The notes beneath the pieces were generated by a model, which worked only from the letters and a program-made list of their open reading frames with translations, was not told the DNA's origin and did no database searches. A stretch of DNA of 64,000 bases, taken from positions 9,152 to 73,151 of the IMG/VR virus record IMGVR_UViG_3300014205_000213; one strand, 5' to 3'. The translations under genes and the position numbers were made by a program. Shown here piece by piece: positions 1-64,000 of the stretch. How positions within the stretch are numbered: the first letter of the stretch is position 1; each line of letters opens with the position of its first letter. Origin of the DNA: a virus. Taxonomy: Duplodnaviria; Caudoviricetes.

Positions 1-95
1 ATCCATAGGTGCTCGTACTGATGTAAGGAGATGGGAACCATGTATTGATTTTGGATTTAATTTTTAAAGTCAATCAAGTAAAAAGTAAGATTATC

Positions 96-323
96 ATGAT
101 ACAATACTTGAAAGGTAGTGAATTTAGCAATACAGTACAAGTCGATGGCAAGAATGTGTTTAGGAATGGATGCTTTAACTGTAAACACTTAATTAGAAAA
201 TACTCCGATGTAAGCGGGAAATGTGAATTAGTCTGGAAAGAAGATTATAAGGTATGGAAAGACTTCACTTGTGAGAATCATGACCCTATTATTATGCATG
301 AATTAACCCCGCCTAAAGATTAA
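96..323 (+). CDS. Hypothetical protein with Cys cluster
   Basis: ORF track 45..323; ATG at 96 after an A-rich leader looks more likely; CxxC plus distal Cys/His. Confidence 0.55.
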   Translation: MIQYLKGSEFSNTVQVDGKNVFRNGCFNCKHLIRKYSDVSGKCELVWKEDYKVWKDFTCENHDPIIMHELTPPKD

Positions 324-334
324 AACTATGGAAA
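303..334 (+). repeat. Dispersed repeat A, copy 1 (TTAACCCCGCCTAAAGAT..AAAACTATGGAAA)
   Basis: 18 bp identical to 46356-46373, followed by a shared AAAACTATGGAAA start context. Confidence 0.9.
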
Positions 335-882
335 CATTTATAAAAGTCTACATTAAGAGTGAAGATGATTTGCCGAAAGAATACGGACGTTATTTGACGG
401 AATTTGGTTGGGCTAAGTATGATGGTAGTTGGACATACTCTGAAATGAAAGGTGGTGGTTATTTAAGGGATTGTTACTGGTACTTAAAGCCAGTAGAGAT
501 ACCTGAGATCAGCGATATCATAAATTGTATCTTAAAGTTTGACGAATCAGCCTCTTTAAGTGAAAAAGGGGAATACTTTGAGATTATTCAAAGAGATTTA
601 AAAAGTTTGAAGAACAACGTAGTTGAAGATAAAACAGGTGAAAAGGTTGTTTCTGTATCGGGACATTTTGAAACGCATACGATGACTTCTGATTTATTGG
701 GATTAATCGTAAGTTGGAAACACAGAATAACAGCTCCCTCAATGTTAGAGAGAAAAATATTTAAAGAAGTTATAAAAGATTTATTACGAGTAATTGAAAA
801 GAATAAATGTCCTTATTGTGGGAGAACAGAACCTTGTCTGGGGAGCTATCCAGAGGGTTGTTTCCACCCAAGAGGAAAATGA
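328..882 (+). CDS. Hypothetical mosaic protein (last plus-strand gene converging on the lysis module)
   Basis: 184 aa ORF; contains KPVEIPEISD, shared with ORF 46382..46585; C-terminal CPYC motif. Confidence 0.65.
   Translation: METFIKVYIKSEDDLPKEYGRYLTEFGWAKYDGSWTYSEMKGGGYLRDCYWYLKPVEIPEISDIINCILKFDESASLSEKGEYFEIIQRDLKSLKNNVVEDKTGEKVVSVSGHFETHTMTSDLLGLIVSWKHRITAPSMLERKIFKEVIKDLLRVIEKNKCPYCGRTEPCLGSYPEGCFHPRGK
486..516 (+). repeat. Dispersed repeat B, copy 1 (AAAGCCAGTAGAGATACCTGAGATcAGCGAT)
   Basis: 30 of 31 bp identical to 46546-46576. Confidence 0.9.
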
Positions 883-997
883 CGAATAAACATCTAAAGA
901 ATGAACCATGATTGAAATTAAGCTAATATTAATCCTGCTCTTTATGGCAGTTTTCGCATATTGTGTAATCAAAATGAATTTGAACAAATGAAAAGAC

Positions 998-1612
998 TCA
1001 CTTCCTAAATCTGATGACAGTACCAAATCGGATACTATGTAAATTGTTTGATCCAAATCTTTGGTACATATACCCTAATTCGGTTTGCTTCTTTGTTATA
1101 AGATCAACTCCCCCTCCAAATATAAAGCTATTTTCATTACCACCAAATGTTATATTCCCATAAAGGGCATTGCGAGGTTTTGCTAAGGGATTTTCTACAG
1201 TAACTAATTTAGGTACATAAACAATACTATCCTTCCTAATAGTCGTGATAACAGGTGAGAAACGCCAATTACGGCTTAATAGTGTTCCCTTAATCTCAAA
1301 ATCGTAATGAACATCAATGCTATCATTAACCAAACTGTCAGCATAAACTTTAATACTGTCTTTATCCGCAATTGGTTTTGGTAAGGGTTTTGTAGGAACA
1401 TAAACAATATCTCCTTTTTTCCAAATGGTATCTATTCTAACTTCCGGAGGTTTATTTGCTAATGCCATTATAGAATCCCAGACAGCTTTCTTAATTACCA
1501 TTTCGTCTTCCTTAATAGAAGGAATGGAGTGCTTACATTCCTTTAGGTATAGAACATAAAGCACTCCAATAATGATAATGACTAACACACCTGACTTCCA
1601 CAAATCTTTCAT
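998..1612 (-). CDS. Membrane-anchored lysis-module protein (i-spanin-like candidate)
   Basis: Single N-terminal TM helix; last gene of the lysis cassette; C-terminal beta-rich region. Confidence 0.5.
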   Translation of the reverse strand: MKDLWKSGVLVIIIIGVLYVLYLKECKHSIPSIKEDEMVIKKAVWDSIMALANKPPEVRIDTIWKKGDIVYVPTKPLPKPIADKDSIKVYADSLVNDSIDVHYDFEIKGTLLSRNWRFSPVITTIRKDSIVYVPKLVTVENPLAKPRNALYGNITFGGNENSFIFGGGVDLITKKQTELGYMYQRFGSNNLHSIRFGTVIRFRK

Positions 1613-2208
1613 TACCAGTGATTTAATATTAATGTATCACCTAACTGAGGAAAGGTCCAAAATCTACCACCTTCTCCAGTCAATGCATGACCACGAGCAG
1701 TCCATGACAGCATAACATTCTTAAAATATACTGAATCAATACCATCTCCATTAGTAGGTGGTCTTGGGATGCCTAATCCTTCATACGGGAATGTTTGATC
1801 TGCTTCTTTCATCTTTTGTACAACTGCTAAATCAGCCCTATTATAAAGATTGTCAATCCTCTCAAACTCTGCATCCACTAAAAGTAAACCATTGGGAATT
1901 ATTATAGGAGAGATTGTATCTTTCAAAACCACGTTAAATGCAATCTGTGATATATTCCCAGCTTTATCTGTAGCTTTTATAATAACCGTGGTTACCGGAG
2001 CCACTCCAGTTAGAATAAATCCCGGAGTTGGTGTTTGTATAATACTTTCAAGAGCACAATTATCTGAAACAGTAACCATGGGTAAATAGTCAGGTAATGG
2101 TGCTTCACAACCAGTTACAGGGTAAATGTATTGTGGAGGGATCTGCGACAGTAAACATTTGCAACTGGTTAGAATAACCAGGACAAGAATAAATAAAAAC
2201 TTTTTCAT
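1612..2208 (-). CDS. Lipoprotein with HYR-like domain
   Basis: Signal peptide II lipobox (ILTS-C); HYR-like segment (VTVSDNC...ATDKAGNIS..FNVVLKDTISP). Confidence 0.55.
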   Translation of the reverse strand: MKKFLFILVLVILTSCKCLLSQIPPQYIYPVTGCEAPLPDYLPMVTVSDNCALESIIQTPTPGFILTGVAPVTTVIIKATDKAGNISQIAFNVVLKDTISPIIIPNGLLLVDAEFERIDNLYNRADLAVVQKMKEADQTFPYEGLGIPRPPTNGDGIDSVYFKNVMLSWTARGHALTGEGGRFWTFPQLGDTLILNHW

Positions 2209-2243
2209 AATCTTTAATTTTTTTGAATAAGTGAATAAATAAT

Positions 2244-2498
2244 TTAAGGTCTGCTGGGATCCTGATTCTCTTCAGTTGGATCTGGATCAAACACTCCTCC
2301 ATTGGAATTAGTTACCAAATTAGCCAACAGGTAAGAGACCAAGGCCAATGCAGCAGGAGTATAAATACTCGACCAAGTAAACGGAGTGCCCGTACTTAGG
2401 ATCGTTTGTAGAGCACCAAGTACAGCCGTAACAAGTGCTATTGAAAGACCTCTCAACAGATCCCTCAAATTTAATCTAAAAAGTTTTGATTTTGTCAT
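2244..2498 (-). CDS. Holin-like membrane protein
   Basis: 84 aa, two hydrophobic helices, charged C-terminus, adjacent to endolysin. Confidence 0.6.
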   Translation of the reverse strand: MTKSKLFRLNLRDLLRGLSIALVTAVLGALQTILSTGTPFTWSSIYTPAALALVSYLLANLVTNSNGGVFDPDPTEENQDPSRP

Positions 2499-2520
2499 GA
2501 CATTTAATTATTGGTTTATA

Positions 2521-2985
2521 CTAAGGAATAATTTCAAAATGGTAACCGTCTCGGAATATCTCATCCTTTATTTCTGTATCATCATCCCAATCTCCTCCCC
2601 AGCGAATGCGGTGAGTCATTTTCCCTTGAACAAATAATGAAATAGCCGTACCTTTTACAAAACCAGCAAAATGAGACAATCGTTCTGTATCTCCCCAATC
2701 AATAGGGTAAGGAACGGCATCTACTGCTTCTGATGGTAGACTATTGTGTTTAGACTTTTTAGTAATGCCATCACAGTTAGTGACTATTTTACTCCTGTCC
2801 TTAACAATCCAGCTAACTCCATTCCAAACTCTTCCTTTCTTGTATAAAGCAAATTGAAGTTGAGAGGAACGATATCCGTAGGTTATTGCATGATCAAAAT
2901 GCTGCAATACCTCATGAAACAATACCTGTAAATCTGGGTGTGCTGTACTCAGATTCTTTTCCGATGATTTTGAATATGTATTCAT
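2521..2985 (-). CDS. Endolysin, peptidase M15 (L-Ala-D-Glu peptidase-like)
   Basis: SKHN..PSEAVD, WGGDW and DGYHFE motifs. Confidence 0.85.
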   Translation of the reverse strand: MNTYSKSSEKNLSTAHPDLQVLFHEVLQHFDHAITYGYRSSQLQFALYKKGRVWNGVSWIVKDRSKIVTNCDGITKKSKHNSLPSEAVDAVPYPIDWGDTERLSHFAGFVKGTAISLFVQGKMTHRIRWGGDWDDDTEIKDEIFRDGYHFEIIP

Positions 2986-2987
2986 AA

Positions 2988-3383
2988 TTAATTGATTTTT
3001 CCAAATAGCCTTAATAACAGGTCATTAATTGCTCCAATGTCATATAGGAAAGTAATAACAACAACAAATAAAATCATTCCCGATAAGACAAGCAACCAAC
3101 GTTTTTTTATCAACGATAAGTCTTTTTTAAGGTCTCGAAATTCTCTAATAACCTCTTTCCCTTTTTCCTGATTATCCTCAACCTTTTTAAGACGGCTATT
3201 ATGTTTCTCAATAATCCCCGCCAACTCCTTTATGGTAAAGTTAAATGCCTGTAAATCCGCACCATACCTTATTTCAGAACCTTGTATTGTCAAACGAATA
3301 ACCTCCTTAATTTCATCGTGACTTTTGTCGTTTGCATCCTTCACCGTTTTTATAGCGTCCAGAATTACATCGTGCTCACTCAT
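2988..3383 (-). CDS. Coiled-coil protein with C-terminal TM helix (holin/antiholin-like)
   Basis: Upstream of endolysin; one C-terminal hydrophobic helix. Confidence 0.5.
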   Translation of the reverse strand: MSEHDVILDAIKTVKDANDKSHDEIKEVIRLTIQGSEIRYGADLQAFNFTIKELAGIIEKHNSRLKKVEDNQEKGKEVIREFRDLKKDLSLIKKRWLLVLSGMILFVVVITFLYDIGAINDLLLRLFGKIN

Positions 3384-3416
3384 ACCATTTAGATTTTAGA
3401 ATTGTTATACCTAATT

Positions 3417-3719
3417 TCAGTTTGCCTTCTCCAACATTTCAAAGCATTGTCCCATTATTAATTGAGGGTGAAATAGAGCAATTAAATCTTTCAGTTTTGT
3501 AATTTCCTCCGCTAAAAGAGAAATCTCTTCTCCACCATCTCTAAGTTTTTTGTAAAATTCATACTTCTCCCATTTCTCTTTCTTGCCTTCCTTTTCTATA
3601 GGACGAAGTATAGAATTAATACAAACATCTCTCAATGTCAAAACATGACCGTCAACCGAGTCTAACAAATTTGTTAGACCATCCGATTGTTTCAATACCT
3701 GATTAAAATTTACTTTCAT
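3417..3719 (-). CDS. Hypothetical protein (post-tail, possible fibre chaperone)
   Basis: 100 aa ORF tiling the late operon. Confidence 0.6.
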   Translation of the reverse strand: MKVNFNQVLKQSDGLTNLLDSVDGHVLTLRDVCINSILRPIEKEGKKEKWEKYEFYKKLRDGGEEISLLAEEITKLKDLIALFHPQLIMGQCFEMLEKAN

Positions 3720-3748
3720 AACAACTTTGATTAAGTTAATAAATATAA

Positions 3749-4018
3749 TTAAACTTCACTAAAAACTTCTGGTACCGTTGAGGCATTTATTTCCATAGCC
3801 TTTGCAATAATAGCCTTTATAAAACCTCTTACAATATTCTTTTGAGTCACTGTGGCCCCCATCTCGATAAATAAGGGGAATATATCCACTTCGATTGTTC
3901 TTTGATGTTCAGGAGGATCCTCTATTTGCACATACGCCACCTTATCTGTAATATTAAGAGTAATCCTTTCAATTACATGTGCTACTGTCTTTGCCGGAAT
4001 GTCTTTTACTATATCCAT
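3749..4018 (-). CDS. Hypothetical protein
   Basis: 89 aa ORF tiling the late operon. Confidence 0.6.
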   Translation of the reverse strand: MDIVKDIPAKTVAHVIERITLNITDKVAYVQIEDPPEHQRTIEVDIFPLFIEMGATVTQKNIVRGFIKAIIAKAMEINASTVPEVFSEV

Positions 4019-4027
4019 ATCATTTAT

Positions 4028-6274
4028 TTATTTTGGTGTGCTGTTATGACTCTTCACTGCAATTACATCAGTGGTCCCATCATCATATAATACGCGAAAT
4101 TCTTTAACATAAAGAATCACATCTCCCTTTGATGTCTTACCATACAACTGTAATTCTTCATCAGGTTCCCATGTAACAGTAATATCTTGTGTATAAGGAT
4201 TCACTCCGTAACTATCTCCAATAATGCTTACCTCTGAACCTATCATTACTCCATCTTTACAGAGCTTAATTGAACCAGGATAACCCATGTCAGTAACATA
4301 CGCTTTAAATTGATACCTATGCACTCCTTTTAATCCATTTGAAAAGACAATCCCTTTTAGTATGGTATAGTCCGTTGAGTCCGTTGTTTGTTCACTGTCA
4401 TGTGAATTCCTAACATTAGCACTTGCTACCTTTGGAACCCAATGAGGCTGTTCTGTTTTTATACCAACATCCCCATCTTCATCTACATAAAATGTAGGAG
4501 TACGAATAGATCCGTCAGAACCTATTGTTAAACCATCAACAGTAAAAGGAGAATAAAGTAATGAAGAGTACTTTGTTCCAGTGTAAATAGAATCAGCATC
4601 AATAGTTAACGCTCCAATGGATCCTGCCGTTGCAACGATCTTTCCCTGTAAGTAGACATTATCAGAGTAAAGACCATACCCTGGGGAAGCAGGTACTATA
4701 CTATACCCTGCAAGACTTTCTAAATTACCAAGTTGTAATTTAATCGTTGTTTTATCCGCAAGGCTCCATTTAGCATAAGTACTTACTGCATCATATACTC
4801 GTAGGAAAGGATTATTAGCATCCGTTGCACTAATATAAATACTTGAATCCAATGTAGTATCTGAGACATGTCCTATTGCAACAACCTCATCACCAACCTC
4901 AAAAACACCAACATCATCCGTGGCAGGAGTCCAACCTGTCGTTGCAGTAAACTCTATGGTATGTCCTGACGAACTCGAATCAGCATCACTTACCTGACGA
5001 ACAAGCTTCTTGATAACTGTTTGTCTATCAAGATCAACTCGTTGTACTGTTATAATAGCACCTATTGTAAATGGAATAAGCATATCCCCTTCAGGATCTT
5101 CAAAAGTTAATATCTCTGATCCTTGAGTTCCATCAATAACCTCAGCAACCTTGCCTGCTCCTGCTCCAATTATTAATCCCCCATTCTGATAATGTAATTG
5201 ATTAATAATTAATTCGTATACTTGTAATCCTCCTCGAATACGAACATTATTAAACTCTGCATTCCCTACTTCAGTTATCTGCCAATTACTTCCCTGAAAG
5301 CCTGAAGTGAAGGTAGGGTTTTGTATATCACTATCAAATACCATCTTACCTGCAAAGTAACTTTGGGCAACAGACAATGATTTTATAGCATAATTATATG
5401 TTCCTGCTGGAGGCCATCCTACTTCAATATATATTGCAGAATTATTTGTAGCATTCCCTGCAGCTGCATATAATCCATAATTTGTTCCTGTGTTTACTCC
5501 ATTTGACTCCGCATCTACCCCAATACCTATTCCTGAAGCCGTTGTCACTGTAGCACTTCCAAATACACCAGATATACCACTTGTAGCAGAATAACCATAT
5601 ATTCTTGCGGATGCGGATGCTGCTCCTGCTCCAATTCCTATTGAATTAACTCGGGCCATTTCTACAGAATTACATATTAGAGAAATAGTATCACTTACTC
5701 CTCCTATTCCAGTATTAAGTGACCCTGCATGAGGTATTAATGTAGGCACAGTTGCTGAAGAAGTACTCTTAGAAAGAGCAAACGCAGTTCCAGTATTTGT
5801 ATTTATACGACTGGTATTAAAACTATAATACACACCTCCCACAGCAAGACGAACAACATCATCTGAATTTTCATACAATCCAGAATCTCCATCACCAAAT
5901 TGAATACCATTTGTAGCCCCTAATGCAAGAGTAATTTTATTGACTGTTTGATTTCCAGTAACAACCAATGTAGTTCCATCAAACGTAAGATTAACAGATC
6001 CTTCTAAGGTATTTACGGTAGAAAACAAGGCCACCTGATTATCTACAGGAGTTCCTGAATAAAAAACCATACTATTGTATTGAGTAGCATCTAAATGATA
6101 AAAATCAACACCATTTCCCTGCTTACCTGAAAGTAAATTATGTAAGGTAGAAGAGCCCCCTCCACCTCCACCCATGGAAGAACCTCCACCTCCACCCATA
6201 GTGGTTATATTAGAAGCTATTTGCTTATCTCGCCTTACTGGAAGGATTGATTGTTCTGTAACTGTTATACTCAT
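4028..6274 (-). CDS. Tail tip / tail fibre protein
   Basis: 748 aa after the tail hub gene; Gly-rich N-terminus, beta-helix-like repeats; FTSGFQGSNWQI...VRIRGGLQVYELIINQ segment resembles Bacteroidota-phage tail proteins as I recall them. Confidence 0.7.
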   Translation of the reverse strand: MSITVTEQSILPVRRDKQIASNITTMGGGGGSSMGGGGGGSSTLHNLLSGKQGNGVDFYHLDATQYNSMVFYSGTPVDNQVALFSTVNTLEGSVNLTFDGTTLVVTGNQTVNKITLALGATNGIQFGDGDSGLYENSDDVVRLAVGGVYYSFNTSRINTNTGTAFALSKSTSSATVPTLIPHAGSLNTGIGGVSDTISLICNSVEMARVNSIGIGAGAASASARIYGYSATSGISGVFGSATVTTASGIGIGVDAESNGVNTGTNYGLYAAAGNATNNSAIYIEVGWPPAGTYNYAIKSLSVAQSYFAGKMVFDSDIQNPTFTSGFQGSNWQITEVGNAEFNNVRIRGGLQVYELIINQLHYQNGGLIIGAGAGKVAEVIDGTQGSEILTFEDPEGDMLIPFTIGAIITVQRVDLDRQTVIKKLVRQVSDADSSSSGHTIEFTATTGWTPATDDVGVFEVGDEVVAIGHVSDTTLDSSIYISATDANNPFLRVYDAVSTYAKWSLADKTTIKLQLGNLESLAGYSIVPASPGYGLYSDNVYLQGKIVATAGSIGALTIDADSIYTGTKYSSLLYSPFTVDGLTIGSDGSIRTPTFYVDEDGDVGIKTEQPHWVPKVASANVRNSHDSEQTTDSTDYTILKGIVFSNGLKGVHRYQFKAYVTDMGYPGSIKLCKDGVMIGSEVSIIGDSYGVNPYTQDITVTWEPDEELQLYGKTSKGDVILYVKEFRVLYDDGTTDVIAVKSHNSTPK

Positions 6275-8442
6275 GATGTTATGTCTTGTCTTGAATTAGC
6301 AATTTCAATCATTTCAACATCCATCTCTTCCTCTCTGTCTCTATATGTAGAACTACATATATAAAACTTTTTAGTGGAAGCATCATCATTTGTTAAATGG
6401 GCACTATCTAAAATCAAATTAGATAACATCCCAAGACCACCATAATCATATACCCAATCTTTTACATCCAAACATCCTGTTATTTTATACCGTGGAACAC
6501 GATATTGACTTAACAAAGATTGTAACAATAATTGATTTGTTGTATAAAAAGTGGAAGTGTTATATCGTTTTAATCCTGTAATATTCACGCCAGGTACAGT
6601 TTGTAAATCACTGGAAATGGCTCCTTTAGAAGAACCATAAGGTCCAATCCCTGTCGTTAAATTTATAGTCAAATCAGATTTTTTCATATGAAGTGCATCC
6701 GAAATAGTTCCCTTGGCTAATATACCATCATTTGTTAATGGTAACTTCTTTGTGTTTACCATTGAAATATTAATATCCCCTATTAGCACACATAAAATAT
6801 TAGTGAGAGGAGTTCCCGTTAATTTCTTTGGTATTCTTAAAGTGATACTCCCATTTAAAAGATCTGCGGATGATATGATTGCCTCCGACAAAGGAATATG
6901 AACAAAAGCAGTTACTCTTTTATCTTGTATTTCACTTGTATCGTATTCTGGAACATATTTACGTCTGCGAAACCATGTCCCATGAATATAATAGGAGGGT
7001 TCCACTTCTGCATCCATTTCTCGTACATACACTTCAAAAGTCTTGGAAGTGTCTGTACTCCAAACTCCTCCAGATCCATGAGGTTGATCATAATACTTAT
7101 CCCCTATCTTTAATTGAAACCCATACATATAAAGTGAAGCGACTAAAGAAGAGGACTCGTCTGGATTCCATATATTGGCAAGATGTCGAGTATTAACAAA
7201 GACACTCATTGATACCTCCAACATCATATTATCATCTTGTTTTATATTTGAAAACGGAAAAGTGTACTCAAAATATTCAGTTGCCCCTGCATCGGGCAAC
7301 ATTCGTATAAATACCTCCGGAGTATCAGGATTTGGAGTGGTTTGTTCATACCCAGTAAAGGTTACCCCAGTACCAACTATTGACCAATCTTTCATTGTTA
7401 CTTCGTGTATTTTATAAGTAACACCGTTATCTGTGTATTCTCCATAATTACCAAATGTTGGATTTCCAGTTGCATTAAAATCATAACCTTTATCAGTAAA
7501 TGTGTAAGGATCATATTTTAATTCAATGTAATTAAATGGCATAATAATATCTATCACTTGCCCTGTCTTCTCCCAAGCAACATCCCCATTTGATATATCA
7601 AGATGTTCTCCTAATCCTAAACTCGCTTCATTAGAACCAAACGGGCTGGCATCATATCTATGACCATGGAGTATGTCTACAGAATCAAGGGGATCAACAA
7701 CCATTATAAGAGATCCTCTGAAAGCACATACCCAGCCAAGTGAACTAAAGATAGAATCAATAACCTGCCTACAGGACATGGCAACACCATCTTCATCATA
7801 ATAATTTTCATTATTTACTTTTAATGCAGTAAATAAATTTGTGGTACCTGCATAAATCCCTTCACCATAAGTTAATAATTGATTTGTTCTTACATAGGTA
7901 AAATCAAGATCTATTTTGGAAAGTATGTTATCCATAACCGAGGCAATCGTGACAAATCCAGTGTAAGGACTTCCTCCAAATGTTTGTTCATAAGGAGTGT
8001 CTTCTAACACAGACATTCCATCATTACAATAAATGGTTATTTCATGCTCTAATGATTCTGGTGTGCTATAACTCTCTGTATATATTCCTGCATTAACAAA
8101 ACCCTGCCAAAACATATTAACTCCAGAAGCTCCATTGTATATCTTAACCATAAACTTCTGTGGATCAATTGTAAACAAGTTTTTTAATGTTAATGGCTGA
8201 GCAATTACTTTTATCACCGCACCAGATCCAATTGTGGGTTTATATATATTGGTAACAGAACCTTCACGGGAAATTTCTAATGGTGTTCCCCCAGCAGTCA
8301 AAGTGGTTATCTTTGGTCCTTCCCCACTACTGGAATCCCCGTCTTCATCATCTATATACCCTTTTTCAAGAATATCAATAGTGGTTTGTCCTCCACTAAA
8401 TCGATAATAAGAAATTCTATATCTAATATTATAGTCTGCCAT
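6271..8442 (-). CDS. Tail tip/hub protein
   Basis: 723 aa directly downstream of tape measure; overlapping start/stop junctions. Confidence 0.65.
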   Translation of the reverse strand: MADYNIRYRISYYRFSGGQTTIDILEKGYIDDEDGDSSSGEGPKITTLTAGGTPLEISREGSVTNIYKPTIGSGAVIKVIAQPLTLKNLFTIDPQKFMVKIYNGASGVNMFWQGFVNAGIYTESYSTPESLEHEITIYCNDGMSVLEDTPYEQTFGGSPYTGFVTIASVMDNILSKIDLDFTYVRTNQLLTYGEGIYAGTTNLFTALKVNNENYYDEDGVAMSCRQVIDSIFSSLGWVCAFRGSLIMVVDPLDSVDILHGHRYDASPFGSNEASLGLGEHLDISNGDVAWEKTGQVIDIIMPFNYIELKYDPYTFTDKGYDFNATGNPTFGNYGEYTDNGVTYKIHEVTMKDWSIVGTGVTFTGYEQTTPNPDTPEVFIRMLPDAGATEYFEYTFPFSNIKQDDNMMLEVSMSVFVNTRHLANIWNPDESSSLVASLYMYGFQLKIGDKYYDQPHGSGGVWSTDTSKTFEVYVREMDAEVEPSYYIHGTWFRRRKYVPEYDTSEIQDKRVTAFVHIPLSEAIISSADLLNGSITLRIPKKLTGTPLTNILCVLIGDINISMVNTKKLPLTNDGILAKGTISDALHMKKSDLTINLTTGIGPYGSSKGAISSDLQTVPGVNITGLKRYNTSTFYTTNQLLLQSLLSQYRVPRYKITGCLDVKDWVYDYGGLGMLSNLILDSAHLTNDDASTKKFYICSSTYRDREEEMDVEMIEIANSRQDITS

Positions 8443-11282
8443 TATGCATATGATTTAACTTTTCTTCCTCTTCTTTCCAATATACCGTATAAATAATCAT
8501 CCTTAATTTTAAACTCAACAACTCCCCCTTGCTCTAAATTATCTAACCTTCCTGGGGGTGTTACTCTTTCCCCAGAACTTAACAAAGCGGGGTATGTGTC
8601 ATTAGGATACCCTGGAGGGACAACTCCCCCCTCTTTCATCTTCTGCGAAGAGATAATAGCAATCTGTGCTGCAGTTGCTGCGGTGGCAGTTGCTATTGCT
8701 ACCCAAGTTGCAGGATTTAAAACAGAACCCTTAACATTAGCAATTAAATTAGTAACAGCCAATGCTCCGTTGATCACTGCCTGAGCAATCGCCCACATTT
8801 TTTGCTTTTGCATATACTCCCGTTCAATCTTTTCCCTTCTCCTTGCATTATTACCTGCCAAAGCAAGTTCCCTTTCCTTTGAAGCCTCAATTAAATTAGT
8901 CACTGTACTTATTGCCTCAGAAGCGGAACTTAGATAAGACTCAATATCTCGTAACCTTAATTCATTAATAGCTTTATTATATTTGAATGTAATTAAAGAA
9001 GTATCTCTACCTGTCTTCTCAGCAGAGGCAATATCCATTGCATATTTTTTATCAAGGTAATCCCGTTCAGACATTAATCCTTGTTCTTGCATGGATTGTA
9101 GACCTTTTAATATCCCCTCATATTGACCTACCAATGGAGACTTTACTCCTAACTGCTTTTCCATATCATAAAGCTCACTAAGAGCTCTGGTATATATCTG
9201 TATCTGTGAGGAAAGATTATCATAGCTATCACCAACCAAAGAATTCATGTAGGCTTGTTTAGCAAGTTCTGAATTTATATTTTTCTCAAATTCAGATTCA
9301 GGACCTCCTCTTGCCTTTTGCAATCTTGTATTTTTAAATAATCCCTCAAAATTAGTACCAACGCCTCCTTTAATTCTGTTGTTCTCTTGCCTTTCCAATT
9401 CTCTATTTATCTCCTGTAATTTTTCTGCGTATTCGTCCAAGGCTTTTTTGGATTTATTAATCTCCTCTTCTATTCTACTCCAACTATCCTCTTGCCCTCC
9501 AAGATCCATCTGAACTTGACTTAATAAAGCATTCTTCTCCCATTGCTTTCCCCACGCATCCATCGACTTTAGAATAGAATCATACTGTAATTTCAATTGT
9601 TTTTTCTTGGCTATTTCGGAATCTTGATATTTATCAAATTGTCTTTGAGCACCAAACAAATTATTAAACCAACCTTCTTGTTTTCTAGCACTTTCAGAAC
9701 TAACAAGACGAGCTTGTGCTATTGCATACTGAGATTGAACAACTGTTTTCGCATAGGCTAATTCAGCAATGGTCATTGTATTAAAATCAGTCTCACTGGT
9801 ATCCTTTAATTTTTTGATGGTTCCTTGTATTTCGACCAATGCTTTATTAAACACATCATTCGCACTTGCAGATTCGATAGCCTTCTTTCTAAAATGTACA
9901 AGTGCACCAACAATTGCAACAACTCCTGTGGCAACGGCTATCCAAGGATTACTAATCATAGCTACTCTTAACCAGGTAAAAGCTTCTGCTAATCCAAGAA
10001 CTACTTTAACTGCCATATTTATTCCACTCAAGAAAACACTGAACAACAAGGATACCGGACCTAATGCAGCTGCAAGTGCAAGTACAGAAATCCCTGTTCT
10101 CTTGGTAGACTCATCTAACGAGTTAAACCAAGTTACCATATTGTTAAATCTCTTAACCAAATTTTCGATAATAGGAAGAACAGCAGTAGATATAGAAGAA
10201 CCAAAACTTATCATCCCTGCCTTAAGTGAAGACATCGCTGAATTCATCCTAAACTTAACCGTTGTTGACGCAATGGCAAATGCCTCATCCAAATCATCAG
10301 TAGAGTTCTTCATTCTATCCATGATCCCCTGGTTATATTCCATATTCTTACCCATAAGAGATAAGAAGGCCAACATACCTCGAATATTTGGAATAGCCTT
10401 ACCTAATGACTCTATACCCCATTCATCCGTTAATTCCTTTAGTCGACTTAATGCCATCATCAAACCATTAGGCTGTCGTATTAAATTCCTTAACTCTGCA
10501 GAGGAAGATCCCATTTTCTTCAACATCTTTTCACTCATAGCAGAGGGGTGTATCATTTTTTGTAGCATATTTCGTAAATATGTTGCAGCATTTGCTGCAC
10601 TCGCACCAGTTAAGGTTATGGCGGCCATACCCCCAACAACCTGGTCAAGGGAAAGCCCTAACTTAGAAGATATTGGGATGATAGAACCTAATGCGGTAGC
10701 AAAACCCTCTGCTTCGGCTTTTCCTTCCCTTACTCCTGCTACTAAGTAATTACCCACATTTGCCGCGGTAAGACCTGTCCCCCTATAAGCATTAAGAGCA
10801 GAGGTGACTAAATCAGCTATCTTTTGTGTTTCTCCTAATCCTGCTGATGCCGCCTTGGCAGAAATTGCTAAAACATTCATTGCTTCAGCACCAGCAATAC
10901 CTGACGAAGTTATATAGTATAAAGCTTCTGCCAACTCCTGGGGAGGTCTTGCCAAATCCCCTCCCATCTTTAAAACTTCACTTGTCCAATTTTTTACCTC
11001 CTCGGCAGAAGAATTTGTCAATGCTTGAATCTTCTTCATTGTAAATTCATACTCTTGAAAAGCAGAGAAGACTGACTTCCCAAACATAATAAAAGGGGCT
11101 GTAAGAACAGTGGTTGCTAACCAACCAAACATTCTTAAGGACATGCTTAATTGTTTTAATGATCCATTTAGATCATTTACAACTCTCATGCTATTCTTTC
11201 CAAACCTAGCCATGGCTACTTCGCCACTATACAACCCTGTTGCGTCTATACCTAACGATACAACCAATGTTCCTATATTCAT
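8442..11282 (-). CDS. Tail tape measure protein (TP901-like core)
   Basis: 946 aa, Ala/Leu-rich helical; follows tail chaperones; LAEALYYITSSG...SAKAASAGLG core. Confidence 0.92.
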   Translation of the reverse strand: MNIGTLVVSLGIDATGLYSGEVAMARFGKNSMRVVNDLNGSLKQLSMSLRMFGWLATTVLTAPFIMFGKSVFSAFQEYEFTMKKIQALTNSSAEEVKNWTSEVLKMGGDLARPPQELAEALYYITSSGIAGAEAMNVLAISAKAASAGLGETQKIADLVTSALNAYRGTGLTAANVGNYLVAGVREGKAEAEGFATALGSIIPISSKLGLSLDQVVGGMAAITLTGASAANAATYLRNMLQKMIHPSAMSEKMLKKMGSSSAELRNLIRQPNGLMMALSRLKELTDEWGIESLGKAIPNIRGMLAFLSLMGKNMEYNQGIMDRMKNSTDDLDEAFAIASTTVKFRMNSAMSSLKAGMISFGSSISTAVLPIIENLVKRFNNMVTWFNSLDESTKRTGISVLALAAALGPVSLLFSVFLSGINMAVKVVLGLAEAFTWLRVAMISNPWIAVATGVVAIVGALVHFRKKAIESASANDVFNKALVEIQGTIKKLKDTSETDFNTMTIAELAYAKTVVQSQYAIAQARLVSSESARKQEGWFNNLFGAQRQFDKYQDSEIAKKKQLKLQYDSILKSMDAWGKQWEKNALLSQVQMDLGGQEDSWSRIEEEINKSKKALDEYAEKLQEINRELERQENNRIKGGVGTNFEGLFKNTRLQKARGGPESEFEKNINSELAKQAYMNSLVGDSYDNLSSQIQIYTRALSELYDMEKQLGVKSPLVGQYEGILKGLQSMQEQGLMSERDYLDKKYAMDIASAEKTGRDTSLITFKYNKAINELRLRDIESYLSSASEAISTVTNLIEASKERELALAGNNARRREKIEREYMQKQKMWAIAQAVINGALAVTNLIANVKGSVLNPATWVAIATATAATAAQIAIISSQKMKEGGVVPPGYPNDTYPALLSSGERVTPPGRLDNLEQGGVVEFKIKDDYLYGILERRGRKVKSYA

Positions 11283-11722
11283 AGCCCTGATGTATATTTG
11301 TTCTGTTGTCTAAATCTCTTGGGAGGGCGTTTATCAAAATCTTTTAGCCCTTCCTTTTTTTGTACTGATCTATTCTGAGCATCTGCTATTCCAAGAAGTA
11401 TTTGTTTCATATCTTCAACACTTTGCTGTTTAGGCTCATTTAACTTCTCCAAATCCCAATCAATCATAAAGTCAACTGGTGTGGTAAATTTTGAACCTTT
11501 TTTGCCATGTGTGCTTATTGTTAAGTTTGTTAGTAATGAACACAAATAAGCCAACCTAAAATTACCTGTCCACTCACCTATCGGATCTAATCGATCCATT
11601 GCCTCCCACTCACTTAATTGAGCTGATGTTAATTGCTCTAACAGGTAATCAGGATGGGGATACTTTAATTCTCTGCAGAGTCGGAAGTAGAATTGCCGGG
11701 CTGGCCGGCTTCGAAGTTTTTT
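11279..11722 (-). CDS. Tail assembly chaperone, -1 frameshift extension (GT product)
   Basis: The -1 frame after A AAA AAC is open (LRSRPARQFYFRLCRELKYPHPDYLLEQLTSAQLSEWEAMD...) and runs into ORF 11279..11599. Confidence 0.85.
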   Translation of the reverse strand, partial: KKLRSRPARQFYFRLCRELKYPHPDYLLEQLTSAQLSEWEAMDRLDPIGEWTGNFRLAYLCSLLTNLTISTHGKKGSKFTTPVDFMIDWDLEKLNEPKQQSVEDMKQILLGIADAQNRSVQKKEGLKDFDKRPPKRFRQQNKYTSGL

Positions 11723-12093
11723 ACCAATGCCTCCTTGTCCTCTTCAGATATTGCGTTTAACTCCTGTGCTTTGTTAATTATTGTCTCCAATGTCTTTGCG
11801 CTCATATTTGCAGCAAGTGTTGGATAGTCCCCCGGTTGTAATATTCTATTCCCTTCCTCATCACAAATCGTAAGTACAGCCAATTTAGCACGGAAGTCGT
11901 CCAGTATTGTTTCCACACTGATAACATTCCCTTTCTTGTCCCTGTTTTTTCTTAGCATAGACTGCTCAAAAATATCACGTTCTTTTCCAGTCATCTGGCG
12001 AACGTAAATAAAGTCTCCATTTTCAAATTCCACTTTGACTATTTCAAGTTTTTCCTTAGCCAAAAGTGCTTCTCTGTTAAGTAAATTTCCCAT
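11665..12093 (-). CDS. Tail assembly chaperone (G product)
   Basis: 142 aa between tail tube and tape measure. Confidence 0.85.
   Translation of the reverse strand: MGNLLNREALLAKEKLEIVKVEFENGDFIYVRQMTGKERDIFEQSMLRKNRDKKGNVISVETILDDFRAKLAVLTICDEEGNRILQPGDYPTLAANMSAKTLETIINKAQELNAISEEDKEALVKNFEAGQPGNSTSDSAEN
11716..11722 (-). promoter_or_regulatory. Programmed -1 ribosomal frameshift slippery site A AAA AAC
   Basis: X XXY YYZ heptamer in frame near the end of the chaperone gene; -1 frame open to the tape measure start. Confidence 0.85.
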
Positions 12094-12128
12094 GATTAGT
12101 AAATTTTAAATTGATAAATAATAAAAAT

Positions 12129-12147
12129 AAAAAACCTTGATTAGGTT
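12129..12147 (-). terminator. Short hairpin/attenuator after tail tube gene (AACCT-AATCA-AGGTT then U-run)
   Basis: 5 bp stem, AATCA loop identical to the post-capsid hairpin, followed by a T-run. Confidence 0.45.
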
Positions 12148-12155
12148 GAAAGGTT

Positions 12156-12593
12156 CTACATCCCTAATGCAGCACTTGCGCCTGAATCAGTTTCAACAGA
12201 ACCACTTACCTGAATTGTAACATCCGCTGTGATCTTATCATCAGTTGGAATATTTAAAGGCAATTCAGTGACCAGACCTTCAAACTCCACGGTAGTGGTT
12301 TCTGCGTCCGGTAGAACAATCCGATAATTACCAAGTGCGTTGCTTTCAAAGTCTGTCTTAAACAAGTCGTAAGTCTGACGTGTAAAATTCATTGAAAGCT
12401 GAACAGTACCTGGATTACGAAATCCTCCTTTGAACTCTCGATATCCTCCCGTACTATCCAGGGATGTTACATCAATTGTATCCCTTGACATACCAGGACC
12501 GGTAATCGAGTTTATTTCAGCAATGGCAGCCCATGCGCTACCAGTCCATCTCTGAAATATTGTTCCTACTCCTGCTACAGCATTACTTGCCAT
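12156..12593 (-). CDS. Major tail tube protein
   Basis: Strong SD AAAGGAGG before ATG 12593; EINSITGPGMSRDTIDVTSLDS..GYREF tube motif. Confidence 0.88.
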   Translation of the reverse strand: MASNAVAGVGTIFQRWTGSAWAAIAEINSITGPGMSRDTIDVTSLDSTGGYREFKGGFRNPGTVQLSMNFTRQTYDLFKTDFESNALGNYRIVLPDAETTTVEFEGLVTELPLNIPTDDKITADVTIQVSGSVETDSGASAALGM

Positions 12594-12597
12594 AATT

Positions 12598-12999
12598 TTA
12601 CCTCCTTTGTAAATTAAAGTTAATAACAAATCGAGCACGATTGTGATCATCATAATCCAGAAGTGCGGGGCCACTGGAACATTTGATCATCGTGTATAAA
12701 GTGCTATTCCATGTCTCATTTGCCCGGCCATGGAGAGCATCCTTTATTGCATTAGCCATATTCCAACCATTAACATAACTTAAATCCCGTACCCTTATAT
12801 AAACGGCAGGATATTCGTAACCCACCGTTGTTAACCCCATATAAGGAGGAAACCCTGCCGTGTCAAATATTGTAACACAGTTGTCCGGTTCAGCTGGCTC
12901 ATGTCCTATAAATAAATTGTCAGCAAACTCAACATCAAGTCCTGAGGACTCTCCGAAGGCTTCTAACATATCTTTAATATCAATACTTGGTGCATTCAT
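12598..12999 (-). CDS. Tail terminator / minor capsid-type neck protein
   Basis: Synteny; LFIGHEPAEPDNCVTIFDTAG motif. Confidence 0.7.
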   Translation of the reverse strand: MNAPSIDIKDMLEAFGESSGLDVEFADNLFIGHEPAEPDNCVTIFDTAGFPPYMGLTTVGYEYPAVYIRVRDLSYVNGWNMANAIKDALHGRANETWNSTLYTMIKCSSGPALLDYDDHNRARFVINFNLQRR

Positions 13000-13496
13000 T
13001 TTACCCTTGCGTTTTCTGCAACAATTTTTACAATCATTCCTATACTATTTGATAAATGCGTTTGTAGCCATTTTGGACCTGTATCATTTTCAAAATTAGC
13101 TCCAACCATCTCGTGTACCCAAAAGGCATAATTTGCACCATACCCAAAAATTATAAATTTTTTACCAAGTCCCCCCAACTTCCTTGCTTCTGCCTGTGCC
13201 TCCCACACGGCTCCTTGATAACTGGAAGAGATTGACTGTGCATTAGGACCTACAAAAGATCTATCCATCATTGCTTCCTCTCCCCCTTGAACGGCTCCAC
13301 TTGCTGTTACAACAAACCAACTTGCTTTCAAGTTACCTAAATCCCTTGGTACTTTTGGAAAGGACTTCTCCGTCTTTCTACGTACATATCCAGCACCTTT
13401 GATAAGGCCTTGAACAGATCTTCCTTCTATCTGCTCAATCTCTCTATTGAGTCGGGTTAACACAATGTTAAGCCCTTTTATTTCAGTACCCCACAT
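12996..13496 (-). CDS. HK97 gp10-like tail completion protein
   Basis: VPRDLGNLKASW and YAFWVHE motifs; synteny. Confidence 0.75.
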   Translation of the reverse strand: MWGTEIKGLNIVLTRLNREIEQIEGRSVQGLIKGAGYVRRKTEKSFPKVPRDLGNLKASWFVVTASGAVQGGEEAMMDRSFVGPNAQSISSSYQGAVWEAQAEARKLGGLGKKFIIFGYGANYAFWVHEMVGANFENDTGPKWLQTHLSNSIGMIVKIVAENARVK

Positions 13497-13506
13497 ATCA
13501 TTAAAT

Positions 13507-13884
13507 TTAAGTAAGCCAAGGAGTCAAAAACGCCTTACGTAAAAATTCTGTTGTTGATCCCAATGCTGGTGTTTTTTCAAACCTTTTTATAATTGCTACA
13601 GTATCTACTGTTCTTGGATTTGCTTTTTGTGTTGTAGTCAAATCTGTCAGGCTTCCTAAATAAAGTAATCCATCCTCATCTAGATCCTGTGTCACAACAA
13701 CCTCTGCCCTGGAAATAATTGCTGCCCCGTCGGAGTTTGATAATATTTGCGTTCTATTTTGCCAACGGCAATCAATTTCAACAGGGGTATCAAACGTGAA
13801 GTGCCCAAATCCATCATTCGTTGGATTCGCCCAGTAAACAGCAGTCTGGGAACATCTTGATTGTATAAAACTTTGTATGCTCAT
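13507..13884 (-). CDS. Head-tail adaptor / head closure protein
   Basis: Synteny; QTAVYW..P..DGFG motif. Confidence 0.65.
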   Translation of the reverse strand: MSIQSFIQSRCSQTAVYWANPTNDGFGHFTFDTPVEIDCRWQNRTQILSNSDGAAIISRAEVVVTQDLDEDGLLYLGSLTDLTTTQKANPRTVDTVAIIKRFEKTPALGSTTEFLRKAFLTPWLT

Positions 13885-13887
13885 ATC

Positions 13888-14268
13888 TTATTCATCAAAA
13901 CTTATTATTGCTCTCATTTTCACTGTGCCCTTGCCAAGTTTTGCCATCTTACCAGAGACATCCATTGCTAGAACTGCTTGTCCGTAAGAAGTTGATTCCA
14001 ATTTCTTCCCCCAGGTTCCTGTGTACTTTATACGTGCATCCTGTATTTCTTCCTGAGCCGCTTGTCTCTGTGGTCCACTTGCAATAAGGTGTGCTGTAAA
14101 CCACTTTTCTATCTGCTCCAGTAGAGTATCTCCTGTGGTAGTATCACCAGAGAATACTTGATCCACTACAGCACTTGCTGCAACAATTATGGCATCAATC
14201 ACATCGTCTTCTACGGTACAATTATCCATAATTAATCGAACATCGTCTGCATTAGTTCTTATTGCCAT
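13888..14268 (-). CDS. Head-tail connector protein
   Basis: WFTAHL and LESTSYGQ motifs; SD AAAGGAG upstream. Confidence 0.7.
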   Translation of the reverse strand: MAIRTNADDVRLIMDNCTVEDDVIDAIIVAASAVVDQVFSGDTTTGDTLLEQIEKWFTAHLIASGPQRQAAQEEIQDARIKYTGTWGKKLESTSYGQAVLAMDVSGKMAKLGKGTVKMRAIISFDE

Positions 14269-14986
14269 TTTGTTCTCCTTTCCTTTTTAATCTACTATTC
14301 CACAAAAGCGTATTTATATATATCAGGGCCTCCTCTTTCCATGTTAGCCCTAACCAATCACACAATTCATATAATTGTCGGTAATCCCCATCAACCATTC
14401 TTTCAGGCCAAATTACCTTACAATTAAGTCCCGACGAAATCATTCTAACTATTTTCTTTTCATACTCATGAACCCACCATAACCAACCCTCCCTCTCATT
14501 TTTTGCTCCTACAGCCTGTTGATTCACTTCATTCTTAAATGCCTTCATAAACCCAGTCTTAATACAGGAGTCAATCACGTCTCCCGTCCTACGACGTACA
14601 ATAACCCACTTAGCATCAGGATAATTCATACTCCATATAGGCCAAATTAAAGCACTCCTTGCGTCCTTATACAACCAAGGACCTTTCTTATATCCCTCTG
14701 AAAGTAATATGTTCTCAACCTTTTCTTTCCAACCATCAGGAAAATACAAATAATTCTTACGGTCTGTCAACGGATACTGTCCCATTACATCTAATCCACA
14801 ATCTGAAAGATATGTTTTGACAAGATCTTCTCTTATCCTTACATTTTCAAACATACCCCGCTTTGCATTCTGATTCCCACCAACCATTGTGCCCCCAAAG
14901 GCACCACACATATTAATTGTAGCAGCAATCATACTTGCACCACTTCTGGGACACCCTGTAATTAATATTGGAGAATGTGTTATCAT
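14252..14986 (-). CDS. Sulfotransferase-family protein
   Basis: ILITGCPRSG-AS PAPS-binding loop; WLYKD; WVIVRR; Y(RQ)L..LCDWLGL. Confidence 0.7.
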   Translation of the reverse strand: MITHSPILITGCPRSGASMIAATINMCGAFGGTMVGGNQNAKRGMFENVRIREDLVKTYLSDCGLDVMGQYPLTDRKNYLYFPDGWKEKVENILLSEGYKKGPWLYKDARSALIWPIWSMNYPDAKWVIVRRRTGDVIDSCIKTGFMKAFKNEVNQQAVGAKNEREGWLWWVHEYEKKIVRMISSGLNCKVIWPERMVDGDYRQLYELCDWLGLTWKEEALIYINTLLWNSRLKRKGEQNGNKN

Positions 14987-16269
14987 TCCATATATCTTTT
15001 TCGTACTTCTTCTCTTTCTTTGTCCTTTTGTTCTTTTGCAACGGTCCTCACCTTTTGAAGAGGATGCCTCCTATATATTGCCAAAACATTTGGACAGTAA
15101 CCTATTTTAAATCCAGCTTTCAAACATCTTAAATGAAATTCAAATTCTTCTGCAGTGTTTAGTGTTTCGTCAAAACCTCCGATCTTTGTAAATATCTCCC
15201 TTCTATACATTGTTGTTGCGCTGTGAATAACATTCTTGCTTAAAAGATCCTGTAAGGTAGGGATAAGTATATTAGGGGATTTCCTAACACGTCTTTGCTC
15301 ACCCTCTTTCGCCTCAATAGCATCTCCGTGAATAAAGTCAACATTTTGCTCTTCAATGGCTTTTACGGAGTCAGTAATACAATTTGGAGTAAGCATATCA
15401 TCCTCATGTAAATATCGTATGTATTTCCCCTCCGCTTGACTTAACACCTTATTAAAATTTGCTGGCCAATTTCCTCCCCCTTGACTTACAAGTAATTGAA
15501 CATCTTTAGGAACACTTGCAATTGCATCCTTTAACCACCCTCTGTCCACTTTGTATGGAATGATTACAGTTACTTCTGCCTTTTTTCTTCTCTCCGGGAA
15601 CTCTTCTTCAACATACCTTTTTACCCAATCTACAGTCATTGACGCTTCAACAACGGTAAAAATACGGGGTTTCCCATGAAAGCATACCAGGTTAGCATCG
15701 GCAGGTAATTGTGTTAATATAATACCAGGCTTTGGTTTGAAATCATAAATGGTTGTTGTTAACTTTTGCCAATACGTATCTGGCTGACATATTGACCTTA
15801 TATAGTAATCCATCCTCCATCCAAGTGGACCCTTAAACGAATCCCAAACTTTATTTGTCTTATCACAATTTTTGGGGAACCAAACTAATCCAGTAGCCAA
15901 TTGATCCCTTTGCCAAAAATCCTCAAGTGTTATGAATTGGGAATCATCTCGAATTAAATTAAATATATTTTCCAATGACCGAATAACAGCAGTATCCAAA
16001 TCAACATATAAAAAAGGTTTGTACTGTTCCATTTCCGGACTGTACAATTGAATACGAGACCACGTCCCTGGTTCTTTATTTGTTAATGGAATAAATTCAA
16101 TGTTTCCTAAATCATAAGATTCAGTAACCTTATCCCAAAGACAAATAATACGAGGACGCAGATCTGATTGCCATTTACCATTAATATGATTTGCAATCAA
16201 TTCTACATCACGGAATTTAAAATCACCTCCGCTCCGTAATACCAAGACTATTGTTTTTCTATCTTCCAT
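14983..16269 (-). CDS. Two-domain glycosyltransferase (GT8-like plus GT2)
   Basis: N-half LYVDLDT (DxD) and CFHGKPR; C-half VIIPY, YLHEDD, EEFEFHLR GT2 motifs. Confidence 0.8.
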   Translation of the reverse strand: MEDRKTIVLVLRSGGDFKFRDVELIANHINGKWQSDLRPRIICLWDKVTESYDLGNIEFIPLTNKEPGTWSRIQLYSPEMEQYKPFLYVDLDTAVIRSLENIFNLIRDDSQFITLEDFWQRDQLATGLVWFPKNCDKTNKVWDSFKGPLGWRMDYYIRSICQPDTYWQKLTTTIYDFKPKPGIILTQLPADANLVCFHGKPRIFTVVEASMTVDWVKRYVEEEFPERRKKAEVTVIIPYKVDRGWLKDAIASVPKDVQLLVSQGGGNWPANFNKVLSQAEGKYIRYLHEDDMLTPNCITDSVKAIEEQNVDFIHGDAIEAKEGEQRRVRKSPNILIPTLQDLLSKNVIHSATTMYRREIFTKIGGFDETLNTAEEFEFHLRCLKAGFKIGYCPNVLAIYRRHPLQKVRTVAKEQKDKEREEVRKRYME

Positions 16270-17221
16270 GAGCTTTCTTATCTATCCAATCATAGGTAAC
16301 AATCAATCCTTCTTGTAATGAACGAGTAGGAGCCCAATGTAACTTCTCTCGAATAAGTTTATTATCTGAACAGCGCCCTCTAACACCAAGAGGTCCTTTT
16401 ATGTGTTTTATGGTTAATGCCTTGTCTGAAATATTCATAATCATTCGTGCCAAGGAATTAATTGTAATCATTTCCTCTGATCCAATATTAATAGGTTCCA
16501 AATAATCTGAATCCATTAATTTTCTGACACCGAGTAAACACTCATCAATGAATAAGAATGAACGAGTCTGTTCTCCATCCCCCCAAACTTCAATCTCTTC
16601 GCCATTCTTAGCCATAGCAACTTTCCTACATAATGCTGCCGGAGCCTTCTCTCTACCATCGTTCCAAGCACCTTCAGGACCAAACACATTATGAAATCTT
16701 GCTATTCTCATATCTAATCCGTAATTCCGATGGAAGGATAAATACATTCTTTCACTGAACAACTTCTCCCAACCATACTCACTATCAGGATTTGCCGGGT
16801 ATGCCGAATGCTCTGCACAATTCGGATTATTTGGATCCATTTGATTGTGTTCAGGGTACATACAAGCAGAACTGGAATAAAATATCTTTCCAGCCCCAAC
16901 CTCAACAGCCCTTCTTGCCACATGAAGATTTATAAGAGCATCGTTACTTATTATGTCGGCGTCATGTTCTCCGGTAAAGATGTATCCAGCTCCTCCCATA
17001 TCTGCAGCAAGTTGATACACTTCGTCAAACCCCCTATTAAAAACATAATCCACATTATTTACATATCGTAAATCTTTCAAATAAAAGTCATCGGCTGCTG
17101 TTCTGGAAAACTCGGGACTTTTTAAATCCACTCCACGAACCCAATATCCTTCTTCTTTTAATTGCCGAACAAGATGAGATCCTATAAAACCTCCTGCTCC
17201 AAGTACCAATGCTGTTTTCAT
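16259..17221 (-). CDS. NAD-dependent nucleotide-sugar epimerase, GDP-mannose 3,5-epimerase-like
   Basis: GAGGFIG, AADMGGAGYI, YSSSACMYPE, YGWEK, RFHNVFGP. Confidence 0.88.
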   Translation of the reverse strand: MKTALVLGAGGFIGSHLVRQLKEEGYWVRGVDLKSPEFSRTAADDFYLKDLRYVNNVDYVFNRGFDEVYQLAADMGGAGYIFTGEHDADIISNDALINLHVARRAVEVGAGKIFYSSSACMYPEHNQMDPNNPNCAEHSAYPANPDSEYGWEKLFSERMYLSFHRNYGLDMRIARFHNVFGPEGAWNDGREKAPAALCRKVAMAKNGEEIEVWGDGEQTRSFLFIDECLLGVRKLMDSDYLEPINIGSEEMITINSLARMIMNISDKALTIKHIKGPLGVRGRCSDNKLIREKLHWAPTRSLQEGLIVTYDWIDKKAHGR

Positions 17222-17233
17222 AATGTATTTATT

Positions 17234-18886
17234 TCATTGTTCATAACAACTTTTTATTTTATTTTTCCAATATTCAAATGATAACTCCTGTCTGCCCCAT
17301 GGGATCTTTGAAATCCTTTCATATTCCTTATTTAAAAAATCTTCCGTAATCTCTTCCCAATTATTAACAAAACAAATTGGAAGATGTTCAAAAAAGGAAG
17401 TGAATACACTTCTCTTCATAACAGGAATACAACCAATATATAAGCATTCCCAGGTACGATGTGTATCTATTCCATTGCCCTCTGGACATGCCATAAATTT
17501 ATGAATTCCCATTTCTTTAAATGAAGTGGTAAAACTCTTATTACCATTTTTTCCATTCTTAACAGTTGCCCAATCTTTATCAACAAACAATTGATTTATT
17601 TGATTCCTTTCCCCTGGATTGGTGTCTACATTATGATTTACTAAAAGTAATTTACTTTTAGAGGAAGGATGGCTCATCATAAATTCTATTATCTTCCTTT
17701 TATCCCAACTTTCCTTCCACATATCATTTTCCAGTCCGATTGGAATAGGCTCAATCTTTGGATGCTTTACATCTACATTCATCACAAATAACTTTCGAAC
17801 ATTGTCGGGGATACTATATTCCTCTTCTTCTCTTAATTTTCTATTTCCATTGTACCAACGTATCTTACCATCTCCAAAATGGTGATCCCCATTATGTGCA
17901 ATAATTATAAATTCATTAGGTAAGTACTCCACAATCTTCAACAATTTACCAACATACATAACATTCGTATATACAATATTGACTGGTTTAAGATCACAAG
18001 GATCAAATGAATTTTCATATTTTAAATAATCATCGGGGCATTTGGTCCTAGGAGAATATATAGAATGAGCCAACTCTGCAAATTTATCACCTTGAACCCA
18101 ATCCACCCCCGCATTCTTATTAATCCAAGATACCTCCCAATAATGAATTGCATAGGAGTCTTCCTTAATATACTTTCTTCCATCTTCCATCTTATGCCCT
18201 TTATAATTTGGAAAAGGGTAAAAATAATCTGCGGGAGGGAAAGCCAACACACCAGGTGTATATTGTTGAATAACTTTAAAAAATGTATCTGTAAAGAAGT
18301 ATGCACCTGTTGTTGCTAAGGCTCTATTCTTTATCAAGTCCCTTACTGTTATTGTACTCACCCCTTCCACAATCTTACTCATAATAGGATTGTTTGGAGT
18401 ACATCCAATTAATCCAGGATACAATTCAACCTTTGTTGGGTATCCCACACTAATAAAGAAATTGAGGTATTCAAAATCACTAAATGATCTTAAACATTCA
18501 AAATCCGTATCAGCATAAATCCCTCCAAATCTATTAAGAATATTATATCGCATTATGTCAGATCGTACTCCGTAATTAGTAATGCGTTCAAAGTTATGCA
18601 TATTTGACATCTTCAAACCAGGAATGTCTTTATCCGTCCATAATCTATATTCATAATTGGGATTAAATTTTTTCCAAGATTTTGTCCATTCCTTATACTT
18701 CTCAGGTAAAGGACTTCCTAACCATATTTGATGAATTATTTTTGGAATCCCTTCTTCTTTTGTAGAACAAGACACCCAATTCTTATTGTATAACTCTTCC
18801 AATAACTTCCAACGCCAATCCGATGAAAACACATTTTCATCAAATTCGAGAACACGACTCATCAATATATTAAATGTCTCCTTCAT
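17234..18886 (-). CDS. Glycosyltransferase fusion: GT32 (DXD) plus exostosin/GT47-like domain
   Basis: IPKIIHQIWLG, SDIMRYNIL..FGGIYADTD; C-terminal FMACPEGNGIDTHRTWECLYIGCIPV. Confidence 0.8.
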   Translation of the reverse strand: MKETFNILMSRVLEFDENVFSSDWRWKLLEELYNKNWVSCSTKEEGIPKIIHQIWLGSPLPEKYKEWTKSWKKFNPNYEYRLWTDKDIPGLKMSNMHNFERITNYGVRSDIMRYNILNRFGGIYADTDFECLRSFSDFEYLNFFISVGYPTKVELYPGLIGCTPNNPIMSKIVEGVSTITVRDLIKNRALATTGAYFFTDTFFKVIQQYTPGVLAFPPADYFYPFPNYKGHKMEDGRKYIKEDSYAIHYWEVSWINKNAGVDWVQGDKFAELAHSIYSPRTKCPDDYLKYENSFDPCDLKPVNIVYTNVMYVGKLLKIVEYLPNEFIIIAHNGDHHFGDGKIRWYNGNRKLREEEEYSIPDNVRKLFVMNVDVKHPKIEPIPIGLENDMWKESWDKRKIIEFMMSHPSSKSKLLLVNHNVDTNPGERNQINQLFVDKDWATVKNGKNGNKSFTTSFKEMGIHKFMACPEGNGIDTHRTWECLYIGCIPVMKRSVFTSFFEHLPICFVNNWEEITEDFLNKEYERISKIPWGRQELSFEYWKNKIKSCYEQ

Positions 18887-19412
18887 TTATAACTTGTGCA
18901 ATTAGTATGTCATTAGGAACTTCACCGAAATCATAAGTTATCTTGTATTTAGGATTAATAGAATGTATGTATTCTTCAATATCACATATACAATAAGGAA
19001 ACTTAAACCACTCCTTTTCTCTTTCTTTAATCAATCGAATATCGTCAATTAGAATGGTATGAGTTTTTATGTGATGATTACCTATTATCTTTAATTCATC
19101 CATTAATGGAGAAGTATTTTGTTCCCCTCCTGAACCTCCACCACAATAGTGTGCGTCTAACCAAAAAGTACAAGGTTCGTCAATACCACTTAATATCTGT
19201 GGTAAAATGACTAACGAATCCCCATGATATAATTTTACTCTCCTCTTTCTATTGCCATAGCGATTCTTACAAATAAGATAACAGGGTTCAAATACCTCAA
19301 TAGAATGTATCTTTGGAAATTTGGCCTGCAGTGCAGCATGAATCCCTTCTCCTCCAGCTGATCCCGTTTCAATAAAGATGTTATTCATATATGGCTTAAA
19401 ATTCCTTTTCAT
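18870..19412 (-). CDS. Class I SAM-dependent methyltransferase-like protein
   Basis: FIETG, SIE, LYHGDS, FWLDAH, ILIDD pattern. Confidence 0.65.
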   Translation of the reverse strand: MKRNFKPYMNNIFIETGSAGGEGIHAALQAKFPKIHSIEVFEPCYLICKNRYGNRKRRVKLYHGDSLVILPQILSGIDEPCTFWLDAHYCGGGSGGEQNTSPLMDELKIIGNHHIKTHTILIDDIRLIKEREKEWFKFPYCICDIEEYIHSINPKYKITYDFGEVPNDILIAQVINEGDI

Positions 19413-20056
19413 AATTTACCTTCCTTTCTATATAGGGCATCCCCCCAATGTGCCTTTGTCATTTTTGTAACAACCCTTTTAAAATTGAAATTATTTAGAT
19501 ATGCATCTATTTCTGAAATCAAAGCACATTCTTTCCTTACATACTCATCACAAACCTCAGAATAAATGTAATCCAATTTCCTAATTGAGTCTCCTAAACT
19601 TTTTAATACATTCAATTCAGTACCCTCAACATCAACATTTAAAAAATTATAATCCGAAATATCCCTACCACTGTACTCAAAAAAATCATCCAGTCTCGTC
19701 AACCTGATTACCTGATCTCTCACATACCGAACTTGTGGATGATATTTTTTATGTGTTCCTAAAGCCAATAATGAAGAGCTTTGTCCCTCATTATTTGCAA
19801 TATGTAAATTAGCCTTTTTTAATGTATCGTGAATCCCAATATTAAAAAATTCATTATTTTTTAATTCACATATTCTCTTTTCCAAGATAGGGATTAACTC
19901 TACATTTGGTTCAAACCATAACACCTTTGTAAAACCGTATTGTTGGTACCACTCACACTCCTCTCCAATATTGGCTCCAACATGAATGGCTCCTCTACAA
20001 GGCTTATCTAAATACTTATGAAGATCTGTTATTAGCATAATTATATTCTTATCCAA
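19409..20056 (-). CDS. FkbM-family methyltransferase
   Basis: IHVGANIG, WFEPN, TRLD, NVDVEGTELNVL. Confidence 0.85.
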   Translation of the reverse strand: MDKNIIMLITDLHKYLDKPCRGAIHVGANIGEECEWYQQYGFTKVLWFEPNVELIPILEKRICELKNNEFFNIGIHDTLKKANLHIANNEGQSSSLLALGTHKKYHPQVRYVRDQVIRLTRLDDFFEYSGRDISDYNFLNVDVEGTELNVLKSLGDSIRKLDYIYSEVCDEYVRKECALISEIDAYLNNFNFKRVVTKMTKAHWGDALYRKEGKL

Positions 20057-20829
20057 TGTTCTGGTATAAATCCCTGTTCCTTAATTTTCTCTTCCTGATC
20101 ATCTCTTAACCTCCACCTCAACGGAGCCATGGTCATTCCATTATAAATATCACCCACCATTGCCGCCCACCAGCTAAATGTACTGTTTGCAACAATCTTA
20201 TGAGGACATAATCGCATCAAATCAAAAGATAGGTAATCAACTTCGTTGACAAAGACAAAATGACTTCCTATAAAATTTTCCTTACACCAAGTAACATCAT
20301 CAGAAAAGACGTAAACCTTCCCTTCCACCTTTTTTTCAACAAGCATGTCTAATGCCTTAGCATAATATTCTATTGGTAATAAATGATGTCCTTTAGTCAA
20401 GTAATCCCCCCGACGAACATGTAATGCAATAGACTCACTACAGACTATCTGTTCTTTCAATTCAAGATACCTTTCGGTATATAATTTTGGACGAACTTTA
20501 AAGTGCTCTCTTAATAAGGGTAAAACATTTTGTACATACCCTTGATGTTGCCAATAACCAAAGAAGTTGACATCTTCCATGGTTAGGTATTCTGGATTAA
20601 ATGTATAGCCTTCTGAATCGGATTCATGAATAGTTTTTTTGTTCATAAATCCTCCAACCGAAATATCTGTCCTAAACTTATTTAACGCAAAGGGACGTGG
20701 AGGATCCGCTGGTTTTGCAAACCAAGATAGATCATAACAAACCTTAATTCCATTTGCCTCCATTGATTTACCAAAGGCATACTGGAACATTTGATTTCCT
20801 AATCCCGCATATATTTTTACAACATTCAT
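20041..20829 (-). CDS. Alpha-1,2-fucosyltransferase-like (GT11)
   Basis: GLGNQMFQYA, HVRRGDY, VFSDD, ANSTFSWWAA. Confidence 0.9.
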   Translation of the reverse strand: MNVVKIYAGLGNQMFQYAFGKSMEANGIKVCYDLSWFAKPADPPRPFALNKFRTDISVGGFMNKKTIHESDSEGYTFNPEYLTMEDVNFFGYWQHQGYVQNVLPLLREHFKVRPKLYTERYLELKEQIVCSESIALHVRRGDYLTKGHHLLPIEYYAKALDMLVEKKVEGKVYVFSDDVTWCKENFIGSHFVFVNEVDYLSFDLMRLCPHKIVANSTFSWWAAMVGDIYNGMTMAPLRWRLRDDQEEKIKEQGFIPEHWIRI

Positions 20830-21521
20830 TGAAGTAATTCTTTAACTGTGGTTTTCCTGAATTCAATAATTGCACTATCAGGACATGCATTAATGATCTC
20901 AACTCCTATCTTTTTAGCGTCCTCTGCAATGTACTTAAACCTCCTTAAAAATTTATCAAAGGGCAATCCCATTCTTCTTCGTTCCTCAACAATCTTACCC
21001 CTCAAATATATATCATGCCAATGTTGGTAGTCCTCTTTACTTAATTTCATATCAAACCCCAACAAAATAATTCTCTTGGCTCCTAAATGTACGGCTAAAT
21101 TAATTGCCGCCGAACCTGAATTCCCATTCCAACTTACCTTGTTAGGATGTTGACTTAACCCTCGTGGATGTTCCTTGTCTTTATCAACATACTTAATCCA
21201 CTTCTGTTTATTCTGATGTGGTTCACATGTAACCTTTACTCCAGGGAATTTGGATAATTCGTTTACATACCTCAAATAAAATCCAGTGTCTCCATAAAAA
21301 ACCATGTCAATCCAATCCCCTATCATAAAAGCCACATTAACTCCTATTACATGTTTGTCATGTATTCCTTTCATGTATGGAGAGTAGACGCTGGGTGGGG
21401 AAGTCCTATCAGTAACACTCTTAACAACTTCAACAGGTATGTCAAATTGTTCAGTTACGGAAGGACCTCCTCCAATGATCCATACGTCACCACCATCCCA
21501 TATTTTAGGAATAGTCCACAT
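20826..21521 (-). CDS. DUF115/Maf-like (MptE-like) putative glycosyltransferase
   Basis: VWIIGGGPS, IGVN, NSGSAAINLAVHLGAKRIILLGFDM. Confidence 0.65.
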   Translation of the reverse strand: MWTIPKIWDGGDVWIIGGGPSVTEQFDIPVEVVKSVTDRTSPPSVYSPYMKGIHDKHVIGVNVAFMIGDWIDMVFYGDTGFYLRYVNELSKFPGVKVTCEPHQNKQKWIKYVDKDKEHPRGLSQHPNKVSWNGNSGSAAINLAVHLGAKRIILLGFDMKLSKEDYQHWHDIYLRGKIVEERRRMGLPFDKFLRRFKYIAEDAKKIGVEIINACPDSAIIEFRKTTVKELLQ

Positions 21522-21522
21522 T

Positions 21523-21882
21523 TTATTCAGTCAAGGTTTCAATGAACTTGTCAGCCTTCTCCTTTGTCAACCCTTTCTCATTGAGCTTCTTCCCTTTCCC
21601 ATTAAATACATCCCATACTCCCTCTTCATCCTCTCTCTCCTTTGCTTCGAAGGTAGGGAGGCTTCCAAGCATCTCTTTGTACTCCTGTATGGCCTTTGCA
21701 TCAATTTTAATAATAACATCACGGAAGGCTTCGGGTACTTCTTCCTCGGTTGCTTCAAACACCTGATTCGGCTTGATTATCTTTTTTGATCCTTTTATTA
21801 CCAGGCGGCAACCTCCACCACCTATTTTCCTCCAACGATAAATTTCATTGGGTTCTTCTGATTTTTTATTTTTTCTTTCCAT
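21523..21882 (-). CDS. Hypothetical protein (post-capsid)
   Basis: 119 aa ORF tiling the operon. Confidence 0.6.
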   Translation of the reverse strand: MERKNKKSEEPNEIYRWRKIGGGGCRLVIKGSKKIIKPNQVFEATEEEVPEAFRDVIIKIDAKAIQEYKEMLGSLPTFEAKEREDEEGVWDVFNGKGKKLNEKGLTKEKADKFIETLTE

Positions 21883-21895
21883 AATCGTATAAATT

Positions 21896-21916
21896 AAAAA
21901 ATGACTTGATTAGTCA
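21896..21916 (-). terminator. Short hairpin/attenuator after capsid gene (TGACT-AATCA-AGTCA then U6)
   Basis: 5 bp stem, AATCA loop, T6 tail directly after the capsid stop. Confidence 0.45.
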
Positions 21917-21923
21917 ATAATTT

Positions 21924-23039
21924 TTAAGCCATGTGGATAATACCACAACGACCGTTCTGATCTGACCTGATCTGAGGAACCTGAATGGTCATTACTTTGA
22001 ATTTAGTAATCATCCCTCCTTCTTCCCCCCACTGAATATTCTGGAGACCTAAACCACGTACAAGACGTACAGTCTCTTTATTCATCTCAACAAGAAGAAC
22101 GTTATCAGCCGGCAGAGAATCAACAACCTTTATACCTTCTATCTTGGAAATCTTCAAAATCCTTTCACGGATTGTTGTTCCAGGAGTAGTGGCATCGTAA
22201 TCCTCATCAATGACTGTCTCATAATTGGAAGGGATGTATAACATCCAAGGACCATAATGATAATCATTAAGACTTAGTTGCTTCATCTCCAAAACCTGGG
22301 AAACAATGGTGGCTCCGGGAGTTGCTAAATCGTCCCAATGAGTTCCAATTGCTTTGATATTCCTGTCCGGGAAATTGATGTAACTATAAATCTTGTTACG
22401 GCTTCTGCTATCCAGTTCACCAAATGCATAAGAGGTGTCCGTAAACAGCATGTTTTCCAATTTTTCAGCTACCTTCCTTGCAGCCCTTTCAGCTGAAGTT
22501 GTATCCAGGGGATTCCCCATATTACGGCTGGCAGCCAATACCCTTGCGTTAATCTCATAATCAACGTGTATGATAGGTATCGGCAAGTAGTTATGCTGGT
22601 AAACAGGACGATCCCCCTTTGAACGTGTAATTCCGTCCATTGTGAGATCAGCCTCAAAAGCATCACTTACATCATGCCATTCAAGAACGGTTGTTGCCAT
22701 TGCATTCCCAAGATTGTAAGTCAGGCCTTTTTCAATAAGATCCTGAACACCATTCAACCGGTAACGAGCAACATCCATAACAGCTTCATCAAGAGCCTTC
22801 CACTCATCCCTCTGGAGAGTAGCAGTTGCGTTTGTCTGTAACGGAACAGCCTTATAACTTTCTTTCTTAGTCGGGTCACCCGTACATACAGTCATGTAGG
22901 CTATTCCAGTTGTTAAGTCGATGAAGGGTTTCATCCTCCCTACGTCAAGGCGACCTCTGTTTGCCAACATGTTGGCTACAACACCCATCGTCCTTCCATC
23001 GGCTCCAATAAGGTCAACTTTAGCACCTGTGCGTTTCAT
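21924..23039 (-). CDS. Major capsid protein (HK97 fold, encapsulin/linocin-like)
   Basis: 371 aa; strong SD; position after decoration gene; LPIPIIHVDYEINARVL, AARKVAEKLENMLF. Confidence 0.85.
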   Translation of the reverse strand: MKRTGAKVDLIGADGRTMGVVANMLANRGRLDVGRMKPFIDLTTGIAYMTVCTGDPTKKESYKAVPLQTNATATLQRDEWKALDEAVMDVARYRLNGVQDLIEKGLTYNLGNAMATTVLEWHDVSDAFEADLTMDGITRSKGDRPVYQHNYLPIPIIHVDYEINARVLAASRNMGNPLDTTSAERAARKVAEKLENMLFTDTSYAFGELDSRSRNKIYSYINFPDRNIKAIGTHWDDLATPGATIVSQVLEMKQLSLNDYHYGPWMLYIPSNYETVIDEDYDATTPGTTIRERILKISKIEGIKVVDSLPADNVLLVEMNKETVRLVRGLGLQNIQWGEEGGMITKFKVMTIQVPQIRSDQNGRCGIIHMA

Positions 23040-23068
23040 ATAACTTTCCTCCTTTTTTTATGTTATAA

Positions 23069-23524
23069 CTAAATTATTTGAATAAGAACACGAGGATTGT
23101 AATATGCTCCACCTTCACTGGATTCAGAACCTTCAGGAAGGCTAGAAAGATTCACTGCCTCAACAGCAACACCAACAATAACTCCGCTGGTGTATTCCTG
23201 TACTTTTCCTTCCCCATTGGACTCAACAAAGTCACCAATAGCAATATTGGCTTCATCTTCCAGTAAAGCGTATACAATATCTCCACGTCCAGGTATCCAA
23301 ACCTGTACCTGATCTCCAGCGGCATAATCATCATTAATCCCATTCCCCTGAAGTTCATCCTCAATCGCAAACATGAACGCATGCTTTCCAGCAGCAGTAG
23401 CATGTTCCTTTACAGTACCGGTACTGGTAAATTCCAGTAACGAACCGGGTGTAATTGCAGCATTAGCAACCTTCTCAATACGAACGTTTGAGTAGTTTGT
23501 TACTTTGATAGTATTTTTTGCCAT
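23069..23524 (-). CDS. Capsid decoration/cement protein
   Basis: 151 aa between protease and capsid; AITPGSLLE..., YAAGDQV motifs. Confidence 0.65.
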   Translation of the reverse strand: MAKNTIKVTNYSNVRIEKVANAAITPGSLLEFTSTGTVKEHATAAGKHAFMFAIEDELQGNGINDDYAAGDQVQVWIPGRGDIVYALLEDEANIAIGDFVESNGEGKVQEYTSGVIVGVAVEAVNLSSLPEGSESSEGGAYYNPRVLIQII

Positions 23525-23538
23525 ATCGTTCTCCTTTC

Positions 23539-24012
23539 TTATTTACTATCAACAAATTTAACATCTGTAGGATATAAAGGTTCAACCCCACTGTCCTCGT
23601 TGACATGTAGTTCAGCACCTGCTCCTAAGGAATAATCTGCTGGAGCCTCATCCTCTTTCTTAACAGAGTTGAAGATCCTCTCAAGGTGTTCTTCACTCAT
23701 AGTAACCAGTACATCATCAGGCCACAGTTCCTTACTGGTATTTGCCTGAATCCCTTTAACCAAATTCTCCCGCCTCAGTTTCATCTGCTTCTTACCATAG
23801 GCAAGTGCTGCAGCATCTTCTGGAGCAAGTTTGTTCACATCGATTGTTTTCTCAACCGTCTTCTCGATCACCTTTGGGGTGAGTCTGTCAAGAACGGATT
23901 CTTCCTGAGTCATCAACCATTCCCGATCTGCTTCTTTCCAGCCAGAGTCCTTATTTGAAATCAAGGCTTCGACCTTTGCAAGGCAGTTGGGACAATTTTT
24001 CGCATTTGACAT
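23539..24012 (-). CDS. Nested scaffold protein from internal ATG (MSNAKNCPNC...)
   Basis: AAAAAGGAGG 8 nt upstream of an in-frame ATG at 24012. Confidence 0.6.
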   Translation of the reverse strand: MSNAKNCPNCLAKVEALISNKDSGWKEADREWLMTQEESVLDRLTPKVIEKTVEKTIDVNKLAPEDAAALAYGKKQMKLRRENLVKGIQANTSKELWPDDVLVTMSEEHLERIFNSVKKEDEAPADYSLGAGAELHVNEDSGVEPLYPTDVKFVDSK

Positions 24013-25137
24013 AGTTTTGTCCTCCTTTTTATGATTAATACTAAACTTAGTTCGCTGAACCGTGTTTGCCACGTATTCAACCTTTTTACGCACTTCTTCA
24101 GGATCTCCACTCAATTCAATAACCCCGCTATTGAAAGAGTAACCCTGTTTGTACATCTTGGATTCGCCAACCCTAAAATGAACAGCATAAACCAAATAAT
24201 CCTCATACACCTCTTCAAGCATATGATAACTATCATTGGTATCCATACCATCCAATTTACGACGAGCGGCGTCTACAAGTTCTTTGTACCCCTCATTCGC
24301 GATGACTCCCTGCATCTGGGATACAGCATAGCCCTCGGCGTTTAAGGTTCTCATCGTTTGAAACACTTCTTTTTTCACATTTTTTCCTCCTTTCTTATTG
24401 TTAGAACGAAGCCCACAACCATCCTCTACAGAACAAGCACCTGTCCCGCCGGGCAAGAGAGCCAAATGATCTGGCCTGTGATTCCTGGCTATCGCTTCAT
24501 ACGTTTCACCTTCCCATTCCCCTTCAACTTCTTCCTCTTCATTAAATACACCCACACTCACTTCCACTACCTCTCTCTTATTTATCATCGCAAGTGTCGG
24601 GGAGTGCACTTGCCTTAATTTCTCTTCATCAATCCAAACTTCAGCCTTGAGTTTATTACCATCAACATGTGTATGATACACACGCCCAACAACTCTACTA
24701 TCAACTATGTCAGGGGCATTGGCCGAAACATTCTGTCCATCCACCTCAGGATGATCTACAATGACAGGAATACCATCCCAAGCTCCAGGAAATTTACCAA
24801 GTTCGGCTATGGTGTGTAATAATGGACCATGACTACCATTATGTACACCTTCCACCATCATTGTTACTGGAATAACCAAGTGCTTTTTTCCTTGATGCTG
24901 AGCAACAACAACTGTGTACGCTTCCTCAATTTCAACTGTATGTATAGAGAAATTCATATCCGTATTCCCTACAACACCATTTGCCTGCCTAATTGCTGAG
25001 GCATCACATTCACTTTCAGGCTTACCTTTTTTCAAACAAGCAGCACGAGCTGAATTTGCGACTTCCACCCAACGCTTCTTTTGAGCATCAGTTAGTCCTT
25101 TTTTGTGTTTATCAACATCTTTAACGGTCCATGGCAT
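23539..25137 (-). CDS. Prohead protease/scaffold (DUF2213-like) with ChaB-like N-terminus
   Basis: EVSVG, NHRPDHLALLPGGTGACS; N-terminal MPWT...AQKKRWVEVANS; acidic/helical C-terminal scaffold. Confidence 0.75.
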   Translation of the reverse strand: MPWTVKDVDKHKKGLTDAQKKRWVEVANSARAACLKKGKPESECDASAIRQANGVVGNTDMNFSIHTVEIEEAYTVVVAQHQGKKHLVIPVTMMVEGVHNGSHGPLLHTIAELGKFPGAWDGIPVIVDHPEVDGQNVSANAPDIVDSRVVGRVYHTHVDGNKLKAEVWIDEEKLRQVHSPTLAMINKREVVEVSVGVFNEEEEVEGEWEGETYEAIARNHRPDHLALLPGGTGACSVEDGCGLRSNNKKGGKNVKKEVFQTMRTLNAEGYAVSQMQGVIANEGYKELVDAARRKLDGMDTNDSYHMLEEVYEDYLVYAVHFRVGESKMYKQGYSFNSGVIELSGDPEEVRKKVEYVANTVQRTKFSINHKKEDKTMSNAKNCPNCLAKVEALISNKDSGWKEADREWLMTQEESVLDRLTPKVIEKTVEKTIDVNKLAPEDAAALAYGKKQMKLRRENLVKGIQANTSKELWPDDVLVTMSEEHLERIFNSVKKEDEAPADYSLGAGAELHVNEDSGVEPLYPTDVKFVDSK

Positions 25138-25156
25138 AACTTTGTCCTCCTATATT

Positions 25157-26110
25157 TTATTCATATTTAACCAAATCCTCAAAATATGGTAAAGCCATAC
25201 ACCTACAATCCGGGTGTAATGGAATCATATATTCAATTTCATCAAGTGTAAATATCTTTCCTTCCATTGAGGCACATTTTGGACACACTCTATTATCTCC
25301 TGCCGTTATCCATTCACCCTTTACAGTAACTCCAAGAACACCCCAATTCCTGTATTCCTGTATTGTTGCTAAATGATGTGCTCGTATAATTCCAGTACGT
25401 GATAATAATGTTGCTCTTTGTAAGGCAGGGATAAAACGCCCTATGCTATCCTTTAGGGCAAGATCACCTAAGTTGGATCCGTTTATAGCGGCAACAAGTT
25501 TGCGGGCGAGCAAGGCAGGCCCATCACCATCTGCCAAGCCCTGTGCTAATATTCTACTAATAATTGTATCCATATCAGCCGTTATACCCTTTAAATCACT
25601 GTATGCCCTGGCAAATATTAAACCAAGACGATCAATATGAAAGGGTAGACCCATAACAATATCAATACCTCCAGACTCATCAATGCTCTTAACGTCAAAC
25701 CCAGCCTTTCTCATTTCATACCTGGCACGTATAACACCCCTCTTATAAGAGTCAAACAGATAAATGTTCATCCAGTTATCTTCAACAGGTCTTCCTATCT
25801 GTCGTAAATGCCCTACCTCCAATATGCCATTATCTACTTGTTCATTTAACCACTTCATAAAAGCCTCCAGCTTGTCAGCATTCCTTGCATAGTTAAACTG
25901 TTGCCAACTTGGAGGAGTCATTTGATGTAACACTAATTTATCTTTAGACAAACCAAAACAATCCTGTCTTACAATAGCAACGACAACCAACAACAACAAT
26001 TCATTAAATCGTTGTTTCATAGCGTTGGAAAAAACTTTCCTCAACGTCGTTGTGTGCGTTGGATCATAGCTTTTGACAAGGCCTTTTGATATGGTTATCT
26101 CCTCTATCAT
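25157..26110 (-). CDS. Head morphogenesis protein (SPP1 gp7/MuF-like)
   Basis: WITAGDNRVCPKC and PLHPDCRC motifs. Confidence 0.85.
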   Translation of the reverse strand: MIEEITISKGLVKSYDPTHTTTLRKVFSNAMKQRFNELLLLVVVAIVRQDCFGLSKDKLVLHQMTPPSWQQFNYARNADKLEAFMKWLNEQVDNGILEVGHLRQIGRPVEDNWMNIYLFDSYKRGVIRARYEMRKAGFDVKSIDESGGIDIVMGLPFHIDRLGLIFARAYSDLKGITADMDTIISRILAQGLADGDGPALLARKLVAAINGSNLGDLALKDSIGRFIPALQRATLLSRTGIIRAHHLATIQEYRNWGVLGVTVKGEWITAGDNRVCPKCASMEGKIFTLDEIEYMIPLHPDCRCMALPYFEDLVKYE

Positions 26111-27576
26111 TCTTTCGTTGTTGACGTTGTTCGTTTCATCTTAGCCTCAGGTAATGCTGGGGTAACACTTGCTTTCGCTTCTGCCTCAAGTTTCAACATT
26201 TCCTTTATCTCTTCCATTATGTCGGACTTTTTCATCTGTTCCATAAGTTCAATCTGCTGTCTACTGAATCCTAAGAATTCCTGTAAGAATCCCGCCGGTG
26301 GAACAATAGCCATCTCCATAGGATTGTAAGAATACTCCCGTAAGGCACTTGCTCTTGCCTTTCCTATTTCAACTCTTTCTTTTTCACTTATTGCAAACAG
26401 ATCAGCCCAATCAACATTATATTCATCCGTTGGTGTTGGTAAAATATTTAATTCAATAAGTCTATCTATCAACGGTCTCATAATATGTGGCTCGGCAAAA
26501 TCCTCTCTTCGTGACTTCACATAAGTCTTCCATTCGTCAGAATCCTGTACACTTGACAATTCACCACGTTCACTTCCCGATAAAATACGTTTGGGAATTC
26601 CTTTATCCGCTGAAATTAATGTTAATTGAACATCCACATGGTTTTTTGGGTCACTAATTGTCTGTTGTAATTCCTTTAAAGTGATCCCTTCATTAACTAT
26701 TATCCTTCTCAAATAATTTTCATACTCATCTATCTGATCTACAAATTCCTCTTCTGCCTCAGGAGTCAATGTAAAGTCTTTATCAACAACTCCCTGGAAT
26801 CCAGGACGAGCACCTCTCCAAAACATTTCAGCATCACCTCCTACTATTTTGTCCAAATCCATCAATCTATTATAAATAGATTCTAATCTAGGTGAGCCAA
26901 ATACATCCGACTCCAAAGAACCATCAACAATATGGATAATTCTTGAGTAATGAACTTGCACAGTGATAGTTGATGTACTTACTCCATTTGACATATCAGC
27001 CACTTCAATTTCATACATTAAAGGTTTTCCATATCTTTTATTTTTTGGATTAGTAATGTATGAAGCTATTTTAGCACTCTTTTCACTGAAAGGCTTTAAA
27101 TATAAAAGTTTTCTTTTCCCTGGCTTAACTGGTTCTTTAAAACCTAATTGATTACTTACATCATCAAGCCCTAACAATATCACTCCATATCGACCGATAC
27201 CTGTTAACCTATCGGCACGAACAAGAATACTCTTAATATCAAGATTCCAATTCAATTTTCTCCAAGCCTTTTCAAAAGGAGTCTCTTCAGCTTCGTCTGT
27301 TTCAATAAGTTCCAAATCCCCTTGCCAAGTGGCATTAACAGGACGATCTATTACTGCTTTAGCAATGTCCTGACGGATGTACCTACCAAGATAATCTTCA
27401 AATTTTAAAGTATTGGCTGCTGGATACCCCAATGCTTTATAAATATCACGCGAACCATCATATTGGGTACCTAGTTTTGTAGCCAACATCATTCTACTGA
27501 CCAACTCACTGGCAAATGTTCTAATTTGACCACTATTGGTTAGAATAGATCTTCCCCCTTGAATTGTTCTTTTCAT
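26107..27576 (-). CDS. Portal protein (DUF1073-like)
   Basis: 489 aa; IAKAVIDRP, ADRLTGIGRYG, GIPKRILSG motifs; synteny. Confidence 0.85.
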   Translation of the reverse strand: MKRTIQGGRSILTNSGQIRTFASELVSRMMLATKLGTQYDGSRDIYKALGYPAANTLKFEDYLGRYIRQDIAKAVIDRPVNATWQGDLELIETDEAEETPFEKAWRKLNWNLDIKSILVRADRLTGIGRYGVILLGLDDVSNQLGFKEPVKPGKRKLLYLKPFSEKSAKIASYITNPKNKRYGKPLMYEIEVADMSNGVSTSTITVQVHYSRIIHIVDGSLESDVFGSPRLESIYNRLMDLDKIVGGDAEMFWRGARPGFQGVVDKDFTLTPEAEEEFVDQIDEYENYLRRIIVNEGITLKELQQTISDPKNHVDVQLTLISADKGIPKRILSGSERGELSSVQDSDEWKTYVKSRREDFAEPHIMRPLIDRLIELNILPTPTDEYNVDWADLFAISEKERVEIGKARASALREYSYNPMEMAIVPPAGFLQEFLGFSRQQIELMEQMKKSDIMEEIKEMLKLEAEAKASVTPALPEAKMKRTTSTTKE

Positions 27577-27950
27577 ATCCTTAATTTTATTCCGATTTGC
27601 AAACCATTGTTATATGTGATATACGGCGCATTGCTTTGAAAGATTTTCATTCCCATATAGACCAGCCCTGCACCGACAAAACCTCCAAACATGCTATTGC
27701 CTAAGTCCCTTAACTCAACCTTTCCACCTGTACCATAATCAATCAACTCCTTTCCTCCCGTTGCAAGTGCTGTTATACCTACCCCGATTAATGCTGACTT
27801 CTCAGGGGAATGCTCAAAGTAGATTGACCCGACCCATGTCCCCCATGCACCTGCCAATGTACCAACCATTAGATGCAGTTGCTTATCGTTTAGCTGTTGA
27901 GCTGTGCAATTAATGGCAATAAGGGATAATATGATTAAGATGTTTTTCAT
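27573..27950 (-). CDS. YfiM-like membrane protein
   Basis: Signal peptide; DKQLH...GKELIDY...DL...GG motif. Confidence 0.55.
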   Translation of the reverse strand: MKNILIILSLIAINCTAQQLNDKQLHLMVGTLAGAWGTWVGSIYFEHSPEKSALIGVGITALATGGKELIDYGTGGKVELRDLGNSMFGGFVGAGLVYMGMKIFQSNAPYITYNNGLQIGIKLRI

Positions 27951-30055
27951 GCGAATAATGAGGGTAACAATTCATCATAATGGTAAAATGTCATATTCTT
28001 TGAAAGTACATATTCAACAACTGCCTTTAATGTAGCCCATGAAATATTCATCGCATTAGCTGTATCTGCAATCTGGTGACCATGCAATAATAGGATATTA
28101 CCGTTTGCCAACGCATCATCTACCATTGCCTTATACTGATTTAACGTAAAATCTGTATTATCAAATGGGACACTAAGAATAAATTGATTTGTTCCGTCAT
28201 ACCTTGAAAATGGGGATAATGATGATCTCACAAGTGTAATCCCTTCAGCTAATAAAACATTTGTCACGCTTTCAACATGCTGCGAACTTGGATAGCCAAA
28301 TGTTTTTACGTTAATACCAAATTCTGCATTTAGTGCTGCGATATTTGGCGCAACCTTATCATCATAGTATTCCTGTGCCGTTTTTCCTCCGGCAAGATAA
28401 TCAGGAGCCGTGGCTGTATCTATTGAGTGAGAACAGACTGAAGCACCGTTCAGTATATGTTTTTTCAATTCAGCCAAAGACGCTCCTCCGAATGATACGC
28501 CCTCAGCACAAGCGGTGTACTTCATCCCTATTGACTGAAGACCTGGAATCTCTGCATTTAAAGAAACATCAGTATAATCATCGAATGAAATAGCAACTCC
28601 TGCTGTTACTGCTGTGGCTTCTATTCTTCTGCCTATTTTTACCATAAATTTCCTTACAGCTTCCCAGTATAAGATATTGGCAGCATCGGTTATCCCTGCA
28701 CCTACCGAGGAATAGCCTACTGTCCCATTTCCATAAGCAATAGTTGCTCCATTTCTTGACCCTATAAAAATACTGTTAGTGGGTAATGCTCCTGTATCTG
28801 ACCCGGCATTTGATGTTAGCTTCTTCCCATTTTTAAATGATGATAAATAATTAACTGCGGTTCTGCTCCCAACCTGTAACCCTTCTGCTGACGGAATAAA
28901 ATCATAAACCGCATTAATAGCATCAGAATACATAACGGTATTTGTGCGATTGGTCGCATAGATGTAGGAATACATATACACTCCCTTCCCCGTCTGCTGA
29001 CAGCCAATGAGTCCCCTTGTGCCTACCTCTCCTGTGTCACACATATATATAGCAAGATGTGTGTTATCTTCTGTCAGATGAGTTGCAGGCACTAAATGAG
29101 TATCAGCATATTTTGAAGAGTTATTAAGGATATAACCGGCTGAAGTATGATCTCCGGCTGCATCATCGGCAAAAGTCAATCTAAAGGCTGCATCTAAATC
29201 TCTCGGATCAATGAGATTAAATTTTTGTTTTGCTGTGGCGCTTCCTAATAACGGGTAAGAAGCCCTTAAAACAGAACTTGCGGGGGTGTCGAAGTTTATA
29301 AAGTCAGCCTGAGTTGCATTTATAGCTTTCAGATCAGTAACAAACTCACTTACCGCTTCTTTCTCAGTAGCATCACTCAGGCTTGCAGCTGCAATGAAAG
29401 CAAAAGCATTAGTGTCAAATGTATATTTTGAAACCGTATTACTTGCGGTGCTTTCATAGGTACCCTTATAAGCCTTAACATAAAACCAATATTGAGTCGC
29501 TGCCGTTAATCCCGTCACCTGCTTTGTTGCTACTGCTCCAAGTACGGTGCTGTTTTCTGTAAATGTCACCCCGTCTGTTGAAATATATATACGGTGTCCA
29601 TCGTGGTTAGTTGAACCGATATCAAAGTTAAGAGTTGCTGCCGTGTTAGAGTCAACAACTACGGTAAGATTGACGGGTGCGCCGTCGGGAACAAGTGATA
29701 CGGCAATGGATATGGCCGTACAATAACTTGAATAATGAGTACCCTTTATTAGTCTTATCCGGTAATAATAAGTTCCTTCAACCGTGAAATTTTCATCCGT
29801 ATATGTCTCAAGTGTTTTGGTTATCTGAGCAATCTGAGCATAGTCACCCCCGCTTAGTTTCCGCTCAATCAAAATATAATCCCAATCAACAGTCCCATTA
29901 TTTACCCATGTCAGGGTAACATCATCATCAGTCTGCACAAGTGCCAGAGTGGATACAAAACGGCTTAACCAGTAATAATCCCAGTTATAAGCTCCACTAC
30001 TTACAATTGTACCTCTGACATTAAGTCCTACTATGGTCCCTACCACTGCACTCAT
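27947..30055 (-). CDS. FN3-repeat protein with C-terminal polysaccharide deacetylase (CE4/NodB) domain
   Basis: Two FN3-like repeats (LTW...Y.I...Y.YRI; Y.FYVKAY); ISFDD, SHS, FGYP, LLLHGH CE4 motifs. Confidence 0.75.
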   Translation of the reverse strand: MSAVVGTIVGLNVRGTIVSSGAYNWDYYWLSRFVSTLALVQTDDDVTLTWVNNGTVDWDYILIERKLSGGDYAQIAQITKTLETYTDENFTVEGTYYYRIRLIKGTHYSSYCTAISIAVSLVPDGAPVNLTVVVDSNTAATLNFDIGSTNHDGHRIYISTDGVTFTENSTVLGAVATKQVTGLTAATQYWFYVKAYKGTYESTASNTVSKYTFDTNAFAFIAAASLSDATEKEAVSEFVTDLKAINATQADFINFDTPASSVLRASYPLLGSATAKQKFNLIDPRDLDAAFRLTFADDAAGDHTSAGYILNNSSKYADTHLVPATHLTEDNTHLAIYMCDTGEVGTRGLIGCQQTGKGVYMYSYIYATNRTNTVMYSDAINAVYDFIPSAEGLQVGSRTAVNYLSSFKNGKKLTSNAGSDTGALPTNSIFIGSRNGATIAYGNGTVGYSSVGAGITDAANILYWEAVRKFMVKIGRRIEATAVTAGVAISFDDYTDVSLNAEIPGLQSIGMKYTACAEGVSFGGASLAELKKHILNGASVCSHSIDTATAPDYLAGGKTAQEYYDDKVAPNIAALNAEFGINVKTFGYPSSQHVESVTNVLLAEGITLVRSSLSPFSRYDGTNQFILSVPFDNTDFTLNQYKAMVDDALANGNILLLHGHQIADTANAMNISWATLKAVVEYVLSKNMTFYHYDELLPSLFA

Positions 30056-30369
30056 GACGGATCATTTTCTAATGCTGATTTAATACTATATTTTCCATAA
30101 GACGGAGTGTAAACATGATCACTGCCATCCCAAATTTTAGTCTCAAAACTATGATTTCCTATTGGATATAACTTTGAGTCCTCATTCAAAATTTCGTATG
30201 TTATTTCCAATCCGTCAATAACTCCAGTTAATGTATCCACTTCTACCCCATCCTTAGTCATTATGTACAATTTAGCATTATACCCTATAAGGGAATCCAA
30301 TCCCTCAATAGTTTCCACAAGAGTATCCGAATCCCCCTGCTTAAGAGTTAATGTTGTTTGAGTAGACAT
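30052..30369 (-). CDS. Small Ig-like structural protein (BppU N-terminal-like)
   Basis: LKQGDS...Y.FE.KI pattern. Confidence 0.45.
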   Translation of the reverse strand: MSTQTTLTLKQGDSDTLVETIEGLDSLIGYNAKLYIMTKDGVEVDTLTGVIDGLEITYEILNEDSKLYPIGNHSFETKIWDGSDHVYTPSYGKYSIKSALENDPS

Positions 30370-30384
30370 CGTTATAGATTTTGA

Positions 30385-30609
30385 CTATTTACTTTCTTCA
30401 ATCCTCCGTATATTAACAGCCTTTAGGCCCTTTTGTCCGTTTTCAAGTTCAAAACTAACCTGATCATCTTTCTTAACCTTTCCTTTTTCTACAATCCCTG
30501 AAAAATGAAAGAAGTAATCTTTGTCCGCTTTTGCATCTTTAATAAAACCGAAGCCTTTGTTTTCATTAAAAAATTTAACTTTTCCTGTGTTTTTGATTGA
30601 ATTTGCCAT
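30385..30609 (-). CDS. csp: Cold-shock domain protein
   Basis: GKVKFFNENKGFGFI (RNP1), FFHFSGI (RNP2), GLKAVNI. Confidence 0.92.
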   Translation of the reverse strand: MANSIKNTGKVKFFNENKGFGFIKDAKADKDYFFHFSGIVEKGKVKKDDQVSFELENGQKGLKAVNIRRIEESK

Positions 30610-30626
30610 TTTAAATAAATATTAAA

Positions 30627-32156
30627 TTAAGTAATGCGTCTTGGAACCCTCTTATTCACCAACTTACCAAAAGCACCACTGGAGGAGTCTACTTGGTCCT
30701 TATAAGTACTATATGGAAAGAAACGGTGCTCTTCAATAAACTTATGATTCCACTCTGCTGACAACAGTGAAACTGCTCCAACGTTTACCTGTACTGAATA
30801 AGGATCTGCCCTATATGTCTTATCTCCAGTGGGACGTTCTGTCTTAACAACAAACCCTGCAAGATTACGAACAGTACCATCAGCAGAATCTTTTCCACTA
30901 CTCCCCGGTTCTTGTTCAACCCATACAGTGACTCTGCGACCGTCATTTATAGCAGTTTCCTTTATTATAGCTTCCCTCTCGTTCGTGCCCCACCGACCCC
31001 TCTTCACGTCTTCCACTAACCATTGACCATTACTTAACTTGCTCATCTTAACCCCACAGGTGTATGCACCCCCATCTTGGGTTGCAGCCTTATCCCAATA
31101 CCTAAGTGATGCTTTTACATGCTGTAATGGAGGCATGGTTGTCATTATTTGAAAATGATCTACCTTAAACATCCCTCCTCCAGGAGGTGTGGGATCCTGA
31201 CCAACTTGACCAGCATACCCATATTGACCAAGGTCTGCTTCCAAATCGTGTAGGGAATCCCATGTCAACCTATTTACATCAAGTAGGTCATTTTTATAAT
31301 ATTTAATAAGTTCGGGAGGATTCACTTGCTTAGCATAATTTCGAATCTCACCAGGTAAGCAAATGTGTTTTATATTTTTCTTTTGTTTGGCAAGAATATG
31401 ACCAGAAGGATCATCCTGATGTAATCTCTGCATTATAAATATTGTTGGAGTAACCTCTTTGCTGGTTTTACGAGTAGGTAGTGTTTGCTCACACCATCTG
31501 TTTGCAGTTTCCCTATCCTTATCTGAAATAGCCTCTGTTGGATTAAGGGGATCATCAACTATTAATATATCCCCATGAAACCCCATCAATGTACCACCTA
31601 CAGACGTACTATACCTACCTCCACCTGTTATAACCCTACCTTCTCTTCCGGGAATGATTGTCCTTCGTTTGACAACTTTGAAGTTTGACTTGGTGTCTTT
31701 ATCCGGCTTTATGTCTAACTCAGGGTAAAGCTCTTGGAATTGGGCACTGCGTATCAAGTCGCGGCAATACTCAGCGGACTCCATGGATAGTGCTGATGAA
31801 TAGGACGCAGTAATAAATCTCATCCAAAACCATTTGGTCCAACACCAAGCAGGGAACATGATAGAACACGTTATCGTTTTTGTAGTACCGGGTGGTACAT
31901 TTATGATGAGGTCATATTTTTTAGGTTCTCGTTTGGCAACCCTCTCTGCAATTCTCTCCAACTCGTTACATAAATACTCAATATGCCAGTTATGTTGAAA
32001 CTTATGGGGAGAAGTAATGTCCCAGAAATATTGAAGAAAGTGATACAGTGATCGGTTATTTAATTCCCGTACCACTGCCTTTGGATTGCTCAAAGCGGCT
32101 TCAAGAGCCTTTGTCTTTGGCATCCTTGTTCGCACCATTTCAATTGTCTGTGACAT
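30627..32156 (-). CDS. terL: Terminase large subunit
   Basis: INVPPGTTKT Walker A, LIVDDP Walker B, RYWDKA and DQVDSSS nuclease motifs. Confidence 0.93.
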   Translation of the reverse strand: MSQTIEMVRTRMPKTKALEAALSNPKAVVRELNNRSLYHFLQYFWDITSPHKFQHNWHIEYLCNELERIAERVAKREPKKYDLIINVPPGTTKTITCSIMFPAWCWTKWFWMRFITASYSSALSMESAEYCRDLIRSAQFQELYPELDIKPDKDTKSNFKVVKRRTIIPGREGRVITGGGRYSTSVGGTLMGFHGDILIVDDPLNPTEAISDKDRETANRWCEQTLPTRKTSKEVTPTIFIMQRLHQDDPSGHILAKQKKNIKHICLPGEIRNYAKQVNPPELIKYYKNDLLDVNRLTWDSLHDLEADLGQYGYAGQVGQDPTPPGGGMFKVDHFQIMTTMPPLQHVKASLRYWDKAATQDGGAYTCGVKMSKLSNGQWLVEDVKRGRWGTNEREAIIKETAINDGRRVTVWVEQEPGSSGKDSADGTVRNLAGFVVKTERPTGDKTYRADPYSVQVNVGAVSLLSAEWNHKFIEEHRFFPYSTYKDQVDSSSGAFGKLVNKRVPRRIT

Positions 32157-32670
32157 GTGCCTCCAGTTGCTTTAAGCCGAGTTTCTTGACTAACATCAAC
32201 TCTTCAGTGGAAAGTCCTGTTAAGTCAAGTTTCATAATATTAACGTTTGTTTGCATAATTTCTGTCCTCTGAACGTCAGCCCACTTTTCCCTCTGACGTA
32301 AACTGAGCCATTTGTGTGCAGCCCAACTATCTGCAGGGACGTGACGTGTAACTGTTGATGTGAGTGGTTTCCCTTTCACCATTACCGTTCTTTCTTCCTT
32401 GTACGTGTATCCCCTTGCCCTCTTGAAAAATGATGCCGCGATTTCAGCGTCAGCTTTCATCTTCCCTTCGTTCAACATTTCACGGAAACTTTGTTTCGTT
32501 CGCTTCCAGTAATCCAATGTATTAATGTCAATCCCCATGACATCTGCAATCTGCTTATCCGTGGCACCAAGCAATGCAAGTTTGAATGCCTGCAATGGCC
32601 TGTCCTTATTCCATCTTATCACATAATGATTTTTCATATCACTTCCACATTGGTTTGTTACACGTGTCAT
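32140..32670 (-). CDS. terS: Terminase small subunit
   Basis: HTH (ATDKQIADVMGIDINTLDYWKR), KRARGY, overlaps terL. Confidence 0.85.
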   Translation of the reverse strand: MTRVTNQCGSDMKNHYVIRWNKDRPLQAFKLALLGATDKQIADVMGIDINTLDYWKRTKQSFREMLNEGKMKADAEIAASFFKRARGYTYKEERTVMVKGKPLTSTVTRHVPADSWAAHKWLSLRQREKWADVQRTEIMQTNVNIMKLDLTGLSTEELMLVKKLGLKQLEAHVTDN

Positions 32671-35195
32671 CTAATTTTTAAATCTGTTATGACTACTAAG
32701 TTAAATGTTTATTTGGAAACCACAATGTGGAGTACCCAAATATTTTTTTAATGGTCCTCTAAGCCATTGTCAATGAATGACAATGAAATCTAATTTATAT
32801 TCGTTATAAATAAATGTTTACCACTTTTTGTCCTCTTTTCCGTGGTGTATATCAATTTAAGTAATGCCCGTTTCCTGACGCGATTTTTACCGTTTTTTGC
32901 CGTTTTTGTTATATATAGACATCGTTTTTTGTTACCCTTTCCAGTGCATTATGTGAATATGTTGTTTGGAGGTGCATTTTCCCTTCCCAGCCGAATTGAC
33001 TTTTACAAATTTTTGCACAGTACATTGATTTCCGATTTATTTTTGTACGTTGGCCAAGTGTGCCTTCGACAGGCATTTCAGTTCACGGGCGGCGAAACCG
33101 GGGGGCAGGGGCGTGATCTCTTATTACATGTACATTTGTAGGCTTACATGCCTTTGCGTACGTGCACACGCCCTATATCACCCACATCACCGTGATTTAC
33201 ATACCCTATATATGTTAGTAACCTCTAACTATCTTCCAACTATGGAGGGATGCGTATATGTTACCTTTTTGTAATTGATTTTAGCAATACGCCACTACAT
33301 GGCACATTGCGGGGCATGTATTTCCTCGTCATATGTTATAACTAAACTATGCCACAGTTGGCATACGTCCTTGTTATGGAGAGTTGCGTATACTACTTTT
33401 TTGTTATGCCAGTAGCCCTCCATAGTAGGTACACCCCTCCTATTTTAGGCTTACGTCACTGTTTATTGTTGTTTGTCATATCAAAACGCCCCTGTCACAT
33501 GTCGCCCGGGCGCCGCAGTTTTTGGCAGTTTAATATACATTTTGGCAGTTTACCACGTTTTTGATATATGTTTATTACATGTTTAATAACGTTAACAATG
33601 TTTCTGGCAGTTATTTATTTATATCACTTATCGTATTTGACATTTTTAATATGTAACAAGGAAGGCGTTTTATTAGTGTTATTATATGTTAACTTGGATA
33701 GTCATACGCCACAGTCAGCCCGTTATATATCAAATTATCCCTTTTAATAATAAACATTAAAGTCAATTTAAGTGGATAGTTACTTATTAGTTGTTTACAT
33801 TATTATATTTATTGCTATTTCATTTATTGACAGTGGCTTATAACATTGTGTGGCATATAACATGTTTATTGACAGTGACATACATTTATTAGTGGACGTT
33901 TTATTAATTAACTTGTTAGTTGGCAAGTTTATTTTGTTGTGTTTATTAGTGTTTATTAGTTGTTTTGGCGTGTGGCATGTTTATTATGTTGACATACAGT
34001 GGATTAATTATTTGTTGTTTTTTGTTGGAGCATGTAAGTCACAGTTAATTAGTGGAATACGTGGATTATGTGGAAATTTGTTGTTTTGTACAGTTATTAA
34101 GTATAATTTCCACTTGTTTATTTTGTTAGTTACTTTGTTAACATGTAAACAAGCCGATATTGCGGGCGTTGCGATAGTTTATTTGTTGTTTTGTTTGTTA
34201 TTACTGTACATTATATGTATAACACTACAAAATCCCTCATTCTCGCGCAAACGTGTTTATTATTAGTATGCCACATAATATGTTAATTTACAGTGGCTTA
34301 ACTATGCCAATATAATATAACTAAATACTTAATAGTAATTGTATTTCACCTTATAGTGTTATTATACAGTTAATTACAGCCACTTTTTTAGTGTTTTTGG
34401 CTCAAAACTACACTATTAGTTACCGTTTCTCACGTTTTTTGTTTGTGCTCCAGGCGTTTTTTTACCCCTGTAATTAGTTAATTTACAGTTAATTAAAATT
34501 TATTTTACATTTTTATTAAAAATAATTGTAAAATCCCATTGTTAGTCCAAATAATAGTTATAACTTTACGGAGTAAAGTTGGAAATTTACACACGTTTTT
34601 TGAAGTACTGGGATACAATGTTTGTAAAGGGTTGGACAGCAGGGAATTAGGTAGTAAACTGTTAACACAATCCGAACTGAAAATGGCTGTAACCTGTTGG
34701 GAAACACGTAATTAGCCAACAATTTAAGTAACAAACAAGTTAACAAATGTACGTTTTTTGACATTTTGGAGGACTGGGATTTTTTAGTTATTATAATGTA
34801 TGTAGCCATTTATTATAACGTTAACGTGTTAACAAAATATTAAGTTTGGCCATATTATAAACTAAATTATTAACTACCAACAAGTTATATGCCTAACGTG
34901 TAAAATAAAACAACAGTAAAAAATGCCCCAAACCCTGGAAAGTTACTGTTTTTTAGTTACTTACATAATATTATTATATAATAATAATTGTACAGTATCC
35001 ACAAGTCAAGTAAAAGTTTGGAAATTAATTAGTTACAACGGCAAGGGCACAGTAATATATTGTTACAGAACAAATTACAGTATCCGAGAGGATATGTGTA
35101 ATAAACTATTTTGGCGATCAAAATTGTGCCTACAACCCTCCCAATAATGGTGAGGTACTATAATTTTTTATTTACTAATTTAATTTATTTTTATT
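32671..35195. other. Large non-coding divergent control region; candidate genome terminus/packaging and entry region
   Basis: No credible ORF; GC-rich island at 33087-33114; recurring TGGCA/TGCCA and CAGTTAATTA motifs; strong G+T strand skew at about 33840-34250. Confidence 0.6.
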
Positions 35196-35708
35196 ATGGA
35201 AACAACAAATTTAACACCCGCCGAAGGAAACAAAGTTAACGACGCTGAAAACGCTGGAACCCAGGAACTTAAAAGGACAAAACAAACAATTGCACAAACA
35301 AGTGCCAAAGCCAAAAAGTTACTGGAAAAAAGTAAAGCCAAAGCCGAAGCCGAAAAAGGGAAAGCTCCAGTAAAAGGAGCTCCGAAAGGCAAAGAGGACA
35401 AAAAAGCCCCTAAAAAAGAGGACAAAAAGGCTGACAAAAAAGCCCCTAAAAAACCAGTTATAACACTGGCAAGTAAACTGGACACTATTATAACAGCCGG
35501 TGGCAAGTGGGCGGATTTAATAGAGCAGTGTAACAATGCGTCCAAATCCCTTAAATATTCCACTCGATATAGTGTGGGAGGGATTAAAGCCCATATCAAA
35601 TTCCGTACAGTAACACAGAAAAACCCGCAATACCTTGGTAATAAGGAAGTTACTGCCGATGGAATTGTTATTAAAAGGGCTAAAAAAAGTAACAAAAAAG
35701 CCGCATAA
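35196..35708 (+). CDS. Lys/Ala-rich histone-H1-like protein with conserved C-terminal domain
   Basis: KKAPKK repeats; C-domain aligns by eye with the C-domain of 51595..52584. Confidence 0.7.
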   Translation: METTNLTPAEGNKVNDAENAGTQELKRTKQTIAQTSAKAKKLLEKSKAKAEAEKGKAPVKGAPKGKEDKKAPKKEDKKADKKAPKKPVITLASKLDTIITAGGKWADLIEQCNNASKSLKYSTRYSVGGIKAHIKFRTVTQKNPQYLGNKEVTADGIVIKRAKKSNKKAA

Positions 35709-35731
35709 CCTGGTAAGTTACTCAAAATTAG

Positions 35732-35761
35732 GGAGTTGGTCAAAAGCCAACTCCTTTTTTT
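35732..35761 (+). terminator. Intrinsic terminator (loop TCAAAAG)
   Basis: GGAGTTGG/CCAACTCC 8 bp stem plus T7. Confidence 0.85.
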
Positions 35762-35819
35762 GTGGCTATACTTTATTAATATAGTATGTAAACTAATTAT
35801 TAACTAATATTTTTATAAA

Positions 35820-36002
35820 ATGAAAAAATTCGACGTGGAAACCTGGGTAGTATTAGGATCATTAATAATATGGGTCATTATTTCCTTTTTGTTATTTGCC
35901 TGCATACAATTTGACTGGGAAAAAATGGCTGACATATTATTAATCCCATGGGGCTTTATTTGGATGACTCCCTTTGTGTTTATGGTACGTTCCAAAAAGT
36001 AA
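35820..36002 (+). CDS. Small two-TM membrane protein
   Basis: 60 aa, hydrophobic, flanked by terminators. Confidence 0.65.
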   Translation: MKKFDVETWVVLGSLIIWVIISFLLFACIQFDWEKMADILLIPWGFIWMTPFVFMVRSKK

Positions 36003-36007
36003 AAAGT

Positions 36008-36040
36008 AAACTGGATCATCAAAAGTGGTCCAGTTTTTTT
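36008..36040 (+). terminator. Intrinsic terminator (loop TCAAAAG)
   Basis: CTGGATCA/TGGTCCAG stem with one G-U pair, plus T7. Confidence 0.8.
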
Positions 36041-36105
36041 ATGGACTCCTGTATCGAGGCTGGGCTTAATATGTAACTAAATTATAAACTAAAAAACTTA
36101 TAAAA

Positions 36106-36270
36106 ATGGAAAGAAATTTGTCACGGATGTCTCGAGAGGATTTACTTAATGAGTACCTAAAAAGGTTAGGAACTGAAGTAAATCCTAAATTGCCCATTAG
36201 GCTTTATGAAAAGTCTGTTGAAAGAATGAGGGTAAAATTTTACCTTGAGTTTTTAAAAACCAAACTTTAA
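36106..36270 (+). CDS. Small hypothetical protein (54 aa)
   Basis: Read manually (MERNLSRMSRED...); A-rich leader; below the ORF-track cutoff. Confidence 0.55.
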   Translation: MERNLSRMSREDLLNEYLKRLGTEVNPKLPIRLYEKSVERMRVKFYLEFLKTKL

Positions 36271-36287
36271 ACTAAAAAAGTAATATC

Positions 36288-36494
36288 ATGACTATGATTA
36301 CAAACAAAAAAACTATAAGGTTTGTGGAAGTACAGGCACAGGATATTTCAAGGCTTCTCAAAAACTGTATGGAAGCCCTTGAATTAACTATCAATAAAAA
36401 ACTGTACAAGGACAGTGGTGAAATGGAATATTTAGAAATGGCAATAAAAGGCATGGAAGAGTCCAGGGCTAATTTGAAAACTATTTTTGAATAA
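36288..36494 (+). CDS. Hypothetical early protein
   Basis: 68 aa ORF, A-rich leader. Confidence 0.6.
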   Translation: MTMITNKKTIRFVEVQAQDISRLLKNCMEALELTINKKLYKDSGEMEYLEMAIKGMEESRANLKTIFE

Positions 36495-36504
36495 AAAGGA
36501 ATAT

Positions 36505-36567
36505 GCCAATTGTAAATGGTACCTGCTGAAATAATAGGCAGAGGTGGTTCGATTCCACTTATTGGCT
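36505..36567 (+). ncRNA. Minimal/degenerate tRNA-like element
   Basis: Acceptor GCCAAT/ATTGGC, canonical T-arm GGTGG-TTCGATT-CCACT, reduced D-arm containing TGGTA, irregular anticodon arm. Confidence 0.55.
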
Positions 36568-36613
36568 CAACACTAATTAATTTTATTTATAAACAAACTA
36601 AAAAGCCAAAATT

Positions 36614-36928
36614 ATGGACAAATCTGAAAGGATCAAAACAAGGGATGAGATCAAAAAAGAATTGACAGATCTCATCGAAGGACCATACTTCGGTAAAAAG
36701 AATGATTCCTATTTAACTCCGATTGGTAAAAAAGTTACTTTGACAAAATGGATTAAGGAAGAGGTTATCCTTTCAAAAATCTATACTGAAACCAATAGGA
36801 AACCACACCATGAACGATATTACCTTGGTGACTATATTTCAGTTGTGACGGTTGTCAATCAAAGGCGAACGGTTGAAGTAATGAAAGACATGAGAATGGA
36901 ATTGAATCAAACTACAAATACCAAGTAA
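36614..36928 (+). CDS. Hypothetical early protein
   Basis: 104 aa ORF. Confidence 0.6.
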   Translation: MDKSERIKTRDEIKKELTDLIEGPYFGKKNDSYLTPIGKKVTLTKWIKEEVILSKIYTETNRKPHHERYYLGDYISVVTVVNQRRTVEVMKDMRMELNQTTNTK

Positions 36929-37101
36929 AATGAAAGAAATGTTATTTATTTACCGAGTAGGTGGTGTGGCTGGAGGCAATGTCACCTTAAGGGGAGACCT
37001 CTTCCAAATGACTATATTCAACTACGACGGGAGTGTACTCCGATTGGGCTGGTGTATGAACTGAGCCATTAACAGGCAGGTATCAAGGGCTTATTTGTAT
37101 A

Positions 37102-37122
37102 TTGTATAATTTTTTGTATAAT
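37102..37122 (+). promoter_or_regulatory. Tandem TTGTATAAT putative phage promoter boxes
   Basis: Two intergenic copies (37102, 37114); same 9-mer at 42415, 47809, 51534, 62917. Confidence 0.65.
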
Positions 37123-37234
37123 ATATAAGTAAGTCCTTTTTTTTATGACTTGTAACAAACGAATGAAATGAACGACTTGTTTTTTATGTTTAACCCGGGA
37201 GTGAATAAAAAAGCTCCCACAATACCAATTTATC

Positions 37235-37417
37235 ATGACAAACATCAAAATGGTTCGCAAGGACAATGTTTTGACAATCACCGTTGATCTGTCAAAAAAG
37301 GGAACACCATCCTCAACTGGTAAAAGTTTAGTGATAGCCTCAACCAATGGCAACCAGCCAATCGAAGGAGGAGGGGACATCATGGTTGGTGTCAACGTGT
37401 ACAAAAAAGTGAAATAG
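37235..37417 (+). CDS. Small conserved beta-strand protein
   Basis: LTITVDLSKKG..SSTGKSLVIASTNGN motif; own promoter and terminator. Confidence 0.7.
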   Translation: MTNIKMVRKDNVLTITVDLSKKGTPSSTGKSLVIASTNGNQPIEGGGDIMVGVNVYKKVK

Positions 37418-37437
37418 CACACCCGGCTGAACAGGTT

Positions 37438-37475
37438 AAAAGGACGCTCTTTATATGTAAGGGCGTCCTTTTTTT
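37438..37475 (+). terminator. Intrinsic terminator
   Basis: AAAGGACGCTCTT/AAGGGCGTCCTTT stem plus T-run. Confidence 0.85.
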
Positions 37476-37519
37476 ATGGACGCATGTAACTAATATGAAC
37501 CAAAATAAAACCAAGTAGA

Positions 37520-37747
37520 ATGAAAAAAATCATTTTTGTAACTGAAAAAATGGACGAGGCATGGGTAGATTTACTTTATGCCAATGAGCCTGATCTGAAT
37601 GATCCTTACTTCCCCAAAGAGGTATTATGCATTGACGGGGAAATTGTGACTTTACTAATTACGGTTAATGATGTGCAGTACATTTGTATTTCCAATCCGA
37701 GAGACAGGAATACATGGTACCATGTCATAACAACTCAGGAAGCATGA
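37520..37747 (+). CDS. Hypothetical early protein
   Basis: 75 aa, first gene of a tightly tiled run. Confidence 0.6.
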   Translation: MKKIIFVTEKMDEAWVDLLYANEPDLNDPYFPKEVLCIDGEIVTLLITVNDVQYICISNPRDRNTWYHVITTQEA

Positions 37748-37965
37748 TGAAACGAACAAAGTGGACGACAATGCGACTAAAAAGGAGCTGTCCACCAAAA
37801 AGTAAGACCTACGTGGATGGAAAGGGTACTCTCCACATAGGATTATTAAATAGGTACCTACGTAAGGCTAAAAAACGAGGAGTCATGGGTTTGGAATTCT
37901 ATGACTCTGAAAACGACATCCGAACTATTTTTATTTTCAAACAACCACTAAAAAGAACAAGATGA
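37747..37965 (+). CDS. Hypothetical basic protein (MKRTK...)
   Basis: ATG overlapping the previous stop; ORF track 37684..37965. Confidence 0.6.
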   Translation: MKRTKWTTMRLKRSCPPKSKTYVDGKGTLHIGLLNRYLRKAKKRGVMGLEFYDSENDIRTIFIFKQPLKRTR

Positions 37966-38150
37966 AAACAAGAAAATGGCAGTATGGTCCAACCATAATT
38001 AACTTCACATGTGAAGATTTTGAAGAGAATGGAACCTGGTTAGATACCTTGGTTTACATAAACGGATATGAAGTCTGTGTCATTGCTGGATTTGATATTA
38101 ACAACTTTATCAATGACTACAAAAGTTTGATAACTAAATACAGAATTTGA
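37962..38150 (+). CDS. Hypothetical protein
   Basis: Tiled ORF. Confidence 0.55.
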   Translation: MKTRKWQYGPTIINFTCEDFEENGTWLDTLVYINGYEVCVIAGFDINNFINDYKSLITKYRI

Positions 38151-38151
38151 A

Positions 38152-38373
38152 ATGAGAATGAGAAATGGAACTTATTATTTAAACAATTCTGGCAGTCGCT
38201 GGATTGTTTATGAAAATGGCAAAAAGTCTACTATTACGTTGGAAACTAAGTCACATAATTTTGTTACCAGAACCGTAATTTATTACTTCTCCTTCGGCAA
38301 TTTTGCTGGAGCCCTTATCTCCTATAAAGGAAAAAGAATCAGAGTTTTGAAATCAACTATTTTGGAGGACTAA
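38152..38373 (+). CDS. Hypothetical protein
   Basis: Tiled ORF. Confidence 0.6.
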   Translation: MRMRNGTYYLNNSGSRWIVYENGKKSTITLETKSHNFVTRTVIYYFSFGNFAGALISYKGKRIRVLKSTILED

Positions 38374-38376
38374 AAA

Positions 38377-38607
38377 ATGAAATCAATCACATTAGAAGAA
38401 GCCAAAAAATTGAGTCCAGGAGAGTGGATATACCATCGGACTGAAAGAGACTCCAAAGGTAATCCAAAGAGATGGAAAGTCTCTGGGAAACCTATTGTCT
38501 GGAAAAAGACTCCTGAAAGGGTAGAAGTTCCATTAAAATATGGAATGTACACCAATAGCAGGTTAACAGAAAGAAATCTTTATTACTTTTCACTAACAGA
38601 TTATTAA
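38377..38607 (+). CDS. Hypothetical protein
   Basis: Tiled ORF; RWKVSGKPIVWKKTPERVEVPLKYG. Confidence 0.6.
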   Translation: MKSITLEEAKKLSPGEWIYHRTERDSKGNPKRWKVSGKPIVWKKTPERVEVPLKYGMYTNSRLTERNLYYFSLTDY

Positions 38608-38609
38608 TC

Positions 38610-38819
38610 ATGAAAGTATGGAGAGCTAAAAAGATGGTGAGAAGAGTTCAAAGTTTAATTCACGAACATTCTATATTGAACTCTTTAATAAAAAGTACCG
38701 AAGAATTGGCAAAAAGGCCAAATTACGACATGGATACATCCTATCTCCCAAATTACAGAAGGAGACTGGCAAGTATTGAAAAAACATTTGACGAAATCTT
38801 TAATACACCTGAAAAATGA
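38610..38819 (+). CDS. Hypothetical protein
   Basis: Tiled ORF. Confidence 0.55.
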   Translation: MKVWRAKKMVRRVQSLIHEHSILNSLIKSTEELAKRPNYDMDTSYLPNYRRRLASIEKTFDEIFNTPEK

Positions 38820-39085
38820 AAGTACAAAAAATAGAATTGATAGAAAAGGCTCAAGACCTTATTATGGAAGCGATTGCTTTATTAGAAGTAGCCCTTCAAA
38901 AAGATGAGGATTCAAAAGAGTATCTTTTGAACCAAATCAAAACCTACACATCATCGGACTTCGGCTTTGTATCAGCCAATTTGAATATGGACGAGCTTAT
39001 TTTGAAATATTCAAAGGATAAAGAAAAGATAGATATAGGTGAAGATATTATTGATATACTTTATAATAATAATTCTGATTGTTAA
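38816..39085 (+). CDS. Hypothetical protein
   Basis: Tiled ORF. Confidence 0.55.
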   Translation: MKVQKIELIEKAQDLIMEAIALLEVALQKDEDSKEYLLNQIKTYTSSDFGFVSANLNMDELILKYSKDKEKIDIGEDIIDILYNNNSDC

Positions 39086-39104
39086 ACCAAAAAACCCAAA
39101 AAAG

Positions 39105-39638
39105 ATGAAAAAAATGAATTTAGAAATTGTTGTTAACCCTTCCATTAAGGATGTTATCTTAATTGATGGAGAACCTCTTTTAGGTAAGGTGAATCCTTTC
39201 ACATCAGAAATGGTAGATGAAGTCGAAAAATGGTACAAAGAACTCCTGTTATCTACCATGGAGGAAGGTTTATCTGTTCATGATATTGTTGAAAAGGTTT
39301 TAAAAGAAAGAAAGGAAGATGGAATTGACTTAGCCAGATACATATTCCTTGTCGGTCAAATTCGAAGTCATTGTGATTCTGAACACAACATGTTCATCCT
39401 CTCCATGTTACTTGGTTGTAAGAGGGGAACTCCCACCACAGAAATTCTTTCCCTGCAAAGAAATTTTGCATTATCTTACCTGGCAAAGAAAGACAAACTT
39501 GATCCGTACGTGGAGATAAAAGCCAATATGATGACATTGATCATATATTCCAGCATACTATATTTGATGCAACACAAAGATGAAGCCGAGGCCTGTTCCT
39601 TATTACTTGCTTTACAAGGGTTTACACCCACAAATTAA
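39105..39638 (+). CDS. Hypothetical protein
   Basis: ORF track 39039..39638; ATG 39105 follows the previous stop. Confidence 0.6.
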   Translation: MKKMNLEIVVNPSIKDVILIDGEPLLGKVNPFTSEMVDEVEKWYKELLLSTMEEGLSVHDIVEKVLKERKEDGIDLARYIFLVGQIRSHCDSEHNMFILSMLLGCKRGTPTTEILSLQRNFALSYLAKKDKLDPYVEIKANMMTLIIYSSILYLMQHKDEAEACSLLLALQGFTPTN

Positions 39639-39654
39639 TTATTCTTTGTGAAAA

Positions 39655-39686
39655 TTTGTTGGTAATAAAATTAGTTGTTAACTTTG
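39655..39686 (+). promoter_or_regulatory. Bacteroidota-type housekeeping promoter TTTG-N20-TAACTTTG
   Basis: Matches the -33 TTTG / -7 TAnnTTTG consensus with a 20 nt spacer, 25 bp before ATG 39711. Confidence 0.7.
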
Positions 39687-39710
39687 TTTTTTATAAAATT
39701 GTAAAACACT

Positions 39711-39905
39711 ATGAAAGAAAAAATTAGCCTTAATGAATTGAAAGAATTCTTCCGTGAACATTACGGATACATAGACATGGAATTGACAGACAAAGAACTG
39801 CTCGAGTTCTTACATGAAGCGAATAAGAAAGGGTATTCCCTACCAAGGACGGCAGATATGTTATCAGACCTTTTACTTGCCAGCGGGGCATTCGCTCAGG
39901 AATAA
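39711..39905 (+). CDS. Hypothetical protein
   Basis: 64 aa after promoter. Confidence 0.6.
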   Translation: MKEKISLNELKEFFREHYGYIDMELTDKELLEFLHEANKKGYSLPRTADMLSDLLLASGAFAQE

Positions 39906-40150
39906 TGAAAACTTTATCAGGCAAAAAGATTAGTGAATGTTACCTGTTCTACGAAAATATAATTGTGGTAGATAAATCAGGTAAGCAGTATTTTCTAAAA
40001 AAGGAACATCTCATGGACATAGTTACAAAAGCCATGAAGGAGGTAACCTTTGAAGTAACAAAAAAGAGGACGCGAACATGGTTAGTACCAAACATTAAAC
40101 CAAGAAAACCAAAACATGGTGGAAAAAAGAGCAGTGATAGCACTAAATGA
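39905..40150 (+). CDS. Hypothetical protein
   Basis: Tiled ORF. Confidence 0.55.
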   Translation: MKTLSGKKISECYLFYENIIVVDKSGKQYFLKKEHLMDIVTKAMKEVTFEVTKKRTRTWLVPNIKPRKPKHGGKKSSDSTK

Positions 40151-41747
40151 AAACAAGGATCGGGTCATTAAAATTATATTTTCCAATGATGATCTTGATT
40201 CCTTACACAAGGTACGGTCCCTTCCAGGTAGGAAGTTTCATTCTAAACATAACTGTTGGAGCACCCCTGTTCGAGACGATGTAATTCATTCATTAAAGAA
40301 TTGGGGTTTTCTTTTAGACCAAATATTGGAAAAAAAGATAGCAAAGACAGATTATTCGGAAAAGATAAAAAATCTCTCCATACCTGGGTTAAAGAAAGAA
40401 CTTCGTTTATTCCAAAAGGCTGGTGTACATTTTATTGAAAGACACAATGGTAGAATTCTACTTGCCGACGAAATGGGATTAGGTAAAACCATACAAACAT
40501 TAGCTTGGTTACAATTACGAAAAGAAGTCAGACCAGCCATAATTGTAACACCAGCCTCTTTAAAATTGAATTGGGCAAAAGAAGCTATTGATTGGATGAA
40601 AAATCCACAGGTAGAAATCCTAACTGGACAAACACCTTGGACTCCCAGCGGTAAGATATTAATCATTAATTATGATATTCTTTCCTACTGGGTTCGTGCT
40701 TTAATGAAAATTAATGCCATGGTATTGATCACGGATGAATGTTATTATTATCAAAACACAACTGCCCAACGAACAAAACAATTGAAACTGCTTGCAAAAG
40801 GTATTCCCAAGTTTATTGCAATATCTGGTAATCCAATTGAGAATCGTCCAATTGAGATTTACAATGCCTGGAAATTAACCGATCCAGAAGGTTGTCCAGA
40901 GTATTGGGATTTTACAGGAAGATATTGTAAGAGACATAGAAATGGTTTTGGTTGGGATATGAGTGGAGCTTCCCACACCGAGGAATTGCATCAAAGATTA
41001 GTGGATACAATTATGCTCAGACGTAAAAAGGATGAAGTACTTACAGATCTCCCCGCTAAGACGCGATCATTTATTCCTATACAGTTATACAATGAGGCTG
41101 TTTATCAACGAGCAGAGGAGGACTTTCTCACCTATATCAGGGAAACAAAAGGGAGGGAGGCTGAGGAGAGGGCTTCGAGGGCTGAATCCTTTGCCAAAGT
41201 TGAGGTATTAAAACAGCTGGCTGTGGAAGGTAAAATGACTGAGGCTATAGAATGGATTGATAACTTTTTAAAGTCTGGCAGAAAGTTAGTTGTATTTGCT
41301 GTTCACAAATCTGTAATAAAAACTTTAATGACAAAATTTGGTGACATTGCTGTTAAGGTGGACGGAAGTTGTAATGCTCCAAAAAAGGAAGAGGCAAAAG
41401 TTCAATTCCAAACAAATCCAAACATTCGTTTATTTGTAGGGAATATTAATGCGGCCAGAATGGGGCTTACATTAACTGCTGCACATGATTTAGTATTTCT
41501 TGAACTTCCTTGGACTCCTGGTGCCTTAGGGCAGGCGGAAGACAGAGTACATAGGATCACACAAACAAAAGGAGTAGTCATTTATTTCCTACTCGCACTT
41601 GGAACCATAGAGGAAAAGATAGCCAAGTTACTGGACAAAAAACGAAAGGTTCTGGATGCCATTCTTGATGGTGTTGAAACAACGCAAGATGATTTATTAT
41701 CAGAGTTAATTTCGGAATATAAACAATTAAAACCAAGAAAGAAATGA
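40116..41747 (+). CDS. SNF2-family helicase/annealing ATPase (HARP/SMARCAL1-like)
   Basis: LADEMGLGKT, DEC(Y), SGNPIEN, QAEDRVHRI; N-terminal HARP-like LPGRKF...WS. Confidence 0.9.
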   Translation: MVEKRAVIALNENKDRVIKIIFSNDDLDSLHKVRSLPGRKFHSKHNCWSTPVRDDVIHSLKNWGFLLDQILEKKIAKTDYSEKIKNLSIPGLKKELRLFQKAGVHFIERHNGRILLADEMGLGKTIQTLAWLQLRKEVRPAIIVTPASLKLNWAKEAIDWMKNPQVEILTGQTPWTPSGKILIINYDILSYWVRALMKINAMVLITDECYYYQNTTAQRTKQLKLLAKGIPKFIAISGNPIENRPIEIYNAWKLTDPEGCPEYWDFTGRYCKRHRNGFGWDMSGASHTEELHQRLVDTIMLRRKKDEVLTDLPAKTRSFIPIQLYNEAVYQRAEEDFLTYIRETKGREAEERASRAESFAKVEVLKQLAVEGKMTEAIEWIDNFLKSGRKLVVFAVHKSVIKTLMTKFGDIAVKVDGSCNAPKKEEAKVQFQTNPNIRLFVGNINAARMGLTLTAAHDLVFLELPWTPGALGQAEDRVHRITQTKGVVIYFLLALGTIEEKIAKLLDKKRKVLDAILDGVETTQDDLLSELISEYKQLKPRKK

Positions 41748-41977
41748 AAAAAGGATTCAAACTTTGGTTCTTAAACGTGCTTTGGAGGATGCAGTTTAAG
41801 AAGGGGGTATTCAATGGAAAGAAAGGATATCATTGTACAGAATGTGTCTGTGGAAATTACTTCTCCTGTAATGACTTCCATTGCCCTGTTGAAGAAGAAC
41901 CATATGGCAAAATGGTTTGGAAATTTAAAAACGATTGGTTAATCAAAAAACTTAATAAATGGAGAACATCAATTTAA
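41744..41977 (+). CDS. Small Cys-rich protein
   Basis: CTECVCGNYFSCNDFHC. Confidence 0.5.
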   Translation: MKKGFKLWFLNVLWRMQFKKGVFNGKKGYHCTECVCGNYFSCNDFHCPVEEEPYGKMVWKFKNDWLIKKLNKWRTSI

Positions 41978-42405
41978 TTAGAAAAGTTGCGTGGTCATTT
42001 CATTATACAACAGGATTAGATTGGGATGATCTCTTTCAAGAAGCTGCATATGCATACTTGGAAGGAATAAAATCACATAATCCTAAGAAAGGAACAATAT
42101 CCACCCACATGTGGGTATGTATGTCTAACCATTTAAGAAACTACATCAAGGAGCAGGAATATTATAACTGTACTTCACCCTTTGAAGAGGGGTACGATTT
42201 TCCCACTGACTCTAATGACTTCTTTGATAGATTAACCGAAGATGCTCAGACAGTTGCACGAATGGTTTTATCCTCATCAAAGAAATTTGTAGTTTTAGAT
42301 AAAGAAGAGGCTGAGGATCGATTGGTGCGTATATTAGCCAAACAGAGATGGCCAGCAGAACGTATATGTCAAGCAATACTAAATTTAGAACAAGCATTTG
42401 AATAA
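41959..42405 (+). CDS. Sigma-70 region 2 protein (phage sigma factor)
   Basis: DWDDLFQEAAYAYLEGIKSHNPKKGTISTHMWVCMSNHLRNYIK. Confidence 0.75.
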   Translation: MENINLIRKVAWSFHYTTGLDWDDLFQEAAYAYLEGIKSHNPKKGTISTHMWVCMSNHLRNYIKEQEYYNCTSPFEEGYDFPTDSNDFFDRLTEDAQTVARMVLSSSKKFVVLDKEEAEDRLVRILAKQRWPAERICQAILNLEQAFE

Positions 42406-42414
42406 ATAAACGAA

Positions 42415-42423
42415 TTGTATAAT
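42415..42423 (+). promoter_or_regulatory. TTGTATAAT putative phage promoter
   Basis: Intergenic copy right after the sigma gene. Confidence 0.6.
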
Positions 42424-42442
42424 AAATTAAAAATTTAAAATT

Positions 42443-42697
42443 ATGGCACGAATGAACAATGAACTTTTTCATTTCCTCACATCGAGGAATATTTTTAAAG
42501 GCTATTCTCCAACCGAAGTTGCTTCCCAGGCAACTGAAAACAGGAGGAAAGAACGTCAAAGAGGAACCCTTGTATGGTTGTCCAAAGGATGGAGGACACT
42601 TCCTGAAACTGGACTCAAACGTGTAATAGGAAAAGGAACCTATATCAGAAGTCTTCATGGCAGATTAAAACATGACAGAAATATTTATAACGAATAG
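42443..42697 (+). CDS. Hypothetical basic protein
   Basis: 84 aa after promoter motif. Confidence 0.6.
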   Translation: MARMNNELFHFLTSRNIFKGYSPTEVASQATENRRKERQRGTLVWLSKGWRTLPETGLKRVIGKGTYIRSLHGRLKHDRNIYNE

Positions 42698-42699
42698 TC

Positions 42700-42954
42700 A
42701 TGGCAATATTTGATTCTGTCTTCGGTAGATTTGAGAGGGGAGGTTGGGTTATTGGTGGTTATGTTCCTTCCTCTACTGATGAAATAAAAGATCTGATTGA
42801 TAAGGAAATTCGTAATGCCACAAGAAAACAGGTATTGAATTGGAATAAGACATTCAGAATTGATAAAGTCAAAGGTGACTTAACCACCTATCAAAAGATG
42901 AAAGTATTCACATTTTTACATAACCTTGATAATGCAAAAATAATTGAATTATGA
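42700..42954 (+). CDS. Hypothetical protein
   Basis: Tiled ORF. Confidence 0.55.
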   Translation: MAIFDSVFGRFERGGWVIGGYVPSSTDEIKDLIDKEIRNATRKQVLNWNKTFRIDKVKGDLTTYQKMKVFTFLHNLDNAKIIEL

Positions 42955-43151
42955 GCAGTAAAGAACAATTCAGAGATGCTCTTCATAGAGCGAATGATGC
43001 CGTTCATAGATTGTCTACAGAAAAAGATAAATTGGAAAAGGAGAACGGTTCCTTAAGAATACAAAATGAAAATTTATCTCAATCTAACAGAGATCTCAGA
43101 AAAGAACTTTCCAAGTTCTACGACAGAAAATGGTGGCAATTTTGGAAATAA
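42951..43151 (+). CDS. Small coiled-coil protein ending KWWQFWK
   Basis: Heptad pattern with a C-terminal amphipathic WWQFWK tail. Confidence 0.6.
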   Translation: MSSKEQFRDALHRANDAVHRLSTEKDKLEKENGSLRIQNENLSQSNRDLRKELSKFYDRKWWQFWK

Positions 43152-43158
43152 AAACTAT

Positions 43159-43446
43159 ATGATACCAACAAACTGGATAAAAGGAAATTCAATTGCCTCA
43201 TACTTTTTAAGGCAGGTTGAAAAAAATAAAGATGGAGAGATCATTTTAAGAAAATTATACAAATGTGCTTCCATCAGAGGAAATAACCTATCCGTATTCT
43301 GGATTGATGTTTGTAACAGGGAAATGAGCATGGCATTAAAATTATGTATCCACTGCCCCTGTAATATACTTGAAGAAGCCTGTTCAAAATACGACGGCTC
43401 AGGAAAAGAACTTGTAAAAAAATATTTAGAGGAGACAAAAGTATGA
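43159..43446 (+). CDS. Hypothetical protein
   Basis: ORF track 43066..43446; ATG 43159 after AAAACTAT. Confidence 0.55.
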   Translation: MIPTNWIKGNSIASYFLRQVEKNKDGEIILRKLYKCASIRGNNLSVFWIDVCNREMSMALKLCIHCPCNILEEACSKYDGSGKELVKKYLEETKV

Positions 43447-43616
43447 AAGAAAAAATTGTTAATCTCATCACCAATTATCGTAGTAGAATAGCAAAGCTAC
43501 AAAATACCATAAACTTTTACGAAAGAAGTGGTAGGGCAGGAGCCTGTATTAATATCTCAGGAAAGATTGAAGCATATAATGCAGTAATTAAAGATTTAAT
43601 GGAGGTTATTAAATGA
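43443..43616 (+). CDS. Small hypothetical protein (57 aa)
   Basis: Read manually; fills the gap with overlapping junctions. Confidence 0.5.
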   Translation: MKEKIVNLITNYRSRIAKLQNTINFYERSGRAGACINISGKIEAYNAVIKDLMEVIK

Positions 43617-43846
43617 AAACAATCACATTCAAACCCGAATTTGAAAAGAAACTCAAAGAGTTGAAAGTCAAGACAAAGTTTGTCAATGCCATTGCGGTAC
43701 ATAATCATAAAATACACATGCTTGTTAGAGAAAGAGTGGATATTATAAATGATTGTGAGTCTTTCCGTGACTTTATTAGGAGCGGATTTATCTGGTCCGA
43801 ATCAAAGGAAGGTTTCTTCTTTTGGCACGATATAGCAAATTCATAA
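43613..43846 (+). CDS. Hypothetical protein
   Basis: FIWSESKEGFFFWHDI motif; tiled. Confidence 0.6.
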   Translation: MKTITFKPEFEKKLKELKVKTKFVNAIAVHNHKIHMLVRERVDIINDCESFRDFIRSGFIWSESKEGFFFWHDIANS

Positions 43847-44766
43847 TGGACATAGTTCAACTGTATATGGATTATGGTGTTGACTTTAGAACGGAAGGTC
43901 ACAAACACTGCCGACCTGGTTGGGTTAACACTCCTTGTCCTTTCTGTATAAGTGAACAAGGTCACGAAGGATATCATTTAGGTTATGAATTAAGCAGTGA
44001 TCATTATTATTGTTGGAGATGTGGATGGCACCCAGCCTTACAAACCATATCAAAACTTATAAATTTATCAGAGACCGAAACCAGAGGGATAATCAAAGGG
44101 TATGGACTTATCGTTTCTAAGCCTCCAATTAGTTTGACAAGCAAAGTTAATACCAAAGACTATCGAATGCCCTCTGGTATAGGTCCTCTTGAAAAGAATC
44201 ATATAACATATTTGGAAAAAAGAGGCTTCAATCCCTCCCAATTAATACGAGATTGGCACATCGTTGGTACAGGACCTATGAGCACGTTAGACGGGCTCTC
44301 TTATAAGTTTAGGATAATAGTGCCTGTAATATGGGAAGCCCGCGCAGTCTCCTTTATTTCACGTGACATCACAAACAAAAGCAGTTACAGGTATATAGTA
44401 TGCCCAAAGGAGCGGGAATTAATACACCATAAACACATTATTTATGGAAAACAGGAGGATTGGACTGATGTCGGAATCTGTGTTGAAGGTGTTACTGATG
44501 TATGGCGTTTCGGTAGTATTGCATTTGCTACATTTGGTATTGAATATACTCCACAACAAGTTCGAGTCATAGCAAAAAACTTCAAACGGGTGTTCATTAT
44601 ATTTGATGACGAACCTCAAGCACTTAATCAAGCAAACAAATTATCAGGAGACTTAAAGTTCAGAGGAATTGAAAGTAAAGTTATTTCAATAAGGGGGGAT
44701 CCTGCAAGTCTATCACAAAAGGAAGCAAATTATTTATTGAAACAATTATTAATAAATCGAAAATGA
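43846..44766 (+). CDS. DNA primase (Zn finger plus TOPRIM)
   Basis: CPFC...YYCWRCG zinc finger; ICVEGVTD and IIFDDE TOPRIM motifs. Confidence 0.88.
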   Translation: MDIVQLYMDYGVDFRTEGHKHCRPGWVNTPCPFCISEQGHEGYHLGYELSSDHYYCWRCGWHPALQTISKLINLSETETRGIIKGYGLIVSKPPISLTSKVNTKDYRMPSGIGPLEKNHITYLEKRGFNPSQLIRDWHIVGTGPMSTLDGLSYKFRIIVPVIWEARAVSFISRDITNKSSYRYIVCPKERELIHHKHIIYGKQEDWTDVGICVEGVTDVWRFGSIAFATFGIEYTPQQVRVIAKNFKRVFIIFDDEPQALNQANKLSGDLKFRGIESKVISIRGDPASLSQKEANYLLKQLLINRK

Positions 44767-44920
44767 TTAGAACAAAACAACCAATTAAAGTAACCTTGGA
44801 GACAGGGGAAGTTAAAATATTAAATATTTCTAACTCTTTATCAGATAAAGAAATTATATGGTTACTTCATTTGGTATACGGAGCACAAAGTTGGTTAGAA
44901 TATAAAATAAAAAAAGCAGT

Positions 44921-45280
44921 ATGAAAAGAACTAAATTTCCTATTCGAGGTCGGTTTACTTTCAAAAACTATGAACGTACAGGAAGGTTTAGATCATTTGA
45001 TCCAAAAGGATGCCATATTAAATTGAGAGGAGAGATTGTTGGTTTTATTCAAGAAAGAAAATCATACGGTTTGCAACCAAATGAAGTACTTTTGGACAGA
45101 TTCTCCATATCTTTTAGGCTTAATAAAGAAGACATTATGGAAGATGGAAATTTTAATTGTGTTTGGAAGAACGCTACCTTGGCAAAAAAGGCAGATAGTT
45201 TGAAAGATGCAAAAGAATTTATACTAAAATTTAATGATGAAATTCAAAAGAAGTTCAATATTTATTTAAAAACAGATTAA
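44921..45280 (+). CDS. Hypothetical protein (MKRTK...)
   Basis: 119 aa ORF. Confidence 0.6.
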   Translation: MKRTKFPIRGRFTFKNYERTGRFRSFDPKGCHIKLRGEIVGFIQERKSYGLQPNEVLLDRFSISFRLNKEDIMEDGNFNCVWKNATLAKKADSLKDAKEFILKFNDEIQKKFNIYLKTD

Positions 45281-45284
45281 AACC

Positions 45285-45707
45285 ATGAAAATGAACAAAA
45301 TTGATTTAATTAAGGCAGGTGCCGAGTTGAATTATGTACTCGGTTTAGAGAAACCTAATACAGGCGAACCAGGGGTAGACATCTATTCTTCCTCTGAAGA
45401 ACAATTAAAGGAGGATATCCTCTTTGCTTCGCATCTGATATGCGATGCAGACACCTTTACTCCAGAGACCTGTTTTGTACTGGATGCGCTAAAGACTGAA
45501 AAAGAGAGAAAAGAAGGATTTAAAAGAAAAAACCCTCCTTCAGCCACTCTCACTCCAGCCAAGAACACAGCAATAAAGGAAGTGCTACGTCAGGCTGCAA
45601 ATTGGCAGGAACTTATGACTAAGGCAGAAGCAAAAGATATTACATATGGTAATGCCAGAGAACGTGTAATTGAACGAATATTCAAATCACTTGTAGGAAA
45701 ACTATAA
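45285..45707 (+). CDS. Protein sharing the N-terminal ELN..LGL domain with acidic protein 51595..52584
   Basis: LIKAGAELNYVLGL...DTFTPETCFVLDAL aligns with [14 protein letters not shown]...[14 protein letters not shown]. Confidence 0.65.
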   Translation: MKMNKIDLIKAGAELNYVLGLEKPNTGEPGVDIYSSSEEQLKEDILFASHLICDADTFTPETCFVLDALKTEKERKEGFKRKNPPSATLTPAKNTAIKEVLRQAANWQELMTKAEAKDITYGNARERVIERIFKSLVGKL

Positions 45708-45711
45708 AACC

Positions 45712-46029
45712 ATGAAAAGGACAAAATTCTCAAAACCGTTTGTGATTACTGATGTTGAAGGAGTTCCTATCATCAGGCAACCAGCGCCCGGTACTATTGT
45801 TACACATACAGGATGGCATCCAGGACCAGGAATCCTAAAAGGATATCCTTGCGATGTTTATATTGTTGATGGTCATTATCAAGTAAACGGCAGGCTCTCA
45901 AATTACTTCCATTGGAGAAGAGTTTTAAAAGACTCAAAAGGTCATATTACCTTAGGTAAGACAGTATCCGGATACGGATCATTTCATGAATGTAAAACGA
46001 AATATAATATTAAAGTTCAGGTAAAATAA
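45712..46029 (+). CDS. Hypothetical protein (MKRTK...)
   Basis: 105 aa ORF; GRLSNYFHWRRV. Confidence 0.6.
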   Translation: MKRTKFSKPFVITDVEGVPIIRQPAPGTIVTHTGWHPGPGILKGYPCDVYIVDGHYQVNGRLSNYFHWRRVLKDSKGHITLGKTVSGYGSFHECKTKYNIKVQVK

Positions 46030-46185
46030 AACAGTAAAGATGAAAACTAAAATTAAAAATAATAAACAAGGTGAATGCGGATTTTTTTGTTTTAAATATT
46101 GGATTGGATCAGGCTGTGATAATTGCTTAGATCACCATGTAAAAAGAAATAACGCAACCCGCAAAAACAAGTAAAAAGTAAGATT

Positions 46186-46359
46186 ATGCAAGAATATTAC
46201 AATGTCAGAAGATTAGCCTTAGTATTAGCTATTCAGGCTGAAATAGATGGAATGAAAGTTAAAAACTTAACTGATCCTGGAACTTATAATGAACAACAAT
46301 TCATGGATAAAGCAGAAGAATTAAGATCAATGGCATATTGCCACGATGAACAACTTTAA
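46186..46359 (+). CDS. Small hypothetical protein (57 aa)
   Basis: Read manually (MQEYYNVRRLALVLAIQAEIDGMK...). Confidence 0.5.
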   Translation: MQEYYNVRRLALVLAIQAEIDGMKVKNLTDPGTYNEQQFMDKAEELRSMAYCHDEQL

Positions 46360-46388
46360 CCCCGCCTAAAGATAAAAAACTATGGAAA
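46356..46388 (+). repeat. Dispersed repeat A, copy 2
   Basis: Matches 303-334. Confidence 0.9.
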
Positions 46389-46585
46389 GAGAATTAACAT
46401 CAGAAGAAAAAATAGTTAGAGAAGTATCTGAAAAGAATAATCCGTATGCTCCTGAATGCCCTAATAAGCATTTATGGAGTGAAGGTTTTAGATGTGGATA
46501 TAAATATGCCATTGGGGTATGTGATTTTGCAGACGCCGTATTTAAAAAGCCAGTAGAGATACCTGAGATAAGCGATGAAAAATGA
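46382..46585 (+). CDS. Hypothetical protein ending KPVEIPEISDEK
   Basis: 67 aa; bounded by repeats A and B. Confidence 0.55.
   Translation: MERELTSEEKIVREVSEKNNPYAPECPNKHLWSEGFRCGYKYAIGVCDFADAVFKKPVEIPEISDEK
46546..46576 (+). repeat. Dispersed repeat B, copy 2
   Basis: Matches 486-516 with one mismatch. Confidence 0.9.
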
Positions 46586-46774
46586 AAACGACAACAGAAC
46601 AGTATCTAATTTAGCAATACAGGGAGTTGGTTAGCTGGCTGGATACAGAATGCCCGAAAGTTGTTCCTCCATTAGAACCATATGCAACATCAGACCTAAG
46701 TCATAATTTTGCTGAATTATTACGCATAAGGCTTGACGAAATTGATTTGATAAGAACGAAATTAATAAAACAAA

Positions 46775-47059
46775 ATGAAAAAACTATTTCTAATCTTCGC
46801 AGCAGTAATCCTCCTATCCTGTGAGATAATTGAGGATCCTATTAAACCAGTAAACTATTATTGCATAGTCTTACAGGTGAACTCTACCAACGGCAAAGTC
46901 ATATCAAATGAGGTTATCTCAGACTTTGTTTATGAAAAAGAATCCATTGATAAATGGAGTAGAGATGAAGGAATGATTACTCTAACCGATTCCATCAACC
47001 ACATTACCACTATCAAAATAATAACACATTTATACCCAGATTCGAAAGGAGGTAAATAA
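46775..47059 (+). CDS. Lipoprotein
   Basis: MKKLFLIFAAVILLS-C lipobox. Confidence 0.65.
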   Translation: MKKLFLIFAAVILLSCEIIEDPIKPVNYYCIVLQVNSTNGKVISNEVISDFVYEKESIDKWSRDEGMITLTDSINHITTIKIITHLYPDSKGGK

Positions 47060-47060
47060 A

Positions 47061-47249
47061 ATGGTAACAGAAATTGAATTAGCAAAGTTGGTTAAAAAAC
47101 TCAACGGTAAGGTTAATGTCCTAAAAAGACAACAAAGGAACTTCAATGCCACAAAGGCAAATCCTGGAGCATGGTTATATCTGGAAGGGCAAATAAAAAC
47201 CATGGATACAACAATTGATAGTTTGCTTAAAATTCTAAAGGTAAACTGA
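47061..47249 (+). CDS. Hypothetical protein
   Basis: 62 aa tiled ORF. Confidence 0.55.
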   Translation: MVTEIELAKLVKKLNGKVNVLKRQQRNFNATKANPGAWLYLEGQIKTMDTTIDSLLKILKVN

Positions 47250-47448
47250 AATGAATAAAATAAAACATTCTTGGGAAAGGCTATTTGGCACAGGAAAGAT
47301 GAACCATGCTGAATGTAGGAAATGTAAATTACAAAAATGGTATGACTCCGTTATGGAAAAGACTGTTTACCTAACCCAGAATGGAGTAACCCTTTATTGG
47401 GCACCTGAATGTATTCCTAATTAATAAACCAATTTAATAAATAAGACT

Positions 47449-47748
47449 ATGAAACTACAAGCAAACATCATCATCACAATCCTTTTCTGTTTAGCCATTT
47501 TTATTTGGGTGGGTTCCCATTTATGGAAAGCCTATAAGGAAGGAAGGAAGCCCACACCCGACGATGAACTTTATCAACTCCGATGGAAAATCGAATGTTG
47601 TGAAGTGAATGATCTTAATGAAATTTATCTTATTCAAGCCATTAAAGAAATGAGATCCAGAAAAGATCTTAACCAAAAGAAAGTTGATGTATTAGACAGA
47701 TTAAGGAGAGAAAGATTTCAGGAATTACATACAAATGACAAGGAGTAA
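47449..47748 (+). CDS. Membrane-anchored hypothetical protein
   Basis: N-terminal TM helix. Confidence 0.55.
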   Translation: MKLQANIIITILFCLAIFIWVGSHLWKAYKEGRKPTPDDELYQLRWKIECCEVNDLNEIYLIQAIKEMRSRKDLNQKKVDVLDRLRRERFQELHTNDKE

Positions 47749-47808
47749 AACCAGGCATACTGTTATAACTATTTGAATCTAAGTTGATTCATTCGTTTTA
47801 AAAAGAAA

Positions 47809-47817
47809 TTGTATAAT
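47809..47817 (+). promoter_or_regulatory. TTGTATAAT putative phage promoter
   Basis: Intergenic, upstream of initiator-dnaB-que genes. Confidence 0.6.
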
Positions 47818-47942
47818 ATAATAGTTAATTATTTTCATATAGGCGGATATGAACAAAAATATAATTCATTTTTCTTGGGTGTTCAGTCAGAAGGAGTCAG
47901 GTGCCGCCTCACTTGCCCTTCTGGCTTTTTATTTTAAAAAAG

Positions 47943-48809
47943 ATGAAGAGAAATATATCAAATAGGTTAAACATATACGCCTATCCTATTCAAGAAGAAC
48001 CAATTATCCTTTCAAAATATTTACTTGATATTTTATTAAAGGAACCCAACCCAGCAGACTTAATTGGTTTGTACTGTTTCTATTATTATACATCCAAGTG
48101 GCAGGGAACAAACTTTCCAAAAGCCACGACTACTTACTCTGCGAAAGGGATGAACTGGGGGGTAGACAAAACCAGATCAGTCAAAAAGAGATTAAAAGAA
48201 TTAGGACTCATAGAGGACGTCACACGACGTGGATTAGGAGGGGAAGTGACAGGGCACTTTGTCAAAATCAACTTTGTGTGGAGTTTAAATCACATCGGTG
48301 AATTCCCCAGCCCCATGAAAAACCCAGGCCTGGGGAAAACCGCGGTAAATACTTTAATAACTAATAATAAAAATACTTTCTTTGAAGATGAGGATTTTTC
48401 CAATAAAGAAAAAGATGATTCCTCCAATTCAATCAATTCAAGTGTTCCAATTGTTCCATCTCAATTCTCCATGTTTTGGAATTTATATCCCAAGCACAAA
48501 GATCAAGGCAAAGCAATGACAGCCTGGGATAAGATTTGTAATCGACCCACTTCAAAAAGACCAACGTGGAGGCAAATCAAAAAGGCAATCGTAGCACAAA
48601 AGAAAACAGAACGGTGGGAAGACCCTCAATACATTCCATTCCCAGCAACTTGGTTAAATCAAAGTCGTTGGTTAGATGATCCTGACGAAATGACAACATT
48701 TAAAAGTTATAAGGATAAACCAAACAAAATTATGGAGGGAGGGGAATGGTGGTATCTTGATAAGAAAGATGGAAAATATTATAATAACGAAGGAATATTA
48801 CTATCATGA
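47943..48809 (+). CDS. Replication initiator / replisome organiser
   Basis: N-terminal wHTH (SVKKRLKELGLIE); C-terminal FSMFWNLYPK...AW and ATWLNQSRWLD. Confidence 0.75.
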   Translation: MKRNISNRLNIYAYPIQEEPIILSKYLLDILLKEPNPADLIGLYCFYYYTSKWQGTNFPKATTTYSAKGMNWGVDKTRSVKKRLKELGLIEDVTRRGLGGEVTGHFVKINFVWSLNHIGEFPSPMKNPGLGKTAVNTLITNNKNTFFEDEDFSNKEKDDSSNSINSSVPIVPSQFSMFWNLYPKHKDQGKAMTAWDKICNRPTSKRPTWRQIKKAIVAQKKTERWEDPQYIPFPATWLNQSRWLDDPDEMTTFKSYKDKPNKIMEGGEWWYLDKKDGKYYNNEGILLS

Positions 48810-50347
48810 TAGAACGTAAGATTATAATAGGGTTGATTGTATCAACAGAGTATTTACAACAAATTCAAAATATTTGGGATCCCCAGTATATTGTTTCATC
48901 AACGGCAAAACGATTGGCTGTCTGGTGTTGGGAATATTTCAATAAATACAATAAGGCTCCTGGTAAACATATTGAAGATATTCTTTATACGAAGATAAGA
49001 AAAGGTAAGTTAGCCAAAGACATTGCCGAGGAGTTTGAAGAGGATATTCTTCCAAGTCTAAGTAAAGAATATACAAACAAGTCATTCAATTTAACCTATT
49101 TGTTAGAAGAGACAAAGAATTACTTTGATGAACGCCATTTAATTATTCATAAGGACACCATACAAAATTTACTTGCGGCAGGCAATATACAAGAGGCGGA
49201 ACAGTTAGCCTGTGAGTTCAAGCCCATTTCCGGGGCTGTGCGTGAGGATTTAGACCTTAGTAGTCCAATAGTATTAGATCGTATAGATCGTGCCTTTGCG
49301 ACGACGTCTTCACCTCTTGTATATTATCCTCACCAATTAGGAGAGTTTTGGAATTCTCAACTCACACGTGGGGCGTTTGTTGCCTTAATGGGACCAGAGA
49401 AAAGAGGAAAGACATTTTGGTTACTTGACATAGCTTTACGTGGTTGTAGGCAAGGAAGGAATGTTGCCTTTTTCCAAGCAGGGGATATGTCTGAGGATGA
49501 ACAATTGATACGTATTTGCATTTATTTAACAAAAAAGTCCAATGAGGCTGTCTACTCTGGAAAGATGGAAGAGCCTGTTCGAGATTGCATTAATAATCAG
49601 TTAAATGATTGTACCAAAGATGAAAGAGAATGTAATTGTGGTGCATTTGAAGGGTGGGACTTTAAAAGATTACGAAACGATTTAACATTGAAAGACTTAC
49701 AGGATGCATATACTGAGCATCCTGATTACAAACCATGTACAAATTGTAAGCAGTATTGGAAGAATCATTGGGGATCTGTTTGGATGAAACCTGTTAATAC
49801 TGGTGGGCCTCTGACAGCAATACAAGCCAAGAGAGCAATAAATAAATTCTTCCTACAAAATGGAAGGAACTTTAAATTGTCAACACACGCTAATGGTACA
49901 TTGTCTAATAAAGAAATACGGGCTATATTGGCAAATTGGGAAAAGCAGGATAACTTCGTTCCAGATATTATTGTTATTGACTATGCAGATTTGTTAATTG
50001 GAGACTCAAAAGACTTTAGACACTTACAAAACGAAATATGGAAAGGGTTACGACGTTTGTCACAAGAGAAAGGGGAGCCCTTGGTTGTTACAGCAACACA
50101 GGCAGATGCTGCAAGTTATGATCAAAATAGATTAAAATTGAAAAACTTCTCCGAAGATAAAAGAAAGTATGGACATGTGACCGCTCTATGGGGATTAAAC
50201 CAAGATCCTTTAGATAGAGAAAAGAAACTTGGATTAATGAGGATTAATGAATTAGTGGTTAGGAAGGGAGCATTTTCAGTTCTTAACGAGGTTACTGTTT
50301 TACAAAACTTAAGGAGAGGGCGTCCATTCCTTGGAAGTTATAGGTAG
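48806..50347 (+). CDS. DnaB-like replicative helicase
   Basis: GPEKRGKT Walker A, IVIDYADL, VTATQ. Confidence 0.88.
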   Translation: MIERKIIIGLIVSTEYLQQIQNIWDPQYIVSSTAKRLAVWCWEYFNKYNKAPGKHIEDILYTKIRKGKLAKDIAEEFEEDILPSLSKEYTNKSFNLTYLLEETKNYFDERHLIIHKDTIQNLLAAGNIQEAEQLACEFKPISGAVREDLDLSSPIVLDRIDRAFATTSSPLVYYPHQLGEFWNSQLTRGAFVALMGPEKRGKTFWLLDIALRGCRQGRNVAFFQAGDMSEDEQLIRICIYLTKKSNEAVYSGKMEEPVRDCINNQLNDCTKDERECNCGAFEGWDFKRLRNDLTLKDLQDAYTEHPDYKPCTNCKQYWKNHWGSVWMKPVNTGGPLTAIQAKRAINKFFLQNGRNFKLSTHANGTLSNKEIRAILANWEKQDNFVPDIIVIDYADLLIGDSKDFRHLQNEIWKGLRRLSQEKGEPLVVTATQADAASYDQNRLKLKNFSEDKRKYGHVTALWGLNQDPLDREKKLGLMRINELVVRKGAFSVLNEVTVLQNLRRGRPFLGSYR

Positions 50348-50378
50348 TTTTATGTCAAATAAATTAAATTAAAAAGTT

Positions 50379-50744
50379 ATGTACACGATTAGAAAAGAGT
50401 TTCATTTTAGCGCCGCCCACCGTTTGGTTGGGCTTCCTCCTGAGCATCCATGTGGGAATGTTCATGGTCACAATTACAAAGTGACGTTGGAGTTAGTCTC
50501 CATTAAATTGAATACAAATGGTTTTGTTGTTGATTACCGACAACTCCAACCTGTTAAAGAATGGATTGATGAACATCTTGATCACAAACTTCTTAACGAT
50601 TGTATGGTAAACACTCCAACAGCAGAGAATATTGCCAAGATGCTCTTTATGCAATTTAAACCTCGCTTCCCCCAACTAACTGCCGTTGAAGTAAGTGAAA
50701 CTGAAAAAACAACAGCACGTTATATGTCTGACTATGACGAATAA
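50379..50744 (+). CDS. queD: 6-carboxy-5,6,7,8-tetrahydropterin synthase
   Basis: FSAAHRL, CGNVHGHNY, LDHKLLN, PTAENIA, EVSET. Confidence 0.92.
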   Translation: MYTIRKEFHFSAAHRLVGLPPEHPCGNVHGHNYKVTLELVSIKLNTNGFVVDYRQLQPVKEWIDEHLDHKLLNDCMVNTPTAENIAKMLFMQFKPRFPQLTAVEVSETEKTTARYMSDYDE

Positions 50745-50745
50745 T

Positions 50746-51513
50746 ATGGTTAAGCAAATAATTCGAGCGGAAGATTCCCAAACAAGGAAGTCCTTTCAAA
50801 AAGATGGAGAGTATTTCTTAAGGGTATCTGAATTCTATTATGACACAATTCAAGGTGAAGGATTTCACATAGGACATCCTGCAGCATTTCTTAGATTGCA
50901 AGGATGTTCCTTAAATTGTGGTTATTGTGATACTACCTCCGTATGGAAATATGGGAGTCCTTATTCGTATGGTGAATTAATTGAATTGATAAATAGTACA
51001 ATGTTAATTCCAAGATTAAAGGAAGGTCAACATTTGGTGATAACTGGAGGGAGTCCTTTGTTGCAACAAAATAAACTGGAGGGATTCATACGACAACTTT
51101 CAATTGTGTATGGATTTAATCCTTACGTTGAAGTTGAAAACGAATGTGTTATTGAACCATCCGAAGGGATGATAAATATTGTTAATTGTTGGAACAATTC
51201 TCCAAAATTAACAAACAGTGGTGTCCTTGCCAAGGATAGATATAAACCAAATGTTATTACTATCATGTCAAGTTTACCAAATTCCTGGTTTAAGTTTGTT
51301 ATATCCCATACGGAGGAGTGGAAAGAGATAGAAGAATTTTATTTGAAAACACAGTTGATTCGCAAAGAGCAAATTATTTTAATGCCTGAAGGAGGGACCA
51401 AAGAGGAGTTGGAAAAAAATAAATTGGAGGTTGTAGAATTAGCGGTAAGGCACAATGTTAGGTACAGTTCACGGGAGCACATCATGCTCTGGGACAAAAA
51501 AGTTGGGATTTAA
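50746..51513 (+). CDS. queE: 7-carboxy-7-deazaguanine synthase (radical SAM)
   Basis: TIQGEG, FLRLQGCSLNCGYCDT, ITGGSPLLQ, SPKL. Confidence 0.9.
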   Translation: MVKQIIRAEDSQTRKSFQKDGEYFLRVSEFYYDTIQGEGFHIGHPAAFLRLQGCSLNCGYCDTTSVWKYGSPYSYGELIELINSTMLIPRLKEGQHLVITGGSPLLQQNKLEGFIRQLSIVYGFNPYVEVENECVIEPSEGMINIVNCWNNSPKLTNSGVLAKDRYKPNVITIMSSLPNSWFKFVISHTEEWKEIEEFYLKTQLIRKEQIILMPEGGTKEELEKNKLEVVELAVRHNVRYSSREHIMLWDKKVGI

Positions 51514-51533
51514 AAAATGAATTAAAATTTTTT

Positions 51534-51542
51534 TTGTATAAT
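51534..51542 (+). promoter_or_regulatory. TTGTATAAT putative phage promoter
   Basis: Intergenic, upstream of the acidic protein and folE operon. Confidence 0.6.
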
Positions 51543-51594
51543 ATGCGTAAATAAGTTTTCTAATTTTTATTGTTTAATTTAAATTTTTGAAATT

Positions 51595-52584
51595 ATGATT
51601 AGTGAAAAAGGATTGCGGTCAGCCGCAAAGGAATTGAACGAGTTACTTGGCTTGGATCCCGCCATTAACTTAAAGGCAAGTATTTCTGTACTTACCGAGA
51701 AGGTCAAAGAGGCAACATCTCTTATTGATCCCAAGGAGGACAAGTTTACAAAAGACACCCAGGCAGTCATTGACGAGTTAACAGGTAAGAAAGGGAAGAA
51801 GGCAAAGGCCAAAGTTGAAGAGGAAGAAGATGAGGACGAGGAAGTTGAGGAAGTAAAACCGAAAGGAAAGAAAGGAAAGAAAGCTCCGGAACCCGAACCT
51901 GAGGATGAAGACGAGGATGAAGACGAGGATGAGGACGAGGATGAGGACGAGGATGAGGACGAGGATGAGGACGAGGATGAGGACGAGGATGAGGATGAGG
52001 ACGAGGACGATGAGGACGAGGATGATGAGGACGAGGATGATGACGAGGATGAAGACCTCCGTGGCCAGGTTGATGAAGCTGAAGACCTTGACGACCTGAA
52101 AGAAATTGTTAAGGGTGCAGCAGAATTCAAACCCCTGGTAAAACAACTGAAGACCTTCAAGAAGGTAAAGGAACTCCGGAAGGCTATGATAGCCATACTG
52201 GATGAAGCAGATGAAGAAGCCCAGGAAAAGGCTGAGAAGATCAGCAAAAAGAACATAGGTTCCAAAAAGGTAAACGAGCTCAAAAAGAAATCGGCAAAGG
52301 AAGAGGACGAGGATGACAAAAAGAAGTCCAAAAAAGGTGGCCCGAAGAAAGGAGTAAAACCCAACTTCAAGAGGGAAGGATCAATGGCAGAATTTATGGA
52401 TAACATCTGCAAGGCCGGTGGGTCCTGGGACGAACTGGCAGAGGCTTGTAAGGAGGAAGGTGAGAAAAGGGATGTCCGCACCAAGTTTACTCCAAGTGTA
52501 ATGAAAGCCCATGTTAAGTTCCGGGTAAGCAAAGACCCAAAATTCCTTGGGAAATTGAAAATGAGAGAGGATGGGATCAGGTAA
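51595..52584 (+). CDS. Highly acidic multi-domain protein with (ED)n tract
   Basis: About 50-residue D/E run; N-domain shared with 45285, C-domain shared with 35196. Confidence 0.85.
51901..52050 (+). repeat. Tandem GAGGAT/GAGGAC/GAAGAC repeat encoding poly-ED
   Basis: Visible 6/12 bp tandem repeat. Confidence 0.95.
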
Positions 52585-53140
52585 TCCACAAGACCTGGTA
52601 ACACAACTTTTACAACGGCTGGGAGAGGACCCTGATCGCGAAGGCTTGAAGGGAACTCCCAGCAGAGTTGTAAAAAGTTGGAGTGAAATATATGCTGGCT
52701 ACGGTTTTAACCCGGCCAGCATATTCACAACATTCTCTGAAGTTGAAGGTTACGCACAGATTGTCATCCTTACAGACATTGAATTATTTTCAATGTGTGA
52801 GCACCACATGTTACCATTTTTTGGTAAAGCACATGTTGCGTATCTTCCGGATGATAAAGTAATAGGCATTTCCAAATTAGCTCGTTTAGTTGATGGATAC
52901 GCTCGTCGATTACAGATACAAGAAAGAATAGGACAACAGGTTGTAAATGATTTAATGCAGTATTTAAAACCACAAGGTGCTGCATGTATTATTGAAGCCA
53001 GTCATATGTGTATGCGAATGAGAGGTTGTAATAAGCAACGATCAATAATGGTTACTTCATCCCTCTCCGGTGTATTTTTGGAAGATGCCACAATACGAGC
53101 TGAGTTAATGCAACTAATAAAAATGAAAACAAATGTTTAA
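52571..53140 (+). CDS. folE: GTP cyclohydrolase I
   Basis: [44 protein letters not shown]. Confidence 0.95.
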
Positions 53141-53768
53141 GTCATTGAGAAGAAATATTTTAATTACAGGAGCTTCTTCTGGTATTGGTAAAGCATTATA
53201 TGATTCCTTTAAAAGGGAAACGCTTGATTATAATGTATTTGGATTGAGCAGAAGGGGACCTGATATAAAACTTGATTTATCAAAACCGTATGTAGGTCCT
53301 CCATTGATGGAACATATTGATGTATTAATCAATTGTGCGGGGATTATGCCATTGGATGAGAAAGATCCTCATGGGATTTTCCAAGTTAATTTCTGGGGGA
53401 TGGTAAATATGATAAACTTGCATTGGAAAAACTTTGAAGTTGGTGCTTGTATTATAAACATAGCCAGCGTCTCCGGAATGGTTTCGGAACCTTTCTTACC
53501 AATATATGCTGCATCCAAGGCAGCAGTCATATCTTATACAAAAAGTATGGCAAAGAAGTTTGCTCCAGAGGTTCGCGTCAATTGCATTAGTCCAGGATTT
53601 TATGAAACAAATCTTGTCCCTGGTGAGACTCCTGCTGAATTAATATCAACAATACCATTAGGGTATGAGGAAAATCCTGCCAATCTATTTCCTGTTGTTA
53701 AAATGATAATTGATTGTAATTACATGACAGGAAGTAATGTTGTTATTGATGGAGGGATTACCTTATGA
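53133..53768 (+). CDS. Short-chain dehydrogenase/reductase
   Basis: [26 protein letters not shown]. Confidence 0.92.
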
Positions 53769-54790
53769 AAAATTCATTAACCTATTTAACACGTAGATGT
53801 CCACGTCAGTGTGGATACTGTGCGTTACGTGATGCAACAAACGTTGGAAAAGAGTTAGAAGTTACCCAGTGGATCGAAGCCTTTAACATCCTAAAAGGGA
53901 TGGGAGTGGAATTTAACTTAATCCTCGGGAATGAGACGTGGTTGTTAGGGGACGGGATAATTACTATACTTGAGGCTAACAAAGTCCCGTTCGCCCTTTA
54001 TACGACGGCACCGGAGCCCTGGTTTACAAAGTACAGACGAAAGTTCTTTGATAGTGGGGTGTTGGACAACTTTTCCTGTGGTATAGATTATCCCAGATTT
54101 GATAACTTGTTTGTAGATGATGATTCTTTCCGTAAATCACAAAGTGCGATTGATGCGTTTAAGTGGATGAGGAATGAATACCCTGATGTAGACACACATG
54201 GAACAATCACAGTGCATAAACAAAACTTGAAATATTTGAATGCCCTTGCCGGTCAACTTTCCTACTTAGGTGTGTTCTATGCAGTAAACTTCATACATTG
54301 GAATTCCGATGGCGGATTTGACTTCTTCCCAGGAAAGGATAAAATACAAGACTTACTTTTCACTCCAGAGGATTTCCCTGAGGTCACAAGAGTACTAAAT
54401 CAACTGTTAGAAAATCCTGGTTTGTTACAAAGTCCTGAGGTCGTTAAAATCGTGGCAGACAATCCTGAACTATTACAAATGAAATGGCATTGTAAAGGTG
54501 ATCCTTACGGTGGACCTACAATTGATTCAGATGGACACCTCCGTTGCTGTGGTTATAGGAGGGGTAGGTTTACTCCTCACTTAACAATCTTCGACTTACC
54601 AGGGGAACAAGATCTTTGGAGGGAATCCGTTCGTATGGATGCAGCAGAGTGCCCAGGTTGTGTTTGGTTGTATCCAATGCAATTACATTACTGGGAAAAG
54701 ACTGATCCTGAGATGGGAAAGAAAGTATTTGCAAAACATGCAGGTGCTCATATTAAAGAAAGTAAATGGTCTAATCGTATAATTGAATAA
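53765..54790 (+). CDS. Radical SAM protein with SPASM/twitch-like C-terminal Cys
   Basis: CPRQCGYC; WHCKG...IDSDGHLRCCGY...CPGC. Confidence 0.85.
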   Translation: MKNSLTYLTRRCPRQCGYCALRDATNVGKELEVTQWIEAFNILKGMGVEFNLILGNETWLLGDGIITILEANKVPFALYTTAPEPWFTKYRRKFFDSGVLDNFSCGIDYPRFDNLFVDDDSFRKSQSAIDAFKWMRNEYPDVDTHGTITVHKQNLKYLNALAGQLSYLGVFYAVNFIHWNSDGGFDFFPGKDKIQDLLFTPEDFPEVTRVLNQLLENPGLLQSPEVVKIVADNPELLQMKWHCKGDPYGGPTIDSDGHLRCCGYRRGRFTPHLTIFDLPGEQDLWRESVRMDAAECPGCVWLYPMQLHYWEKTDPEMGKKVFAKHAGAHIKESKWSNRIIE

Positions 54791-54792
54791 AT

Positions 54793-55341
54793 ATGAAAAG
54801 TACAAATTATGACTTGATTCTTTTATTTAGTGGTGGACTTGACAGTACATTACTATTGGCTATGGCTTCTGAGATGAGTATGCGACCTCTTTGTATTCTT
54901 TTTGATTATGGACAACACCATGTGGAAGAGTTGGAGTACGCAGTCAAAACGTGTGACGATTACAATGCCCAGTATCTAAAATTTAAAATTGGACTTCCAG
55001 TTGATTCAAAATTAACGGGAGATAGTAAAACCTATGAAGGGGTTTCCGAATGGCATGTTCCCTCAAGGAATTTGATATTTATGTCAATGGCAGTAAGTGT
55101 GGCAGAAGATAAGGGCATCCCTTTAATATGGTTTGGAGCAAACTATGAAGATCGGGAAAAGTTGTTCCCCGATTGTTACCAAGAGTGGATCTATTCACTT
55201 AATCAATTATTATCAATAAATGGTAGTATGAAGATTAAAGTTGAAGCTCCCCTGTTAGGAATGTCAAAAGAAACTATCAAACAATTGGCTCATTATTATA
55301 GTATTAACGAAAAAGATGTATTCAGCGGCTATGGCAAATGA
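54793..55341 (+). CDS. queC: QueC-like PP-loop ATPase lacking the C-terminal Zn-binding Cys motif
   Basis: SGGLDS, FDYGQ, VPSRNLIF, PDC; ends SGYGK where QueC has SCY..CGxCxxC. Confidence 0.8.
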   Translation: MKSTNYDLILLFSGGLDSTLLLAMASEMSMRPLCILFDYGQHHVEELEYAVKTCDDYNAQYLKFKIGLPVDSKLTGDSKTYEGVSEWHVPSRNLIFMSMAVSVAEDKGIPLIWFGANYEDREKLFPDCYQEWIYSLNQLLSINGSMKIKVEAPLLGMSKETIKQLAHYYSINEKDVFSGYGK

Positions 55342-55708
55342 CAAAGTTTTTACAAAATTGGTGGACAAGCATTACAGTCCACTTGTGATTAGGAAATACA
55401 CTCATTGGGGATTTCCAATCTATGTTGGTTTAATTACTGACAACGACTTAACAAATCTTGATGATATTTTTCTAAAGTTTATGGAAGAGTATCAAAAGGA
55501 GTCATGGGTAAATAATATTCAAAAGCTCAGGAACTTGGCAGGGGCTCTTACTGAACATCTAAATACGGTATATGAAAAAACGGAAGGTGTTGCAGTTGTA
55601 TTCTATGTTGATAAGTGTTTTATATCCTCGCTACATGGTGACTTTATGAATCATACTTCATGCCGTATTGAGTTTTATGGACTTCTACAAATGAGTACAG
55701 GAGTATGA
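55331..55708 (+). CDS. Hypothetical protein within the modification cluster
   Basis: Overlaps the queC-like stop; ORF track 55316..55708. Confidence 0.65.
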   Translation: MANDKVFTKLVDKHYSPLVIRKYTHWGFPIYVGLITDNDLTNLDDIFLKFMEEYQKESWVNNIQKLRNLAGALTEHLNTVYEKTEGVAVVFYVDKCFISSLHGDFMNHTSCRIEFYGLLQMSTGV

Positions 55709-56178
55709 AAAGGTATGTTATCATTGCCCCACATGGAGACGATGAACTCATAGGGTGTTACGAATTATTTGAAAGGGGATTAGTCAAATCCGTATTATAC
55801 CAAGATCCTCGGGATAAGGAGGAAGCCATACATTTAGCTGATGCGTTTGATATTGATGTATTTCTCTTCGAAGACTTCAGCTTCACACATAAAGGATCTT
55901 ACGGAGAGATTTATCTTTTCCCAGATCCAATATATGAAATACACCCGCAGCACAGAATTTTGGGACATCTTGGTGAAGAACTTTTGCGAGGAGGTAGGGA
56001 GGTTATTTTTTACTCGACTAATATGTTAGCCCCCTATATACACGAGGTGCAAATCCCAGAAAAAAAGAAGCAATTACTGGATACATTCTACCCACGTAAA
56101 GCAAATCTGTGGGAGTTTGATCACAAGTATTATTTGTTTGAAGGATATACTAAATGGATAACAAGATGGCCAGATTGA
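55705..56178 (+). CDS. PIG-L/LmbE-family de-N-acetylase-like protein
   Basis: IIAPHGDDELIG and HPQH metal motifs. Confidence 0.72.
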   Translation: MKRYVIIAPHGDDELIGCYELFERGLVKSVLYQDPRDKEEAIHLADAFDIDVFLFEDFSFTHKGSYGEIYLFPDPIYEIHPQHRILGHLGEELLRGGREVIFYSTNMLAPYIHEVQIPEKKKQLLDTFYPRKANLWEFDHKYYLFEGYTKWITRWPD

Positions 56179-57122
56179 TATTAGTCCAACAATATCCCAC
56201 ACCTCTTAGATATCAAGAGTGGTGGTTTAATAAATTCCCTGAGGAGTTTAAAGGTTACTTTGATGAGATAATCCCCTTAGGATCAACCTACATTAGAAAA
56301 AAGGCACCTCCTTCTCAGTTTGCTCCTATAGAAAACGCAATACAATGGGAGATGCAACAAATGGATCATTACATGCGATTACGTTTACAAAAGGATGATA
56401 TCTTATTACTTTGTGATTTGAGTTTCCCAGGATTGTTTTCATCCGTGTTAATTCACAAGCGCCCAGAAAGATGTTATGCTATTTGTCATGCCACAAGTAA
56501 GAATAAATATGATTACTTTGAGAAGGTAAGAGGAATCAAATACCCTATGGAGAAGGCCACATCTAAACTATTTGATAAGGTCATTGTTGCTTCTGAGTAT
56601 CATAAAGAAAAACTTGGTTGGAATAATATAAGGGTTGTCCCTTTTCCAATGCCTCCTGTCCATGTTGTACAAGAAAAGAAGAAGACTCATTTGTTTGTAT
56701 CTGTAGCCAGACCGGGAATCCAAAAAGAAAATCAATCATACCTGGGGAGATTAAGTAAATTGGGTGTTGATATTGAACGCCCTAACTGCACAACATGGAC
56801 AGAATACTATAATTTTTTGTCGGAGTCAAGGATTTTGTTAATAACTTCAAAAGAGGAGACATATGGATATCAAGTTGTGGATGCCATAATGTGTGGTTGT
56901 ACACCTATTGCACCAAATAAATATAGTTATCCAGAATTACTTGGAAAGGAATTTTTATATAATAATTATTCTTCCTTGAGAGGTAGAATAGCCACCATGA
57001 TGCATGTATGGCTTATGTCCGAGAAAACAAAAGATAAAGACTTTAGACCACTTGCTAAATTGAAGACAGAAAGCAAAGCAATCAATTTTTATAAAACAAT
57101 GGCACAAATAATGACTGCATGA
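56154..57122 (+). CDS. GT-B fold glycosyltransferase (GT4-like)
   Basis: EETYGYQVVDAIMCGCTPIAPNKYSYPEL (ExFG..EA..G.P pattern); ICHAT. Confidence 0.8.
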   Translation: MDNKMARLILVQQYPTPLRYQEWWFNKFPEEFKGYFDEIIPLGSTYIRKKAPPSQFAPIENAIQWEMQQMDHYMRLRLQKDDILLLCDLSFPGLFSSVLIHKRPERCYAICHATSKNKYDYFEKVRGIKYPMEKATSKLFDKVIVASEYHKEKLGWNNIRVVPFPMPPVHVVQEKKKTHLFVSVARPGIQKENQSYLGRLSKLGVDIERPNCTTWTEYYNFLSESRILLITSKEETYGYQVVDAIMCGCTPIAPNKYSYPELLGKEFLYNNYSSLRGRIATMMHVWLMSEKTKDKDFRPLAKLKTESKAINFYKTMAQIMTA

Positions 57123-58147
57123 TGAAACCAAGAGTACTTTTAGATTCAGGAGCATTTACTGCTCAAAAGAAAAAGAAAACAATTGACATAGACAAGTATG
57201 CCAAATATGTTATAAAACATGGAGATGAATACGCTGGTTGTTTTAATCTGGATGCCATAGGGCAAGGTAAGGATGAACAAATTGCCAAGTCTAAACAGGA
57301 TGCCCGGCCAGACGAGTTAATAATCACTACGGCTGAACAAAGTTATCTTAATTGGGAGTATCTCCGAAAGAAAGGAGCCAATACAATCCCTGTATATCAT
57401 ATTGGTACTGACGAAAAGTGGTTAAGAAAATATTTAGACCAGACAGATTATATAGGTTTAGGTGCCATAGCAAACCTTGATACAAATCAAAGGTTGGTTG
57501 GATTAGATGTATTATGGAAAAAATACTTCCTTGACAAAAAGGGTGTCCCCAAGGTTAAGGTTCATGGATTAGGTTTAACGGCTATTCCAATAATGTTGCG
57601 TTATCCTTGGTATTCCGTTGATTCATTTACTCCAGTTATTTCTGCGGTTTGGGGAAGTGTACTGCTTCCAAGATATAAAGACAAATTTCAATATCTTGAT
57701 TTAAACATATACAGAATCTCAGATCAAGCAGATCATGGACAAGGAATTACAGGAAGTTTTGCCACGTTGCCTAGGATATTGCAAAAAAGATACATTAGGT
57801 TGTTTGAACGTAATGGATTTGAATTAGGGGAGATAGCGTACCAAAAGCAAAATCCCAGACGGGGCAAACGGGAAAAGCCAAAACAGGAGCCTATGTTTGA
57901 TATTATCAAACCCCCTTCTAAAAACAAAACTTTGGCAAACCATTGGGAAGAACGTATGCGTTGGAACTTAACTTTGTGGAATAAACTTAGAACCCACATG
58001 ACCAACGATGTGATTATGTATATGGGTGTATCAACGACCACACATCTTAAGATATATAATATGGTTAAACCTAAACTTGATATACTCATAAGTTATGCAT
58101 ACCTAAGTGAATCAATCGACCAAATGAGAAGGGAGTATGTCAAATGA
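57119..58147 (+). CDS. dpdA: DpdA-like (TGT-fold) deazaguanine DNA transglycosylase
   Basis: LLDSGAFT, PVYH, YIGLG, KVHGLG, YPWYSVDS; sits in a que/folE cluster. Confidence 0.78.
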   Translation: MMKPRVLLDSGAFTAQKKKKTIDIDKYAKYVIKHGDEYAGCFNLDAIGQGKDEQIAKSKQDARPDELIITTAEQSYLNWEYLRKKGANTIPVYHIGTDEKWLRKYLDQTDYIGLGAIANLDTNQRLVGLDVLWKKYFLDKKGVPKVKVHGLGLTAIPIMLRYPWYSVDSFTPVISAVWGSVLLPRYKDKFQYLDLNIYRISDQADHGQGITGSFATLPRILQKRYIRLFERNGFELGEIAYQKQNPRRGKREKPKQEPMFDIIKPPSKNKTLANHWEERMRWNLTLWNKLRTHMTNDVIMYMGVSTTTHLKIYNMVKPKLDILISYAYLSESIDQMRREYVK

Positions 58148-58593
58148 AAAGAACAAAAGTACATAAGGAGATACAAAACCTTTTGCTCCCTTCTGCCGGG
58201 TTAGTTTTAATACAGAACAATAAAATACTTTTAGTCCATCCCAAAAACGCTTCTTGGTGGGGAACATACTCCATCCCTAAAGGAAGAATGGAAGGTAATG
58301 AGACTCCTTGGCAAGCCGCCGTACGGGAAACGTATGAAGAGGTTGGAATTGAAGTAAACAAAAATCTATCAATGGGTTGTTGTGGAGAGATCATTTACCC
58401 AAATTGTAAGAAACGTGTTTTGTATTTCTTAGCCTATGCTAAGGAACCTTTTGTTATTGACTTCAAACCCAATGACGAAGTTGACTGGGCAGGGTTCTTA
58501 TCGTACGAACGTGCCAAAGAAAGGATACATCCATTTTTTAAAGAATTATTACAATACATCAGACATGAAAAAAAGATTAGAAGGACTATTTGA
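58144..58593 (+). CDS. Nudix hydrolase
   Basis: PKGRMEGNETPWQAAVRETYEEVGI Nudix box. Confidence 0.92.
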   Translation: MKRTKVHKEIQNLLLPSAGLVLIQNNKILLVHPKNASWWGTYSIPKGRMEGNETPWQAAVRETYEEVGIEVNKNLSMGCCGEIIYPNCKKRVLYFLAYAKEPFVIDFKPNDEVDWAGFLSYERAKERIHPFFKELLQYIRHEKKIRRTI

Positions 58594-59203
58594 AGAGGAA
58601 CAAAAAGGTGTAAATAGAAGAGAGGATTACCTTGATTCAATTGCCACTGACGAAAAGATAGTATCCCCTATCTTACGTGAACTTGGATTTGGGATGACCT
58701 GGGTAAGACATGATAAGGTAAATGAAAAACTTCAACCCACAGATTCTGAGAAGTTTGCAACATGGGAAATGAGATTTATGTTACATGGTTGTGGAAAACT
58801 ATGTGAAATATATCCAATAGATGCCCCGGATAAGAAAGCAATCGTCCACATCTGTACTCGTAAATCAGCCAAGCCAAAAGTATTAGGGATTTACCCAGTA
58901 TATAACATTCCCGGAAAGTGGGCTGAAGAGCACATGCACTTAGATAAGAAAGAGTATGTAAAGTTAGTAACTGAAATACTTGGAGCAACGAATGTCTACT
59001 TTTTATTAATTACTGAAACAAATCAGTATTGGTTTGATAGATATGACAACATACCTTTAAAATACTTATACCCAACTTGGCATGGTAAAGGAAAAGGTGT
59101 ATGGGATAGATTAGCCACCAGGGCTGCAGGTAGGGAGGGGAAATTAAACCATGTAGCAAAAGGATTGTCGGAACAATTAACCAACGCAATATATCATAAA
59201 TAA
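58565..59203 (+). CDS. Hypothetical protein
   Basis: ORF track 58436..59203; ATG 58565 more plausible. Confidence 0.6.
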   Translation: MKKRLEGLFEEEQKGVNRREDYLDSIATDEKIVSPILRELGFGMTWVRHDKVNEKLQPTDSEKFATWEMRFMLHGCGKLCEIYPIDAPDKKAIVHICTRKSAKPKVLGIYPVYNIPGKWAEEHMHLDKKEYVKLVTEILGATNVYFLLITETNQYWFDRYDNIPLKYLYPTWHGKGKGVWDRLATRAAGREGKLNHVAKGLSEQLTNAIYHK

Positions 59204-59209
59204 ACTGAC

Positions 59210-60238
59210 ATGGAAATAAACAAAAAAGAATTACAGAACGCTTTAGAAATTGTAAAGCCTGGATTAGCCAACAAAGAGTTGGTTGAACAATCCACTTCGT
59301 TTGCCTTTATGGATGGAAAGGTGATCACGTATAATGATGAGTTAAGTATCTCACACCCAATACCTGGACTAAAATTGACTGGAGCAATACTGGCTGATAA
59401 TTTATATAAATTCCTTAATAAGATAAAAGGGGATGATATGGATCTCACGGTTGAGGGGAATCAAATAGTTCTTTCTACAGGAAGGGCGAAGGCTGGATTA
59501 ACTTTACAAAAGGAGATAAAACTTCCATTACAACAAGAGATTGAAGGAGAAAGACATTGGAAAAAACTGCCAAACAACTTCTTACGTGACATTGCCTTTG
59601 TTATGACAGCGGCAGGGAAGAATATGAACAGACCAATACTAACCTGTGTGCATGTAAATCAATCAGGGTTTGTTGAGGCCTCTGATAGTTTTAGGATTGC
59701 CCGACGTACATTAGAAAAGGAAATGCCTATAGAAACATTTCTTATCCCTGCCTCTTCAGTTGTTGAGTTGGTTAAATTAAACCCAACAGGAGTTTCTAAA
59801 GGGAAGGGGTGGATACATTTCAGGGCAAAAGAAACAGGTACAGAAATTTCATGTCGTGTATTTAAAGACACATATAAAGACATGACACCTTTCTTAAAAG
59901 TAAAAGGAACACAAATTATACTTCCAAATGGTCTTGAAGGGATGTTAGAGAGGGCAATGGTATTCGCTAAAAGGGAAAGAATATTGGAAGAAGTGGTAAG
60001 CATTTCCATAAAGAATAAACTATTAAAAATGTCAGCCTCCTCCGAATCTGGTTGGTTTAAGGAGGATATTGATATGGAAAAGAAGATAGATCCAATTAGT
60101 TTTGATATTACACCCTACCTATTGAAGGGAATTCTATCTGAAACAAAGGCTTGTGAAGTCACGAAAAACAGAATTAAATTTGAAGGGGATGGTTGGGTGT
60201 ACATTGGAATATTAAGAGAAAATAAAGAGAAGGAATAA
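59210..60238 (+). CDS. dnaN: DNA polymerase sliding clamp (beta/DnaN-like)
   Basis: 342 aa; INKKELQNALEIV, RPILTCV, SDSFRIA; next to pol and clamp loader. Confidence 0.75.
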   Translation: MEINKKELQNALEIVKPGLANKELVEQSTSFAFMDGKVITYNDELSISHPIPGLKLTGAILADNLYKFLNKIKGDDMDLTVEGNQIVLSTGRAKAGLTLQKEIKLPLQQEIEGERHWKKLPNNFLRDIAFVMTAAGKNMNRPILTCVHVNQSGFVEASDSFRIARRTLEKEMPIETFLIPASSVVELVKLNPTGVSKGKGWIHFRAKETGTEISCRVFKDTYKDMTPFLKVKGTQIILPNGLEGMLERAMVFAKRERILEEVVSISIKNKLLKMSASSESGWFKEDIDMEKKIDPISFDITPYLLKGILSETKACEVTKNRIKFEGDGWVYIGILRENKEKE

Positions 60239-61515
60239 TGGAGGGATTCTTTACAGAAAAAGAAACACAATCAATTTCCCGTCCTGGTGGGAAGTCGTAC
60301 ACTTGTATCACATGTGGGTTGTATAAGAAATGTTCAACTCCCAGAATGGCTCCTTTTGGTAAGTTCAAAAAGAAAATATTAAACATAGGTGAAGCCCCAG
60401 GTGAGACAGAGGACAAGACAGGAAAGCCTTGGCAAGGGAAAGTTGGTAGATTACTGAAAGAAACATACGCTTCAATGGGTATTAACTTATTTGAAGATTG
60501 TCTAAATATCAATGCGGCTATGTGTCGTCCCACAAATAAAGATGGGAGTAACAGGTCTCCTTCTAATTTTGAGGTGGAGTGCTGTCGAAAGCGGGTACTT
60601 CTAGCAGTAGAGGAGTACAAACCCAGGTTAATAATTATCTTAGGGAATTCGGGCTTGCTTAGCCTCATAGGGCATAGGTGGAAAAGAGACCTAGGTGGAA
60701 TAACAAAATGGAGAGGTTTTACTATTCCCGACCAGGATTATAAAGCCTGGTTGTGTCCAACGTATCATCCAAGTTTTGTGGAAAGATCCTTTTTGTCCTC
60801 CTATAGTAACCAGGATAAAAAGAGTGTTGAATACGTTATTTGGAAACAAGATTTACAACAGGCATTTGATTTATTACAAACGCACACATACCAAGGTAAA
60901 ACAACATACGCACATCCTTTTCCAATATATAAGGAACCTGTAATCGAAATCATTGATAATCTATCAATATTGAACAAAATAAAGAGTGGCGAAGTAGCAT
61001 TTGATTATGAAACAACAGGATTAAAACCACATGCCCCTGGACATAAAATTGTCTGTGCATCTGTGGCTACTTCCCCTAACTTTGCCTATGTATTTCTTAT
61101 GCCCAAGAAAAGAAAAGATAGACAACCCTTCCTAAATTTACTTGCCAATAAAAATGTAGGGAAAATAGCCCAGAATATGAAGTATGAAGATACCTGGAGT
61201 ATAGTACAGTTGGAACAACAAGTTGTGAATTGGGTATGGGATACCATGTTATATTCACATATACTTGACAACAGGGCAGGAGTAACAGGATTAAAATTTC
61301 AAGTCTATGTTAACTTTGGAATTGTTGATTACGCAAGTGAAGTGGCTCCATATTTTGAATCCTCAGATAGCAAGGATGGGAATGGAATTAACAAAATATT
61401 TGACATCTTAAAAACTTCAGATGGTAAACGTAAATTATTGAAATACTGTGCGTATGATTCCATTAACGAATTTCGATTGGCAGAGAAACAAAGACTTAAT
61501 CTATTACCCTTTTAG
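60238..61515 (+). CDS. Family-4 uracil-DNA glycosylase domain fused to PolA 3'-5' exonuclease domain
   Basis: CITCGL...IGEAPG...YHPS (UDG4); AFDYETTGL, QNMKYED, DTML, YCAYD (Exo I-III). Confidence 0.85.
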   Translation: MEGFFTEKETQSISRPGGKSYTCITCGLYKKCSTPRMAPFGKFKKKILNIGEAPGETEDKTGKPWQGKVGRLLKETYASMGINLFEDCLNINAAMCRPTNKDGSNRSPSNFEVECCRKRVLLAVEEYKPRLIIILGNSGLLSLIGHRWKRDLGGITKWRGFTIPDQDYKAWLCPTYHPSFVERSFLSSYSNQDKKSVEYVIWKQDLQQAFDLLQTHTYQGKTTYAHPFPIYKEPVIEIIDNLSILNKIKSGEVAFDYETTGLKPHAPGHKIVCASVATSPNFAYVFLMPKKRKDRQPFLNLLANKNVGKIAQNMKYEDTWSIVQLEQQVVNWVWDTMLYSHILDNRAGVTGLKFQVYVNFGIVDYASEVAPYFESSDSKDGNGINKIFDILKTSDGKRKLLKYCAYDSINEFRLAEKQRLNLLPF

Positions 61516-61517
61516 AT

Positions 61518-62912
61518 ATGATATATAATCCAAGATCAGAAGAGGCATACCGTTTGTTGCATGACGGTATCTTAGCACTTGCCCGTGCCGAACGACAAGG
61601 CATCCGTCTTGATGTTAAATATGTTGAAAAGAAAATGAAGAGCCTAACTGTCAAGATAGATGATCTTGAAACAGAGTTTAGGCGAACAAAATTCTTTAAG
61701 CATTGGCAACACTCAATGACGGGAACAATCAATATACATTCAGGTACACAGTTGTCGGTATTTCTTTATAAGATAAAAAAGATAAAGATTGAAAAAACAA
61801 CAGTATCTGGACAGGGGGCAACTGATGATGAGGCATTAAAACAAATGAACATCCCCGAATTAAATTTATTACTCAAGGTACGAAAACTAAAGAGAATTCG
61901 TGACACATATTTAAGTGGGTTTTTAAGAGAACAAGTGGATGGATACATACATCCTTTCTTTAACTTGAACCTTGTCATAACTTACAGAAGCTCCTCAGAC
62001 CATCCTAACTTCCAAAATATTCCAGTTAGGGATAAACAATCCATGCGAATATGTAGGAAAGCACTTTACCCACGACCAGGACATCAACTACTTGAGGCAG
62101 ACTTTAAAGGATTAGAAGTGGCTATTGCTACCTGCTATCATAAGGATCCCACGATGATCAAATATGTAAGCAATCCTAAAAGTGATATGCATGGAGATAT
62201 GGCTCAACAAATTTTTATGATTGATAAATTTAATAAGGAAGTTCCAGAATATTACACGTTAAGACAGGCTGCCAAGAATGGATTTGTATTCCCCGAGTTC
62301 TACGGTGACTATTATAAAAACTGTGCAGTAAATTTAGCCTGTGGTTGGGGAAAGTTACCTCAAGGTAAATGGTCTCCAGGCCAGGGAATTCCTCTACCTA
62401 AAGGAACATTATCCGATCATTTAATATCCAACAAAATAAAATCTATTGATCATTTCACTGAACATATTAAAGGAATTGAAGAACATTTTTGGAATGTAAG
62501 ATTTCCTAAGTACACTGAATGGAAAAATCGTTGGTATGACAAGTACAAAAAACGTGGTTATATTGAATTACTAACCGGGTTTATGTGCAGTGGAGTAATG
62601 AGTCGTAATGACTGTATCAACTATCCAGTACAGGGGGCAGCATTCCATTGTTTGTTATGGACATTTATTCGTCTTGACGAACTAATAAGAAGTGAAAAAC
62701 TTCGTACACGATTAATTGGACAAATACATGACTCCATACTACTTGACGTGTACCCTAAAGAAAGGAAGTATATCACTGAAATGGTTCACAAGATTACTTG
62801 CTTTGAACTACCCGAGGTGTGGAAGTGGATAATAGTACCTCTTGATGTAGATATGTCCATTTGTCAAATTGATGCACCTTGGTCTGAAAAGGAGAAATAT
62901 ATATTCAAATAA
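61518..62912 (+). CDS. polA: Family A DNA polymerase, polymerase domain (split gene)
   Basis: RSSSDHPNFQNIP, EADFKGLE (motif A), RQAAKNGFVFPEFYG (motif B), QIHDS (motif C). Confidence 0.92.
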   Translation: MIYNPRSEEAYRLLHDGILALARAERQGIRLDVKYVEKKMKSLTVKIDDLETEFRRTKFFKHWQHSMTGTINIHSGTQLSVFLYKIKKIKIEKTTVSGQGATDDEALKQMNIPELNLLLKVRKLKRIRDTYLSGFLREQVDGYIHPFFNLNLVITYRSSSDHPNFQNIPVRDKQSMRICRKALYPRPGHQLLEADFKGLEVAIATCYHKDPTMIKYVSNPKSDMHGDMAQQIFMIDKFNKEVPEYYTLRQAAKNGFVFPEFYGDYYKNCAVNLACGWGKLPQGKWSPGQGIPLPKGTLSDHLISNKIKSIDHFTEHIKGIEEHFWNVRFPKYTEWKNRWYDKYKKRGYIELLTGFMCSGVMSRNDCINYPVQGAAFHCLLWTFIRLDELIRSEKLRTRLIGQIHDSILLDVYPKERKYITEMVHKITCFELPEVWKWIIVPLDVDMSICQIDAPWSEKEKYIFK

Positions 62913-62916
62913 TGAT

Positions 62917-62925
62917 TTGTATAAT
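62917..62925 (+). promoter_or_regulatory. TTGTATAAT putative phage promoter
   Basis: Intergenic, upstream of the clamp loader. Confidence 0.6.
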
Positions 62926-62946
62926 ATAAAACGTAAAAACAAAATT

Positions 62947-63858
62947 ATGAGCTTTCACATCAAATATCGACCACCATCTCTCGACCGGATAAAAGGGAAT
63001 GCCGAGGTTGTTTGTACTCTTGAATCCCTATTAGGAAAGAAAGACTGTCCCCACAGTTTCCTTCTATACGGTCCTACCGGATGTGGGAAAACTACCGTAG
63101 CACGTATTCTGGCTGATAGATTAAATTGTATTGGTAATGATTTACGGGAAATCAATTTCGCAGAGTTTCGTGGGATTGATACAATTCGTGAATTATATAA
63201 CCACAGTCACTTTATGCCTATAGAAGGAAAGAATCGTATGTGGATACTGGATGAGTGTCATAAGATGACAAACGATGCACAAAATGCATTATTAAAGATA
63301 CTTGAAGAACCTCCTGACCATGTCTACTTTGTTCTATGCACAACAGATCCACAAAAATTATTACCCACCATAAAAGGAAGATGCAGTCAATACCAACTAA
63401 ATCCATTATCCGATGGAGATATGTTAAGTTTACTTCAAAGGGTAGTAAAACGTGAGAAGGCTGAATTGGACAAAAAAGTGTATGATGTAATTATAAGAGA
63501 CAGTCTAGGACTTCCAAGAAACGCCCTACAAATATTGGAGAAGGTACTAAGTACTCCAATTGAGAAAAGGTTACGTGTGGCTGAACAAGAAGCAGAACAA
63601 ATGTCTCAGGCAATTGAACTTTGCAGAGCCATGATGAAAAAGGCTCCTTGGGGAGCGGTAGCAAGTATATTAAAGGGAATAAAAGATCAAGACCCAGAAG
63701 GGATACGTAGAATGGTACTTGGGTATTGTCAAAGTACATTACTTAGTAATGATAATTGGAGAGCAGGTGTTATAATGGAACAGTTTATTGATCCTTTTTA
63801 TGACAGTGGATTTCCTCAATTAGTATATGCATGTTATACAGTAATTAAAACCAAATGA
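62947..63858 (+). CDS. dnaX: Clamp loader AAA+ subunit (DnaX gamma/tau-like)
   Basis: KYRP, GPTGCGKTT, ILDECH, AQNALLKILEEPP, TIKGRC. Confidence 0.9.
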   Translation: MSFHIKYRPPSLDRIKGNAEVVCTLESLLGKKDCPHSFLLYGPTGCGKTTVARILADRLNCIGNDLREINFAEFRGIDTIRELYNHSHFMPIEGKNRMWILDECHKMTNDAQNALLKILEEPPDHVYFVLCTTDPQKLLPTIKGRCSQYQLNPLSDGDMLSLLQRVVKREKAELDKKVYDVIIRDSLGLPRNALQILEKVLSTPIEKRLRVAEQEAEQMSQAIELCRAMMKKAPWGAVASILKGIKDQDPEGIRRMVLGYCQSTLLSNDNWRAGVIMEQFIDPFYDSGFPQLVYACYTVIKTK

Positions 63859-64000
63859 TCATGAGAGAAACAATTTTGAAATTAAAAACAATGTTCCCTG
63901 CAGAAAGATTCATTTTAACTGGATCCTATGTACTGGCAGAATATGGGTTAGTAGAAAAATCCGTAGTTCGAGATTTAGATATTATTTTAGTCAAGCCAGA
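63855..64000 (+). CDS. Partial Pol-beta-superfamily nucleotidyltransferase-like protein (cut by window end)
   Basis: Read manually: ILTGSYVL..YGL......RDLDII (hGS...DxD). Confidence 0.55.
   Translation, partial: MIMRETILKLKTMFPAERFILTGSYVLAEYGLVEKSVVRDLDIILVKP

Follow-up and report, generated by a model that had tools for sequence, protein, structure and literature searches.

A fast-changing glycosyltransferase island in the head module of an uncultured phage and its relatives: a candidate virion-glycosylation locus

The 64,000-nucleotide stretch of DNA analysed here (the window), from an uncultured, apparently lytic 73-kb phage, carries at positions 14252-21521 (minus strand) a set of eight tightly coupled genes, with the major capsid gene on one side and head-tail genes on the other. 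We read this set as one phage's form of a rapidly evolving virion-glycosylation island present throughout its clade; this is the best reading, although unproven, and we hold it to be somewhat more probable than all others together. Related phages carry a fast-changing set of sugar genes at this position, and we therefore think it most likely that the virus decorates its own virions with a sugar chain that differs between strains and may be sulfated. The island encodes six glycosyltransferase domains (Maf/GT42-like, GT11, GT32-like, A075L/GT114-like, GT8-like and GT2), together with an FkbM methyltransferase, a second methyltransferase-fold protein, a GDP-mannose 3,5-epimerase-like enzyme and a PAPS-type sulfotransferase. 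What is new here is a fast-changing island that runs through a whole clade, lies in the head module and keeps its two end genes, g1 and g8.

Gene arrangement and predicted enzymes

The eight open reading frames (Table 1) match exactly the eight-gene cassette delimited in a preliminary description of this DNA, and they lie, as it had placed them, between the capsid gene and the head-tail genes, with head-tail and tail genes running from 14268 downwards. Adjacent genes overlap by 4-17 nt or are separated by gaps of 1-12 nt; the coupling implied by the term late operon is thus borne out, while late timing is a prediction from this coupling and the position. A promoter scan stayed at chance level. 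The capsid protein matches annotated major capsid proteins of Brevundimonas and halo-archaeal phages by tblastn (3e-48) and has 201 relatives in IMG/VR. The small protein u119 has neither a Pfam nor a PHROG match, and its ESM Atlas model is of low confidence and uninformative.

Table 1. Features of the island and its two boundaries in the window
Feature	Coordinates	Strand	Basis
Major capsid protein, upstream island boundary	21924..23039	-	phrog_771, 1.4e-21
u119, small Lys/Glu-rich protein between capsid gene and g1	21523..21882	-	homologue in 43/44 complete islands
g1, Maf/GT42-like glycosyltransferase core, conserved 5' end of island	20826..21521	-	phrog_4603, 1e-30
g2, GT11 (alpha-1,2-fucosyltransferase family)	20041..20829	-	PF01531, 3.6e-24, above cut-off
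g3, FkbM-family methyltransferase	19409..20056	-	PF05050, 2.9e-17
g4, probable second SAM-dependent methyltransferase	18870..19412	-	fold level only
g5, two-domain glycosyltransferase	17234..18886	-	GT32-type DXD N-domain, about residues 41-210; A075L/GT114-like C-domain, about residues 359-545
g6, GDP-mannose 3,5-epimerase-like SDR	16259..17221	-	PDB 2c59, 6.8e-94, residues 6-316; phrog_540, 1.2e-74
g7, two-domain glycosyltransferase	14983..16269	-	GT8-like retaining GT-A, residues 6-217; GT2, residues 229-409
g8, PAPS-type sulfotransferase, conserved 3' end of island	14252..14986	-	fold and both PAPS-binding motifs
ht1, first conserved head-tail gene, downstream island boundary	13888..14268	-	weak phrog_302 'virion structural protein'

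The domain calls made earlier were all upheld by Pfam, PHROG, PDB sequence and structure comparisons. Judged from their models, the two conserved enzymes appear to fold most like protein-modifying enzymes, namely the flagellin glycosyltransferase Maf (g1) and the tyrosylprotein sulfotransferases, or TPSTs (g8). The match of g1 to Pfam MptE-like (PF01973) covers residues 128-162 only and scores 25.1 bits, under the gathering score of 34.6. Its AF2 model (pLDDT 97) retrieves CstII (2.6e-5) and Maf (3e-4) in Foldseek, and its best VIA-align partner is the Maf core (5mu5_A residues 262-511; Z 14.1, rmsd 3.8, 189 aligned), 3.6 Z above the second-best at 10.5. We regard g1 as a candidate priming protein O-glycosyltransferase.

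At the other end, g8 scores 25 bits against Pfam Sulfotransfer_3, below the cut-off of 27. Its AF2 model (pLDDT 93) finds TPST2 in Foldseek at 4.3e-5, the top 20 matches all being sulfotransferases; in VIA-align the best 12 are likewise all sulfotransferases, with TPST1, TPST2 and a tick TPST at Z 15.4-15.5 versus 13.2 for the next class. Within the g8 family R14-S15-G16 and R132 are invariant, D136 and S140 occur in 32 of 33 sequences, and the conserved Glu47 is a possible catalytic base. The modelled fold thus seems nearest to that of TPSTs, which act on tyrosine in an acidic peptide context, although substrate class cannot be read from fold. The gene is also kept in one relative, L072, whose island holds no glycosyltransferase at all; given this and the structural proximity to TPSTs, the substrate may be protein rather than glycan. 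Of the sulfated glycan proposed earlier, the sulfotransferase therefore stands, while the sulfate may belong elsewhere.

Among the interior genes, the GT11 protein g2 scores 86 bits against a PF01531 cut-off of 23.9 and carries the motifs GLGNQMFQYA, HVRRGDY (the HxRRGDY donor motif) and STFSWWAA; g3 exceeds the cut-offs of both PF05050 (63.8 versus 22.7 bits) and TIGR01444 (62.4 versus 37.7 bits). The neighbouring g4 has no sequence match in Pfam, PHROG or the PDB, carries an ETGSAGGEG motif, and in ESM Atlas's own model reaches TM 0.82-0.89 to class I SAM and FkbM methyltransferases, which makes it probably a second SAM-dependent methyltransferase. The N-domain of g5 matches PF04488 (3.8e-14), and its C-domain matches the chlorovirus enzyme A075L (PDB 8avq, 8q8i, 8asa; 1.2e-36, chain residues 88-278). 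For g6, the closest characterised enzyme is the Arabidopsis GDP-mannose 3,5-epimerase, the second family, UDP-glucose 4-epimerase, reaching only 2e-27; its catalytic Cys, Tyr-x3-Lys and Lys are intact (SSAC, YGWEK and GREKAP, versus SSAC, YGLEK and GREKAP in the plant enzyme), so that a GDP-mannose 3,5-epimerase-like activity is predicted. As a whole, g7 matches phrog_1962 (3.7e-22). A profile of its N-domain (A4) finds the GT77/GT8 structures 6mw5 (4.9e-6), 5gvv (9.8e-6) and LgtC (5.7e-5), with both aspartates of the DxD motif, D90 and D92, invariant; the window protein by itself has no Pfam GT8 match, so this assignment holds at the level of fold family only. Its C-domain matches GT2 Pfam families above cut-off.

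A hypervariable slot among related phages

The earlier suggestion to look for the same cassette position in related phages proved fruitful. We counted as relatives 44 related viral contigs spanning the capsid gene to the first head-tail gene, and in all 44 the slot lies inside the head module and holds a hypervariable island of 1.0-9.7 kb, directly followed by an ht1 homologue. The slot is kept while its contents vary: the 338 island ORFs fall into 58 gene clusters, of which only three are near-universal, namely u119, g1 at the capsid end (41 of 44 islands) and g8 at the head-tail end (38 of 44). The remainder comprises GT2, GT4, GT9, GT10, GT11, GT32, GT92 and GT114-like glycosyltransferases, methyltransferases, sugar-nucleotide enzymes and a B12-radical SAM enzyme. 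Even where capsid proteins are 93-95% identical, the phages have few interior genes in common (mean Jaccard 0.23), and island GC is below capsid-gene GC in every one of the 44 loci. The picture of an inserted cassette was thus right about placement and understated the case, as the locus is hypervariable across the clade and conserved at its ends.

Among the relatives the GT114-like domain is always accompanied by GT11 (counts 11/0/1/23, Fisher 2.9e-8), although the capsid-protein tree is star-like and such co-occurrences may therefore reflect shared descent. None of the families listed from the relatives' islands is a polymerase, flippase or priming transferase, a weak Capsule_synth match (0.00024) in one relative being the only export- or priming-type function among them. 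Most of the hydrophobic peaks in the 338 ORFs fall on the buried core strand of g1.

A possible route and the alternatives

In the route that we envision, virion proteins as the target, the sequence of steps, the choice of sugars and late timing are all inferred. Late in infection, the eight soluble enzymes would be made alongside the capsid and head-tail proteins. Host GDP-mannose would be converted by g6 into GDP-L-galactose or GDP-L-gulose, and g1, in the cytoplasm, would attach the first sugar directly to a virion protein. The GT11, GT32-like, GT114-like, GT8-like and GT2 domains would then lengthen the chain, the GT114-like domain probably working on the L-sugar added by GT11, in the way that A075L acts on the fucose of the chlorovirus capsid glycan. 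The two methyltransferases would cap hydroxyls, and g8, drawing on host PAPS, would place sulfate on the glycan or straight onto the virion protein. The phage genome, rated 100% complete, encodes neither an NDP-sugar pyrophosphorylase nor an APS kinase.

Decoration of the particle with a complex glycan, as first proposed, remains the best fit to the fixed head-module position, the apparently soluble enzymes, the missing integrase and resolvase, the A075L homology and the Maf and TPST folds. It fits less well with the acceptor searches and with the missing nonulosonic-acid pathway. No motif is enriched beyond composition in the virion proteins (Ser-Gly is observed at 6.3 versus 5.9 expected per 1000, an excess due to composition), and none of the Tyr, Ser or Thr columns convincingly tracks the loss of g8, so that no acceptor tyrosine was found. 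The possible placement of sulfate on protein also puts a caveat on the sulfated-glycan part of this proposal.

The enzymes could instead remodel an envelope glycoconjugate of the host (lipopolysaccharide, capsule, S-layer or flagellar glycan) during infection, possibly masking the receptor so that progeny are not lost on debris or already infected cells; we consider this rather unlikely. Phage glycosyltransferases that alter surface glycans are well known (noted in PMC12619734), and the low GC, quick gene turnover and families such as GT2, GT4, GT9, Capsule_synth and Polysacc_synt_2 recall bacterial surface-polysaccharide loci and envelope glycan pathways. The eight window proteins are free of membrane-like segments; many O-antigen-type glycosyltransferases are soluble, however, and because soluble enzymes also build lipid-linked O-antigens, this is compatible with host targets. 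Phage seroconversion of the Gtr, Oac and Wzy types, on the other hand, goes with temperate phages and membrane-embedded enzymes, whereas the genome here, rated complete, has neither integrase nor resolvase, and hence no lysogen for serotype conversion. Host remodelling is further disfavoured by the lack of any priming phosphoglycosyltransferase, flippase, polymerase or Gtr-type protein in the Pfam families listed (the top-25 tally over 58 cluster representatives, and 20 proteins singly), by the invariant position in the head module, and by the protein-modifying enzymes that are closest in fold to the conserved genes.

A distinctly improbable arrangement, in our view, is that two separate systems share one permissive slot, g1 and g8 modifying virion proteins (by a single sugar and by tyrosine sulfation) and the interior making an unrelated product, for example a modified metabolite or an oligosaccharide, either free or bound to lipid. 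The solitary occurrence of g8 in L072 and of g1 in L053, the g1-like gene that Pseudomonas phage D3 and its relatives carry by itself in the corresponding place, and the closeness of g8 to TPSTs all speak for such a division. Yet L072 is a fragment of 17.8 kb, so glycosyltransferases may lie elsewhere in that genome; in L067 and L074, g1 forms one polypeptide with GT2 or GT4 domains and is thereby linked to the chemistry of the interior; and the interior genes are in every case enclosed by g1 and g8, with translational coupling to them. That the cassette glycosylates phage DNA, building a base hypermodified with oligosaccharide, strikes us as highly improbable, even though phage glycosyltransferases are reported to hypermodify DNA with several sugars (bioRxiv 10.1101/2023.12.21.572611). 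The island stays within the head module in every relative, and its best homologues are capsid-glycan, flagellin and protein-sulfating enzymes. To our knowledge, moreover, DNA glycans fall well short of what six glycosyltransferase domains, sulfation and two methylations would produce.

Comparison with known glycosylation systems

The island and its enzymes have counterparts in several systems. Like bacterial O-antigen, capsule and flagellar glycosylation islands, it is a low-GC, quickly exchanged set of glycosyltransferase, methyltransferase and sugar-nucleotide genes between conserved flanks; unlike them, it sits in a head operon. The Maf flagellin glycosyltransferases modify a structural protein in the cytoplasm before assembly. 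With Maf (Magnetospirillum, PDB 5mu5) and GT42 (CstII, Cst-I), g1 shares a GGGPS nucleotide-binding loop and a conserved GFDM...HWH segment, but it is a 231-residue catalytic core that lacks the flanking N- and C-terminal substrate-binding domains of full-length Maf (about 630 aa). A Maf/GT42-type enzyme would be expected to need a CMP-nonulosonic-acid pathway, and the phage genome encodes none. Similarly, g8 has the PAPS-type fold of the TPSTs (human TPST1/TPST2, tick) and of the bacterial carbohydrate sulfotransferases Stf1 and Stf9, with their 5'-phosphosulfate loop (R14-S15-G16) and 3'-phosphate motif (R132...D136...S140), at a sequence identity of only 14-17%.

In mycobacteriophages (cluster O Corndog-type and cluster F Che8-type), tandem phage glycosyltransferases and an O-methyltransferase, all cytoplasmic, modify capsid and tail-tube subunits, as far as the accounts in PMC11600133 and PMC12619734 go (citing Freeman 2023). 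Compared with what those accounts describe, the families here differ (Maf-like, GT11, GT32, GT114-like and GT8-like), there are in addition a sugar-nucleotide epimerase and a sulfotransferase, and the island is hypervariable with conserved ends across a large uncultured clade. The mycobacteriophage acceptor sites are the C-termini of capsid and tail tube, whereas no C-terminal Ser/Thr tag is visible here, the C-terminus of the capsid protein included.

In the chloroviruses, A075L, the beta-xylosyltransferase of PBCV-1 and founding member of CAZy GT114, builds the capsid N-glycan and acts on an L-fucose residue (PMC11571054). The host here is bacterial rather than algal, and the domain shares its chain with a GT32-type domain. 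Neither of the acceptor-binding residues T112 and H122 is kept in g5, and as the phmmer alignment begins at chain residue 88, the N-terminal acceptor domain of A075L, including the region of the catalytic base Asp73, is not alignable by this method. The C-domain of g5 nevertheless represents a soluble, virus-encoded homologue that keeps equivalents of the donor-binding N148, R158 and R208 (residue roles from PMC11571054). Both systems have multi-domain glycosyltransferases and methylated sugars (predicted, in the present case), and the pairing of A075L with L-fucose has its parallel in the constant company of the GT114-like domain with a GT11 transferase of the L-fucose/L-galactose type.

Gene content of the cassette and its flanks

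ORF calling on the window filled the minus strand between 14252 and 21521 with eight ORFs, exactly where the preliminary description had placed an eight-gene cassette, and the flanking genes are structural, as it had proposed. Adjacent cassette genes either overlap by 4–17 nt or are separated by gaps of 1–12 nt, and the run is unbroken at both ends: u119, a small Lys/Glu-rich protein gene, ends one base from g1, and the first head-tail gene overlaps the cassette by 17 nt. A promoter and terminator scan of 11000–27000 returned chance levels, the Bacteroidota -33/-7 promoter pattern showed no enrichment (8 observed versus 4.6 expected), and no tRNA genes were found within the window. The source record spans 73,151 bp with a CheckV completeness of 100%. 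Its genome contains no integrase or resolvase and no genes for nonulosonic-acid, NDP-sugar or PAPS synthesis; the phage is reliant on its host for GDP-mannose and PAPS. MAG binning assigned five of eight related contigs to Bacteroidota, which is weak evidence for the host.

Cassette genes (g1–g8, minus strand) and neighboring genes, with window positions
Feature	Position	Assignment	Remarks
Decoration or scaffold-like protein	23069-23524		
Major capsid protein	21924-23039	phrog_771	tblastn 3e-48 vs annotated capsid proteins
u119	21523-21882		
g1	20826-21521	Maf-like	231 aa
g2	20041-20829	GT11	HVRRGDY motif
g3	19409-20056	FkbM methyltransferase	
g4	18870-19412	plausible methyltransferase	
g5	17234-18886	GT32-type + GT114-like	
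g6	16259-17221	predicted GDP-mannose 3,5-epimerase	
g7	14983-16269	GT8-like + GT2	C-domain is the GT2
g8	14252-14986	sulfotransferase	
First head-tail gene	13888-14268		
Connector and neck genes	12598-13496		
Major tail protein	12156-12674		

The domain assignments proposed for all eight genes hold, giving six glycosyltransferase domains together with tailoring enzymes. g1 matches phrog_4603 (1e-30) and falls under the Pfam MptE-like cut-off; its family numbers 1,740 or more clusters (90% identity), none of which has a name. The AF2 model of g1 (54 homologues in the alignment, pLDDT 97) best fits the catalytic core of Maf, which glycosylates flagellin (5mu5, Z 14.1), followed by the Cst-I sialyltransferase (Z 10.5) and the archaeal MptE kinase (Z 10.2). 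For g4, which has no sequence-family match, the ESM Atlas model reaches TM 0.82–0.89 to class I SAM and FkbM methyltransferases and an ETGSAGGEG motif is present; a second methyltransferase is plausible from this model. In g5, a GT32-type DXD domain is fused to a C-domain matching A075L of chlorovirus PBCV-1 (1.2e-36), a beta-xylosyltransferase that acts on L-fucose of the capsid N-glycan and is the founder of CAZy GT114 (PMC11571054). Equivalents of the donor-binding N148, R158 and R208 of A075L are kept, the acceptor-binding T112 and H122 are not, and the catalytic D73 region does not align to g5.

The catalytic residues of plant GDP-mannose 3,5-epimerase have aligned counterparts in g6, which matches that enzyme at 6.8e-94. 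When the cassette was searched at the nucleotide level against cultured phages, the match extended over g6 only, in cyanophage and marine-virus records. Nucleotide identity of g6 is 65–70% to the marine cyanomyoviruses S-SCSM1, S-CAM9 and P-TIM68 and to single-cell marine virus records, which suggests that the epimerase gene may be exchanged among aquatic phages. The g7 N-domain matches GT8 and GT77 retaining transferases by family profile (4.9e-6) and has an invariant DxD. g8 sits slightly below the Pfam sulfotransferase cut-off and carries the invariant R-S-G phosphosulfate loop and the R...D...S 3'-phosphate motif. The best structural matches of its AF2 model (pLDDT 93; first 12 by VIA-align, first 20 by Foldseek) are all sulfotransferases, led by three tyrosylprotein sulfotransferases (TPSTs; Z 15.4–15.5, next class Z 13.2). 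Foldseek placed TPST2 at 4.3e-5 for g8, and CstII at 2.6e-5 and Maf at 3e-4 for g1. No tblastn match to g8 was found among 50,697 cultured-phage records. Of the sulfated glycan first proposed, the sulfotransferase stands by fold and motifs; its sulfate may end up on protein instead of the glycan.

A hypervariable island with conserved ends

Comparison of relatives gave the main new result: gene content between the capsid and head-tail genes varies strongly from phage to phage, with both ends of the island kept. In IMG/VR the capsid protein has 201 relatives at ~60–70% identity, from which 80 loci were retrieved; 44 of these span the whole slot, from the capsid gene to the first head-tail gene. 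The synteny search suggested in the preliminary description bore out the position of the cassette: an island occupies the same slot in 44/44 spanning relatives, measuring 1.0–9.7 kb (7.66 kb in the window). The 338 island ORFs of these loci fall into 58 clusters, of which only u119 (43 loci), g1 (41) and g8 (38) are near-universal; the remaining 55 are patchy in presence. Of the conserved enzymes, g1 marks the capsid side of the island and g8 the head-tail side. By Pfam census and spot checks, the variable clusters include the glycosyltransferases GT2 (nine clusters), GT4, GT9, GT10, GT11, GT32 and GT92, as well as Capsule_synth, many SAM methyltransferases, FkbM, Polysacc_synt_2 (a dehydratase immediately after g1 at L071:12078-12938), a DegT aminotransferase (L020:16351-17523), a TupA-type ATP-grasp enzyme, a B12-binding radical SAM enzyme (L012:9210-10310) and a further sulfotransferase, joined to a methyltransferase in one protein (L080:11747-12949).

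Island GC content is lower than that of the capsid gene in 44/44 loci (0.364 vs 0.429). Among five phages with 93–95% identical capsid proteins, interior genes have a low mean Jaccard index of 0.23, and one phage has none. The fullest match to the window's gene set is found in two loci, L005 and L022. The nearest cultured relative by capsid protein, a Brevundimonas phage (34%), has the capsid gene, a small ORF and the head-tail genes with no island. Literature searches turned up no account of such an island, nor of a sulfotransferase encoded among phage structural genes. Stand-alone paralogues of the g7 GT8-like domain, two or three in tandem, are present in L073, L076, L080, L026 and L060, implying local expansion of this module. 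No fold or family was found for u119, which is tandemly duplicated in L012 and L042; its candidate roles are head accessory protein and glycan carrier.

Across 35 non-redundant complete islands, the GT114-like domain and GT11 occur together in 11, GT114-like alone in none, GT11 alone in one and neither in 23 (Fisher 2.9e-8). That no island has the GT114-like domain in the absence of GT11 fits the fucose acceptor of A075L. The quick tree of capsid proteins is star-like, and a single origin of the pair is compatible with it. True epimerase orthologues were present in four retrieved loci, all four with GT11.

Candidate targets of the cassette

Decoration of the particle with a complex glycan, as first proposed, is plausible and has been strengthened by the comparative genomics, and on the sequence evidence we lean slightly towards virion glycosylation. 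Counting in its favor are the island's constant place in the head module, its translational coupling to the capsid and head-tail genes, the predicted solubility of all eight proteins, the lack of an integrase or resolvase, which argues against lysogenic conversion, the homology of one domain to a chlorovirus capsid-glycan enzyme, and the folds of g1 and g8, which are nearest to enzymes with protein substrates (flagellin for Maf, tyrosines for TPSTs). Counting against it, the genome encodes no pathway that would supply a Maf-type enzyme with nonulosonic acid, and neither an acceptor motif nor a Ser/Thr-rich tag at the capsid protein C-terminus was found. The excess of Ser-Gly, [ST]-G, acidic-Ser-Gly and DSSG motifs in virion over other proteins was accounted for by composition, and Tyr/Ser/Thr columns in eight virion proteins gave few differences between g8-plus and g8-minus relatives, confounded by lineage. 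A precedent for virion glycosylation comes from mycobacteriophages (PMC11600133, PMC12619734).

Remodeling of host glycans by the same enzymes appears unlikely to us; soluble glycosyltransferases act on lipid-linked host glycans as well, so that solubility is compatible with such a role. g1 and g8 do not strictly require an adjacent phage-built glycan, since the minimal island L072:11127-12070, on a 17.8-kb fragment, holds a 75-aa ORF and an intact g8 with no glycosyltransferase between capsid and head-tail genes, and L053 has g1 and lacks g8. Conversely, g1 is tied to the interior chemistry by its fusions: the Maf-like domain forms the N-terminus of a 1108-aa protein with two GT2 domains (L067:3585-6908) and of a 1020-aa protein with GT4/GT1 domains (L074:11137-14196). 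We regard two separate systems within one slot as rather improbable, and glycosylation of DNA by the cassette as very improbable.

Within virion glycosylation, we offer only tentatively the notion of a "virion serotype locus" in a very large uncultured phage clade. The conserved Maf-like protein O-glycosyltransferase would prime a capsid or tail protein, quickly exchanged glycosyltransferases and methyltransferases would build glycans particular to each strain, and the conserved TPST-like enzyme would sulfate the glycan, or virion-protein tyrosines directly. If true, a phage particle would for the first time be known to carry a sulfated post-translational modification, and the locus would be a phage counterpart to bacterial O-antigen diversity that has one enzyme in common with chlorovirus capsid glycosylation.

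Comparison with known glycosylation systems

Phage-encoded enzymes have to our knowledge been demonstrated to glycosylate virions in a few mycobacteriophages only. If the island glycosylates virions, particle self-glycosylation would be widespread in environmental phages and would evolve at the pace of bacterial surface antigens, implying strong selection on the particle surface as met by hosts, grazers and defense systems. Sulfation and L-galactose-type sugars would then join the known chemistry of virus particles, and GT114 would connect phage with giant-virus capsid-glycan enzymology.

Cultured phages of Pseudomonas, namely D3 and relatives, provide an experimental handle through a g1-like gene at the equivalent site: in D3, PMG1 and PAJU2, the major head gene and the head-tail adaptor flank a distant g1 homologue (~28% identity, 1e-7 to 3e-11), and further relatives have such a gene at this site too. 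The D3 gene (NC_002484.2, 5691-6409) is annotated as two overlapping ORFs, orf6.5/orf7, "alpha-2,3-sialyltransferase". Its alignment is limited to g1 residues 55–231, and the NSG...GAKRIILLG[FY]DM...HWH segment is kept in D3 and relatives; the D3 head-tail module also contains a methyltransferase gene.

The mode of action proposed here resembles that of mycobacteriophage virion glycosylation and chlorovirus capsid glycosylation, although a real homologue is held in common with the chlorovirus system only. In contrast to both, the present system is distinguished by a hypervariable island with conserved ends, a Maf-like candidate primer, a predicted L-sugar-forming epimerase and a sulfotransferase.

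Follow-up and report, generated by a model that had tools for sequence, protein, structure and literature searches.

A predicted winged-helix domain family carried by basic and acidic phage proteins

Why should the genome of one uncultured phage place the same C-terminal domain on a strongly basic protein and on a strongly acidic one? The question arises from a window of 64,000 nucleotides (positions 9,152 to 73,151 of the Caudoviricetes record IMGVR_UViG_3300014205_000213), in which a first-pass annotation described three genes of the + strand as a domain-sharing family with a basic H1-like form, a poly-acidic form and a form with the N-domain only. The basic form, P0001 (35196..35708; supported by open reading frame, BLASTP and HMM), has 170 amino acids, a pI of 10.05 and a net charge of +23. 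The acidic form, P0003 (51595..52584), has 329 amino acids, a pI of 4.47 and a net charge of -46; the third protein, P0002 (45285..45707), has 140 amino acids. In the reading preferred here, to which we give a probability of about 40%, P0001 and P0003 may be a DNA-binding pair in which one head, the C-domain, sits on oppositely charged bodies, P0003 being the anionic counterpart of P0001.

The shared C-terminal domain

The C-domain occupies residues 91-157 of P0001 (35466..35666, +; HMM E=3e-13) and, together with a conserved basic arm, residues 255-329 of P0003 (52357..52581, +). BLASTP aligned residues 90-157 of P0001 with residues 263-328 of P0003 at E=5e-14 and 35% identity. The Smith-Waterman score was 124, against 23.8 +/- 4.3 for shuffled sequences (z=23.4), and 0/2000 shuffles reached it; mismatched domain pairs, used as controls, gave shuffle z values of -1.2 to 0.4. 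A profile built from 8 P0003 orthologues, P0003 included, recovered P0001 at E=1e-13 among 336 open reading frames of the window, the runner-up being at E=2. The similarity that had been drawn by eye is thus significant over shuffled controls.

The AF2 model of the P0003 C-domain (pLDDT 91.3) has the topology H1-b-H2-H3-b-b, with helices at 6-16, 20-33 and 42-55 and strands at 18-19, 65-66 and 69-70. Its best structural matches in Foldseek/VIA searches were all winged-helix domains, many of them bound to DNA, such as Orc1/Cdc6, E2F-DP, MecI and Fur, with Z values of 5-6.9; matches of this strength (Z < 7) stay at the generic winged-helix level. The C-domain also filled the match list when the full-length model was searched, and the ESM Atlas model of P0001 had winged-helix neighbours over residues 68-164. 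The type-1 C-domain is confidently predicted to be a winged helix, in keeping with the fold that had been put forward for checking.

Both proteins match a signature of about 70 residues, A..D..GGtWe..kaHikyR..lg..t.gi, whose H and R fall in predicted helix 3. The helix-3 part of this signature is almost invariant over 162 divergent type-1 domains. Winged helices may also take protein or RNA as ligands. Fusion partners of the head include a nuclease domain, NucS_C/restriction-endonuclease-like, and Rho_N motifs, which suggest nucleic-acid targeting.

A total of 181 clusters at 50% identity make up the type-1 family (E<=1e-3, 1.84 billion representatives searched). Sorting of 162 domains by architecture gave 59 with an N-domain and an acidic region, 46 with a basic tail and 24 that stand alone. 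The two main classes are a basic tail followed by the domain (net +10 to +23) and an N-domain, acidic linker and domain (net negative), so that the split between basic and acidic forms, first noticed in one phage, holds across the family. The head itself is basic in both classes, with mean net charges of +3.8 and +4.5.

The statement that no named family could be recognised was borne out by the searches. P0001 and P0003 matched 0 Pfam families (hmmscan, E<=1), P0002 had no Pfam match, and none of the three proteins matched PHROGs at E<=0.01, PHROG 4765, 11298 and 21588 included. Pfam and PHROG searches with 27 C-domain members returned no family, only two stray weak PHROG matches outside those three entries, and the N-domain set returned nothing from either collection. 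PDB sequence profiles of the C-domain and N-domain gave only chance-level matches. Among GenBank phages, tblastn with P0001 and P0003 (50,697 records) had no match, nor had megablast and tblastn with the region and the family member P0069. Nothing better than E=0.3 came from Foldseek against BFVD; in the ESM Atlas the matches of P0001 were all viral hypothetical proteins and P0002 had no usable match, and scans of genome contigs, metagenome contigs and viral contigs (queries P0001, P0177 and P0017) were without matches. The type-1 C-domain is a winged-helix family not described before, with no Pfam or PHROG entry.

Gene settings and domain modules

The N-terminal tail of P0001 (residues 1-90; 35196..35465, +) is rich in Lys, Ala and Pro and has a net charge of +12; a 24-nt repeat at 35391-35442 codes for part of it, and a short basic tail of 13 residues trails the C-domain. 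Upstream, a non-coding stretch of about 2.5 kb (32671..35195) reaches from the leftward terminase genes to the P0001 gene. The open reading frames inside it have implausible translations, of low complexity or hydrophobic. It contains five copies of a 26-nt repeat (family D1; 33816-34496) and all exact ATTKACAGTG cores, and it had no match in Rfam. The gene at 35196 is the earliest credible + strand gene after this stretch, in line with its description as the first gene of the early arm. A hairpin resembling an intrinsic terminator (35730..35756, +; 11-bp stem and T-run) lies 22 nt past the stop. The P0001 gene is a unit that opens the rightward arm and runs from a predicted promoter to a predicted terminator.

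The layout of this unit is kept, in whole or in part, in four related phages, with P0001 orthologues in L013/L023, L024 and L029. In L024 the whole arrangement is kept, from terminase genes read leftward, across 2.3-2.5 kb of non-coding DNA, to the basic gene and terminator. L023 (G001) keeps the basic gene, terminator and downstream order, and its upstream DNA, about 1.2 kb or more before the contig ends, is poor in ORFs; the basic gene and downstream order are also kept in L029. In L023 and L024, too, the P0001 orthologue is followed by a GC hairpin with a T-run.

P0003 is built of more parts. Its N-domain (residues 1-68; 51595..51798, +), delimited by HMM and AF2, has three predicted helices (4-18, 30-41 and 53-63; pLDDT 81-89). 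A run of 52 consecutive Asp/Glu residues follows (residues 103-154; 51901..52056, +), encoded by 13 copies of the 12-nt unit GAGGATGAGGAC. A middle helical domain (residues 155-219; 52057..52251, +; pLDDT 75-90) is optional: some orthologues have it and others lack it, and it recurs in type-2 proteins. The model shows the acidic tract as disordered (pLDDT < 50), and the length of the tract is highly variable, with a 15-residue difference between orthologues that are otherwise identical; disorder, repeat coding and length shifts are what would be expected of a charge-carrying spacer. The proposal that P0003 joins the N- and C-domains through a long D/E tract is confirmed.

The N-domain is also present in P0002 (residues 4-74; 45294-45506, +). 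Residues 8-69 of P0002 and 7-62 of P0003 aligned with BLASTP E=7e-4 (z=8.4; 0/2000 shuffles), and a profile of N-domain orthologues found P0002 at E=3e-9, with the runner-up at 0.15; the reported match is weak in pairwise comparison and clear by profile. The term "N-domain-only" is inexact, since P0002 also has a C-terminal region of about 50 residues (45549-45704, +; fold not assigned) that is conserved in both of its two orthologues. A reading of this half as a degenerate C-domain found no support (hhalign probability 3.8%, shuffle z=0.4). The only relatives of P0002 that the searches found, both close, lie on two short contigs; the related records G001 and L041 have none. P0002 is a lineage-specific extra, and the three proteins did not hold up as a conserved trio.

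The N-domain and its acidic linker form a portable module, also joined to other small C-terminal domains. Remote homology of these other domains to type 1 found no support, at hhalign probabilities of 50% or less.

The basic and acidic forms occur together in G000 and G001, the sole records that cover both positions; co-occurrence therefore stands in 2/2 records, on a base of two related genomes. G007 (93% complete) has the acidic form alone; its contig breaks in the non-coding region ahead of the expected basic-gene site, which makes it uninformative on the basic form. In the related phage G005 the first early gene encodes a lysine-rich protein with another C-terminal end, the acidic gene has a type-2 head, and nothing further in the record resembles that type-2 domain. 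G005 lends no support to the generalisation that basic and acidic paralogues always share one head. Given the module swaps and the first early gene of G005, a common head is unnecessary for the roles at the two positions.

The acidic gene lies in a fixed setting. Directly 5' of P0003 are queD (PTPS) and a QueE-like radical SAM gene (50379..51513, +), and the P0003 stop overlaps by 14 nt the start of folE, encoding GTP cyclohydrolase I (52571..53140, +; E=1e-69). In 9/9 loci with a type-1 C-domain the acidic gene lies between queE and folE, following helicase-queD-queE and overlapping folE, down to 30% identity. All acidic-form loci compared come from one syntenic phage group, so this order may be plain inheritance. 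The constant placement between queE and folE could mean that the acidic protein serves DNA modification or replication and does not counter P0001.

Such a role is the core of one alternative, which we consider unlikely: that the protein with N-domain, acidic region and winged helix is an accessory of replication or DNA modification, held on DNA by its head, with the N-domain docking on the DnaB-like helicase (48806), the initiator or a deazaguanine-inserting enzyme as candidate partners. The 9/9 loci speak for it, as do the P0002 gene, flanked by the primase (43822) and the replication initiator (47901), and the acidic gene of G005, directly 3' of a DnaB-like helicase. In the 28 kb of G005 there is no queD, queE or folE and a different cassette follows the acidic gene. 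On this view the type of head may be suited to the modified DNA of the phage that carries it. Against this stand the single syntenic group, the fact that the basic paralogue shares the head yet is encoded 16 kb away as a unit of its own, and the lack of a dpdA/TGT match in this phage.

Known systems and competing explanations

The reading as a DNA-binding pair can be set beside three known systems. P0001 resembles linker histones H1/H5 in having a small winged-helix globular domain and a long disordered tail rich in Lys, Ala and Pro, and the engineered H1-type globular domain 1yqa was one of the weak hits in Foldseek. In P0001, however, the long basic tail (residues 1-90) precedes the domain, whereas that of H1 is C-terminal. 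PF00538 (H1/H5) had no match at E<=1 in P0001 or P0003 and none among the 27 members; the H1-like form is not a linker histone at the level of sequence. The acidic chaperones of H1 include prothymosin-alpha and NPM1 (PMC10576128, PMC12139302), and ProTalpha-H1 is a precedent for an acidic tract acting on a cationic DNA binder (PMC10576128). By analogy, a poly-acidic partner could bind the P0001 tail electrostatically, although P0003, the acidic partner, has the winged helix of P0001 itself and an added N-domain, and there is no nucleosome context.

In the delta subunit of RNA polymerase (RpoE), a HARE-HTH domain is followed by an acidic tail that competes with nucleic acid (PMC7749165). P0003 likewise has a winged-helix-type domain on a long disordered poly-acidic region, but the order of domains is reversed. 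The likely host differs as well: it uses no Shine-Dalgarno sites, a lack typical of Bacteroidota rather than Firmicutes. HARE-HTH had been named as a possible fold of the C-domain; when the full 73-kb record was searched in six frames, PF05066 had no match at E<=10 while controls matched, and it was absent from the 27 family members at E<=1, so the C-domain is not a member by sequence. A single HARE-HTH lead came from the ESM Atlas, with a feature score of 0.77.

Gp44 of Bacillus phage SPO1 combines a DNA-binding motif with a flexible acidic DNA-mimic domain (PMC8208478), a design that P0003 fits with its 52 D/E residues in a row. It is conceivable, if doubtful, that P0003 is a host-takeover or anti-defence protein of this type and that P0001 is functionally unrelated save for the head. 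The winged helix would anchor P0003 on DNA and the tract would mimic nucleic acid, trapping putative targets such as host RNA polymerase, nucleoid proteins or restriction and defence nucleases; the gene lies within a DNA-modification cluster, itself an anti-restriction device. Gp44, however, has no counterpart of the N-domain, which is strictly conserved, or of the optional middle domain, and the order and content of domains differ, with the winged helix of P0003 at the C-terminus. The tract is highly variable in length, the gene lies in the replication module and not in an immediate-early region, and the tblastn search of GenBank phage records, SPO1 assumed among them, found no Gp44 homology.

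In the preferred reading of P0001 and P0003 as a pair, P0001 would be strongly cationic and probably abundant, expressed from a unit with a promoter and terminator of its own, right where the rightward arm begins. It would coat or condense DNA with little sequence preference, in a linker-histone-like design whose Lys/Ala/Pro tail precedes the head. P0003 would be co-transcribed with the replication and 7-deazaguanine genes. Its head and basic arm appear to be tethered through the disordered, slippage-prone poly-Asp/Glu tract to a small, non-basic, three-helix N-domain, most likely for protein-protein contacts. The heads would be expected to seek one DNA target, since the same helix-3 motif is conserved in both. 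The acidic tract may then neutralise or displace P0001 or other cationic DNA binders at shared sites; alternatively, it may auto-inhibit its own head. DNA compaction by P0001 and chaperoning or antagonism by P0003 are what we infer from these designs, and a putative antagonist or chaperone relation between the two is plausible.

A stronger version, which seems distinctly unlikely, would be a charge-switched "chromatin" in which P0001 and its anionic paralogue read one DNA feature, and the acidic form loads, strips or excludes the basic form, distinguishing self from host DNA. The feature may be the phage's 7-deazaguanine-modified DNA; such a target is possible because the acidic gene lies in the preQ0 operon in 9/9 loci and a relative without those genes has another head.

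That P0001 and P0003 are ordinary sequence-specific regulators of an early-to-middle switch, with incidental charged regions, is improbable: winged helices are typical regulators, the P0001 gene is the first after a repeat-bearing non-coding region and the phage encodes a sigma-like protein at 41959, but a helix-3 signature nearly invariant in 162 domains is not the pattern of families whose members recognise varied operators, regulators seldom have net charges such as +23 and -46 or long low-complexity tails, and the upstream regions of 35196 and 51595 have no repeat motif in common.

Meaning for phage biology

Beyond a few model phages, little is known of the proteins with which phages organise, coat or mask DNA. 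The current work adds a winged-helix family that had no annotation, with about 180 clusters at 50% identity, in which strongly basic and strongly acidic architectures recur and are able to coexist in one genome, and a portable module of N-domain and poly-acidic linker with varied small C-terminal domains. The fixed site of the acidic gene in a 7-deazaguanine operon makes its product a candidate handler of hypermodified DNA. Should the basic and acidic forms interact, or work on common DNA, they would be a prokaryotic-virus counterpart of the relation between linker histones and their acidic chaperones; if the pair reading is false, the type-1 head remains a clean new domain family for annotation.

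Shared domains and a predicted winged-helix head

The three open reading frames named in the first-pass annotation (35196, 45285 and 51595) were all found as described there, and the domain sharing that it had proposed by eye is borne out. The C-domain of P0001, the basic product of gene 35196 (35196..35708, +), matches that of P0003, the acidic product of gene 51595 (51595..52584, +), with 35% identity over 68 residues (BLASTP E=5e-14) and an alignment score 23 SD higher than shuffled controls. The N-domain match between 45285 and 51595 is weak in pairwise comparison (BLASTP E=7e-4, shuffle z=8.4) and clear by profile: when the 336 ORFs of the window were searched with a profile of eight P0003 orthologues, 45285 scored E=3e-9 and the runner-up 0.15. 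Control pairings of mismatched domains scored at chance level. P0001 has a pI of 10.05 and a net charge of +23; P0003 has a pI of 4.47 and a net charge of -46. The description of 45285 as an N-domain-only form was right about the N-domain and incomplete otherwise, as the protein carries an additional conserved C-terminal region of ~50 residues with no detectable relationship to the C-domain. Two antisense ORFs, 35180-35743 (-) and 51579-52604 (-), of 187 and 341 aa, are by-products of repetitive codon content across the low-complexity genes and were rejected as genes.

The C-domain was modelled from 27 family sequences with a pLDDT of 91.3 in the classic winged-helix order, H1-strand-H2-H3-hairpin. 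Nearly all of its structural matches (Foldseek and exhaustive VIA search) are winged-helix domains, including cullin/APC2 WHB, UFL1/DDRGK1, Orc1/Cdc6 on origin DNA, E2F-DP, MecI, PadR, Fur, SelB and Stn1. These matches are generic in strength (Z <=6.9; Foldseek E 0.18 or worse), and a search of BFVD gave none nearer. By sequence, the domain has no relative in Pfam, PHROG or PDB. The HARE-HTH model, proposed as a test in the first-pass annotation, had no match in the genome at a threshold as loose as E<=10. The domain therefore forms a new winged-helix sequence family of its own, and by sequence it belongs to neither H1/H5 nor HARE-HTH.

A family of heads and a module with swappable ends

When 1.84 billion cluster representatives were searched by profile, 181 clusters fell within the C-domain family at E<=1e-3, of which 89 also passed the stricter threshold E<=1e-10. 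Sorting of 162 domains by context placed 59 behind an N-domain and acidic linker in net negative proteins and 46 in basic-tailed proteins of 100-215 aa (net +10 to +23). Another 24 stand alone, and the remaining 33 include tandem doublets, fusions to NucS_C/restriction-endonuclease-like nuclease domains (metagenomic proteins P0053 and P0085) and proteins with Rho_N-like motifs (P0062 and P0146). In each of the two main classes the head itself is basic, with average charges of +3.8 and +4.5, and one signature, A..D..GGtWe..kaHikyR..lg..t.gi, is kept. The model places the His and Arg of this signature in helix 3, which in winged helices usually serves for recognition. A FastTree of the domain separated the two classes only in part, with 28 of 46 basic forms in one clade (support 0.62) and 43 of 59 acidic forms in another (support 0.75); the history of the classes lies beyond the resolution of its 75-column alignment.

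In many longer proteins, a profile search found the same N-domain and acidic linker joined to other small C-terminal domains; these fall into six or more sequence types, and by eye several resemble HTH domains. Comparison of these with type 1, the winged-helix head, by hhalign detected no relationship (best probability 50%). The N-domain and linker are therefore the constant unit and the C-terminal domain the swappable part. The N-domain is slightly acidic, with three predicted helices and no relative in Pfam or PDB.

Genomic setting of the basic and acidic genes

The window spans bases 9152-73151 of a 73,151-bp IMG/VR virus record rated complete by CheckV; no GenBank phage resembles the region. 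GC content is ~36%, and Shine-Dalgarno sequences are absent upstream of all three genes, which presumably reflects a Bacteroidota-type host. Structural genes (terminase, portal, capsid, tail) run leftward from ~32.7 kb. The rightward arm, starting at 35.2 kb, encodes an SNF2 helicase, a sigma-like protein, primase, replication initiator, DnaB-like helicase, queD, a QueE-like radical SAM gene, folE, SDR, a second radical SAM gene, queC, clamp, UDG-exonuclease, PolA and clamp loader. The sigma-like protein (41959-42405) is small and was identified through sigma-70 region 2 (Pfam E=1e-5; PHROG 351). Related phages also have it beside their SNF2 helicase, and it could be a sigma-like factor of the phage itself.

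Gene 35196 had been called the first of this arm, and ~2.5 kb without credible ORFs does precede it (32671-35195, reaching back to the terminase genes). Within this stretch, a 26-nt repeat occurs five times (33816-34496), and its core, ATT(G/T)ACAGTG, has exact copies nowhere else. Several other short repeats are also present; Rfam gave no match. The stretch may serve as a promoter array, as an origin or for packaging. The 35196 stop is followed after 22 nt by a hairpin (11-bp stem) and T-run; the gene is a single-gene unit. The full order is kept in G006, a related virus (locus L024): leftward terminase large and small subunits, a ~2.3 kb non-coding gap (1656-4001), the gene for the basic winged-helix protein and, past a GC hairpin and T-run, homologues of 36614, 37235 and the SNF2 helicase. 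In G001 (L023/L013), gene, hairpin and downstream order are kept, and the contig ends ~1.2 kb upstream in DNA without long ORFs; G010 (L029) keeps the gene and downstream order. The conserved layout suggests strong, separate expression. The Lys-rich tail of P0001 is encoded in part by a tandem repeat (2.2 x 24 nt, 35391-35442).

Orthologues of P0003 (P0004-P0011; loci L004-L008, L026-L028, L041) keep the N-domain, basic arm and head; some also have a helical middle domain. In P0003, 13 copies of a 12-nt unit (51901-52056) encode an uninterrupted run of 52 Asp/Glu residues, and the tract is disordered in the structure model. Among orthologues, the acidic region can be as short as a few dozen residues or longer than 100. 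Rapid slippage is indicated by a 45-nt (15-residue) indel in the Glu tract that sets the near-identical L004 and L005 apart. The acidic gene with a type-1 head sits between queE and folE, overlapping the next gene, in 9/9 loci, even for a 30%-identical member. In the related fragment G005, the counterpart of this gene comes immediately after the DnaB-like helicase and ends in a different, type-2 domain; queD, queE and folE are not present in the available 28 kb. Three uncharacterised proteins and an aldo/keto reductase (L014, 5881-9733) stand 3' of it, where the window has folE-SDR-rSAM-queC, and may form an alternative DNA-modification island. A Hint/intein-like fragment follows at 10273-10821.

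These neighbours bear on a role as replication or modification accessory, with a head that may suit the phage's modified DNA, which we consider unlikely. In the window, queD, the QueE-like gene, folE and queC were confirmed; no dpdA/TGT match was obtained, and the ORF at 57119-58147 matched nothing in Pfam at E<=0.001. The DNA transglycosylase of this 7-deazaguanine cluster is thus not confirmed.

Gene 45285 is one of several small ORFs grouped between primase and replication initiator. It has just two close relatives, each on a short contig; searches of G001 (82% complete), of further related records and of the L041 primase-initiator interval found no counterpart. It is a lineage-specific addition; thus, the three-protein family proposed in the first-pass annotation is not a conserved set.

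A proposed pairing of a cationic protein with an anionic counterpart

Taken together, the data point with low to moderate confidence to a reading in which P0001 and P0003 would contact DNA through their common head, P0001 as an abundant cationic protein that coats or condenses DNA and P0003 as its anionic counterpart. At the same sites, the disordered tract of P0003 would neutralise or displace cationic binders or else auto-inhibit the P0003 head, and the N-domain would recruit or oligomerise. Acidic tracts act in such ways in H1 with prothymosin-alpha (PMC10576128, PMC12139302), SPO1 Gp44 (PMC8208478) and the RNAP delta subunit (PMC7749165). None of the three is a sequence relative. A Gp44-like DNA mimic aimed at host RNAP or defence nucleases is an improbable alternative, and ordinary transcription regulators are less probable still.

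Both charge forms occur in the window's record and in G001; the remaining records are fragments, each covering one of the two positions. The contig of G007 (93% complete) is interrupted within the non-coding stretch, shortly before the point where the basic gene would be expected. At the expected site of the first rightward gene, the last ORF before the contig end of G005 (L040, ~26959-28014, minus strand) encodes a Lys/Glu/Ala-rich protein of ~350 aa with internal repeats (PIVRTRK...); in place of the type-1 head, its C terminus bears a SAP/Rho_N-like motif, LDELIAELKRRG. Thus, the conserved feature may be a cationic first gene, rather than the shared head.
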